Source: an uncultured Bacillota bacterium
GTDB lineage: Bacteria > Bacillota_I > Bacilli_A > RF39 > UBA660
Direction: 5' to 3'
Assembly (NCBI GenBank): GCA_945928335.1
Contig: CAMENK010000001.1
Coordinates: 1 to 32,894 of the forward strand
Length of the DNA stretch: 32,894 nt
Below the pieces are notes generated by a model that did no database searches, was not told the origin of the DNA, and saw only the letters and a list, made by a program, of their open reading frames with translations. This document shows, one piece after another, positions 1 to 32,894 of the stretch. The position numbers and the translations under genes were made by a program. Positions within the stretch are counted from its first letter, which is position 1, and the number at the start of each line of letters is the position of its first letter.

Positions 1-111
1 GAATATGAGCATAATACTAAAACTTTTGAATTTAATATAAATAAAGAGATTAGTATGCTACTTCCTAAAAAGAATATAGTTAAATTATTTAGTACATTGG
101 AAGAAGAATAG
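1..111 (+). CDS. 3' end of an upstream gene (partial, product unknown)
   Basis: Frame 1 is open from the window edge to TAG at 109-111 (...NIVKLFSTLEEE*). It is too short to assign a family. Confidence 0.3.
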   Translation, partial: EYEHNTKTFEFNINKEISMLLPKKNIVKLFSTLEEE

Positions 112-119
112 GATTAAAT

Positions 120-983
120 ATGAAGTATAGAGTTAAAGATAGATTAAATAATGAATATGAAATAAAAGAATCTAATACTGTTAGATTTTTTTATGGTACA
201 GTTATTGGAAGATTATTTGTAAGAATTTTTTCCTTACCAATTTTTTCCAAGTTAGTTGGTTGTTTTTTAGATTCGAGATTGTCTAAATTTAAAATTAATT
301 CTTTTATTAAGAAAAATAATATTGATATGGATTTATATGAAGATAAAAATTATAGATCTTTTAATGATTTTTTTACTAGAAAGATTAAAAATATTGAATT
401 TTCTAAAGATAAAAAAGTATTTATTAGTCCTTGTAGTTCTAAATTAAGTTGTTTTGAGATAAGTGATAAAGGTGTATATAATATAAAGGGTAGTTATTAT
501 ACTATTAAAGAATTATTAGATGGTAATCCAGTATATAAGGAATATAATGGTGGATATATTTTAATTTTTAGATTAGAGGCTACTGATTATCATAGATATA
601 TTTATGTTGATGATGGTACTAAAGGAAAGAATGTATTTATACCTGGAATATTAAATACAGTAAGACCTATTGTTTTAAAGCATTTTAATATTTATAAGAG
701 AAATTCTCGTGAGTATTCAATATTAAAAACTGAAAATTTTGGAGATATCATTCAAATAGAAGTTGGAGCTTTATTAGTTGGTAAAATAAGCAATAAGCAT
801 GAAGAGTATATTTTTAGTAAAGGTGAAGAAAAAGGTATGTTTGAATTTGGTGGTTCTACAATTGTGTTATTGGTAAAAAGAGATGTTATTGATATTGATA
901 AAGATATTCTTATAAATAGTAATGAAGATATAGAAACTAAAGTTAATATTGGAGAAAGAATAGGTATAAAAAAGAAACATTAG
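120..983 (+). CDS. psd: phosphatidylserine decarboxylase proenzyme
   Basis: 287-aa ORF. The C-terminal FEFGGSTIVLL carries the G-S-T self-cleavage/pyruvoyl-forming motif typical of Psd. Overall length and the N-terminal hydrophobic segment also fit. Confidence 0.85.
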   Translation: MKYRVKDRLNNEYEIKESNTVRFFYGTVIGRLFVRIFSLPIFSKLVGCFLDSRLSKFKINSFIKKNNIDMDLYEDKNYRSFNDFFTRKIKNIEFSKDKKVFISPCSSKLSCFEISDKGVYNIKGSYYTIKELLDGNPVYKEYNGGYILIFRLEATDYHRYIYVDDGTKGKNVFIPGILNTVRPIVLKHFNIYKRNSREYSILKTENFGDIIQIEVGALLVGKISNKHEEYIFSKGEEKGMFEFGGSTIVLLVKRDVIDIDKDILINSNEDIETKVNIGERIGIKKKH

Positions 984-1007
984 AATAATTTTTTTAATGT
1001 TTCTTTT
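973..1007. terminator. bidirectional hairpin built from the overlapping 3' coding ends of psd and the convergent PAP2 gene
   Basis: Perfect 10-bp stem agaaacatta (973-982) / taatgtttct (995-1004) with a 12-nt loop. T-runs follow on both strands. Confidence 0.45.
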
Positions 1008-1609
1008 AGTTTTGAATAAAATATTTTTACTAAAATAATGGCTATTACTGCATATAGTAGGGCTAATAATAAGTCAATTGGTAAGTGCTGTTTTGTAAAT
1101 AATGTTGATAATATAATTAGAATAAAATATGTTGTTAATAATACTTTTGGTAAAATTTTTATATTACTTTTATTTAAATAATAAATCATTATATAACATA
1201 CTAAAGCATGAACTGAAGGTAAACAATTAGTAGGATTATCGAATTTATATGTTAAGTATATAATATAATCTGTAAACGTTTTTACTTCAATTTCTGGTCT
1301 TATTACAGCACTTGGATAAAATATAAATGTTAATTGAGCAATTATAAAACTTATTATGAATGTAAATATTAGTTTTTTGTATAATTCTTTATCATCTTTA
1401 AATATAAAATAAGATGTTATTATTACTAATGGATACCAACTATGGTATATGTATATAAATTGTTTTATTAAAGGTATATTAAAATTTGTGTGTAAATAGT
1501 GATGATTTGGAATTAACAAATTTATTATAAAATATATAAATGCCTGGGCAAATAATACTAATAATATTGATTTTATATAACTTTTATTAGTTTTTATATA
1601 GTTTTTCAT
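980..1609 (-). CDS. PAP2-superfamily membrane lipid phosphatase/phosphotransferase
   Basis: Polytopic ORF with PAP2-like motifs in order: ...AVIRP..., CLPSVHA (a PSGH variant), TKQHLPID (HxxxD). The start is placed at ATG 1609 (MKNYIK), which has GGTGG 4 nt upstream. A TATAAT sits inside the longer 1633 extension. Confidence 0.6.
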   Translation of the reverse strand: MKNYIKTNKSYIKSILLVLFAQAFIYFIINLLIPNHHYLHTNFNIPLIKQFIYIYHSWYPLVIITSYFIFKDDKELYKKLIFTFIISFIIAQLTFIFYPSAVIRPEIEVKTFTDYIIYLTYKFDNPTNCLPSVHALVCYIMIYYLNKSNIKILPKVLLTTYFILIILSTLFTKQHLPIDLLLALLYAVIAIILVKIFYSKLKETLKKLF

Positions 1610-1714
1610 TTTACCACCAATATAATTATACAATATATTATATATGAATTGTTATTTTAGTATAGAAAGTATTTTTTTTATGTAAAGAAATATAATTAAA
1701 TTGAAAGGGGGAAA

Positions 1715-2947
1715 ATGAAGAAGGTTTTTAAAAATTATTTTAATTCTTTTATTTTACTTATAGCTATTATTATTGGAACTGTTATTGGTATTATTTTTAA
1801 AGATAAAGCAAGTGTTCTTAAACCTTTTGGGGATTTGTTTTTAAATATGCTTATGATTATTATAGTACCACTTATTTTTTTAACTATTTCTACCAGTATT
1901 GGTAAAATGAAATCTCCTAAAAGAGTTGGAAAAATTTTATTAAGTATTATAGGTGTATTTATTATTACTTCTTTAATAAGTGTTTTTATTGGAATTTTAA
2001 GTACTAGAGTAAGTTTAGTTGAAGTTGAAGAATCTAATAAGATTATAGAGGAATTAAATGTTAATGAAAAAATAGAAGAGGAAAATGTTAATTTATTGGA
2101 TAGAACTGTTAATACTATTACTACTAATGATTTTGTAAATTTATTAAGTAAGAATAATATTATAGCTTTAATAGTATTTTCAATTATTACTGGAGTATCA
2201 ATTATTCTTTCTAAGGAAAAAGGAAGTAAGTTTTTAGATTTTTTAGAAAGCACTAATAATGTACTTGGTCAAATAATTAAAACAATTATGTATTATGCTC
2301 CTATAGGATTGGGATGTTATTTTGCTGCTTTTATAGGAACTTTTGGATCTAGTGTAGCAGTGGGGTATTTAAAAACTTTTGGAGTTTATGTTATAAGTTC
2401 TTTAATTTTATACTTTATAGTTTATTCTATTTACGCTTTTGTAGCTGGTGGAAAAATTGGATTTATTAGATATTGGAAAAATATTATTCCAGTTACATTG
2501 TCTGCACTTTCTACATGTAGTTCGGCTGCTAGTATTCCTATAAATGTTAAAACTAGTAAAGAAATTGGTGTTAGTGATGATATTGCTAATACTATAGTAC
2601 CACTTGGTTCTTCTTTCCATAAAGATGGCTCTATTGTAGGTAGTGTTTTTAAAATAATGTTTTTAGTATATTTATTTAATACTCCACATAGTATTGGAAA
2701 AGTTCTTTTAGTAAGTTTATTAGTTACTCTTTTAGTTACAGGTATTCCTATCGGAGGTGGAACTATTTCGGAAATGTTGATATTAACACTTATGGGATTT
2801 CCTTTATATGCACTTCCGATACTTACTATAATTGCTACTATAATTGATGCACCGGCTACAGTTCTGAATGTTGTTGGTGATACTTCAAGTAGTATGATGG
2901 TTTCTAGGATTGTTGATGGGAAAGATTGGATTAAAAAAGGCCTTTAA
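1715..2947 (+). CDS. dicarboxylate/amino acid:cation symporter (DAACS/GltP-SstT family)
   Basis: 410-aa polytopic ORF with TCSSAASIPIN and NVVGDTSSS segments typical of sodium:dicarboxylate symporter family proteins. Strong SD AAAGGGGGA lies upstream. Confidence 0.8.
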   Translation: MKKVFKNYFNSFILLIAIIIGTVIGIIFKDKASVLKPFGDLFLNMLMIIIVPLIFLTISTSIGKMKSPKRVGKILLSIIGVFIITSLISVFIGILSTRVSLVEVEESNKIIEELNVNEKIEEENVNLLDRTVNTITTNDFVNLLSKNNIIALIVFSIITGVSIILSKEKGSKFLDFLESTNNVLGQIIKTIMYYAPIGLGCYFAAFIGTFGSSVAVGYLKTFGVYVISSLILYFIVYSIYAFVAGGKIGFIRYWKNIIPVTLSALSTCSSAASIPINVKTSKEIGVSDDIANTIVPLGSSFHKDGSIVGSVFKIMFLVYLFNTPHSIGKVLLVSLLVTLLVTGIPIGGGTISEMLILTLMGFPLYALPILTIIATIIDAPATVLNVVGDTSSSMMVSRIVDGKDWIKKGL

Positions 2948-2966
2948 TTATTGAAGGTCTTTTATT
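2935..2966 (+). terminator. intrinsic terminator after the symporter gene
   Basis: Stem aaaaggcctt / aaggtctttt (10 bp, one G-U) with a 9-nt loop, overlapping the stop codon and followed by a T-rich tail. Confidence 0.45.
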
Positions 2967-3073
2967 AATTGTATAATAGTTATTTTAAAGTGAATAATAA
3001 ATAAAAATGAATATAATAATTCTTTTAATATTTTAAATTATCTAGTATAATTAATTTTAGAAGGAAGTGTATT

Positions 3074-4114
3074 ATGAATTTTAATGTAGGTGGTCATAAT
3101 GTATTTTTAATAGTATTAGTTACATTTATTAGTTCAGTTATATTTGTACAATTAAGTAAGTTAATTGCTTTACATACTGGTATTATGGATTATCCTAATA
3201 AAAGAAGTGCTCATAAGAAACCTACTCCTTTATTAGGCGGTATAGGAATATTCTTAACTTTTTTATTAGGTTATATTTTATTTGGTAAAGAGAGTACTTT
3301 GATGTTGTCTATTTTAATTGCCTCTTTTTTGATATTATTATTAGGCATTTTTGATGATATTAAACCAATACCTGCTAGATATAAAATTATAATTCATATA
3401 TTAGTTGCTGCTGTTGTTGTGTTTTATGGAGGATTAAGATTAACACATTTTGATTTATTTGGATACTATGTTAATTTTGGTAAATGGTCTTATCCTATAA
3501 CAATTATAGTTATTGTGTCTATTATAAATGCAATAAATTTAATCGATGGTTTAGATGGTTTATGTGCTGGGATTAGTTCTATATATTTTTTAACTATTGG
3601 TATTATTGCCTTAATTTTAAATAATTTGGGTGGTCTAGATATTATTTTATCTTTTATTATGTTTGGTTCTACTTTAGGATTTTTGGTTCATAATTTTCCA
3701 CCAGCAAAAATATTTATGGGTGATACGGGAAGTACATTTTTAGGACTAATGATTAGTGTTATTATGTTACTCGGATTTAAGACTGTTACTTTAACTAGTT
3801 TAATTATTCCTATGGTACTTTTAATACTTCCTATAACTGATACTTTATTTGCTATTATTAGAAGAACTATACATAAGAGACCTATTGGGGAAGCAGATAA
3901 GGAACATATTCATCATCAATTATTAAAAAAATTAAGTACTAGAAAGACTATTATTGTTATATATATTATTGAAATTATATTTAGTGTTATTACTATTTTA
4001 TATAGTATTGGTTATAGAAAAGAAATGATTATTTTCTATATATTACTTGCATTTTTAATTTTGTTTTTGGTTTTTAAAACTAATGTTATTTTTGATAATA
4101 AGGAGAAAAAATGA
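3074..4114 (+). CDS. tagO: undecaprenyl-phosphate N-acetylhexosamine-1-phosphate transferase (MraY/WecA/TagO family)
   Basis: 346-aa polytopic ORF with FDDIKP, INLIDGLDGL, HNFPPAKIFMGDTGS motifs of the polyprenyl-phosphate HexNAc-1-P transferase family. Confidence 0.9.
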   Translation: MNFNVGGHNVFLIVLVTFISSVIFVQLSKLIALHTGIMDYPNKRSAHKKPTPLLGGIGIFLTFLLGYILFGKESTLMLSILIASFLILLLGIFDDIKPIPARYKIIIHILVAAVVVFYGGLRLTHFDLFGYYVNFGKWSYPITIIVIVSIINAINLIDGLDGLCAGISSIYFLTIGIIALILNNLGGLDIILSFIMFGSTLGFLVHNFPPAKIFMGDTGSTFLGLMISVIMLLGFKTVTLTSLIIPMVLLILPITDTLFAIIRRTIHKRPIGEADKEHIHHQLLKKLSTRKTIIVIYIIEIIFSVITILYSIGYRKEMIIFYILLAFLILFLVFKTNVIFDNKEKK

Positions 4115-5079
4115 AAATATGTATTTTGGGTTGTGGTGCTTATGGTTTAGCACTTGCAAGTATTTTTAATAAGAATAAACAAAATGTTGTAATGTGGACT
4201 TTTAGTAATGATGAAGAAATTTTACTTAACGATAAGCGTGAAAGTGATAAACTTTTAGGTTATAAAATTCCTAATGAAATTAAAATAACTTCTAGTATTA
4301 AACGTGCGATTAAGAATAGTAATCTAGTTGTTATTGCTGTTCCTGCTTTTGCAGTTGATAGTGTGGCTTCTATGATTGGTAATTTAGTTACTAAAGATAT
4401 GCATATTTTACTTGCAACTAAAGGCATAGAAAATGATACATGTGATTTTTTAACTGATGTTTTAGAAAGATATATTACTAGTAATAAGATTGCTGTTATT
4501 TCTGGACCTACATTTGCTAAAGATATAGTTTTAGGAGTACCAATTGGGTTAAGTCTTGCAACTACTAATGTGAGAACTAAGAATTTTATAAAGAAAGTAA
4601 TGGAAAGTGATACTACTAAATTAAGAGATACTCAAGATGTTATTGGTGTACAAATATGTGGGGCAATTAAAAATGTTATGGCTATTGCTTCAGGTATGCT
4701 TGAAGGTATGGATGTTACTGATTCAACTAAAGCTTTGTTTTTAACTGAAAGTTTAAATGATATAAAAGAACTTATTGATGCTTTAGGTGGCAATAAAAAA
4801 ACTATTTTATCATTTAGTGGTTTTGGTGATATTCTTATGACTTGTACTAGTTCTAATAGTAGAAATTTTACTTATGGAAAGTTGATTGGAGAAGATAGAT
4901 TGGAAGAAGCTACTAACTATTCTAAAAATACTACAGTTGAAGGCTTATATACTTTAAGATCTATAAAGGAACTTATTAAACGTGAGCGTGTTAAGATGCC
5001 TATTGTTGATTTGATAAGTGATATTATAATTGGTAAAAAGAGTAAAGAAGATATGTTAAAGTTTTTAATAGAAAAATAA
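4111..5079 (+). CDS. gpsA: NAD(P)H-dependent glycerol-3-phosphate dehydrogenase
   Basis: N-terminal ILGCGAYGLALA Rossmann motif and GAIKNVMAIASG segment. AAGGAG SD upstream. The ATG overlaps the tagO TGA (ATGA at 4111-4114). Confidence 0.9.
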   Translation: MKICILGCGAYGLALASIFNKNKQNVVMWTFSNDEEILLNDKRESDKLLGYKIPNEIKITSSIKRAIKNSNLVVIAVPAFAVDSVASMIGNLVTKDMHILLATKGIENDTCDFLTDVLERYITSNKIAVISGPTFAKDIVLGVPIGLSLATTNVRTKNFIKKVMESDTTKLRDTQDVIGVQICGAIKNVMAIASGMLEGMDVTDSTKALFLTESLNDIKELIDALGGNKKTILSFSGFGDILMTCTSSNSRNFTYGKLIGEDRLEEATNYSKNTTVEGLYTLRSIKELIKRERVKMPIVDLISDIIIGKKSKEDMLKFLIEK

Positions 5080-5080
5080 T

Positions 5081-5108
5081 GTTATGAACAAAATCATAAC
5101 TTTTTTTG
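5081..5108 (+). terminator. intrinsic terminator after gpsA
   Basis: GTTATGA (5081-5087) / TCATAAC (5094-5100) hairpin followed by a run of 7 T. Confidence 0.7.
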
Positions 5109-5147
5109 TAAAATTTTATTTCTGAATAAGTCTTTTTATATGACTTG

Positions 5148-5156
5148 TGTTATAAT
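5148..5156 (+). promoter_or_regulatory. extended -10 promoter element (TGTTATAAT) upstream of the GT2 gene
   Basis: TGnTATAAT match 28 nt upstream of ATG 5184, directly after the gpsA terminator. Confidence 0.4.
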
Positions 5157-5183
5157 TAAGTTAATTATAGAAAGCGAGTTATT

Positions 5184-6116
5184 ATGAAAGATTTTATAAG
5201 TGTAATTATTCCTATACATAATAGTGAGAAATATCTTGAAAAGTGTATTAAAAGTGTTTTAAATCAGAGTTATGTTAAACTTGAGATTTTGTGTGTTGTG
5301 AATGGTTGCACAGATAATAGTTTAGCTATTTTGGATAAGTATAAAAATAGAATAAAAATTTTAATACAAGAAGAAGCAAATTTAAGCTTAGCTAGGAATA
5401 CTGGTATTAAGTTTTCTACTGGTGAGTATATTACATTTGTTGATAGTGATGATTATCTAGAATTTACTTATTTTGAAGAACTTTATAATAATATTATTAG
5501 AGAAAAAAGTGATTTAAGTATATGTGATTTATGTGAGATTAGAGAGAATACTGATATTGTTATATATAATAATGATTATCCAGTAGTGCCAATTCCAGAG
5601 GTTGAAATTAAAGATAATCTAAATAAATTTAGATTAGGTCCTGTATGTAAATTGTATAAATCAAATATAATAAAAAATAATAATATTTTATTTCCTAATT
5701 TAAAGTATGAAGATATTTATTTTGTATTATCTTATTTACTTAAATGTAATAAAATATCTAAAGTTAATAAGGCACTTTATAATTATGTTATACATTCAAA
5801 TAGTGAGCAAACTACTGTAGATGATAGAATTTTTGATATTTTTAAAGTTATTGATTTATGTGATAATTTAACTAATTTTGATAGTTATTTAGAATTAAAA
5901 ATTGAGATTTTGTCTACTTATTCACTTAAAACTAGATATTTAAAAGATAAAAATTTAAGAAATAAGTTTATAGATGAGGCTTATTTAAGATTAAGTAAAG
6001 TAAATAATTATAAGAAGAGTAATTATATAAAAAGGTGTGGTTTTATTAAAAAGGTTATTTTAAAAAATAAATTCTTAGTGAAATTATATACTGATGTGTA
6101 TTCAATATTTGTTTAA
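5184..6116 (+). CDS. family 2 glycosyltransferase (GT-A fold)
   Basis: N-terminal ISVIIPIHNSEKYL..., SLARNTG, and FVDSDDY (DxD) motifs. Confidence 0.85.
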   Translation: MKDFISVIIPIHNSEKYLEKCIKSVLNQSYVKLEILCVVNGCTDNSLAILDKYKNRIKILIQEEANLSLARNTGIKFSTGEYITFVDSDDYLEFTYFEELYNNIIREKSDLSICDLCEIRENTDIVIYNNDYPVVPIPEVEIKDNLNKFRLGPVCKLYKSNIIKNNNILFPNLKYEDIYFVLSYLLKCNKISKVNKALYNYVIHSNSEQTTVDDRIFDIFKVIDLCDNLTNFDSYLELKIEILSTYSLKTRYLKDKNLRNKFIDEAYLRLSKVNNYKKSNYIKRCGFIKKVILKNKFLVKLYTDVYSIFV

Positions 6117-6148
6117 ATTTGAAAATGTTGCAGTAATTGTATTATTTG

Positions 6149-6157
6149 TGATATAAT
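6149..6157 (+). promoter_or_regulatory. extended -10 promoter element (TGATATAAT) upstream of the pssA-like gene
   Basis: TGnTATAAT match, with TTGCAG 18 nt upstream as a possible -35. Confidence 0.4.
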
Positions 6158-6191
6158 ATTTTATCGAAAAAAGAAAGAAGTGAAAATTTTT

Positions 6192-6815
6192 ATGAAGAAG
6201 TTAAAACCTATTGGAATATATAGAAAGTGTGATTGGGTCACTATGACTGGTACTGCATCAGCTATTTTTGGAATAATTTTAGCATCTGAAGGGAAAACTA
6301 TGTATGCAGTATTTTGCTTAATATTTTCTGCAATTTGTGATGCTTTTGATGGTGTTGTTGCTAGAAGATTTAAGAGTTTAAAAGATTATGAAGTTTATGG
6401 AGTAGAATTAGATTCTTTAAGTGATGCGATTGCATTTGGAGTACTTCCTATGATGATTGTTAGAAATTTAAGTGTTCATAATATTTATACATTACTTGTT
6501 AGCATCTTTTTCTGCTTAACTGGGGTTATTAGACTTGCATATTTTAATATGCTTTCAACTACTAGAAGAAGTGATGGAAAGCAATTTATAGGACTTCCTA
6601 TTACTTGTAGCGCTATTATAATACCTTTGGTATACTTTATTACATTTATAATAGGTAAAGAATATAGAGAGATTATATTTCCAATTACATTATTGGTAAC
6701 AGGAATTTTATATATAAGTCCTTTTAGGTTAAAAAAATTATCTACTAGAGAAAAAGTTGTATTATCAATTATGGGATTACTTGTAATAGCTATTACTTTA
6801 ATAAAAATATGGTAA
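6192..6815 (+). CDS. pssA: CDP-alcohol phosphatidyltransferase, phosphatidylserine-synthase-like
   Basis: Carries the CDP-alcohol phosphatidyltransferase signature D-x2-DG-x2-AR-...-G-x3-D-x3-D (CDAFDGVVARRF...GVELDSLSD) in a small polytopic protein. ATG 6192 is preferred over GTG 6180 on SD spacing. Confidence 0.65.
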   Translation: MKKLKPIGIYRKCDWVTMTGTASAIFGIILASEGKTMYAVFCLIFSAICDAFDGVVARRFKSLKDYEVYGVELDSLSDAIAFGVLPMMIVRNLSVHNIYTLLVSIFFCLTGVIRLAYFNMLSTTRRSDGKQFIGLPITCSAIIIPLVYFITFIIGKEYREIIFPITLLVTGILYISPFRLKKLSTREKVVLSIMGLLVIAITLIKIW

Positions 6816-6854
6816 AAGAAATTTATTTCTTTTATTTTCATCTGAGGAGTAAGT

Positions 6855-9800
6855 ATGAAAAAGTTGTTTACAAAAGAAAATTTAGTTAATTTATCTTTAA
6901 TATTATATATATTATCTATTTTATTGGATTTACATATTTTTTATAATCCTGTTTCTACTATAATAAGAGTATTTTTTATTTCTATAATATTTTTGATTAT
7001 TAATTTTAAGTTTGGTAATAAAAAAGATAGGAGAATTTTACTTAGTTATTTTGTTTTATTATTTATATATATAATTTTACATTTATTTAGCACTAGTGAG
7101 TTTAATATAGGATTTAATATTACTTATAATATATATGAAGAATTATTGTATTTTCTTAAGATGAGTATGCATATATTGATTATTTATTCTATATATAAAT
7201 TATCTATTTCTAAAGAGAAATTTTATAAAGCTATAGAAATTTCTACATTATTAATAGTTTTAAATATTATTATTTGTAATATTTTTAAAATAGGTTATAC
7301 ATCATATGATTTTAATAGTATTTCTTATAATATATTTGATTGGTTTACTAAAGATATTAACTTTTTAGAGGCATCTTCTAAAGGATATTTTCATTTAACT
7401 AATCAAATATCTGCAATACTTATTTTAGATATGTCTATTATGTTAATAAGTATGAAAGAAAAACAAAAGATTATAAATACTACTACTTTATTTTTAACTA
7501 TTATTGCTTTGTTTATGTTAGGAACTAGGATATCTACTTATTCAGTATTTATTATATTAGGTGTTTCTTTGATAGTATATATTTTAACTGGTATTAGGGA
7601 TAGAAGTATTAAGAAAAGTTTTGTTTTAACACATATTATATTATTGTTGATTTCCTTAGTTTTATATTTTAAATGTCCTCTTATTAGTAGAAATGAATTT
7701 TATTCTAATAAATATAAGGAAAGTGAAAAAAAGACGGAAGATATTGATTTAGAAGATAATATTGAATTAACTGATGAGGAGTTTAAAGATATATTAAAAG
7801 ATTATAATATAGATCCTAAATTTTATAATGAATATTATCCTTTGGAACAAGATAGAGAATTTTATGAAGAATATATTAAATATGATTTATCTAAAGTTAG
7901 TAATGTTAGATTTTTAGAAAAATCTATTATAGAAAGGATTAAATCATTAAATAATAATAAGTATGATAATTTATTTGGTATAGGTTATAATAGAATGATG
8001 AATGTATTTAATATTGAGAGAGATTTTGTTGCTCAGTATTATTCTATTGGTATACTAGGGTGTATTATTATACTTGGTGTTTATATATTATTGTTATTAT
8101 ATTCTTATTTTAAATCTTTATTTAACTTAGAAAAGCATTTTAATTATGTAAATTGTATGTTCTTATTTATACTTAGTTATTTTTTAATTGCTGCTTATTG
8201 TACTGGAAATGTTTTGAATTCCATTAGTTGTATTATTCCATATTCATTTATTTTAGGTTATTATTTATCTATATTAAATAAGAAAGAAAAAACTGAATAT
8301 GAATATATTTTAGGATTTAAGACTTCTACAAAAAATGAGAAAGAGATTTTAAAAGAAACATTTAAATCTGATGAACAAGTTATTTTATATAATATAAATC
8401 CGCTTATTATTATGAATTTTTATAAAAATAAGAAAGCTGTTAAAGAGTTTAATAAACAAGATTTAAATATTCCAGATGGTAATGGTATTATTTTAACTTC
8501 AAAATTAACTAGTGGATGTTTAGCTAATACTATACCTGGGGTTGAATTATTTGAAAGTATATGTAAGGAATCAGTAAAACATAAATATAAAATATATTTA
8601 TATGGAGCTAAACAAAATTCTGTTTATAATACTAAAGTTGGATTAGAGTCAAAATATAAGGGTATTAAAATAGTTGGATATAAGAATGGTTATACTAAAG
8701 AAAAAGAAGTTTTAGAAGATATATTAAAGAAGAAACCTGATATTTTATTTGTTGCTTTAGGTAGTCCTAAACAAGAAAACTTTATTATTAAGAATAAAAG
8801 TAAATTAAAGAAAATCAAAATAATTATGCCAGTTGGTGGAACTTTTGATGTTATAAGTAAGAATACTAAACGCGCACCTTTAATTGTTAGAGATTTAAAA
8901 TTAGAATGGCTTTATAGAATGATTAAAGAGCCTAAGTTATTTAAGAATTTAGGAAAATTTATAAAATATTTCTTTACTGTTTTATTTTTTAATAATCATT
9001 ATAATAAAAAAGTTATTTCTAAAGAAAAAAAGGTTGTTAAGGAAAAAAGTTATAAACTAAGAAAAGTATTGGGTTATTTATGTGTAGCATTACCTTTGTT
9101 AATTTTATTATCAGTTTTATGGGCTAATAAAACTTTTGGTAATCCTGATATTGATGAGATATTATTTACAATGACTAATTCATTAAATGGTACTGATATG
9201 AAGATTATTTTAAGTTATTGTTTATATGCTTTATTACCTGTTATATTATTTACTATTATATATTTTATTCTTTTGAAGATTACTAAAAGAAATGAAAAGT
9301 TCAATAAGATATATTTAATTATAATTCTATTTGGTATAATTATGTGTGGTTTTACCTCATTATATGTAGAAAGAAGATTTTCTATAAAAGAATATGTTTC
9401 TGTAAATAAAACTTCAACTGAGTTTGTAGAAAAAAATTATGTTGCAACTGATTTAGATAATATTAGTTTTCCAGAAGATAAGAATAATTTAATAGTTATA
9501 TATTTAGAATCAATGGAAATGACATTTAGTTCTAAAGAAAATGGAGGATCTTACGATTTTAATTATATTCCTAATCTGACTAAGCTTGCTCAGGAGAATA
9601 TAAACTTTTCTAACTCTGAATTACTTGGTGGTGCTAATTCTATATCTAGTTTATCTTGGACAACAGCTGGATTAGTTGCTACTACATCTGGATTGCCTAT
9701 AAAAACTTCATTTAGAAATGCTAATGATCAAATTTTCGTATTTCCTAATATTAATGCTTTAGGTAATGTTATGCAGGAAAATGGATATAATATGGAATTT

Positions 9801-10478
9801 ATGTTAGGTTCAGATGCATCTTTTGGTGGAATGGAAAATTATTTATTAGCGCATGGTAATTATAAAATATTTGATTTAAAATATGCAAAGGAAAATAATT
9901 TATTAAAAGATATAAAATTGACTTCATGGGGTATTTCTGATAGAGATTTATTTGAATTATCTAAAAAGGAACTAGTAAATTTATCAAATCAAGATAAACC
10001 TTTCTATTTTTCTTTAATGACGATTGATACTCATGCTCCTGAAGGAACATCATATAAAGATTGTAAAAGTGTTTCTGAAGATAAATATTTTAATTCTATT
10101 TATTGTGCTGATATTACTATAAATAGTTTTATAAATTGGCTAAAGGAACAGGATTTTTATGAGAATACAACTATAGTTTTAACAGGAGACCATTTATCTA
10201 TGAGCAGTTTAGTTGAAGTGGATAATCGCTCTATTTATAATGTTATTATAAATTCAAAAGTTGAACCAGAGAATGATAAAAATAGATTATTTACTAATTT
10301 AGATATGTATCCAACCATATTAGCAAGTTTAGGAGTAGAAATAGAAGAAAATCAATTAGGATTAGGTGTTAACTTATTTTCAAATAAAAAAACTTTAGCT
10401 GAAAAATATACATTTGTAGAATTTGTAACTCAAATGAGTTATTATTCAAGGTTTTATAATGATGAACTTCTTAATTAG
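6855..10478 (+). CDS. three-domain fusion: WaaL/Wzy (O-antigen-ligase-like) polytopic domain + WecG/TagA/CpsF GT26 domain + LtaS/OpgB-type phosphoglycerol-transferase (sulfatase-fold) domain
   Basis: Uninterrupted 1207-codon ORF with GAGGAG SD. aa ~1-480 are many TM helices plus the LFGIGYN... segment shared with the ORF at 11445. aa ~485-700 carry PDGNGI, LYGAKQ, FVALGSPKQENFI, MPVGGTFDV, LEWLYRMIKEPK (GT26). After about 3 more helices come LIVIYLESME, SWTTAGLVATTSG, MTIDTHAP, LTGDHLS (alkaline-phosphatase superfamily, LtaS/MdoB-like). Confidence 0.75.
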   Translation: MKKLFTKENLVNLSLILYILSILLDLHIFYNPVSTIIRVFFISIIFLIINFKFGNKKDRRILLSYFVLLFIYIILHLFSTSEFNIGFNITYNIYEELLYFLKMSMHILIIYSIYKLSISKEKFYKAIEISTLLIVLNIIICNIFKIGYTSYDFNSISYNIFDWFTKDINFLEASSKGYFHLTNQISAILILDMSIMLISMKEKQKIINTTTLFLTIIALFMLGTRISTYSVFIILGVSLIVYILTGIRDRSIKKSFVLTHIILLLISLVLYFKCPLISRNEFYSNKYKESEKKTEDIDLEDNIELTDEEFKDILKDYNIDPKFYNEYYPLEQDREFYEEYIKYDLSKVSNVRFLEKSIIERIKSLNNNKYDNLFGIGYNRMMNVFNIERDFVAQYYSIGILGCIIILGVYILLLLYSYFKSLFNLEKHFNYVNCMFLFILSYFLIAAYCTGNVLNSISCIIPYSFILGYYLSILNKKEKTEYEYILGFKTSTKNEKEILKETFKSDEQVILYNINPLIIMNFYKNKKAVKEFNKQDLNIPDGNGIILTSKLTSGCLANTIPGVELFESICKESVKHKYKIYLYGAKQNSVYNTKVGLESKYKGIKIVGYKNGYTKEKEVLEDILKKKPDILFVALGSPKQENFIIKNKSKLKKIKIIMPVGGTFDVISKNTKRAPLIVRDLKLEWLYRMIKEPKLFKNLGKFIKYFFTVLFFNNHYNKKVISKEKKVVKEKSYKLRKVLGYLCVALPLLILLSVLWANKTFGNPDIDEILFTMTNSLNGTDMKIILSYCLYALLPVILFTIIYFILLKITKRNEKFNKIYLIIILFGIIMCGFTSLYVERRFSIKEYVSVNKTSTEFVEKNYVATDLDNISFPEDKNNLIVIYLESMEMTFSSKENGGSYDFNYIPNLTKLAQENINFSNSELLGGANSISSLSWTTAGLVATTSGLPIKTSFRNANDQIFVFPNINALGNVMQENGYNMEFMLGSDASFGGMENYLLAHGNYKIFDLKYAKENNLLKDIKLTSWGISDRDLFELSKKELVNLSNQDKPFYFSLMTIDTHAPEGTSYKDCKSVSEDKYFNSIYCADITINSFINWLKEQDFYENTTIVLTGDHLSMSSLVEVDNRSIYNVIINSKVEPENDKNRLFTNLDMYPTILASLGVEIEENQLGLGVNLFSNKKTLAEKYTFVEFVTQMSYYSRFYNDELLN

Positions 10479-10857
10479 AAAAAGTAATAATAGATTTATT
10501 AAATATTGTATATTTGGAAGCTTAATAAGTATTTTAGAAATTATTTTATATTATGTACTTGCTAAGTATCTACATATTTATCCACTGCTTTCTAATGCAA
10601 TTGCCTTTTTAGTTTCGGTGTCATTGTCTTTTTATGCTAATAGTAAATATGTTTTTAAGACTATGTTTATTAGTAAGAAAAATAAAATTAGAAGCTTTTG
10701 TCTATTTTTAAGCAGTAGAGTAATAGGATTATTTGTGGATTCTTCTATTTTATACTTATTGCTTTATATAAATTGTTCAAATTTAATCGCTAAAACAATT
10801 TCTTGTATTTCTACAACAATTATAAATTATTTTATGGGAAAATATATATTTAAATGA
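10459..10857 (+). CDS. GtrA-family membrane protein
   Basis: 132 aa with 4 predicted helices. N-terminal FIKYCIFGSL... and C-terminal INYFMGKYIFK are typical of GtrA-like proteins. It overlaps the preceding ORF by 20 nt. Confidence 0.7.
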   Translation: MMNFLIRKSNNRFIKYCIFGSLISILEIILYYVLAKYLHIYPLLSNAIAFLVSVSLSFYANSKYVFKTMFISKKNKIRSFCLFLSSRVIGLFVDSSILYLLLYINCSNLIAKTISCISTTIINYFMGKYIFK

Positions 10858-10860
10858 TTT

Positions 10861-10890
10861 AAGTTAAAAGTTTTCTTTTAACTTTTTATT
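10861..10890 (+). terminator. weak AT-only hairpin after the GtrA gene
   Basis: aagttaaaa (10861-10869) / ttttaactt (10876-10884) followed by tttatt. No GC pairs, so weak. Confidence 0.3.
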
Positions 10891-10902
10891 TGGGTTATAT
10901 TT

Positions 10903-10911
10903 TGGTATAAT
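10903..10911 (+). promoter_or_regulatory. extended -10 promoter element (TGGTATAAT)
   Basis: Perfect TGnTATAAT 17 nt upstream of ATG 10928. Confidence 0.45.
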
Positions 10912-10927
10912 TATTTGGGAGATATGT

Positions 10928-11461
10928 ATGAAAAGTTATGTAAAAAAACAATTATTAAGATTAAGAGTTTATATTATATTTGATGCTGTTAAAAGAACTA
11001 AATACATTAAAAAGAAGAATATATTTTATAAAGTTGGAGAAAATTTCTTTTTTCAACCTAGAAAATTACCTAGTGATCCTGAAATGATTAGTTTTGGAAA
11101 TAATGTTGTTGTGGCTAGTGATGTAACTTTTATCAATCATGATATTATTAATACTATGTTAAATGGATTATCAAGAAATAAATATTATTCATATTATTTA
11201 AGACCTATAAGTATTGGAGATAATGTTTTTATAGGCTCTAATACTATTATTCTTCCTGATGTAAAAATTGGCAATAATGTGATCATCGGAGCTGGTAGTG
11301 TTGTAACTAAAGATGTAAGTAATAATACTGTTGTTTGTGGAAATCCAGCAAAAGAAGTTTGTACTTTTAATGAATTTCTTGATAAAAGATCACAGATTTA
11401 TACTAATGACATTATAGAGATAGATAAGTTATGGAGAATGTTTTATGATGAAAAAAATTGA
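10928..11461 (+). CDS. left-handed beta-helix (hexapeptide-repeat) O-acetyltransferase
   Basis: Repeated [LIV]-G-x4 hexapeptides (ISIGDNVFIGSNTIILPDVKIGNNVIIGAGSVVTKDV) and a C-terminal GNPAKEV, as in maltose/galactoside-type acetyltransferases. Confidence 0.8.
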   Translation: MKSYVKKQLLRLRVYIIFDAVKRTKYIKKKNIFYKVGENFFFQPRKLPSDPEMISFGNNVVVASDVTFINHDIINTMLNGLSRNKYYSYYLRPISIGDNVFIGSNTIILPDVKIGNNVIIGAGSVVTKDVSNNTVVCGNPAKEVCTFNEFLDKRSQIYTNDIIEIDKLWRMFYDEKN

Positions 11462-12692
11462 AGATAGTAAAAATAAAGTAGTTTTAATATTTTTATATTT
11501 ACAGCCTTTTTTAGATATATTAGCTGCATTTCTTATGTATAATGGAATAAGTAATTATATTACATCATTTATAAGAATTATGTTTATGTTTTTTATGATT
11601 GTTTATTTGTTTTTTGCTAAATATGATAATAAGAGAAAAGTTATTTTATATTTGATTTTATTAATAACTTATTTATTAATTCACATTTTACTTATGATAA
11701 TTTATAAGGATGTTAGTGTCTTATTTTATGAATTAAGAAATACTATTTCTACATTTTATTTTGTTTTTTTACTTATAACTTTTGGAGTTATATATTCGGA
11801 TAAGTGTATAAGTAAAATTCATTTAAGAAATTTGTGGCTTATTTATTTGTCGTTTATATTTATACCAAATATATTAGGAATTGGATTTAATAGTTATTCT
11901 CATAGTAAAACTGGGATGTCTGGATTCTTTTACTCTGCTAATGTTGTTGGTTCAATTTTGGTCATACTATTACCAACTATTTTTAATACTTTAAAAAAAT
12001 TTCCAATTTGGGTTAAATGTATTTTAATTATAGTAACTTTATATAGTTTATTTAGTTTGGGTACTAAAACACCAGTGCTTGCTTTGTTAATTATTATTAT
12101 TTTTAATGTATTGTATTTTGCTTATAAATTATTTAAGAATAAGAATAAAAAAGGAATAATCATTATAATAAGTAGTTTTATATTAGTAGCATTGACAGGT
12201 ATAATTGTGATTCCAAAAACTAGTTTTTATAAAAACTTAGAGATTCATTATGAGTTTTTAGAGAAAAATAATATTAAAGTGGGAAGTAAAAAATTTTTTG
12301 ATCATTTTATTTTTAGCCAGAGGTTATCTATGGAAGAACGTAGCAGATTAAATTATAACAATAGTCCTTTAATTGAAAAATTATTTGGTATTGGTTATAT
12401 TGAAAACTATGGTACTGATGATGTAAATTTGAAGATGGTTGAAATGGATTATTTTGATATTTTTTATAGAGAAGGAATTATAGGTTTTATTTTATTTTTT
12501 ATACCGGTAGTTATTGTGATTACTAAGTTTTTAAAAAATTATAAAAATAATTTTGATAATCTTAATATATTTATATCTATTCTTTTAATATTCTTATTAG
12601 CTCTATTTCAAGGACATATATTTATAACGCCGGCTATAAGCATTTTTGTAGCTTTGATATTTATTATTAGTATTAGGCAGATTAAATGTTAA
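11445..12692 (+). CDS. O-antigen-ligase/polymerase-like (Wzy_C family) polytopic membrane protein
   Basis: 415 aa with at least 10 hydrophobic helices, a large hydrophilic loop, then LFGIGYIENYG...REGIIGFILFF. It is paralogous to the N-terminal domain of the 1207-aa fusion. Confidence 0.7.
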   Translation: MMKKIEDSKNKVVLIFLYLQPFLDILAAFLMYNGISNYITSFIRIMFMFFMIVYLFFAKYDNKRKVILYLILLITYLLIHILLMIIYKDVSVLFYELRNTISTFYFVFLLITFGVIYSDKCISKIHLRNLWLIYLSFIFIPNILGIGFNSYSHSKTGMSGFFYSANVVGSILVILLPTIFNTLKKFPIWVKCILIIVTLYSLFSLGTKTPVLALLIIIIFNVLYFAYKLFKNKNKKGIIIIISSFILVALTGIIVIPKTSFYKNLEIHYEFLEKNNIKVGSKKFFDHFIFSQRLSMEERSRLNYNNSPLIEKLFGIGYIENYGTDDVNLKMVEMDYFDIFYREGIIGFILFFIPVVIVITKFLKNYKNNFDNLNIFISILLIFLLALFQGHIFITPAISIFVALIFIISIRQIKC

Positions 12693-12759
12693 ATTATGAA
12701 TAAAAAATGTTAATTTGTTTTAAAAATTTATATATTTTTGAGTAAAATTACATTAAAAA

Positions 12760-12788
12760 TTGATTAAAGCTAATAAAAAAGTTATAAT
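12760..12788 (+). promoter_or_regulatory. sigma-A type promoter for the ABC-exporter/sugar-nucleotide operon
   Basis: TTGATT (12760-12765), a 17-nt spacer, then TATAAT (12783-12788), 20 nt upstream of ATG 12809 with AAAGGAG SD. Confidence 0.6.
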
Positions 12789-12808
12789 AATATTACAAAG
12801 GAGTTAAA

Positions 12809-13609
12809 ATGATTAAAGCAATAATAAATAATTTTAAAAAATATTCTTTTCTCATGAGTCAAATGATTATGAGGGATTTCAAAGTAAAATATAAAAGAAG
12901 TGTTTTAGGAGTGGTTTGGAGTTTACTATATCCTGTTTTAATGATGGCTGTTATGGCGTTGGTTTTTTCAAATATGTTTAAATTTAAAGTTGAAGGCGTA
13001 AACTATTTGGTTTATTTGATGATAGGATTAGTTATTTTTAACTATTTTAATGAAGCTTCTACTACTGCAATGAGTTCTGTTATAACAAATTTTTCACTTA
13101 TCAATAAGGTATATATTCCAAAATATATTTTCCCTTTATCTAAATGTTTATTTGTTGGAATAAATTTTCTATTAACTTTAATACCATTATTAATAATAAT
13201 AGTTTTTACAGGAACGCCTGAAACAAGATGTATTATTAACATTTATTATTTGTTAATTCCAATTGCGTTTGTTTGTATGTTTTTGTTTACTGTTGGTATT
13301 GGTTTTATTTTATCTACAATTGCTGTATTTTTTAGAGATATTTTATATATTTATGGAATTATTATGACTATATGGACTTATTTTACACCTATTTTTTATG
13401 ATTTGAGTATTTTGCCTGTTAAATTGCAAGCTTTATTTAAATTGAATCCATTATATCAATTTATAAACTTTGTAAGAACTATAGTATTATATAATCAATT
13501 ACCTTCATTTGGGAATTTCTTAGGATGTATATTTTATGGTGTCTTTGCATTTTTAATAGGTTGTATTGTATTTAAGAAAAATCAAGATAAATTTATTTAC
13601 TATATATAG
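12809..13609 (+). CDS. tagG: ABC-2 type polysaccharide/teichoic-acid export permease
   Basis: 266 aa with 6 predicted helices. N-terminal MRDFKVKYKRSVLGVVWSLLYP is characteristic of TagG/Wzm/KpsM permeases. Confidence 0.85.
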   Translation: MIKAIINNFKKYSFLMSQMIMRDFKVKYKRSVLGVVWSLLYPVLMMAVMALVFSNMFKFKVEGVNYLVYLMIGLVIFNYFNEASTTAMSSVITNFSLINKVYIPKYIFPLSKCLFVGINFLLTLIPLLIIIVFTGTPETRCIINIYYLLIPIAFVCMFLFTVGIGFILSTIAVFFRDILYIYGIIMTIWTYFTPIFYDLSILPVKLQALFKLNPLYQFINFVRTIVLYNQLPSFGNFLGCIFYGVFAFLIGCIVFKKNQDKFIYYI

Positions 13610-13619
13610 GAGGTGTTTT

Positions 13620-14351
13620 ATGATAAGTGTTAAAAATGTTACTATGAAGTTTAATCTTGGTATAGAAAAGAATAATTCTTTTAAAGAAACATTTATAAAT
13701 ATGTTTAAGAAAAAACAGAAAGTAAATAATGATTTTATTGCTCTTAAAAATGTAAGTTTTGAAGTTAATAAGGGTGAAGTTATTGGCATTGTTGGTAGTA
13801 ATGGAGCTGGAAAGAGTACCTTATTAAAGATAGTTAGTGGTGTAATGAAGCCAACTAAAGGAGAGGTTGAAGTTAATGGTGTAATATCTCCGATGATTGA
13901 ACTTGGTGCTGGATTTGACATGGAACTTACTGCTAGAGAAAACATATTTTTAAATGGTGCAGTTCTAGGATATTCTAAACAATTTTTGGAAGAAAAATTT
14001 AATGATATTGTTGAATTTTCTGAATTAAAGGAATTTTTGGATGTTCCTATTAAAAATTTTTCATCAGGTATGATTGCAAAACTTGCATTTTCTATAGCTA
14101 CTATTGTAAATCCTGAAATACTAATAGTTGATGAAATTTTGTCGGTTGGAGATATTAAATTTCAAGAAAAAAGTAAAAATAAGATGATGGAAATGATTAG
14201 GGGTGGAACTACAGTGTTATTTGTTTCACATTCTTTAGATCAAATAAGGGCTTTGTGTAATAGAGTTATTTGGTTAGAACATGGTGAAGTTCAAATGATT
14301 GGTGATGTTAATATTGTTTGTGATGAATATTATAATAAACAAATGAAGTGA
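13620..14351 (+). CDS. tagH: polysaccharide/teichoic-acid export ABC ATP-binding protein (no C-terminal carbohydrate-binding extension)
   Basis: Walker A GSNGAGKST, signature FSSGM, Walker B ILIVDE, H-loop. The start is set at ATG 13620 behind TAGGAGG rather than 13566, which would overlap tagG. Confidence 0.85.
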   Translation: MISVKNVTMKFNLGIEKNNSFKETFINMFKKKQKVNNDFIALKNVSFEVNKGEVIGIVGSNGAGKSTLLKIVSGVMKPTKGEVEVNGVISPMIELGAGFDMELTARENIFLNGAVLGYSKQFLEEKFNDIVEFSELKEFLDVPIKNFSSGMIAKLAFSIATIVNPEILIVDEILSVGDIKFQEKSKNKMMEMIRGGTTVLFVSHSLDQIRALCNRVIWLEHGEVQMIGDVNIVCDEYYNKQMK

Positions 14352-14362
14352 GGAGATAAAAA

Positions 14363-15370
14363 ATGAGTATATTTAAAGACAAGGTATTATTAATAACTGG
14401 AGGAACTGGTTCTTTTGGGAATGCAGTATTAAAAAGATTTCTAGATACGGATATCAAAGAAATAAGAATATTTTCTAGAGATGAAAAAAAGCAAGAAGAT
14501 ATGAGAATTAAGTATAAGAATGACAAAATTAAATTTTATATTGGAGATGTTAGAAACTATAGAAGTGTTGAGGATGCAATGGATGGAGTAGATTATATTT
14601 TTCATGCAGCTGCATTAAAACAAGTTCCGTCATGTGAGTTTTTTCCAATAGAGGCGGTTGAAACAAATATTTTGGGAACAAATAATGTTCTTGAGGCAGC
14701 AATAAATCATAATGTAAAAAAAGTAATAGTATTAAGCACTGATAAGGCAGCCTATCCTATAAATGCAATGGGTATGAGTAAAGCCCTTATGGAAAAAGTT
14801 GCAATTGCAAAAGGTAGAAATTTAAGAGACAATCAAACAGTAATATGTAGGACTAGATATGGTAATGTAATGGCTTCTAGAGGTAGTGTTATTCCTTTAT
14901 TTTGTGATCAAATAAATGAAGGATTATCTTTAACTATAACAAATCCTGATATGACTAGATTTATGATGACTTTAGAAGATGCTGTTGATTTAGTAATTTA
15001 TGCTTTTGAACATGGAGAGCAAGGTGATTTGTTTGTTCAAAAAGCACCTGCTGCCACAATTGGAACGTTAGCACAAGCTGTAAAAGAATTAAAGAAAAGC
15101 GACTCTAAAATAAATATTATAGGTACTCGTCATGGTGAAAAATTATATGAAGTATTAGTTACTAAAGAAGAAATGGTTAATGCAGTTGATTTGGGAGATT
15201 ATTATAAAATTCCTGCTGATAATAGAAATCTAAATTATCAAAAATATGAAAATGTAGGAAATAAAAAGCTTGATGATATAGAAGAATATAATTCTCATAA
15301 TACTAGAAGATTGGATGTAGAGGAAATGAAAAAATTGTTGCTTAAATTAGATTTGTTTAAAGAGGAGTAA
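14363..15370 (+). CDS. UDP-GlcNAc 4,6-dehydratase/5-epimerase, CapE/FnlA/WbvB type
   Basis: LITGGTGSFGNA Rossmann motif and the AMGMSKALMEK segment, i.e. the MxxxK variant of the SDR YxxxK triad that distinguishes CapE/FnlA-type enzymes. Confidence 0.8.
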   Translation: MSIFKDKVLLITGGTGSFGNAVLKRFLDTDIKEIRIFSRDEKKQEDMRIKYKNDKIKFYIGDVRNYRSVEDAMDGVDYIFHAAALKQVPSCEFFPIEAVETNILGTNNVLEAAINHNVKKVIVLSTDKAAYPINAMGMSKALMEKVAIAKGRNLRDNQTVICRTRYGNVMASRGSVIPLFCDQINEGLSLTITNPDMTRFMMTLEDAVDLVIYAFEHGEQGDLFVQKAPAATIGTLAQAVKELKKSDSKINIIGTRHGEKLYEVLVTKEEMVNAVDLGDYYKIPADNRNLNYQKYENVGNKKLDDIEEYNSHNTRRLDVEEMKKLLLKLDLFKEE

Positions 15371-15371
15371 T

Positions 15372-16214
15372 ATGAAAAAAATTTTAGTAATCGGAAAAAC
15401 AGGAATGTTAGGACATGTTGTATTTAAGTATTTTGAAAGTAAAGATTATATTGTTGCTGGTACAAGTAGAAAAGAAAAAGATAATTTTTATTTCGATGTT
15501 TTAGATAATTATAAAGCAATTGAAAACATAATTTCTGAATTTCAACCTAATGTTATAATAAATTGTATAGGTGTATTAAATAAAGACGCAGAAGCAAATC
15601 CTGCCAAGGCAATTTTAATAAATAGTTTTTTTCCACATTATTTAGATAATTTGTCAAAAACATATAATTATAAATTGGTTCATATAAGTACTGATTGTGT
15701 ATTTAGTGGAAAGCAAGGAAATTATAATGAAAATAGTGTAAAAGATGCTTATTCTATTTATGGTCAGAGTAAAGCATTAGGAGAAGTTGTTAATGATAGA
15801 AATGTAACTCTTAGAACTTCAATTATAGGGCCAGATATGAACTCGAATGGAATTGGTTTATTTCATTGGTTTATGAATCAGACTGGTGAAATTAAGGGTT
15901 ATGATAAAGTTATTTGGACTGGCGTTACAACTCTAGAATTAGCTAAACAAATTGAGGTTGCAATAAATAATGATTTAGTTGGTTTATATCATGTAGTTAA
16001 TTCTGAAAAAATTGATAAATATAGTCTTTTAAGTCTTATTAAAGATGTGTTTAATAAAGATATAAATATTATTCCTGATTCTTCTGTTATTTCAGACAAA
16101 AGTTTAATTATAACTAGAAATGATTTTAAATTTAATGTTCCAAGTTATGAGGTTATGATTAAAGAAATGAAAGAATGGATTTTGGAAAATAAAGATTTAT
16201 ATATGTATGATTAG
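15372..16214 (+). CDS. RmlD-like SDR 4-reductase (WbvR-like; UDP-2-acetamido-2,6-dideoxy-L-hexos-4-ulose reductase candidate)
   Basis: 280 aa with VIGKTGMLG and HISTDCVFSG...YGQSKALGE, as in dTDP-4-dehydrorhamnose reductases. It is much shorter than CapF/FnlB-type reductases. Confidence 0.65.
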   Translation: MKKILVIGKTGMLGHVVFKYFESKDYIVAGTSRKEKDNFYFDVLDNYKAIENIISEFQPNVIINCIGVLNKDAEANPAKAILINSFFPHYLDNLSKTYNYKLVHISTDCVFSGKQGNYNENSVKDAYSIYGQSKALGEVVNDRNVTLRTSIIGPDMNSNGIGLFHWFMNQTGEIKGYDKVIWTGVTTLELAKQIEVAINNDLVGLYHVVNSEKIDKYSLLSLIKDVFNKDINIIPDSSVISDKSLIITRNDFKFNVPSYEVMIKEMKEWILENKDLYMYD

Positions 16215-16226
16215 GAGAAATAAGTT

Positions 16227-17336
16227 ATGAGAGTAATGACAATAGTTGGTACAAGACCAGAAATAATAAAGTTATCTTGTGTTATAAAAGAATTAGATAA
16301 ATATACTGATCATATTTTAGTTCATACTGGGCAGAATTATGATTATGAGTTAAATCAAGTGTTTTTTGAAGATTTGGGATTGCGTGAGCCGGATGTTTAT
16401 ATGAATGCAGCTGGTAATACTCCTGCCGAAACAATTGGGAATGTAATTAAAATTTCTGATGATTTATTTAAAAAGTATAAACCTGATGCAGTTTTGCTTT
16501 ATGGTGATACTAATTCATGTTTAGCAGTTATTTCGGCTAAAAGAAACAAAATACCTGTTTTTCATATGGAAGCTGGAAATAGATGTTTTGATGAAAGAGT
16601 TCCTGAAGAAATAAATAGAAAAATACTAGACCATTTAAGTGATATAAATATGACATTAACTGAACATGCTAGAAGGTATTTAATAGCTGAAGGTATTAAG
16701 CCAGAAACTATTATTAAAACAGGTTCTAGTATGAAAGAAGTTTTTGAAATGAATAAAGAAAAAATTGAAAATAGTGATGTTCTTAATAGATTGGGATTAG
16801 AAAAAAATGAATACTTTGTTTTAAGTACTCACAGAGAAGAAAATGTTGATAATCTAGACAACTTTAATAAATTATTAGAATCAATAAATAAAGTTGCTGA
16901 AGTGTATAAAATGCCGATAGTATTTAGTGTTCATCCTAGAACAAGAAAAAAAATAGAAGAAATTGGTTTTGAATTTAATCCTTTAGTTAAATATATGAAA
17001 CCTTTAGGTTTTAATGATTATAATAAACTTCAAATGAATGCATTTTGTGTTATTAGTGATAGTGGGACTATTACTGAAGAATCTTCTTTATTAGGTTTTC
17101 CAGCAATAACTGTTCGTCAAGCTCATGAAAGACCTGAGGGAATGGATGAAGGGACTTTAATTATGAGTGGAGTGGATTCAGATACTATCATAGATTCTAT
17201 TAAGGTTGTTACTGATCAAAATGTAAAAATGAATGTTGTTAAAGATTATGATGTAGATCATTTAGCAAGTAAAGTGGTAAGAATAATAATGAGTTATACT
17301 GGCTATATTAATAGAACAGTTTGGAAAAAGTATTAA
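16227..17336 (+). CDS. non-hydrolysing UDP-N-acetylhexosamine 2-epimerase (FnlC/WbvD/CapG-like)
   Basis: MTIVGTRPEIIKL N-terminus, YGDTNS, HMEAGNRCFD, HREEN, and DSGTITEES motifs of the WecB/MnaA epimerase fold. Confidence 0.85.
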   Translation: MRVMTIVGTRPEIIKLSCVIKELDKYTDHILVHTGQNYDYELNQVFFEDLGLREPDVYMNAAGNTPAETIGNVIKISDDLFKKYKPDAVLLYGDTNSCLAVISAKRNKIPVFHMEAGNRCFDERVPEEINRKILDHLSDINMTLTEHARRYLIAEGIKPETIIKTGSSMKEVFEMNKEKIENSDVLNRLGLEKNEYFVLSTHREENVDNLDNFNKLLESINKVAEVYKMPIVFSVHPRTRKKIEEIGFEFNPLVKYMKPLGFNDYNKLQMNAFCVISDSGTITEESSLLGFPAITVRQAHERPEGMDEGTLIMSGVDSDTIIDSIKVVTDQNVKMNVVKDYDVDHLASKVVRIIMSYTGYINRTVWKKY

Positions 17337-17350
17337 AGTAGGTGATTGAC

Positions 17351-19096
17351 ATGAAAAATAAACCATTGGTATCAATTATTATTCCAGTTTATAATGGAGA
17401 AGATTATGTTAAAGAAGCAATTGATAGTGCTTTAAATCAAACTTATGATAATAAAGAAATTATCGTTGTAAATGATGGTAGTTTTGATAAAACTGAAACT
17501 ATATGTTTAAAATATGGTAAAAAGATTAAATATTTTTCTAAGGAAAATGGTGGGGTATCTACTGCACTTAATTTAGCTATAAAAAAAGCTTCTGGAGAAT
17601 ATATATCTTGGTTAAGTCACGATGATTTATATTATCCTAATAAAATAGAAGATGAAGTAAAAATAGCAAATAATAATACTATTATTTATAGTGATTATGA
17701 TTTGATAGATGAGAATGGAAATAATATTGGGAATATAATTTTACCTCATGAAAAATTAGAAAATAAAAATTCTTTACCTCTTATGAAGGGACTTATAAAT
17801 GGAATAACATTGTTAATACCTAAAAAAGCTTTTATTGATTGTGGTGAGTTTAATATAGATTTAAAATGTACTCAAGATTATGATATGTGGTTTAGAATGT
17901 TGACAAAAGGTTATAATTTTGTACATCTAGAGCAGTCTTTAGCATCATCTCGTCAACACAGAAATCAAACAACTAATACGAGTACTAAAATGGTTAGTGA
18001 AGGAAATACACTTTGGAAGAATATGACATTTAATATGCCAAAGGATATCATTTTAAAAGATTTTAAAACAGAATATTCTTTTTATAAACAGGTTGCTAGT
18101 GTTTTAAAATTTTCGCCTTATCAAGAAGCTTATAAATCAGTTGTGAAAAAATTTGATAGTCTAGATAGAACTATTGATGTTTCTAATAAAAAAGTTAGTG
18201 TAATTATTCCTTTTTATGATGAAAGTATTGATATAATTAAAAGAGCAGTAACTTCGGTTATTGAACAAACTCATAAAAATTTAGAAATTTTGCTAATAAA
18301 TGATAATCCTACTAATTATAAAAGGAAATCAATAAATGAAATTTTAACTGATAAGAGAATTAAATATATAGAAAATAAGAAAAATTCTGGTGTTTCTTTT
18401 TCTAGAAATTTTGGAATATCTAAAGCTACAGGAGATTATATTGCCTTTTTAGATGCTGATGATGTTTTTATGAAGGATAAGATTGAAATTCAATTGGAAG
18501 AATTGGAAAGAAATCAGGCTGTTTTTTCACATACTTCCTATATTTTACATACTGAAGATTCTGAAACTATTATGAATTCTGGAGAACAAGATGGAGATAT
18601 ATTAAGAGAAATTATTACTTGTTGTAGAATTGCTACACCTACTGTAATGATAAAAAAGAGTGTATTTGATGAACATGGATATTCTTTTGAAGAAAAAATA
18701 GGAATTGGTGAAGATAATTGTTTATGGATGGATATTTTAATAAATTATGAAGCTGTTGGAATTAATAAACCTCTTTCAATTGTTTATGTTGATGAACAAA
18801 GTGCGGCTTATAATAATGATAAGCAATATATTGGATTAAAAAATATTTTGATTCACGCTTTAAACGATTCTAGAATAAATAAATATAAAAAAGAAGTTTG
18901 TTTGTTGGCATATAATTTTTCTCGTACTAATTTATATTTAAGTAATGATGATTATGAACTTCAAAGTATTTTAAATAGCAGATCATGGAAAATCACTAAA
19001 CCGTTAAGACTAGCAAGTAAAACTGTAAGGTCTTTGAAAGAAAATGGTTTTAAACGTACAATGATTTTAATTAAAAGGCATATATGCAAAAAATAA
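17351..19096 (+). CDS. two-domain family 2 glycosyltransferase (tandem GT-A modules)
   Basis: Module 1: VSIIIPVYNGEDYV...WLSHDDLY. Module 2: VSVIIPFYDES...FLDADDVF. The start is placed at ATG 17351 (the GTG 17342 alternative adds 3 aa). Confidence 0.8.
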   Translation: MKNKPLVSIIIPVYNGEDYVKEAIDSALNQTYDNKEIIVVNDGSFDKTETICLKYGKKIKYFSKENGGVSTALNLAIKKASGEYISWLSHDDLYYPNKIEDEVKIANNNTIIYSDYDLIDENGNNIGNIILPHEKLENKNSLPLMKGLINGITLLIPKKAFIDCGEFNIDLKCTQDYDMWFRMLTKGYNFVHLEQSLASSRQHRNQTTNTSTKMVSEGNTLWKNMTFNMPKDIILKDFKTEYSFYKQVASVLKFSPYQEAYKSVVKKFDSLDRTIDVSNKKVSVIIPFYDESIDIIKRAVTSVIEQTHKNLEILLINDNPTNYKRKSINEILTDKRIKYIENKKNSGVSFSRNFGISKATGDYIAFLDADDVFMKDKIEIQLEELERNQAVFSHTSYILHTEDSETIMNSGEQDGDILREIITCCRIATPTVMIKKSVFDEHGYSFEEKIGIGEDNCLWMDILINYEAVGINKPLSIVYVDEQSAAYNNDKQYIGLKNILIHALNDSRINKYKKEVCLLAYNFSRTNLYLSNDDYELQSILNSRSWKITKPLRLASKTVRSLKENGFKRTMILIKRHICKK

Positions 19097-20217
19097 CTAT
19101 TTTAGCGTTGCACTTAGATTTTGGCGGTATTGAAAAATATATTTCTCTTTTATGTAAAATGTTTGAAAAGGATTTTGATATAGAAATAATTTCAACTTAT
19201 AAATTTAGAGAAATACCGGCTTTTAATTTTGATAATAATATTAAGATTAAATATTTGATTACTGATAATTTAGAAAATGTTTCTATAAAGAAATTATTAA
19301 AAAATAAAAAATTTATAAAAATATTAAAAGAGATTTTAAGAAGGAGTAAAATTAAAAGATTAGCAAAAACTTCAAATATTAAAGTTATACAATCTTTGGC
19401 TTCAGATTATGTTATTACTACTAGAACATTTCATAATTCTTTAGTTAATAAATATTTAAAGAATAGTAATATCATTAAGATTGCTACTGAACATAATTAT
19501 CATAATAATGATAGAAAGTATATAAAAAAATTTATTAAATCCGTAACTAATTTTGATTATGTAGTTCATTGTACACAAGAATTATATGATTTTTATAAAG
19601 ATAAAATTAAAAATGCTAAGAATATTTTAATACCAAATCCTGTTTATATTGAAGGTAATAATATATCTAGTTTAAATAATAAAAATATTTTAGCCGTAGG
19701 GAGAATTTCTCCTGAAAAAGGTTTTTTTGATTTAGTGGATGTAATGGAGATTGTTAATTCTTTAGATAAAGATATTTATTTAACTATTTGTGGTGATGGA
19801 TATCAAATTAGTGATCTTAAAAGTTATATTGAATCTAAAAAATTAGACAAGAATATAATCGTAACTGGATTCTTAGGTGGAAAAGATTTGGAGAATAAAT
19901 ATTTAAATGCTTCAACTTTTGTTATGACTTCTATAACTGAAGCATTTGGATTGGTTATATTAGAGGCAATGCATTATGGATTACCTTGTATTTCTTTTAG
20001 TAGTGCGTCTGGTGCAAGATATTTATTAAAAGATAGTACAGGAATTCTTATAGATAATAGAAACAAGGATAAGATGGCAAGAACAATTATAGATTTATTA
20101 AACGATAAAAATTCTTTGTTATATTATCAAAATAAAAGTCTTAACAAGGTTAAGGAATTTGATTTAGAACATATTTATAAAAAATGGAAAGATTTGATTT
20201 TTGATAAAGTAAATTAA
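19084..20217 (+). CDS. family 4 (GT-B) glycosyltransferase
   Basis: C-terminal half has VGRISPEKGF and EAFGLVILEAMHYGLPCI (the EX7E region). It overlaps the preceding gene by 13 nt. Confidence 0.8.
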   Translation: MQKITILALHLDFGGIEKYISLLCKMFEKDFDIEIISTYKFREIPAFNFDNNIKIKYLITDNLENVSIKKLLKNKKFIKILKEILRRSKIKRLAKTSNIKVIQSLASDYVITTRTFHNSLVNKYLKNSNIIKIATEHNYHNNDRKYIKKFIKSVTNFDYVVHCTQELYDFYKDKIKNAKNILIPNPVYIEGNNISSLNNKNILAVGRISPEKGFFDLVDVMEIVNSLDKDIYLTICGDGYQISDLKSYIESKKLDKNIIVTGFLGGKDLENKYLNASTFVMTSITEAFGLVILEAMHYGLPCISFSSASGARYLLKDSTGILIDNRNKDKMARTIIDLLNDKNSLLYYQNKSLNKVKEFDLEHIYKKWKDLIFDKVN

Positions 20218-20262
20218 TCTTTATTGTTTATTATAAAAAAATTGTTTATAATATTTTTATTA

Positions 20263-20294
20263 AAAATAAAATTTAAAATAATTTTATTTTTTTT
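20263..20294 (+). terminator. AT-only hairpin terminator between the two GT4 paralogues
   Basis: aaaataaaatt (20263-20273) / aattttatttt (20280-20290), a perfect 11 bp, followed by TTTT. Confidence 0.4.
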
Positions 20295-20312
20295 AATATA
20301 TATTTATTTACG

Positions 20313-20321
20313 TGATATAAT
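20313..20321 (+). promoter_or_regulatory. extended -10 promoter element (TGATATAAT) for the GT4::Alg14 / Alg13 unit
   Basis: TGnTATAAT lies 18 nt upstream of ATG 20339, which has AAAGGAG SD. Confidence 0.45.
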
Positions 20322-20338
20322 AAAAGAAAAGGAGTATT

Positions 20339-21940
20339 ATGAAAAAGATTACAATTTTATCTTTACATTTAGGTGTTGGTGGTATAGAAAAATATATAAC
20401 TAGTTTGAGTAAAATGCTTAGTTCTGATTATGAAGTAGAAATGATTATAACTTATAAACTTAAGGAAGTACCTTCATTTAATATAGGAAAAAATATAAAA
20501 ATAACATATTTAATTGATGGTGGGCCTAATAGGGATGAAATAAGAAAATGTGTAAAAAGGCATAAATATTTAAAATTATTAAAGGAAATTATAAAAGCTA
20601 TTAAAATTTTATATTTAAAAAGGGCAAGAACTAAAAAGGCAATTAAAAATTTGGAAACTGACTATTTAATTACTACTAGAACATATGAAACTAAATTAGC
20701 AAATAAAATTCTTAAAAATAATAAAGTTAAGTTAATTGCTACTGATCATAATTACCCTGATAAAAAATATAAAACTAAATTAATAAAGGCTACTACTAAT
20801 TTTGATAGATTAGTTTTAGTAAATAGTGAAATAAGAGATATTTATAAACAAGAAATTGGATTAAAAGCTATATGTATAAATAATTTTATTGATGACTTAT
20901 CTAAAGAGAAGAGTAATTTAGGTACTAAAAATATTATATCGGTTGGTAGATTTTCTAAGGAGAAGGGCTTTATTGATTTAATTGATATAATGTCTTTGAT
21001 AATAAAAAAAGATAATAAAGTTACTTTGACTTTAGTAGGAGATGGAGAAGAAAAAGAAAATATTCAAAATAGAATAAAGGAATTGAAACTTGAAAATAAC
21101 ATAAAGTTAACTGGATATCTAAATCAAGAAGAAATAAAAAGTGAGTTATTAAAATCTAGTCTTTTTTGTATGACTAGTGAAGTAGAAAGTTTTGGCTTAG
21201 TAATATTGGAAGCAATGAATCTAGGAGTACCTGTAGTTGCTTTTGAATCTGCATGTGGTCCAAGAGTACTTCTTAGAAATGGAGCGGGTATTTTAATAAA
21301 AGAACGTAATAAAGAAGATTTTGCTAATTGTGTATTAGATTTACTTAATAATAAAAGTAAATTGAAGAAATTATCTGATTTGTCTAAAAAGGAGATTGAA
21401 AATTATACTTCAGATGTAATAAAACAAGAGTGGTTAAAATTATTAAATGATGTAAATAAATTATCACGCAAAAAAGTAATGTTTATATCTAGTACTGGAG
21501 GACATTTAAATGAACTTTTAATGTTAAAGAGCATGTTTAACAAGTATAACTATTTTTTAATTACTGAAAATACTGCTTCTAATAAAAATTTAAAAAATAA
21601 GTATGGTAAAAAGAAAGTTGGATTTTTAGTGTACGGGACTAGAAAACATATTTTTTCTTATATTTTTAAAATTATTTTTAATAGTTTTAAAAGTTTATAT
21701 TATTTTATAAAAATTAGACCTAGTTTTATTGTTTCAACTGGTGCTCATACTGCTGGACCGATGTGCTTAATTGGACATCTTTTAGGGGCTAAAATAATTT
21801 TTATTGAAACATTTGCAAATAGTGAAACTAAAACTATTACTGGAAGTTTAGTTTATAAATTTGCTGATTTGTTTATAGTTCAGTGGGAAAGTATGCTAGA
21901 AAATTATCCTAATGCTGTGTTTGGAGGTTGGATATATTGA
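20339..21940 (+). CDS. fusion of a GT4 glycosyltransferase (paralogue of 19084-20217) with a C-terminal Alg14-like half-glycosyltransferase domain
   Basis: aa 1-~370 align by eye with the previous GT4 (MKKITILSLHLGVGGIEKYI vs MQKITILALHLDFGGIEKYI; VGRFSKEKGF; ESFGLVILEAM). aa ~375-533 (VMFISSTGGHLNELL...STGAHTAGP...IFIETFAN) resemble Alg14/Cps14F/EpsE-type proteins. Confidence 0.7.
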   Translation: MKKITILSLHLGVGGIEKYITSLSKMLSSDYEVEMIITYKLKEVPSFNIGKNIKITYLIDGGPNRDEIRKCVKRHKYLKLLKEIIKAIKILYLKRARTKKAIKNLETDYLITTRTYETKLANKILKNNKVKLIATDHNYPDKKYKTKLIKATTNFDRLVLVNSEIRDIYKQEIGLKAICINNFIDDLSKEKSNLGTKNIISVGRFSKEKGFIDLIDIMSLIIKKDNKVTLTLVGDGEEKENIQNRIKELKLENNIKLTGYLNQEEIKSELLKSSLFCMTSEVESFGLVILEAMNLGVPVVAFESACGPRVLLRNGAGILIKERNKEDFANCVLDLLNNKSKLKKLSDLSKKEIENYTSDVIKQEWLKLLNDVNKLSRKKVMFISSTGGHLNELLMLKSMFNKYNYFLITENTASNKNLKNKYGKKKVGFLVYGTRKHIFSYIFKIIFNSFKSLYYFIKIRPSFIVSTGAHTAGPMCLIGHLLGAKIIFIETFANSETKTITGSLVYKFADLFIVQWESMLENYPNAVFGGWIY

Positions 21941-22416
21941 TATTTGTGACGGTTGGTACTCAAGATGTACCTTTTGATAGATTATTAAAAGAAGTTGATA
22001 AATGTATAATTGATGGGACAATAAAGGAAGAAGTTATAGTTCAGTCAGGTAATACTAAATTTAAATCTAAAAATATGAAGATGGTTAATTTATTACCTAT
22101 GGAGGATTTTAAAAAGATTATTAGTGAGGCTAGTATTATAATTGCGCATGGTGGGGTTGGTACTATTACTGATGGAATATCTAACGATAAAGTAGTTATT
22201 GCATGTCCTCGACTTGCTAAATATAAAGAGGCTGTAAACGATCACCAAATTCAAATTATTAAGCAATTTGATAAAATGGGTTTTATAATTCCTTTATATA
22301 ATCCTAAAGAATTGAAAATAGCTTTAGAAAGGGCAAAGGAATTCAAAATAAAAAAATATAGGAGTAATACTTCTAATATGATTAAACTAATAGAAAAATT
22401 TATTGATAACAATTAA
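21937..22416 (+). CDS. Alg13-like glycosyltransferase C-terminal half-domain (Cps14G/EpsF/PssE-like)
   Basis: (M)IFVTVGTQDVPFDRLL N-terminus and AHGGVGTI are typical of GT28-C/Alg13-like proteins. The start is placed at TTG 21937, which has GGAGG 9 nt upstream and forms a TTGA overlap with the preceding stop. The table start 21928 would abut the SD. Confidence 0.7.
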   Translation: MIFVTVGTQDVPFDRLLKEVDKCIIDGTIKEEVIVQSGNTKFKSKNMKMVNLLPMEDFKKIISEASIIIAHGGVGTITDGISNDKVVIACPRLAKYKEAVNDHQIQIIKQFDKMGFIIPLYNPKELKIALERAKEFKIKKYRSNTSNMIKLIEKFIDNN

Positions 22417-22419
22417 AAT

Positions 22420-22445
22420 AGGCACATTTGTGTCTTTTTATTTTA
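22420..22445 (+). terminator. intrinsic terminator ending the glycopolymer locus
   Basis: aggcaca / tgtgtct hairpin (one G-U) followed by ttttatttt. Confidence 0.6.
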
Positions 22446-22479
22446 AATTAAAAAGTGTATAATTATGATAGGTGATGAT

Positions 22480-25400
22480 ATGAAAATAACGAGTGTAATG
22501 GATGGAAATGAAGCATGCGCTAGTGCTGCTTATAATTTTACTGAAGTTAGTGGAATATATCCTATAACTCCTTCTAGTGCAATGGCAACTTTGTGTGATA
22601 AATGGTCTAGCTCTGGAAAGAAAAATATCTTTAATGAGAAAGTAAGTGTTATTGAAATGCAAAGTGAAGCAGGCGCTAGTGCTTTGATGCATGGTTCTTT
22701 ACAAAGTGGAAGATTAACAACTACTTTTACTGCTAGTCAAGGACTTCTTTTGATGATTCCTAGTATGTATAAAATGGCAGGAGAATTATTACCTGGTGTT
22801 ATTCATGTTGCGGCAAGGAGTTTATCTACTCATGCTTTATCTATTTTTGGTGATCATCAAGATGTCTATAGTACACGCGCTACGGGATTTGCTATTCTTT
22901 CGAGTGCTAGTGTTCAAGATGCTTATAATTTAGCATTGGTTAGTCATTTATCAGCTATTAAGGGAAGGATACCATTCTTACACTTTTTTGATGGTTTTAG
23001 AACAAGTCATGAACTTAATAAGATATATACTTTAGAAAGTGATGATATTAAGCCTTTAATAGATATGGAAGCTTTAAATAATTTTAGACAAAATAGTTTA
23101 AATATTGGTAAAAGTATTACAAGAGGATGTAGTGAAACAGAGGATGTTTATTTTCAAAATACTGAAGTTAGAAATAAGTATTATGAAGAACTACCCGATA
23201 TAGTTAATAATTATATGAAAAGTATAAATGAAATTACTGGTGAAGATTATAAACCTTTTAATTACTATGGTGATAAATCTGCTAAGAATATAATTGTGGC
23301 TATGGGTAGTGTAACTGATACTATTAAGAGTGTTGTAGATGATTTAAATAATAATGGTTATAAGACAGGTGTTATTATTGTTAGACTTTATAGACCATGG
23401 AGTACTAAGTATTTTTTGAGTGTTTTACCAAAGAGTGTAGAGAAAATTACTGTTTTAGATAGAACTAAAGAAGCTGGTAGTTTGGCTGAACCATTGTATT
23501 TGGATGTTGTTACTACATTAAAGGGTGAAAATATTGAAATAGTCGGGGGAAGATATGGTTTATCAAGTAAAAATACTAGTCCTCAAGATATAAAGAGTGT
23601 ATTTGATAATATGGAAAAACTTAAGATGAAAGATCATTTTACAGTTGGAATTATTGATGATGTTACTAATACTAGTTTGGAAGTTAAAGATTATGAACTT
23701 AAGACTAATTATAAAGAAATTAAAGTGTTTGGTTTTGGTTCAGATGGAATGGTAAGTGCCAGTAAGAATATTTTAAAAGTTATTGGGGAAAAACCTAATG
23801 AATTTGTACAAGGTTATTTTGAGTATGATTCTAAAAAAAGTGGTGGAGTTACTATTAGTCATTTAAGAATTAGTAAAGATAAAATAAATGCTCCTTATTA
23901 TTTGACTAGTCCTAATTTAATTGTAGTTTCAAAAGATTCTTATTTAACTAAGTATGATTTATTAGAAGGTATAAAAAAGAATGGTATTTTCTTACTTAAT
24001 ACGTCTATGTCTGATGAAGAGTTAAATAAGGTTATGCCTGATGAGATGAAAAGTATTATTAAAGATAAGAAAATTAAAGTATTTGTTACTAATGCAGATG
24101 ATTTAGCTAGAAAGTATAATTTGAATGGAAAGATAAATAATATTATTTCTTATTATGTACTTAAGATGTTAGGGTTAAGTGGTGGAGATTTAGTAAGATT
24201 TAAAGAAATTGTTAAGAAAACTTATAATGATAAAGGTAAAGATGTCATTGAAGCTAATTTAAATGCTATTGATGAGAGTATAGATTATCTTAGAGAGTTA
24301 AATAGTGATGTTTTAATAATAAATGGAGACTCTAAAGATATAAATGATACTATACTTGATAAGATGCTTGTTAGACGTGGTAATATGCTTAAAGTTAGTG
24401 ATTTTATTGGACATGAAGATGGTACTTTTGAAGGTGGTACTAGTGCTTCTGATAAGAGAAAGATATCTAATTTAGTTCCAAATTGGTGTAAGGAAAATTG
24501 TATTGAGTGTAATATGTGTTCATTTATTTGTCCTCATTCAGTTATAAAGCCTTTTTCACTTTCTTTAGAGGATGTTGAAAAAAGTCCAATTGATAAGAGT
24601 GATACTATAAAGAGTGTCGGTGAAGAGAATAAAGGATTTTATTTAAGTATAAATAGTGATAACTGTACTGGGTGTACTTTGTGTACTAGAATATGTCCTG
24701 GTAAAGATGGGGAAAAAGCTTTAGTTATGGGTAATGCTGATTCTAAAAATGATGAGATATGTGATTATTTAAAAGAGAATGTTATTAATGATGTACCTTT
24801 TTCTAAGTTTAGTGTTAAGGGATTAGGATTTGTTAAATCTGATTTTGAGTTTCCAGGAGCGTGTGCTGGTTGTGGAGAAACTGTTTATTTAAAAACCTTA
24901 ACTAGTTTATTTAAAGATGAGATAGTTATTTCAAATGCGACAGGATGTAGTTCTATTTATGGAGCTAGTTTACCTTGTACGCCTTATAAAACTCCTTGGA
25001 TAAGTTCTTTATTTGAGGATAATGCTGAATTTGGGTATGGCCTTTATACTGGTTATAAGAATGCAAGAAATAGAATTAAAGAACTAATGATAGAAACTAA
25101 AAATGATGTTACTGAAGACGTTAAAGAAACATTTAAATTATGGATAGACAATATGGAAGATGTTGATATTACTAATCAAGTTAAAGATAAGTTGGAAAAT
25201 TCTAATATTAGTTCAGAGCTAAGAAACTTATTATCTTATATTCCAGCAAGAAAAGTTTGGATAATCGGTGGAGATGGATGGGCTTATGATATTGGATTTG
25301 GTGGACTTGATCATGTTTTAAGAAGTAATGAAAATGTTAAAGTTTTAGTTTTAGATTCTGAGGTATATTCTAATACTGGTGGGCAGACATCTAAATCTAC

Positions 25401-25896
25401 TAGAATTGGGGCAGTAGCAGAATTTTCTAGTTTAGGTAAATTAAAACCTAAGAAAGATTTATTCCAAGTCGCTATGAATATTCCTAATTGTTATGTTGCA
25501 AGTGTAAGTGCTGGTGCAAATGGTATGCAAACAATAAAAGCATTTAAAGAGGCAAATGAGCATAATGGACCAAGTGTAATTATTGCGTATAGTACTTGTA
25601 TTGCACATGGTATTAAAGGTGGACTTAAGAATAGTATTGATGAACAAAAATTGTTAGTAGAAAGTGGATATAATATTTTAATGAGATATAATCCTGAATC
25701 TGACAAGTTAACTATTGATTCTAAAGAACCTAACTTTAGTCTATATGAAACTGTTTTTGAAAAGGAATTAAGATATAAGAATTTACAAGAATTAAATAAG
25801 GAAGATTATAATAGGTTATATGAAGAACATATGGCAAATGCAAAAAAAAGATATGAATACTATGTAAACATATCTCAAAAGCAAGAACAAAAGTAA
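22480..25896 (+). CDS. nifJ: pyruvate:ferredoxin (flavodoxin) oxidoreductase
   Basis: N-terminus MKITSVMDGNEA...YPITPSS; two 4Fe-4S motifs (CIECNMCSFICP, CTGCTLCTRICP); TPP-binding GGDGWAYDIGFGGLDH. ATG 22480 behind AGGTGA is preferred over 22465. Confidence 0.9.
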   Translation: MKITSVMDGNEACASAAYNFTEVSGIYPITPSSAMATLCDKWSSSGKKNIFNEKVSVIEMQSEAGASALMHGSLQSGRLTTTFTASQGLLLMIPSMYKMAGELLPGVIHVAARSLSTHALSIFGDHQDVYSTRATGFAILSSASVQDAYNLALVSHLSAIKGRIPFLHFFDGFRTSHELNKIYTLESDDIKPLIDMEALNNFRQNSLNIGKSITRGCSETEDVYFQNTEVRNKYYEELPDIVNNYMKSINEITGEDYKPFNYYGDKSAKNIIVAMGSVTDTIKSVVDDLNNNGYKTGVIIVRLYRPWSTKYFLSVLPKSVEKITVLDRTKEAGSLAEPLYLDVVTTLKGENIEIVGGRYGLSSKNTSPQDIKSVFDNMEKLKMKDHFTVGIIDDVTNTSLEVKDYELKTNYKEIKVFGFGSDGMVSASKNILKVIGEKPNEFVQGYFEYDSKKSGGVTISHLRISKDKINAPYYLTSPNLIVVSKDSYLTKYDLLEGIKKNGIFLLNTSMSDEELNKVMPDEMKSIIKDKKIKVFVTNADDLARKYNLNGKINNIISYYVLKMLGLSGGDLVRFKEIVKKTYNDKGKDVIEANLNAIDESIDYLRELNSDVLIINGDSKDINDTILDKMLVRRGNMLKVSDFIGHEDGTFEGGTSASDKRKISNLVPNWCKENCIECNMCSFICPHSVIKPFSLSLEDVEKSPIDKSDTIKSVGEENKGFYLSINSDNCTGCTLCTRICPGKDGEKALVMGNADSKNDEICDYLKENVINDVPFSKFSVKGLGFVKSDFEFPGACAGCGETVYLKTLTSLFKDEIVISNATGCSSIYGASLPCTPYKTPWISSLFEDNAEFGYGLYTGYKNARNRIKELMIETKNDVTEDVKETFKLWIDNMEDVDITNQVKDKLENSNISSELRNLLSYIPARKVWIIGGDGWAYDIGFGGLDHVLRSNENVKVLVLDSEVYSNTGGQTSKSTRIGAVAEFSSLGKLKPKKDLFQVAMNIPNCYVASVSAGANGMQTIKAFKEANEHNGPSVIIAYSTCIAHGIKGGLKNSIDEQKLLVESGYNILMRYNPESDKLTIDSKEPNFSLYETVFEKELRYKNLQELNKEDYNRLYEEHMANAKKRYEYYVNISQKQEQK

Positions 25897-25914
25897 ATTT
25901 TAATAAATTAAAAT

Positions 25915-26090
25915 TCGCTCCCATTACCTCACGGTAATGGATTTCCTGCTTCATAGAATATGTATCCATACTTCTCCACAGGCTTAAAATCCGATAGTCA
26001 CTACCGTACTTAGCATTCCATATTAGTTATCTTCTTGTTATTTATGACTTTATAATATTTCCTAACATTTTTTAATCTCCTTACACTAGT
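25915..26090 (-). ncRNA. candidate small structured transcript (about 175 nt) with an 8-codon micro-ORF at its 5' end
   Basis: It lies downstream of a consensus minus-strand promoter. It contains AAGGAG, 8 nt, then an ATG micro-ORF (26068->26042, MLGNIIKS). It also has a 6-bp hairpin (CGGUAG/CUAUCG), a long imperfect hairpin (GGAUUU...CCUG...AGAAGUAUG GAUA CAUAUUCU...CAGG...AAAUCC), and the 25921-25940 hairpin. Confidence 0.35.
25921..25940. terminator. 8-bp hairpin usable on either strand (end of PFOR transcript and/or of the minus-strand small transcript)
   Basis: ccattacc tcac ggtaatgg, 25 nt after the PFOR stop. T-tracts on both strands are imperfect. Confidence 0.4.
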
Positions 26091-26096
26091 ACATCA

Positions 26097-26125
26097 ATTA
26101 TACAAGTCTAAAGATAAATTGTCAA
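26097..26125 (-). promoter_or_regulatory. consensus sigma-A promoter on the minus strand
   Basis: The reverse complement reads TTGACA (26125-26120), exactly 17 nt, then TATAAT (26102-26097). No annotated ORF lies downstream. Confidence 0.6.
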
Positions 26126-26182
26126 TAGTTTTAACAAACAATTGTACTTTTATTATTTTTACTAAAGAACTTTTCTGTAATA

Positions 26183-26281
26183 TAAAAAGGATTGCCCCCC
26201 TGAGAGCAATCCGGAAAAAAGAATAAAAAGGGGTTGGCTAGTGTGATACTAGCACCAATTCGCCTATAAGTGAATTGGTAA
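26183..26281 (-). ncRNA. candidate ~100-nt sRNA (strand assignment tentative)
   Basis: Minus-strand reading gives a promoter at 26288-26316. Two perfect hairpins follow (CCAAUUC/GAAUUGG; GCUAGU/ACUAGC). Then comes an unpaired C-rich stretch CCAACCCCUUUUUAUUC. A terminator closes it: GGAUUGC-loop-GCAAUCC (26189-26212) followed by UUUUUAUAUU. A plus-strand reading with the hairpin at 26298-26331 as terminator is also possible. Confidence 0.35.
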
Positions 26282-26287
26282 GTCTAT

Positions 26288-26316
26288 ATACTAAACTAAA
26301 AGGGTTGTTTTGTCAA
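26288..26316 (-). promoter_or_regulatory. sigma-A type promoter on the minus strand (alternatively a plus-strand bidirectional terminator hairpin)
   Basis: The reverse complement reads TTGACA (26316-26311), 17 nt, then TAGTAT (26293-26288). The same DNA forms aaaagggttg/caaccttttt, a hairpin with flanking A and T tracts. Confidence 0.4.
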
Positions 26317-26354
26317 CCTTTTTTTTAAAAAAAATTTCTATTAAAATTATTCTA

Positions 26355-26383
26355 TTGACAAACATTTTTTTGTATTATATTAT
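26355..26383 (+). promoter_or_regulatory. recG promoter
   Basis: TTGACA (26355-26360), 17 nt, then TATTAT (26378-26383), with GGTGAG SD before ATG 26402. Confidence 0.55.
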
Positions 26384-26401
26384 ATATTTATGGTGAGTTA
26401 A

Positions 26402-28399
26402 ATGGAACTAGAAAAAATTAAAGGAATAGGAGATAAAAGTAAAGTCTTACTTAATACTATTGGAATAAATAATGTAGAAGAATTACTTGAGTATTATCCA
26501 TATAGATATATTGAATATAAAGTAAATAATATAAATGATGTTAAAGATGGAGATGAAGTCATAATTATTGGGAAAGTAGATAGTGTTCCTTTAGTTAGAT
26601 TTTTTAAAGCTAAATTAAATAGTTTAACTTTTAGATTATATTCAAATAATAAGATGATAAATGTGAGTATATTTAATCGAGCTTTTATGAAAAATAATTT
26701 AACTCCGGGTAAGGTAGCAACTGTTATTGGAAAATATAATGAAAAGAAGAATACAATTAGCGCTACTAATATATTATTAAATGGAGTAGTTGATGGTAGT
26801 ATAGAAAGTGTATATCATTTGACTAGTGGACTTACTAATAAACAACTTACTAAATATATTGATACAGCTTTAAATATGAATGTTGATGTAAATGACAATA
26901 TTCCTGAATACTTAAGTTTAAAATATAATTTTGTAAAGAAGAAAGATGCTTTACATAAAATTCATAGACCTAGAAATATTAGAGATATTAAAGAAGCAAA
27001 ATTAAGGCTTATTTATGAAGAGTTGTTTACTTTTATGTTTAAGATAAATTATTTAAAGTTTACAAAAACAAAAGAATGTAATAAAGTACCTAAAAAATTT
27101 GATATAAGGGAAGTTCAAGATTTTTTGAGTAGTTTGCCTTTTGAGTTGACTGCTGATCAAAAGAAAGCAATTGTTGATATTGAAAAGGATTTAGAAAGTA
27201 CTAGTAGAATGAATAGACTTTTATGTGGGGATGTTGGAAGTGGCAAGACTATTGTTAGTGTAGTTGCTAGTTATATGTGCTTTTTGAGTGGATATCAAAC
27301 TGCTTTGATGGCTCCTACAGAAATACTTGCTATTCAACATTATGATAATATTAGAAAATTGATGGCCAATACTAATATGAGAATAGAATTATTAGTTGGA
27401 AGTACTAAAAAGAAAGATAAAGATATAATTTATGAAAAATTAGAAAATGGTGAAATAGATTTAATTATAGGAACTCACGCTATTATAAGTGAAAAAGTTA
27501 AGTTTAAGAATTTAGGACTTGTAATTACAGATGAACAACATAGGTTTGGAGTTAATCAAAGAAATTCTTTAAGGAATAAAGGAGAATTACCTGATATTTT
27601 ATATATGTCAGCAACTCCTATACCTAGAACTTATGCTTTAACTATTTATGGTGATATGGATATTTCTTTAATTAAGACAAAACCTAGTGGTAGAAAAGAG
27701 ATTAAAACTATAATAAAACCTGAAAGTGAAATAAAAGATGTTTTATATATGATGCTAGAAGAAATTAAAAAAGGGCATCAAATATATGTAGTAACGCCTC
27801 TTATAGAAGAAAGTGAAAGTAGTGAAATTAATGCAGTTACAGAGATTAAGAATAAGTTAGAAACTGCTTTTAATAACAAAGTTAAGATTGGATTATTGCA
27901 TGGTAAATTAGATAAACAAGATAAAGATAAAGTTATGGAGGATTTCAAAGAAGGGAAGAGTAAAATTCTTGTTAGTACTACTGTAATAGAAGTTGGTGTT
28001 GATGTTCAGAATGCAACTATGATTGTTATTTTTAATGCTGAAAGATTTGGTCTAGCTACACTTCATCAATTAAGAGGAAGAATTGGAAGAAATAGTTTAG
28101 ATTCTACTTGTGTTTTAATTGGTAGTAAGAATAATAAAAGACTTAAAGTAATGGAAGAAAGCACAGATGGGTTTTATATCACTGAGAAAGATTTTGAAAT
28201 GAGAAAAGAAGGCGATTTGTTTGGGGTTAAACAAAGTGGAGATATGGCATTTAAAATCGCGGATATTAAGAGAGACTTTAAGGTTTTAATGCAAGCAAAG
28301 TCTGATTCAGAACAATTTTTAAAAGAAAATGTTATAAATGCCTTTAAAAATTATGAAAATTATTATAAAATAGTAAACGAAATTAAAAGTTTAGATTAG
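26402..28399 (+). CDS. recG: ATP-dependent DNA helicase RecG
   Basis: N-terminal wedge/OB region plus SF2 helicase motifs GDVGSGKT, DEQHRFG, SATPIPRT, and LHQLRGRIGR. Confidence 0.9.
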   Translation: MELEKIKGIGDKSKVLLNTIGINNVEELLEYYPYRYIEYKVNNINDVKDGDEVIIIGKVDSVPLVRFFKAKLNSLTFRLYSNNKMINVSIFNRAFMKNNLTPGKVATVIGKYNEKKNTISATNILLNGVVDGSIESVYHLTSGLTNKQLTKYIDTALNMNVDVNDNIPEYLSLKYNFVKKKDALHKIHRPRNIRDIKEAKLRLIYEELFTFMFKINYLKFTKTKECNKVPKKFDIREVQDFLSSLPFELTADQKKAIVDIEKDLESTSRMNRLLCGDVGSGKTIVSVVASYMCFLSGYQTALMAPTEILAIQHYDNIRKLMANTNMRIELLVGSTKKKDKDIIYEKLENGEIDLIIGTHAIISEKVKFKNLGLVITDEQHRFGVNQRNSLRNKGELPDILYMSATPIPRTYALTIYGDMDISLIKTKPSGRKEIKTIIKPESEIKDVLYMMLEEIKKGHQIYVVTPLIEESESSEINAVTEIKNKLETAFNNKVKIGLLHGKLDKQDKDKVMEDFKEGKSKILVSTTVIEVGVDVQNATMIVIFNAERFGLATLHQLRGRIGRNSLDSTCVLIGSKNNKRLKVMEESTDGFYITEKDFEMRKEGDLFGVKQSGDMAFKIADIKRDFKVLMQAKSDSEQFLKENVINAFKNYENYYKIVNEIKSLD

Positions 28400-28417
28400 A
28401 AAAAGGAAGTGAAATTT

Positions 28418-29134
28418 ATGGGTAGAGCTCATGAGGTTAGAGCAGCATCTATGGCTAAGACAGCTGCAGCTAAGTCAAAATTATATTCAATTTATGCAAA
28501 GGAGATTTATCAAGTAGCAAAGAATGGGGGAACTAATCCTGATGGTAATCCTTCTTTAAAAAGACTTATAGAAAAAGCTAAGAAAGAACAAGTTCCTGCT
28601 GATGTTATTCAAAGAAGTATTGATAAAGTTAATAAGGGAGTTGCTGAAGATTATACTGTATGTGAGTATGAAGCATTTGGACCTGGAGGAAGTAATTTAA
28701 TTATTAAGTGTTTAACTGATAATGTTAATAGAACTGTAGCGAGTATTAAGACTGTAGCAAATAAGACAGCAGCTAAGATTGCTAGTCAAGGGGCAATATC
28801 ATATATGTATGATAATTTATGTGTTTTAGGAATAAAGGGTCATACTGAAGATGAAGTTATGGATGTTTTATTCAATGCTGATATTGATGTTAAAGATATG
28901 GAAACTGATGGAGATATTTTACTAATATATGCTGCATCTACAGATATGTCTAATATGAAGAAAGCATTAGAAGAAGCTTATCCTGGAATATCTTTTGAAG
29001 TAGATGAGATTGGTAAGTATGCTAAAGATATGGTTACATTAGAGGGTGATGATTTAGTTGCTTTTCAAAAGATAATAAATATGCTTAATGAAGTAGATGA
29101 TGTAAGTAATATTTATCATAATGTAAATTTATAA
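28418..29134 (+). CDS. YebC/PmpR (TACO1) family protein, YeeN-like subtype
   Basis: MGRAHEVRAASMAKTAAAKSKLYS...KRLIEKAKKEQVPADVIQRSIDK matches the family layout. ATG 28418 behind AAGGAAG is preferred over GTG 28409. Confidence 0.8.
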   Translation: MGRAHEVRAASMAKTAAAKSKLYSIYAKEIYQVAKNGGTNPDGNPSLKRLIEKAKKEQVPADVIQRSIDKVNKGVAEDYTVCEYEAFGPGGSNLIIKCLTDNVNRTVASIKTVANKTAAKIASQGAISYMYDNLCVLGIKGHTEDEVMDVLFNADIDVKDMETDGDILLIYAASTDMSNMKKALEEAYPGISFEVDEIGKYAKDMVTLEGDDLVAFQKIINMLNEVDDVSNIYHNVNL

Positions 29135-29153
29135 AAAACTTTTGTTAAAATAA

Positions 29154-29182
29154 TTGACAAGTGGGGAAAAATTTTATATCAT
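29154..29182 (+). promoter_or_regulatory. sigma-A type promoter downstream of the yebC-family gene
   Basis: TTGACA (29154-29159), 17 nt, then TATCAT (29177-29182). Confidence 0.5.
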
Positions 29183-29188
29183 TTAATT

Positions 29189-29298
29189 AGCATAGCAGAT
29201 AAAATAAATGTTATGCGAATTCGCTCTTACGATTTTAAGGTGAGAGTGTATTCAACCAAAACCCCCTGAAGAGAGCCGAAAGGCTCTCATTTTTGTTT
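29189..29298 (+). ncRNA. candidate ~110-nt sRNA with an unpaired C-rich segment
   Basis: It sits between the 29154 promoter and a strong terminator, GAGAGCC GAAA GGCUCUC (29271-29288) followed by AUUUUUG. It has two 5' hairpins (GCAUA/UAUGC; GCUCUUAC/GUGAGAGU), then CAACCAAAACCCCCUGAAG. The only ORF is 11 codons. Confidence 0.4.
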
Positions 29299-29349
29299 AT
29301 CCCAACAAAATCAAGGGTTTGCAAAGATTGAAGTAGCCCAAAATGTAAT

Positions 29350-29387
29350 TTTATCTACACTTTATCTACACTTTTTTTGACCTAAAT
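29350..29387 (+). repeat. repeat module A: 11-nt tandem direct repeat (tttatctacac x2) followed by tttttttgacctaaat
   Basis: Read directly. An imperfect copy of the same architecture is at 30803-30841. Confidence 0.6.
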
Positions 29388-29590
29388 TTTTAAGAACAAA
29401 ATTTAGCAATCTCTTATAAAACCTAGAAAAACTTAATATCAAAGTTATTAAAAATAAAAAATTAGTTTTGCCAAGGTATTTAGGGGATTTTTTAAGTAAT
29501 TAGAAAATTTGAGATCCTTTATTTATCTAGGTTTAATAATAAAAAAATAAAATGTTGTTGCCCCCTGGAAGTAGTCTAAGGCAAAAAATG

Positions 29591-29599
29591 TGGTATAAT
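29591..29599 (+). promoter_or_regulatory. extended -10 promoter element (TGGTATAAT) for the NERD gene
   Basis: Perfect TGnTATAAT ending 16 nt upstream of ATG 29616. It implies a very short leader and argues against the TTG 29604 start. Confidence 0.45.
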
Positions 29600-29615
29600 T
29601 AAATTGGTGATATAT

Positions 29616-30620
29616 ATGGGAATTATTGATAATGTTATTGATTCGGCAATAGATGCCTTTAGATTTAAAGATACAATTTTTTACAAAGAAAATAGTGACT
29701 TGCAAGATAGATATGATGCATTAAAAAGATTAAATGATGAATATCCTAATAACAATGATTTAATAAGTGAATTATTTATTATAAAAAAAGGATTAGACGG
29801 TGAGAATGAGATAGCCTATCAACTAAAGAAAGCACATATTGGAATGTATGTTTTGAGAGATGTTAAAGTTAAATATGAAGATCTTACGGCACAGATTGAT
29901 TATGTTATTATTACTCCAGTTTATATTTATTATGTAGAATGCAAGAATTTGGTTGGAAATATAACGGTTACTGATAAAGGAGATTTTATAAGAGAAATTA
30001 CTATTAATGGCAAAAAAATAAAAAAAGGAATGTATTCTCCCCTAAGGCAAGTAGAAGCGCAAAGAGAAGTAATACGTAAAATTTGGGATAGTAATACCAG
30101 TAACTTTAAAAAATTTTTTGCATCTAAAAATTTTGAGTATTATAGAAGAGTTTTAGTAGTGGCTGCTAATCAGGATACTATATTAAATACTAACTATGCA
30201 CCTAAAGATATGAAATATAAGATATTAAGAGCAGATGCATTGGTACGACAAATCGAATATGATTTTAATCACAGAGGAAATGATGAAGTTTTAGATTCAA
30301 GGAAGTCGATGGAAGAATTAGCTAAATCTTATCTGGATTATTCTTCCAAAGATGTAATTGATTATTATGAGTTTTATAAAAGTAAATATTGCAGTAATAT
30401 TATTGGAAATGATGAATTGAGGGATAGACTAATTGAATTTAGAAAACAGAGATCAAATGAAATGGGAGTTCCGGCATATTATGTTTTCACTAATGATGAA
30501 CTTGATAAATTAATAGAAGTTAGACCACAATCAATAGAAGCGTTAAAAAAAGCAAATATATTAACTCCAATAAAAATAAAAACGCATGGAGAACTAATAA
30601 TAAATGAGATTAATAGATAA
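29616..30620 (+). CDS. NERD (nuclease-related domain) protein with C-terminal HRDC-like domain
   Basis: GLDGENEIAYQLKK...IDYVIITPVYIYYVECKN is the PD-(D/E)xK-like core typical of NERD. The C-terminal ELRDRLIEFRKQRSNEMGVPAYYVFTNDELDKLIEVRPQSIEALKK resembles RecQ/RNase D HRDC domains. Confidence 0.7.
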   Translation: MGIIDNVIDSAIDAFRFKDTIFYKENSDLQDRYDALKRLNDEYPNNNDLISELFIIKKGLDGENEIAYQLKKAHIGMYVLRDVKVKYEDLTAQIDYVIITPVYIYYVECKNLVGNITVTDKGDFIREITINGKKIKKGMYSPLRQVEAQREVIRKIWDSNTSNFKKFFASKNFEYYRRVLVVAANQDTILNTNYAPKDMKYKILRADALVRQIEYDFNHRGNDEVLDSRKSMEELAKSYLDYSSKDVIDYYEFYKSKYCSNIIGNDELRDRLIEFRKQRSNEMGVPAYYVFTNDELDKLIEVRPQSIEALKKANILTPIKIKTHGELIINEINR

Positions 30621-30802
30621 ATGTTGCTCCTTTAATAATTAATTTTGAAGAACTGTTCAAATAGAAACGTTAGTAAACGATTGATATTTAAGAAAAAGTG
30701 ATAGTGTTTTTTTGAAAGAATATGAAGGTATCAATATTTAATTATAAGGCTTTGTGAGCGTTGTGTTAGGTGCCAAGTGAATTTTGAAGAAAATAAAATA
30801 AA

Positions 30803-30841
30803 TTGTATCTAATTTGTATCTAAACTGATTTTTGACTAAAT
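30803..30841 (+). repeat. repeat module B: 11-nt-period tandem repeat (ttgtatctaa x2) followed by gatttttgactaaat
   Basis: Read directly. It has the same order and spacing as module A at 29350-29387. Confidence 0.55.
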
Positions 30842-30986
30842 AAAAGCCCGTAAAATAAAGGAAAAATTAGCATTTAGGCAGTCTTCAGGTAGAAGTGGGT
30901 AGATTTCGATTTATGGTATCCTCCAGAAGAGAACGGAAAATCTCCTACAGGGGGATTATAGTCGATGAAAAAATCGGCAATTTTTA

Positions 30987-30995
30987 TGGTATAAT
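30987..30995 (+). promoter_or_regulatory. extended -10 promoter element (TGGTATAAT) for the three-gene unit
   Basis: Perfect TGnTATAAT 40 nt upstream of ATG 31036, which has AAAGGAG SD. Confidence 0.45.
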
Positions 30996-31035
30996 TATAA
31001 ATGAGTGAGAAATCTATCATTAAAGGAGTTGTATT

Positions 31036-31521
31036 ATGAAAAAGAATATATTAACAGAAGAAGAAGTAAAAAAAGAATTAGGAATAGTTGATTTCAGAAC
31101 GATAACAAAAGATAAAATAATGCAATTTGTTTCTTTGATGCCAAAATTAGATAAGGAATTAGCTATTAAAATAATTGAACAATTTCCAAGTTATGCCACA
31201 ATGGCAACATCTATGGTTACTAATTTAATAGATATGTGTAATAACGCTTTAACGAATAGCAAAATTACAGAAAAAGAGGCAATTGAAGCGTATAAATATG
31301 TTTTAGAAACAATTAGAATGGAACTTGAAGATGGAGAAGTAACCCCAGAAGAAAAAGAAAAATATAATAACCAAATGATTGAAGTTGCAGATAAAATTTC
31401 TGAAATAGATGTTAGAAATAAAAAATGGCTTGAAAATATAGTTAAATATGGGACTTCTGTAGTATGTGTTACATTAGCAGTAGGTGCTGCTATATTGGGA
31501 GTAAATTCTAAAAAGAATTAA
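31036..31521 (+). CDS. hypothetical alpha-helical protein with a single C-terminal transmembrane anchor
   Basis: 161 aa with a strong SD. It is charged and helical throughout, then ends in GTSVVCVTLAVGAAILGV. I recognise no family. Confidence 0.55.
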   Translation: MKKNILTEEEVKKELGIVDFRTITKDKIMQFVSLMPKLDKELAIKIIEQFPSYATMATSMVTNLIDMCNNALTNSKITEKEAIEAYKYVLETIRMELEDGEVTPEEKEKYNNQMIEVADKISEIDVRNKKWLENIVKYGTSVVCVTLAVGAAILGVNSKKN

Positions 31522-31556
31522 TACAATTATTAAATTGTATTTAATAATTGTATTAA
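31518..31556. repeat. perfect 18-bp inverted repeat with a 3-nt loop
   Basis: ttaatacaattattaaat (31518-31535) tgt atttaataattgtattaa (31539-31556). It overlaps the stop codon of the 31036 ORF. Confidence 0.8.
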
Positions 31557-31572
31557 AGAGTGATTTATTATT

Positions 31573-32142
31573 ATGGAAACATATCTTGGAATAATAAATG
31601 TAATGGGTTTTATTTTATATTGTATAAATATGTTGTTATATAAATTTACACGAAATGGACAAATAGATACTTTATTAACAATTACATCATTTTTAGGTGG
31701 TTCATTAGGTATTATAATTGCTATATTGTTATTTGATAGAGAAAACGTCAAAGATAATATGATGTCTAGAGTGTTTGTAATATGTATGTTTATAATTCAA
31801 TTAATATTGTTTATAATGCTCAAAGGCAATCATGGAGAAAAGATAACTTTTGCCATTTGGGAATTGTTTGAAAAATATAAGATTCTATTAATATATTTAG
31901 GAATAATAAATTTTATAACATTTACAGTATTTGCATTGGATAAAATGAAAGCCATTTCAGGTCAATGGCGATATAAAATAGTTACTTTATTAGGCTTATG
32001 CTTTATAGGTGGATCAATCGGTGGGTTACTATCTATGTATATATTTAGGCATAAAACTAATGTGGACTATTTTACTTGGGGAATTCCGATTATAATGATA
32101 ATGCAAATTGTTGTAACAATATTTTTAGTGAATGTGATATAA
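31573..32142 (+). CDS. DUF1294-family membrane protein (apparent internal duplication)
   Basis: The C-terminal half, ALDKMKAISGQWRYKIVTLLGLCFIGGSIGGLLSMYIFRHKTN, matches the DUF1294 pattern (DK..A....WR...LL....GG..G......RHKT). The N-terminal half has a degenerate copy (...TLLTITSFLGGSLGIIIAILLFDREN). Confidence 0.6.
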   Translation: METYLGIINVMGFILYCINMLLYKFTRNGQIDTLLTITSFLGGSLGIIIAILLFDRENVKDNMMSRVFVICMFIIQLILFIMLKGNHGEKITFAIWELFEKYKILLIYLGIINFITFTVFALDKMKAISGQWRYKIVTLLGLCFIGGSIGGLLSMYIFRHKTNVDYFTWGIPIIMIMQIVVTIFLVNVI

Positions 32143-32169
32143 ATAAATTAAGGATGAAGGAGTGAGTTT

Positions 32170-32466
32170 ATGAGTAAGAAATATGATTATATAGATTGGT
32201 TTTGTGATAGTTGCGATGCTAATTTAAATAGACAAAGTGGATTTTCTACTTCCAGTGGAAGTTGGACATGTACAGAGTGTGGCGCACAAAATAATGTAAC
32301 TGATGATAATATTTTAAGCGAAGATGAAAATGTTTATCAAAATGAATGTCCTAATTGTGGAGGACATATGAGAAATGCAGTTTATCCGAGTGATTTGTGG
32401 GTTTGTGAAGATTGTGGAACAGAAGCCAAGCAAGATGATTATGGGTTGCTATGGACAAACAAATAA
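32170..32466 (+). CDS. small double zinc-ribbon protein
   Basis: 98 aa with GAAGGAG SD. It has four CxxC pairs (CDSC, CTEC, CPNC, CEDC) arranged as two ribbons. Confidence 0.6.
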   Translation: MSKKYDYIDWFCDSCDANLNRQSGFSTSSGSWTCTECGAQNNVTDDNILSEDENVYQNECPNCGGHMRNAVYPSDLWVCEDCGTEAKQDDYGLLWTNK

Positions 32467-32483
32467 AGATAATAGAAATAATT

Positions 32484-32513
32484 AAGAAAAAAAGCTAGGA
32501 GAGATTCTAGCTT
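32484..32513 (-). terminator. intrinsic terminator of the integrase remnant
   Basis: aagctag (32492-32498) / ctagctt (32507-32513) hairpin. On the minus strand it is followed by TTTTTTTC. The right arm overlaps the integrase stop codon. Confidence 0.6.
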
Positions 32514-32894
32514 TCATTCATTTCGTCAATTAAATTTGTAATATCACTTAAAGCGTTTGAATAAAGATGCGTATAAGTATTAAGAGTTTCTTCGATTTTA
32601 GAATGTCCTAGGAATTTAGAAACCATATTAATGCTAGCACTTTTATAAATTAATAAAGATGCACAGGAATGTCTAAAGTCATGTAATCTTATTTGTTTTA
32701 CTCCAGTTTTTTCACAATTCTTATTTTTACGATCAGAGAATCTGTTATTACTAGCGAGTGCAATATCACCGACAACGAACATCTATGATTTTAAATGGTG
32801 TTCTTGTGGTAATATTTAATATAGAATTTTCGAAAGAGATGATGTCGTAGTTATTGTTTGTTACGAGCATAAAAGGTTTAGTGATGTTAATATT
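32507..32894 (-). pseudogene. tyrosine recombinase (phage-integrase family), disrupted, running off the window
   Basis: The 91-aa ORF holds only the C-terminal catalytic box (LHDFRHSCASLL, LGHSKIEETLNTYTHL). An in-frame TAG precedes its ATG. A different frame is open from the window edge to 32763 (...FMLVTNNNYDIISFENSILNITTRTPFKIIDV...). That frame resembles the region upstream of box II but lacks a recognisable TG-R-GE arginine motif. Confidence 0.55.

Follow-up and report, generated by a model that had tools for sequence, protein, structure and literature searches.

Described systems prime, export and finish cell-wall glycopolymers in several ways. In Bacillus anthracis, the PF13425 proteins WpaA and WpaB are expected to polymerise the secondary cell-wall polysaccharide and ligate it in a TagO/TagA/LCP pathway, although their activity lacks experimental proof; how pyruvylated ManNAc-GlcNAc-type polymers are polymerised is an open question, for which PF13425 proteins have been named candidates (PMC6030368). 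For LTA, the Wzy_C protein TacL draws on the precursor that WTA also uses, the wall form being the work of LCP enzymes (PMC5727136), and GacH/SccH provide a precedent for phospho-headgroup decoration on the outer face (bioRxiv 10.1101/337519). PglL-type O-oligosaccharyltransferases belong to the same superfamily as WaaL-fold domains (PMC3643930), and related uncultured orders are predicted to be devoid of the standard WTA and LTA pathways (PMC10868615). The locus described here combines elements of these systems. We estimate a probability of roughly 0.6 that its product is a secondary cell-wall heteropolysaccharide made through an ABC-transporter route, with outer-face decoration, a PF13425 ligase/polymerase and LCP attachment.

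Gene content and boundaries of the locus

The window, that is, the whole 32,894-nt stretch analysed, comes from a very AT-rich, uncultured gut Firmicute. Every open reading frame of at least 80 aa in 3074-22416 lies on the + strand, as the near-fully co-directional layout proposed in a sequence-only reading implies, with intergenic gaps of at most 126 bp and six overlapping gene pairs. Pfam and NCBIfam models bore out the gene content proposed for this region:

2935..2963, + strand: terminator-like hairpin, left locus boundary (13-bp stem, then T-rich tail)
3074..4114, + strand: TagO/WecA-type polyprenyl-phosphate GlcNAc-1-P transferase, the initiator (GT4 in the annotation; PF00953, E 2e-38)
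4111..5079, + strand: GpsA, NAD(P)H-dependent glycerol-3-phosphate dehydrogenase (NF000942, 285 bits against a cut-off of 257)
5184..6116, + strand: soluble GT2 glycosyltransferase (PF00535, E 4e-30)
6180..6815, + strand: PssA-like CDP-alcohol phosphatidyltransferase (PF01066, E 1e-13)
6855-10478, + strand: three-domain fusion protein, itemised below
10459..10857, + strand: GtrA-family small membrane protein (PF04138, E 3e-17)
10928..11461, + strand: hexapeptide-repeat acetyltransferase, WbbJ/Mat type (PF00132, E 8e-13; WbbJ model, E 1e-19)
11445..12692, + strand: stand-alone WaaL-fold PF13425 protein, 415 aa (PF13425, E 2e-52; Wzy_C, E 7e-7)
12809..13609, + strand: ABC-2 permease, TagG/Wzm type (PF01061, E 2e-15; Wzm model, E 2e-17)
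13620..14351, + strand: ABC ATPase, TagH/Wzt type, short form (TagH and Wzt models, E 2e-60)
14363..17336, + strand: FnlA-like 4,6-dehydratase/epimerase, RmlD-like reductase and WecB-type 2-epimerase (NCBIfam models)
17342..22416, + strand: chain-building glycosyltransferases (Pfam and NCBIfam), namely
17342-19096, + strand: double GT2
19084-20217, + strand: GT4
20339-21940, + strand: GT4::Alg14 fusion
21928-22416, + strand: Alg13
22420..22435, + strand: terminator-like hairpin and T-tract, right locus boundary (also a centroid hairpin in the fold)

Outside coding sequence, only the two boundary terminator hairpins contain G+C; the left one marks the 3' end of an upstream transporter gene and is the strongest structure in the 2930-3075 fold. 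Internally, the suggested division into several promoter/terminator-bounded units was only weakly supported: AU-only hairpins with U-tracts follow gpsA and the GtrA gene (z about -2.5) and, less clearly, the GT4 gene, but promoter-like sites were not above chance (158 found against 172 expected).

The TagO-type protein has about 10 TM segments and is matched best by the NCBIfam wecA model (E 6e-41), with mraY behind (1.5e-22); its orthologues (54-86% identity) stand first in every related locus. The start of gpsA overlaps the end of tagO by 4 nt, and gpsA and TagO are neighbours in no subclade but the one that has an OpgB-like sulfatase gene as well, a co-occurrence confined to that subclade that may stem from a single ancestral event. 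The GT2 protein that follows is free of TM segments, and its orthologue (72% identity) adjoins the sulfatase gene in the related locus L061. The PssA-like gene, which was missing from the earlier gene list, has an 83% identical counterpart in L055; its product matches NCBIfam pssA/archaetidylserine synthase models at E 1e-25 to 1e-31, below their cut-offs, and in the PDB it matched M. jannaschii PssA best (7pow/7b1k, 6e-14), with no match to PgsA.

Further downstream, the GtrA gene overlaps the 3' end of the fusion gene and occupies the same place in L055 (66% identity), and the acetyltransferase and stand-alone PF13425 genes are kept as a pair in L061 and L025 (75% identity). The permease is 66-86% identical in all related loci. 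The ATPase, which probably starts at the ATG at 13620, behind an AGGAGG site, has no C-terminal glycan-binding domain. The FnlA-like, RmlD-like and WecB-type enzymes (E 6e-175 and 581 bits; E 1e-25; 250 bits against a cut-off of 210) are predicted to form a pathway to UDP-2-acetamido-2,6-dideoxy-L-hexose and possibly also supply UDP-ManNAc for TagA. The glycosyltransferase block differs among the related loci.

All six frames of the window were searched by tblastn with LCP, TagF-type, TarI-type, LtaS and Wzx queries from related loci. LCP, TarI and Wzx found no match in any frame, and the LtaS query matched only the sulfatase domain of the fusion protein, at 25% identity. The sole match related to the TagF gene, 31 aa within the double GT2 gene (E 2e-5), was rejected. 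The proposed absence of LCP, TagB/D/F and Wzx thus holds for the six frames of the window; in the same species, the 6 kb upstream likewise yielded no LCP gene. Overall, the gene content supports the earlier view of a non-classical glycopolymer locus, primed by TagO/TagA, served by an ABC exporter and devoid of CDP-glycerol enzymes.

A three-domain fusion and its WaaL-fold paralogue

The gene at 6855-10478 encodes a membrane protein of 1207 aa with O-antigen_lig, WecG/TagA and Sulfatase domains in one chain:

6855..8276, + strand: domain 1, aa 1-474, 12-TM WaaL-fold PF13425 (E 5e-37)
8298..9011, + strand: domain 2, aa 482-719, cytoplasmic GT26 TagA/TarA-type ManNAc transferase (PF03808, E 4e-48)
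9066..9365, + strand: TM linker of three helices, aa 738-837, cytoplasm to outside (hydropathy)
9462..10478, + strand: domain 3, aa 870-1207, extracytoplasmic OpgB/LtaS-class phospho-headgroup transferase (PF00884, E 1e-22)

The topology is coherent, running from 12 TM segments with both ends inside through the cytoplasmic GT26 domain and three TM segments (hydropathy peaks at 738-756, 789-807 and 819-837) to an external sulfatase domain. That the three domains share one polypeptide hints at physical coupling of the outer-face ligase/polymerase, TagA and headgroup-transfer steps. Among the related loci compared, the three-domain form was seen in the source species only, and the sulfatase is a separate gene within the same locus in L055 and L061.

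Domain 2 is matched by the TarA model (E 7e-38) and, in Foldseek, by the TarA/TagA structures 5wb4, 7mpk and 7n41 (TM 0.88, 36-38% identity). For domain 3, the sequence-only reading had proposed an LtaS-like domain; it is a transferase of the OpgB/LtaS class with an intact active site, and much closer to the OpgB/MdoB phosphoglycerol transferases than to LtaS (OpgB models, E 2e-54 and 3e-42, against 2e-12 for LtaS; 185.7 against 46.6 bits; 3lxq at 1e-25 against LtaS at 3e-10 in the PDB). The OpgB alignment begins at aa 747, inside the TM linker. Residues E885, T936, H1060, D1112 and H1113 are invariant across 55 homologues, and the catalytic ones correspond to E255/T300/D475/H476 of LtaS and E488/T530/D711/H712 of GacH (bioRxiv 10.1101/337519), whereas the glycerol-binding H347 and R356 of LtaS are replaced by L984 and M993.

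In its AF2 model (pLDDT 87.9), domain 1 matched a single membrane protein, WaaL (7tpg_B, E 5e-4, prob 1.0), which is also the top PDB fold match of the stand-alone protein (E 4e-3, prob 1.0). The latter has more than 541 homologues and, on profile comparison (hhalign prob 99%, E 9e-18), is a paralogue of domain 1. Both truly belong to the WaaL/Wzy superfamily rather than to unrelated transporters (PF13425 at E 5e-37 and 2e-52), so the proposed pair of WaaL-like domains stands as to fold; they are, however, PF13425 members in which Glu replaces the catalytic His of canonical ligases, and their chemistry may therefore differ from that of WaaL. In domain 1 this residue, Glu388, occupies the Wzy_C His position of H-N-x9-G-x2-G; D25, H27, R225, R352, E355, N386, E388 and D390 are invariant, and the conserved polar residues all lie in outer loops.

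Assembly and attachment of the polymer

As read from the gene set, chain synthesis would begin with TagO on undecaprenyl phosphate, ManNAc would come from the cytoplasmic TagA domain, and the GT2 and GT4 enzymes would extend a chain that includes N-acetyl-6-deoxy-L-hexosamine, from the FnlA-like, RmlD-like and WecB-like enzymes, and O-acetyl groups; the TagG/TagH-type transporter would then export the lipid-linked polymer. On the outer face, the OpgB/LtaS-class domain may transfer the phospho-head group of a membrane phospholipid to the glycan, using Thr936 and a metal site of E885, D1112 and H1113. Judging from E. coli OpgB and streptococcal GacH, phosphatidylglycerol is the most likely donor, giving glycerol phosphate; phosphoethanolamine from phosphatidylethanolamine is a real alternative, given the PssA-like gene and a psd gene in the neighbourhood. 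Such a transfer, if it occurs, would make the polymer negatively charged with no need for CDP-glycerol enzymes. Outside the cell, the two PF13425 proteins would serve as ligase and/or polymerase on undecaprenyl-diphosphate-linked material, plausibly joining the exported chain to a linkage unit made by TagO and TagA, and an LCP enzyme encoded elsewhere would finally link the polymer to peptidoglycan.

The related loci, from low-GC gut "Bacilli" MAGs, bear on this last step. A core of TagO, the O-antigen_lig::WecG fusion, ABC-2 and ABC is kept in five of them (37-66% identity), and the fusion occurs with or without an adjacent LCP gene. In L055 an LCP gene immediately precedes TagO, and in L062 one immediately precedes the orthologue of the stand-alone PF13425 gene, which there sits between it and a true LtaS gene; FemAB is found near the locus in L060 and TagF-type and TarI-type genes in L056. 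Because LCP directly adjoins the locus in two relatives, with LtaS, FemAB and TagF/TarI near others, a peptidoglycan-attached secondary cell-wall polysaccharide is most likely.

It is unlikely that the TagA-fused WaaL-fold domain is instead a Wzy-like polymerase that joins Und-PP-linked TagO/TagA blocks on the outer face and the stand-alone paralogue the ligase, or the reverse. The model for this would be the pyruvylated ManNAc-GlcNAc polymers, whose unsettled polymerisation step has PF13425 proteins as candidates (PMC6030368). L055 carries a CsaB-type pyruvyl transferase, and in L063 and L064, from other lineages, Wzy_C::WecG and O-antigen_lig::GT4::WecG fusions sit with Wzx flippases, a classic polymerase context. 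In every locus of the window's own family, however, an ABC-2 exporter directly follows the fusion and Wzx is lacking. In ABC routes the chain is normally completed in the cytoplasm, and the window holds six further glycosyltransferase domains, as cytoplasmic growth predicts.

Ranking just below, and improbable too, is a route in which a WaaL-fold domain moves the polymer off undecaprenyl diphosphate onto a membrane glycolipid, yielding a TacL-type, LTA-like macroamphiphile instead of or besides the wall form. The superfamily fold with its conserved outer-face residues would suit it, as would TacL itself (PMC5727136), the lack of an LCP gene in the window and just upstream, and the predicted lack of the standard pathways in related orders (PMC10868615). 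Yet the locus shows no recognisable glycolipid-anchor synthase (its GT4 proteins hit models of this kind at E 1e-8 to 1e-13, far below cut-offs), LCP adjoins the locus with the same WaaL-fold::TagA fusion in L055, L062 has a canonical LtaS, and the domains belong to PF13425 and have Glu in place of the His. The earlier idea of WaaL-like ligases and a lipid anchor in place of LCP thus finds no specific support, given the LCP genes at L055 and L062 and the missing anchor synthase.

Glycosylation of S-layer or other surface proteins, with the WaaL-fold domain as a PglL/WsaB-type O-oligosaccharyltransferase for the ABC-exported glycan, is very improbable. Superfamily membership of PglL (PMC3643930) is in its favour, and a co-directional secreted pair, SH3_3/dockerin and cadherin-like, lies just upstream of the TagO locus in three relatives; but the pair is missing from the window, SH3_3 domains are equally compatible with wall-polymer-binding proteins, Glu replaces the PglL/WaaL catalytic His, and TagA, together with the LCP gene next to the locus in relatives, speaks for attachment to the wall. 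A Gram-negative-type O-antigen ligated to lipid A-core is extremely improbable despite a set of WecA, GT26, Wzm/Wzt, WaaL-like and OpgB-like components well known in Gram-negative bacteria, since the nearest genomes bear the names of Bacilli/Firmicutes/Tenericutes MAGs, LCP, PASTA, LtaS, FemAB and a spore-coat YutH-family protein (the last by Pfam hit only) are encoded in related loci, and the window has no LPS or outer-membrane genes.

With attachment to peptidoglycan as the preferred reading, the roles proposed for both PF13425 proteins, ligase and/or polymerase, resemble those anticipated for B. anthracis WpaA/WpaB. Each element of the locus already has a precedent, in GacH/SccH, WpaA/WpaB or TacL, and the cluster is a variation on a known pathway, not a new kind of system.

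Gene content and organisation of the locus

Pfam and NCBIfam scans bore out the gene content that the sequence-only reading had assigned to positions 3074-22416, where all ORFs of at least 80 aa lie on the plus strand.

Features of the glycopolymer locus (Pfam/NCBIfam assignments)
3074-4114, plus strand: TagO/WecA-type initiator
4111-5079, plus strand: gpsA
5184-6116, plus strand: GT2 glycosyltransferase
6180-6815, plus strand: PssA-like CDP-alcohol phosphatidyltransferase (also a PDB match)
6855-10478, plus strand: 1207-aa fusion protein with O-antigen_lig (aa 29-472), WecG/TagA (536-696) and Sulfatase (878-1159) domains
between the fusion gene and 11445, plus strand: GtrA, then a hexapeptide acetyltransferase
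11445-12692, plus strand: second O-antigen_lig protein (415 aa)
3' of the 11445-12692 gene, plus strand: ABC-2 permease and TagH/Wzt-type ATPase
3' of the ABC genes, plus strand: FnlA-like, RmlD-like and WecB-like sugar-nucleotide enzymes
last genes of the locus, plus strand: double GT2, GT4, GT4::Alg14 fusion and Alg13

The PssA-like gene had been missed previously; its best solved relative is the PssA of M. jannaschii and it has no PgsA match, so that a role as the PgsA closing a phosphatidylglycerol supply module is not supported. Further genes of phospholipid metabolism lie near or within the locus, with psd (120-983) and a PAP2 gene (980-1633, minus strand) accompanying gpsA (4111-5079) and the pssA-like gene (6180-6815), and a DgkB-like diacylglycerol kinase gene (DAGK_cat) located just upstream of the window region in the same species (L054, 2307-3236). 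This interleaving of head-group and glycopolymer genes could reflect supply or recycling of a donor lipid, or merely a membrane-lipid neighbourhood.

The absences reported earlier also held. The six-frame tblastn search of the window with LCP, TarI and Wzx proteins from related loci yielded zero matches, and no ORF of at least 80 aa in the window matched the Pfam families of TagB/TagF (PF04464) or TagD/TarI. No LCP gene was found in the window or in the 6 kb upstream of it in the same species. With LtaS as query, the sole tblastn match in the window was the sulfatase domain of the fusion protein (25% identity). The TagF-type query from the related locus L056 likewise gave a single match (E = 2e-5); it spans 31 aa in the double GT2 protein, at its C-terminal end (18920-19012; 58% identity), does not represent a TagF gene and may be a common membrane-association or interaction segment.

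The genes are densely packed, with intergenic gaps of at most 126 bp and six overlapping gene pairs. The previously proposed division of the locus into promoter- and terminator-bounded units is weakly supported: hairpins flank the locus and AU-only hairpins occur within it, and promoter-like matches are fewer than expected from shuffled sequence. Outside coding sequence, terminator hairpins that contain G+C are limited to the flanking ones (2935-2963 and 22420-22435). Folding of the intergenic gaps was more informative than the consensus terminator scan, which requires three G-C pairs and is blind to AU-only hairpins; such hairpins, with U-tracts, were found in three gaps (5081-5107, 10861-10890 and ~20262-20295), each followed by a TGnTATAAT-like box. 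Those after gpsA and GtrA have z values of about -2.5, the one after the GT4 gene being less convincing, and they may be terminators or attenuators within the locus, of a kind typical of a genome with 24% G+C. Rfam gave zero matches in the window.

At larger scale, the window has a G+C content of ~24% and a GC skew that is strongly positive throughout positions 1-32894 (0.19-0.51 per kb), and nearly all of its genes lie on the plus strand, consistent with the leading strand of one replichore in a highly strand-biased genome. Beyond YebC (29604-32894) lie genes for NERD/HRDC, DUF1294 and zinc-ribbon proteins and, on the minus strand, a partial phage-integrase ORF (32507-32782). In the same species, the 87.5-kb contig L065 (GCA_019973035.1) stops exactly after YebC, which suggests that this stretch is strain-variable or mobile.

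A fusion of WaaL-fold, TagA and head-group transferase domains

Residues 1-720 of the 1207-aa protein were modelled by AlphaFold with a mean pLDDT of 87.9. The GT26 part superimposes on TarA/TagA crystal structures with a TM-score of 0.88 (36-38% identity), and the sole significant structural match of the membrane part is WaaL (7tpg_B; E = 5e-4, probability 1.0, TM-score 0.53). The distribution of helices and charges indicates 12 transmembrane (TM) segments with both ends inside, a cytoplasmic GT26 domain, three further TM segments at 738-837 and an external sulfatase-type domain, an arrangement that makes the fusion topologically coherent. An assembly artefact is ruled out by a 96%-identical protein of 1207 aa, with eight member sequences, that is encoded among the same neighbours in an independent assembly; look-ups of the exact sequences of the window's fusion protein and Psd gave no match. 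Contig JAIFIL010000097.1 of assembly GCA_019973035.1, from this species, also contains the locus. The two-domain O-antigen_lig::WecG protein (~725 aa) forms 58 clusters at 90% identity. An exhaustive HMMER search yielded ~3 full-length clusters of this type at 50% identity; no representative in that search combined all three domains, and no other fusion of an OpgB-like domain with a glycopolymer enzyme occurred among the longest matches. The OpgB-like enzyme is a separate gene inside the same locus in the related locus L055 and in the sister species L061, indicating that in the window species it became fused to TagA recently, which ties the activities together. A WaaL-fold::TagA unit and a phosphotransferase in one chain would physically link three steps.

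The WaaL-like domains are genuine, and their reclassification as unrelated transporters, envisaged earlier as a refuting outcome, is excluded by Pfam and by fold matches. PF13425 is matched with E = 5e-37 by the fusion domain and with E = 2e-52 by the 415-aa protein, which is a paralogue of the former (hhalign probability 99%, E = 9e-18). The model of the 415-aa protein also retrieved WaaL first (E = 4e-3, probability 1.0), with SEDS proteins following weakly; 7tpg_B is thus the top fold match of both domains, but with TM-scores of 0.45-0.53. When the PDB was searched by sequence with the WaaL-fold domain, neither the single-sequence nor the profile query aligned with WaaL, and the only matches, to streptococcal AgI/II adhesins, were at chance level. 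The designation as WaaL-like ligases holds for the fold, whereas the canonical ligase residues differ. E. coli WaaL requires R215, R288 and H338, which PglL-type enzymes keep (PMC3643930). Wzy_C-type GT26 fusions of other bacteria (P0065 and P0071) keep an H-N-x9-G-x2-G motif; at the same spacing, the two window domains and other PF13425 proteins carry E-R-D and E-M-D. By this motif spacing relative to the Wzy_C-type fusions, rather than by residue-level mapping on WaaL, the His position is taken by Glu388 in the fusion and Glu333 in the paralogue, and the pair have no invariant His in common. WaaL R215 may have its counterpart in R225 (K208 of the paralogue). The change from His to Glu at the canonical catalytic position marks a PF13425 subgroup worth biochemical study. 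All conserved polar residues of the fusion domain (D25, H27, R225, R352, E355, N386, E388, D390 and N452) lie in outer loops of the model, which points to catalysis on the outer face rather than to a mere anchoring of TagA in the membrane.

The C-terminal domain had been labelled LtaS-like, a description that gives way to an OpgB-like one: the best family match is the OpgB/MdoB phosphoglycerol transferase model (aa 747-1180 including the TM segments, E = 1.6e-54; 185.7 bits against an equivalog cut-off of 572), compared with 46.6 bits for the LtaS model (cut-off 970). Its best PDB relative is an uncharacterised Vibrio protein (3lxq). Across 55 homologues, the domain keeps E885, T936, H1060, D1112 and H1113 without exception; these correspond to the Thr nucleophile and metal-binding residues of LtaS (E255/T300/D475/H476) and GacH (E488/T530/D711/H712; bioRxiv 10.1101/337519), so the domain looks catalytically competent from its sequence. 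H347 and R356, through which LtaS binds glycerol, are replaced by L984 and M993, and the sequence does not reveal the identity of the transferred head group.

Related loci and the proposed assembly route

The nearest genomes are metagenome-assembled genomes of uncultured "Bacilli", "Firmicutes" and "Tenericutes" from animal and human guts, and the fetched loci have G+C contents of 23.5-26.6%. The order TagO, fusion, ABC-2 permease and ABC ATPase is kept in five loci at 37-66% identity, the glycosyltransferase genes after them being variable. Directly upstream of TagO, L055 encodes an LCP protein with a weak PASTA-domain match, and it also carries a CsaB-type pyruvyl transferase; TagF-type and TarI-type genes lie near the locus in L056 and FemAB near that of L060, and in L062 an LCP gene immediately precedes the orthologue of the second WaaL-like gene, a full-length LtaS gene lying close by. 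By gene content, the relatives resemble walled Gram-positive bacteria that have ordinary LCP enzymes. The WaaL-fold::TagA fusion occurs with or without an adjacent LCP gene, and the idea that WaaL-like ligases replace LCP enzymes lacks specific support, LCP genes adjoining the locus in L055 and L062. In these loci gpsA adjoins TagO only where an OpgB-like sulfatase gene is also present. This co-occurrence was downgraded as independent evidence of glycerol-phosphate transfer, and the pairing counts as one observation, because the positive loci all fall into a single subclade (TagO identity 72-86%, compared with 54-59% in the negatives). HAD-phosphatase::GtrA fusions occur in related and unrelated GT26-fusion loci (L058, 18696-20319; L063, of another lineage, 15804-16829), the former directly adjoining a CDP-alcohol phosphatidyltransferase, which hints at a recurring module of GtrA and lipid-head-group genes.

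The early steps of the proposed route rest on robust family and fold assignments: TagO would initiate synthesis and the TagA domain would then add ManNAc, the GT2 and GT4 enzymes would extend the chain, N-acetyl-6-deoxy-L-hexosamine would be supplied by the locus, and the polymer would be exported by the TagGH/Wzm-Wzt-type ABC transporter. The external domain would then move a phospho-head group from a membrane lipid onto the exported glycan. By analogy with OpgB, the closest family, and with GacH/SccH, the group is most likely glycerol phosphate from phosphatidylglycerol; phosphoethanolamine is a serious alternative, since the neighbourhood includes psd, the pssA-like gene and the DgkB-like kinase gene that lies just upstream in this species. 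At the outer face, the two PF13425 proteins would act as ligase and/or polymerase on undecaprenyl-diphosphate-linked material, a role likewise anticipated, without biochemical proof, for WpaA/WpaB of B. anthracis in a TagO/TagA/LCP pathway (PMC6030368). That one of them is physically joined to TagA is in keeping with a reaction involving the linkage unit made by TagO and TagA. Attachment to peptidoglycan would come last, through an LCP enzyme encoded elsewhere, a step inferred solely from the relatives. Of the earlier interpretation, a non-classical, ABC-exported and externally decorated polymer is retained, and the lipid anchor is disfavoured, no anchor-synthase gene being evident and two of the relatives having an LCP gene next to the locus.

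Other functions of the WaaL-fold domain were weighed. A Wzy-like polymerase role has parallels in other lineages, where Wzy_C::WecG and O-antigen_lig::GT4::WecG fusions occur in Wzx-containing loci, but it is an unlikely assignment in the family of the window, in which the ABC exporter is always present and Wzx absent. Transfer of the chain to a glycolipid, as by TacL, has a Gram-positive precedent (PMC5727136) and might operate alongside wall attachment; the locus has no evident anchor-synthase gene, models of glycolipid-anchor synthases matching its GT4 proteins with weak generic similarity (E = 1e-8 to 1e-13), and the adjacent LCP genes of relatives remove the main argument for a lipid anchor, leaving this reading rather improbable. 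More far-reaching, and distinctly doubtful, is the proposal that the Glu-type WaaL-fold domain fused to TagA constitutes a new class of Gram-positive glycopolymer ligase, which would anchor an ABC-exported, externally phospho-decorated polysaccharide to a membrane lipid in wall-reduced gut Bacilli devoid of standard wall teichoic acid (WTA) and lipoteichoic acid (LTA) pathways. If so, the 1207-aa protein would be a single-polypeptide assembly line, building the linkage unit inside and carrying out ligation and charging outside, and its product a lipoteichoic-acid-like polymer of a type not described before.

In three related species, a conserved, co-directional pair of genes for secreted proteins lies directly upstream of the TagO locus, a dockerin protein followed by a cadherin-like protein (L055, 1-2930; L056, 5482-8664; L057, 2511-5693; L062, 4881-8126, minus strand), with a weak or clear SH3_3 match in the dockerin protein of two of the three species. 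The two proteins may bind the polymer or may themselves be targets of glycosylation by it. Protein O-glycosylation, to which this adjacency would lend weight, is a very improbable function of the window locus, from which the pair is absent by tblastn. A Gram-negative O-antigen locus is rejected in view of the LCP, LtaS, FemAB and PASTA features and Firmicutes-type names of the relatives, in which lipid A is not expected.

Precedents and comparison with known systems

Each element of the locus has a precedent: TagO, TagA and TagGH in WTA synthesis, external glycerol-phosphate decoration in GacH/SccH and OpgB, paired PF13425 proteins in B. anthracis and a WaaL-like ligase of a Gram-positive in TacL. 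The combination is new, as are the lineage-wide WaaL-fold::TagA fusion, of which we found no description in the literature, and the species-specific three-domain protein with its Glu-for-His signature. The uncultured orders RF39, RFN20 and ML615J-28, low-GC Bacilli of the gut, are predicted to be mostly walled yet to be without the standard WTA and LTA pathways (PMC10868615). If the organism of the window belongs to them, as MAG names and G+C content suggest, the locus is a candidate source of their replacement polymer, offering a candidate route to an anionic wall polymer through TagO/TagA priming, ABC export and charge acquired outside from membrane phospholipid. The WaaL-fold::TagA fusion also offers a way to test the function of PF13425 proteins, WpaA and WpaB among them, in the assembly of Gram-positive wall polymers.

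The locus shares TagO, the TagA fold and a TagGH-type exporter with the classical WTA systems of B. subtilis and S. aureus, and differs from them in having heteropolysaccharide glycosyltransferases instead of TagB/TagF (PF04464) and TagD/TarI, with WaaL-fold proteins in addition. Its transferase domain shares the Thr nucleophile and Mn-site residues of LtaS, but has three TM segments and is missing the five-TM LtaS_N module and H347/R356. At family level, the C-terminal 460 residues of the fusion, TM segments included, are matched best by E. coli OpgB (MdoB), which decorates a glycan with glycerol phosphate from phosphatidylglycerol; host and acceptor glycan differ, and the domain is here one of three in a single protein.

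Both PF13425 domains share fold and superfamily with WaaL sensu stricto, whereas its Arg/Arg/His set is altered by the Glu at the His position. S. pneumoniae TacL is similarly a Gram-positive membrane protein of the WaaL/Wzy_C superfamily, acting on an undecaprenyl-diphosphate-linked teichoic-type chain and coexisting with LCP enzymes (PMC5727136); TacL, however, is a stand-alone, flippase (TacF)-dependent Wzy_C protein, in contrast to the Glu-bearing PF13425 domains here, in a locus with no evident anchor-glycolipid genes. The streptococcal GAC/SCC rhamnopolysaccharide clusters likewise combine a TagO-type initiator and an ABC exporter with the absence of CDP-glycerol enzymes, and in GacH/SccH an enzyme of the LtaS superfamily adds negative charge outside, phosphatidylglycerol being the inferred donor for GacH (bioRxiv 10.1101/337519). 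Unlike those clusters, the present locus contains no rhamnan genes, makes its linkage unit by TagA and has WaaL-fold proteins; its transferase has three TM segments and belongs to an OpgB-like clade, compared with 11 TM segments in GacH, whose chain was not among the PDB sequence matches of the domain at E ≤ 1e-3.

The secondary cell-wall polymer pathway of B. anthracis resembles the locus in TagO/TagA priming, in two PF13425 proteins of the WaaL/Wzy clan for polymerisation and/or ligation (PMC6030368) and in LCP as the last step, here seen in relatives. The likeness to WpaA/WpaB is one of PF13425 membership and pathway context. In place of the MATE-like flippase of that pathway the present locus has an ABC-2 exporter, and one of its PF13425 domains is fused to TagA together with a phospho-head-group transferase.

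Follow-up and report, generated by a model that had tools for sequence, protein, structure and literature searches.

The open reading frame at positions 6855 to 10478 of the window, the 32,894-nucleotide stretch of DNA analysed here, is a true gene: it codes for a protein and evolves under purifying selection. It comes from an uncultured low-GC species of gut Bacilli, and we consider, with a probability of roughly 0.7, that it arose recently when two neighbouring genes of a locus for a secondary cell-wall polymer (teichoic-acid-like) were fused in frame, with likely roles in building, polymerising or ligating, and phospho-decorating the polymer. The frame opens with an ATG just preceded by GAGGAG and runs uninterrupted through the ligase-like (PF13425), GT26 (PF03808) and sulfatase-fold (PF00884) domains, which all exceed their Pfam cut-offs, as the original prediction from the sequence had anticipated; the motifs quoted in that prediction are all present. 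Its claim that this triple architecture is unmatched by characterised proteins was borne out by a database search, which found the combination in no characterised or other uncharacterised protein. Coordinates of the fused gene and its neighbours are collected in Table 1.

Table 1. Features of the fused gene and of the surrounding locus, in window coordinates.
Feature	Coordinates	Strand	Remarks
Psd	120-983		
SDF transporter	1715-2947		
TagO/WecA-type GT4 initiating transferase	3074..4114	+	
GpsA-type glycerol-3-phosphate dehydrogenase	4111..5079	+	overlaps TagO/WecA-type gene
PssA-like CDP-alcohol phosphatidyltransferase	6180..6815	+	directly upstream of fused ORF; candidate source of lipid donor
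Whole fused ORF	6855..10478	+	1207 aa, 15 predicted TM helices
Ligase-like domain, PF13425 O-antigen-ligase-like	6855..8294 (aa 1-480)	+	Pfam, AF2, Foldseek, invariant columns, positive-inside rule
GT26 (WecG/TagA/CpsF) domain, predicted cytoplasmic	8295..8990 (aa 481-712)	+	PF03808, TIGR00696, 7mpk alignment, Foldseek
Fusion linker KEKKVVKEKS and Y733	9021..9053	+	DNA identical in L001
Three TM helices of sulfatase module and short interfacial helix	9045..9380	+	AF2, hydropathy, K/R distribution
LtaS/OpgB-type alkaline-phosphatase-fold domain, predicted extracytoplasmic	9381..10475 (aa 843-1207)	+	PF00884, OpgB model, LtaS mapping, Foldseek
GtrA-family small membrane protein	10459..10857	+	20-nt overlap with 3' end of fused ORF
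Second, stand-alone PF13425 ligase-like protein	11445..12692	+	415 aa
ABC-2 permease and ATPase (TagG/TagH- or Wzm/Wzt-like polymer exporter)	12809..14351	+	

The fusion is real and not an artefact, given the combination of indel-free variants, near-identical junction DNA and a dN/dS of ~0.2. Eight distinct full-length variants, on eight contigs from different samples and assemblers, are all exactly 1207 aa long and 91-100% identical without gaps. The junction was compared at the DNA level in five assemblies (the window, L001, L060, L061 and L062): the window and L001 do not differ over the 301 bp around the junction, and the codons for aa 713-745 show no difference in L060 and L061 and a single, synonymous one in L062, whereas the flanks of the junction vary between the compared assemblies. 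Every part of the gene has a dN/dS of ~0.2 (0.13-0.32 for the ligase-like and GT26 domains, 0.16-0.23 for the sulfatase module), which holds in all parts of the L062 allele as well, at an ectodomain dS of 0.45, and the catalytic residues of the GT26 and phosphotransferase domains are intact.

The novelty of the architecture is confined to the triple form, which is limited to one cluster at the level of at least 90% and was found nowhere outside it among 1.84e9 representatives; the two-domain protein that joins a ligase-like domain to GT26 (~725 aa; 695-753) is common and makes up more than 55 clusters. Over aa 1-722, the two-domain PF13425 + PF03808 proteins (~695-753 aa) in MAGs of gut Bacilli and Clostridia are orthologues (39-66% identity) encoded at the same place in the locus. 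The same goes for 1080-aa PF13425 + GT1 + PF03808 proteins, but both kinds lack the sulfatase module, which is a separate gene of the same locus in those genomes. The loci of the relatives are syntenic, with two or three separate genes in place of the triple fusion. The C-terminal 478 aa match stand-alone proteins of 476-478 aa at 55% identity and 99% coverage, and in the relatives, as here, the stand-alone sulfatase gene is followed immediately by a GtrA gene that overlaps it. Judged by these sequence comparisons, the triple form arose by fusion only recently, within one species-level cluster, its parents being a widespread PF13425 + GT26 gene and a complete, stand-alone gene for a three-TM OpgB/LtaS-type transferase. 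The ten-residue linker resembles what was once the spacer between two genes (AAGGA-N8-TAT), in which an SD-like AAGGA at 9039-9043 is followed by a TAT at 9051-9053 (Y733) in the position of the ATG of stand-alone homologues. When one G is put back, AAGGA-N8-ATG and a 475-aa sulfatase ORF result, and loss of this G from the ATG of the sulfatase gene probably caused the fusion; the same one-base reconstruction leaves an upstream ORF of 757 aa, over-long against the 695-753 aa of most two-domain relatives, so that more than one mutational step may have been needed. The designed "assembly line" first envisaged thus gives way to two neighbouring genes joined recently, probably through the loss of one start-codon base, and the protein is less exotic than proposed: two-thirds of it is a common protein and the last third a complete neighbouring gene. 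Its main lesson is that the three enzymes belong to the same pathway. From the fusion and synteny we infer functional coupling between the domains, and what the fusion brings is most likely coupling in stoichiometry and space, not new chemistry.

Along the polypeptide, the models place 12 TM helices (N-in, C-in) first; the GT26 domain follows in the cytoplasm and, after an amphipathic helix, three TM helices lead to the external LtaS/OpgB-like domain. AlphaFold models and the positive-inside rule (K/R density 0.32 inside versus 0.08 outside, p=4e-5) agree on this topology and thereby with the earlier placement of catalytic sites on both membrane faces, and the odd number of about three helices expected between the GT26 and sulfatase domains came out as three in AF2 and hydropathy. 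By analogy with characterised enzymes, the protein likely acts on a secondary wall polymer in three ways: TagA-like in its construction, WpaA/B- or WaaL-like in its polymerisation or ligation, and OpgB/GacH-like in its phospho-decoration. TagO would produce Und-PP-GlcNAc, to which the GT26 domain, tethered to the membrane by TM segments on both sides, would attach a second, ManNAc-type sugar at the cytoplasmic face; glycosyltransferases, which the locus also encodes, would finish the glycan and the ABC-2 transporter would export it. Outside, the PF13425 domain would polymerise the Und-PP-linked glycan or hand it to an acceptor, in the manner of WpaA/WpaB, WaaL or TacL, and the C-terminal domain (Thr936; metal site E885, D1112, H1113) would move a phospho-headgroup from a membrane phospholipid to the polymer. 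Phosphatidylglycerol would most likely be the donor and sn-glycerol-1-phosphate the headgroup, as with OpgB and GacH, and diacylglycerol (DAG) would be freed; glycerol-phosphate is only the leading guess because the glycerol-binding residues of LtaS are not conserved and the adjacent CDP-alcohol transferase is PssA-like. The DAG produced by OpgB is cleared by Dgk (PMC3818809), and both L001 and L060 carry a gene for a DAG kinase upstream.

Of the TagA and glycerol-phosphate transferase activities originally assigned, the underlying domain assignments stand, but the TarA, OpgB and LtaS equivalog models all score far under their cut-offs and the glycerol-binding residues known from LtaS are not conserved. 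PF03808 (Glyco_tran_WecG) matches aa 536-696 with 163.7 bits against a cut-off of 27.4, TIGR00696 scores 139 bits against 69, and Foldseek superposes the GT26 model on TagA of T. italicus (5wb4, 7n41, 7mpk; 36-39% identity) with a TM score of 0.89 and an rmsd of 1.9 Å. The alignment spans residues 23-238 of the 244 in full-length TagA (7mpk), with D541 of the PDG motif (nt 8475-8477), invariant in 55 homologues, as the catalytic Asp opposite TiTagA D65, and with TiTagA T37 replaced by Asn. The C-terminal membrane-association appendage of TagA is conserved too, ending in an amphipathic helix (aa ~692-712; hydrophobic moment 0.5-0.56). As for TagA/TarA, the locus includes a TagO-type initiating enzyme; TagA, however, is a peripheral protein of ~245 aa, whereas GT26 here sits between two polytopic membrane modules. 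Since the TarA equivalog NF041710 reaches 130.4 bits, far under its cut-off of 350, the sugar specificity is only predicted. The sole Epimerase_2 gene in the window exceeds the wecB cut-off, follows FnlA/B-like genes and is ~30% identical to the relatives' epimerases; this only 2-epimerase may be of the FnlC type rather than MnaA, so that supply of UDP-ManNAc from the locus is putative.

In the sulfatase-fold module, PF00884 (Sulfatase) covers aa 878-1159 (81 bits, cut-off 25), and the AF2 model (pLDDT 92.8) contains three TM helices (aa 731-761, 782-810 and 815-842). Its best Foldseek matches are 3lxq, LtaP and LtaS, and MCR-1 and GacH match as well. With E255, T300, D475, H476 and the phosphate-binding H416 of LtaS as reference, the metal ligands are E885, D1112 and H1113, which together with H1060 are invariant across 91 homologues. 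W935-T936 is at least 90% conserved, and T936, whose equivalence to T300 we infer from a region that does not align cleanly, is the probable nucleophile. Identity as a true, formylglycine-dependent sulfatase was rejected: C/S-x-P-x-R is missing, the nucleophile site reading SLSWTTAG, and transferases are the best fold matches, with sulfatases ranking lower. Among NCBIfam models OpgB NF009027 scores best (185.7 bits, equivalog cut-off 572), ahead of LtaS NF053595 (46.6 bits, cut-off 970). OpgB (MdoB), the phosphoglycerol transferase I of E. coli, shares the ~3 N-terminal TM helices and external alkaline-phosphatase-fold domain and puts a phospholipid headgroup on a glycan, freeing DAG, the role proposed here by analogy; its context is periplasmic glucans instead of a Gram-positive wall polymer, and the module lacks the C-terminal ~250 aa of OpgB, covering model positions 31-461 of 703. 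Among the closest known proteins is also 3lxq, from Vibrio and uncharacterised. The streptococcal GroP transferases GacH/SccH, and LtaS/LtaP, share the catalytic fold and Mn/Thr active-site residues (E, T, D-H, phosphate-binding His) at only 18-21% identity, and their TM helices number 11 in GacH and 5 in LtaS against 3 here. From outside the cell, GacH attaches sn-Gro-1-P to a wall polysaccharide that an ABC transporter exports (bioRxiv 10.1101/337519), much as suggested for this module. The glycerol-binding His and Arg of LtaS (H347, R356) and GacH are replaced by L984 and M993; the second position is Arg in most of the wider family.

These substitutions, the PssA-like neighbour and the association of CDP-alcohol transferases with non-Arg homologues hint at a different headgroup. 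It is possible, if on balance unlikely, that the C-terminal domain moves a non-glycerol group such as phosphoethanolamine or phosphoserine, with a donor from the adjacent PssA-like transferase and Psd that GtrA possibly flips, in a three-component decoration module. The product of the gene directly upstream is closest to PssA (PDB 7pow/7b1k, E~1e-13; NCBIfam pssA, 88 bits) and has no PgsA match, and Psd and an SDF transporter are encoded nearby, but the pssA-like and psd genes are perhaps just housekeeping phospholipid genes, and GpsA is present in the locus. Across 98 loci, a CDP-alcohol transferase gene lies within 6 kb of 8 of the 31 homologues without the Arg and of none of the 67 with it (p=5e-5, uncorrected for phylogeny), GtrA likewise of 4/31 and 0/67, and the GtrA gene overlaps that of the sulfatase both in the window and in L003. 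The Met at the R356 position is, however, shared by 3lxq, the sequence resembles OpgB and LtaS, both GroP transferases, and no EptA-, OpgE- or BcsG-type model matched it (OpgE itself has no significant similarity to OpgB; PMC3818809). More doubtful is the wider proposal that an OpgB-like sub-clade without the glycerol-binding Arg, always accompanied by a PssA-like CDP-alcohol transferase and often by GtrA, forms an undescribed three-component system in which a dedicated donor is made and flipped and its non-glycerol phospho-headgroup (e.g. phosphoserine or phosphoethanolamine) put on Gram-positive wall polysaccharide; if true, this system would in the present species be physically tied to the steps of TagA and the ligase.

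Improbable, by our estimate, is that the single frame yields separate products, whether by -1 ribosomal frameshifting or transcriptional slippage at an in-frame, dnaX-type A_AAA_AAG heptamer in the linker (9026-9032), by internal initiation, or by ectodomain proteolysis as for OpgB and LtaS. A -1 shift would reach a stop after three codons and give 728 aa, the usual two-domain length, but the heptamer occurs six times in the ~10,000 codons of the A-rich window, the linker is Lys-rich, and no stimulatory structure was found downstream (z=+1.19). For internal initiation the SD-like AAGGA is still present, yet no ATG, GTG or TTG stands at SD spacing from it, the nearest in-frame TTG being ~27 nt off, and the sulfatase module, if unfused, would have no start codon. 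Proteolysis has its precedent in OpgB, whose released periplasmic domain is phosphoglycerol transferase II (PMC3818809).

The fused protein as we favour it includes an active ligase-like domain, for which the original Wzy/WaaL-like label holds at the level of PF13425 (O-antigen_lig; aa 29-472, 128.3 bits, cut-off 31) and not of Wzy_C PF04932 itself, which at 18.4 bits falls under its gathering score of 31.7. The AF2 model (pLDDT 88) has both termini inside and, like WaaL, 12 TM helices and a large outward loop between TM9 and TM10 (aa 274-389); Foldseek retrieves WaaL 7tpg_B at E=4e-4 with TM scores of only 0.31/0.50, and a profile search gave no WaaL sequence match, so that the catalytic Arg and His of WaaL cannot be mapped. 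WaaL and S. pneumoniae TacL are more distant than WpaA/WpaB of Bacillus anthracis, which belong to PF13425 and to a TagO/TagA-initiated SCWP pathway (PMC6030368), a setting like that of the present locus; the roles of WpaA/WpaB are themselves putative, and the domain differs from them in its fusion to GT26 and, here, to a phosphotransferase. That it is instead a degenerate ligase, a mere membrane anchor for TagA with no external catalysis, is improbable: TagA does require membrane association, and the sub-threshold Wzy_C score and lack of a residue-level WaaL match fit such a role, but ~30 residues are invariant in 55 homologues (39-66% identity), mostly in outward loops, the domain evolves at a dN/dS of 0.2-0.3, and homologues exist as stand-alone proteins of 482-485 aa. 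Besides the GIGY motif, the invariant outward residues include R225, D333, R352, E355, E388 and D390, of which R225 and R352 are suggestive of WaaL-like chemistry. The A6-A7 homopolymers around the junction and the single-base difference between the fused and unfused states might speak for an error of assembly or sequencing or for a fused pseudogene in decay, but this reading is effectively refuted by the variants from different samples, the nearly constant junction DNA, the low dN/dS and the intactness of every catalytic residue. The proposed kinship of the N-terminal domain with the stand-alone protein at 11445-12692 extends to a common PF13425 domain and the LFGIGY motif, at an overall identity of only 22% over 98 aa (E=3e-5).

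The fused frame runs uninterrupted for 1207 codons through a window whose GC content is 18-31%, and in which stop codons are therefore frequent in random frames; it starts with ATG, 7 bases after a GAGGAG ribosome-binding site. Its 90%-identity cluster holds eight distinct sequences, each exactly 1207 aa long; they come from eight contigs that differ in sample and source, align with zero gaps and are nearly invariant across junction residues 713-741. In an independent assembly, the 301-bp junction DNA shows no difference from the window, though other regions there differ. Nei-Gojobori comparison of the window with four other alleles gives a dN/dS of ~0.2 for the whole gene (ligase-like part, 0.20-0.32; GT26, 0.08-0.36; sulfatase ectodomain, 0.16-0.21). 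Collectively, the gap-free variants, the identical junction and this constraint exclude, for practical purposes, an assembly artefact or a pseudogene. One allele (L062), in which both fusion and constraint are retained, has an ectodomain dS of 0.45 vs 0.06-0.16 for the remaining gene, which implies a putative ectodomain replacement through intragenic recombination.

The original prediction of three domains in one chain is borne out by Pfam models that all exceed their gathering scores (see the table), and each motif quoted in it is found in the ORF. The N-terminal region, however, matches PF13425 and not the Wzy_C family (PF04932) named for it, which scores below threshold in Pfam. The suggested kinship with a stand-alone protein encoded downstream holds insofar as this protein also belongs to PF13425 and carries LFGIGY, but identity is just 22% across 98 aligned residues. 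In NCBIfam searches, the GT26 superfamily model exceeds its cut-off and, among curated models, OpgB phosphoglycerol transferase I matches the C-terminal part best (186 bits), while the equivalog models TarA, WecG, OpgB and LtaS all fall far under cut-off.

A full-length AlphaFold2 (AF2) model was dropped, with sulfatases at 13-17% identity in its 1200-column alignment; because MAFFT misplaced half-length homologues there, the two halves (residues 1-735 and 730-1207) were modelled separately from family alignments. The first (pLDDT 88, pTM 0.84) has 12 TM helices, with a largely helical loop of 116 residues between TM9 and TM10, followed by a Rossmann-type domain and a long terminal helix; an amphipathic stretch there has a hydrophobic moment of 0.5-0.56. 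The second (pLDDT 92.8, pTM 0.92) has three long TM helices, a short interfacial helix and an alpha/beta domain. If the N-terminus is placed inside, the predicted cytoplasmic segments have a K/R density of 0.32 and the external ones 0.08 (p=4e-5). On the basis of the AF2 halves and this K/R distribution, the predicted order is 12 TM helices (in to in), cytoplasmic GT26 domain, amphipathic helix, basic linker, three TM helices (in to out) and external catalytic domain. The model thus agrees with the anticipated odd number of helices, about three, between GT26 and sulfatase, and supports the claim that catalytic domains lie on both membrane faces.

Features of the window and of compared loci
Feature	Position (window unless stated)	Residues	Remark
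Phospholipid-metabolism genes	120-2947		also upstream in L001, L060
TagO-type/GpsA-type gene overlap	4111-4114		4 nt
PssA-like CDP-alcohol transferase (CDP-OH)	6180-6815 (+)		
Fused ORF	6855-10478 (+)	1-1207	
O-antigen_lig PF13425		29-472	128 bits (Pfam)
Ligase-like outward loop	7740-8015	296-387	
Glyco_tran_WecG PF03808		536-696	164 bits (Pfam)
Rossmann-type domain		482-691	AF2
Amphipathic helix		692-712	
Long terminal helix		693-734	AF2
Stretch across the junction	9000-9080		
Heptamer A_AAA_AAG	9026-9032		in linker
Long TM helices		731-761, 782-810, 815-842	AF2
OpgB-matching part		747-1180	NCBIfam
Ectodomain	9390-10475		
Sulfatase PF00884		878-1159	81 bits (Pfam)
GtrA	10459-10857 (+)		
Stand-alone PF13425 protein	11445-12692		
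ABC ATPase	13566-14351		listed TTG start
FnlA-like, RmlD-like, Epimerase_2 genes	14363-17336		
GT1-Alg14-like fusion	20339-21940		
Alg13-like (Glyco_tran_28_C)	21928-22416		
L062 allele of the fused gene	L062:10001-13624		
Separate neighbouring genes	L065:1033-8247		

Fold searches relate the GT26 domain to TagA/TarA (TM 0.89, rmsd 1.9 Å, identity 36-39%), with D541 as the counterpart of catalytic D65 in T. italicus TagA and an alignment that takes in the C-terminal appendage. For the C-terminal module, 3lxq, LtaP, LtaS, MCR-1 and GacH rank above true sulfatases. Its residues E885, H1060 and D1112/H1113, invariant across 91 homologues, correspond to E255, H416 and D475/H476 of LtaS; W935-T936 is conserved in at least 90% of homologues, and T936 is the probable nucleophile. 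The N-terminal domain finds the WaaL ligase 7tpg (E=4e-4) with a modest TM-score. A profile of this domain alone gave no WaaL match against the PDB, so the catalytic residues of WaaL cannot be mapped onto it; some 30 of its residues never vary among 55 homologues, and many of these (R225, D333, R352, E355, E388, D390) lie in loops that face outward. That profile's matches to streptococcal antigen I/II proteins were insignificant. One outward loop bears a faint likeness to the C-terminal domains of these adhesins (E=0.0017 with a single sequence, 0.13-0.2 with a profile), which is probably compositional.

A whole-protein search gave a single cluster with all three domains, next to more than 55 clusters of two-domain PF13425-PF03808 proteins (695-753 aa, 39-66% identity) that cover its first ~60%. 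Among 1.84 billion representatives searched exhaustively with phmmer, no second protein extends over all three regions, and two double-stretch matches considered as further fusions (P0206 and P0210) are both tandem sulfatase duplications. Genome and metagenome scans gave no second fusion: among genome contigs, which do not include the window's own species, the top match was a rabbit-gut Bacilli MAG (58% identity, aa 1-716); JGI metagenome contigs held zero matches to the junction with or without an extra base; and a protein-level metagenome scan returned stand-alone sulfatase relatives only. The C-terminal 478 residues align end-to-end with stand-alone proteins of 476-478 aa (55% identity, 99% coverage), and stand-alone ligase-like (482-485 aa) and GT26 (243 aa) proteins exist too. 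Relatives with a stand-alone sulfatase gene have the same kind of locus, with GtrA directly downstream and overlapping, as in the window. In L002, the nearest relative with a two-domain protein, whose locus genes are 63-83% identical, the order is TagO-GpsA-x-Sulfatase-CDP-OH-[LIG-GT26]-GtrA-ABC2-ABC, compared with TagO-GpsA-GT2-CDP-OH-[LIG-GT26-SULF]-GtrA-...-ABC2-ABC in the window (LIG, ligase-like; SULF, sulfatase module). In a more distant metagenome lineage (L065), the GT26, sulfatase-homologue, PF13425 and TagO genes are separate neighbours, an independent support for their functional association.

The C-terminus of the two-domain proteins falls at window ...NKKVIS(722), and Y733 is where stand-alone sulfatases begin; AAAGAAAAAAAGGTTGTTAAGGAAAAAAGT encodes the ten residues that separate these points. 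The junction region reads TTATAAAC in the fused state and would read TTATGAAAC in the putative unfused ancestor. Insertion of one G after 9053 restores AAGGA-N8-ATG and a 475-aa ORF starting MKLRKVLGYL; in the same reconstruction, the upstream ORF is 757 aa long and stops 77 nt into the 475-aa ORF. From this sequence comparison we infer a one-base-deletion origin, in which an overlapping gene pair would have been joined when the downstream ATG lost its G, the upstream stop possibly having been altered beforehand. As to the claimed novelty, the triple architecture has indeed not been described before; its parts, a common two-domain protein and its neighbour, are already known, however, and their fusion is young and confined to a single species-level lineage.

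The surrounding locus encodes a TagO/WecA-type initiating enzyme, GpsA, several GT2/GT4 glycosyltransferases, FnlA/B-like sugar-nucleotide enzymes with a 2-epimerase, an acetyltransferase, a second PF13425 protein and an ABC-2 exporter, to which relatives' loci add LCP ligases and pyruvyl transferases. Such a gene set is characteristic of secondary cell wall polymers (SCWPs) whose synthesis TagO/TagA initiate. B. anthracis WpaA/WpaB, proposed polymerase/ligases of that pathway, belong to PF13425 (PMC6030368). It therefore makes biological sense for PF13425 and TagA to be fused, and the combination has evidently been a success; no description of a ligase-TagA fusion was found in the open-access literature.

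The C-terminal module matches the layout of OpgB (3-4 TM helices and an external domain), which transfers phosphoglycerol from phosphatidylglycerol to glucans, producing diacylglycerol (PMC3818809); GacH performs the same transfer onto a streptococcal wall polysaccharide that is ABC-exported (10.1101/337519). In longer contigs (L001, L060), the locus is closely preceded by a DAG-kinase gene. Given the locus content, the WpaA/WpaB family, the OpgB/GacH likeness and the DAG kinase, we propose three activities in one chain: inside, the GT26 domain would make a linkage or repeat unit; outside, the ligase-like domain would polymerise or ligate, and the C-terminal domain would decorate the polymer with a phospho-headgroup. 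The reactions would be the same as in the separate proteins; what the fusion most likely adds is co-localisation and a fixed stoichiometry, and it would hold the TagA C-terminal helix at the membrane.

We put the probability that the headgroup is glycerol-phosphate at roughly 55-60%. A different headgroup, which we consider less likely, is suggested by L984 and M993, which align with the glycerol-binding H347 and R356 of LtaS; by the gene directly upstream, whose product is a CDP-alcohol transferase that is PssA-like, keeps its motif intact and does not resemble PgsA; and by Psd and an SDF transporter close by. Moreover, among 98 loci (no phylogenetic correction applied), 8/31 sulfatase homologues lacking the R356-equivalent Arg have a CDP-OH gene no more than 6 kb away, vs 0/67 with it (p=5e-5), and for GtrA the counts are 4/31 vs 0/67; CDP-OH-accompanied homologues without the Arg occur at L002, L003, L006, L028, L034, L046, L057, L077 and in the window. 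However, no curated model fits the C-terminal domain nearly as well as OpgB, none of the EptA, OpgE and BcsG-type models matches it, and GpsA is present in the locus. The CDP-OH and GtrA genes may form a dedicated donor-lipid module for polysaccharide decoration; no description of the CDP-OH/GtrA/sulfatase triad was found in the open-access literature.

The ORF could also yield more than one product. The ectodomain may possibly be freed by proteolysis, as for OpgB and LtaS. A -1 frameshift at the in-frame, dnaX-type linker heptamer would meet a stop 3 codons on, for a product of 728 aa that is as long as a typical two-domain protein, but is a minor alternative: the heptamer occurs six times in the ~10,000 codons of the window, Lys is abundant in the linker, and the RNA that follows has less structure than shuffled controls and no stimulatory element.

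Natural fusions are evidence that their parts act together. Restricted to one species-level lineage and not by itself revealing new chemistry, this one is valuable mainly as a Rosetta-stone link, within one wall-polymer pathway of abundant, uncultured gut Bacilli, between the 'O-antigen-ligase-like' WpaA/WpaB family, a poorly understood group of Gram-positive membrane proteins, the TagA step and OpgB/GacH-like phospho-decoration. It also offers a ready-made single construct for testing three activities and a clean example of fusion by apparent one-base deletion.

Several further features of the locus deserve mention. The adjacency of the overlapping TagO-type and GpsA-type genes is kept in L002, L031 and L057. 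The phospholipid-metabolism genes around the locus comprise DAG kinase, phosphatidylserine decarboxylase and an SDF-family transporter; a PAP2 phosphatase gene beside it is on the opposite strand. Another domain fusion joins a GT1 glycosyltransferase to an Alg14-like domain, its gene end overlapped by the Alg13-like gene. The FnlA-like gene, which at 581 bits narrowly misses the cut-off of 730, is followed by genes for an RmlD-like reductase and an Epimerase_2 protein. The latter is over the wecB cut-off, yet only ~30% identical to relatives' epimerases; instead of MnaA it may be an enzyme of FnlC type that serves UDP-L-FucNAc. Finally, the listed ABC ATPase start makes for a 44-nt overlap with the permease gene; as gene callers give a 243-aa protein on an orthologous contig, the true start is probably ~54 nt downstream.
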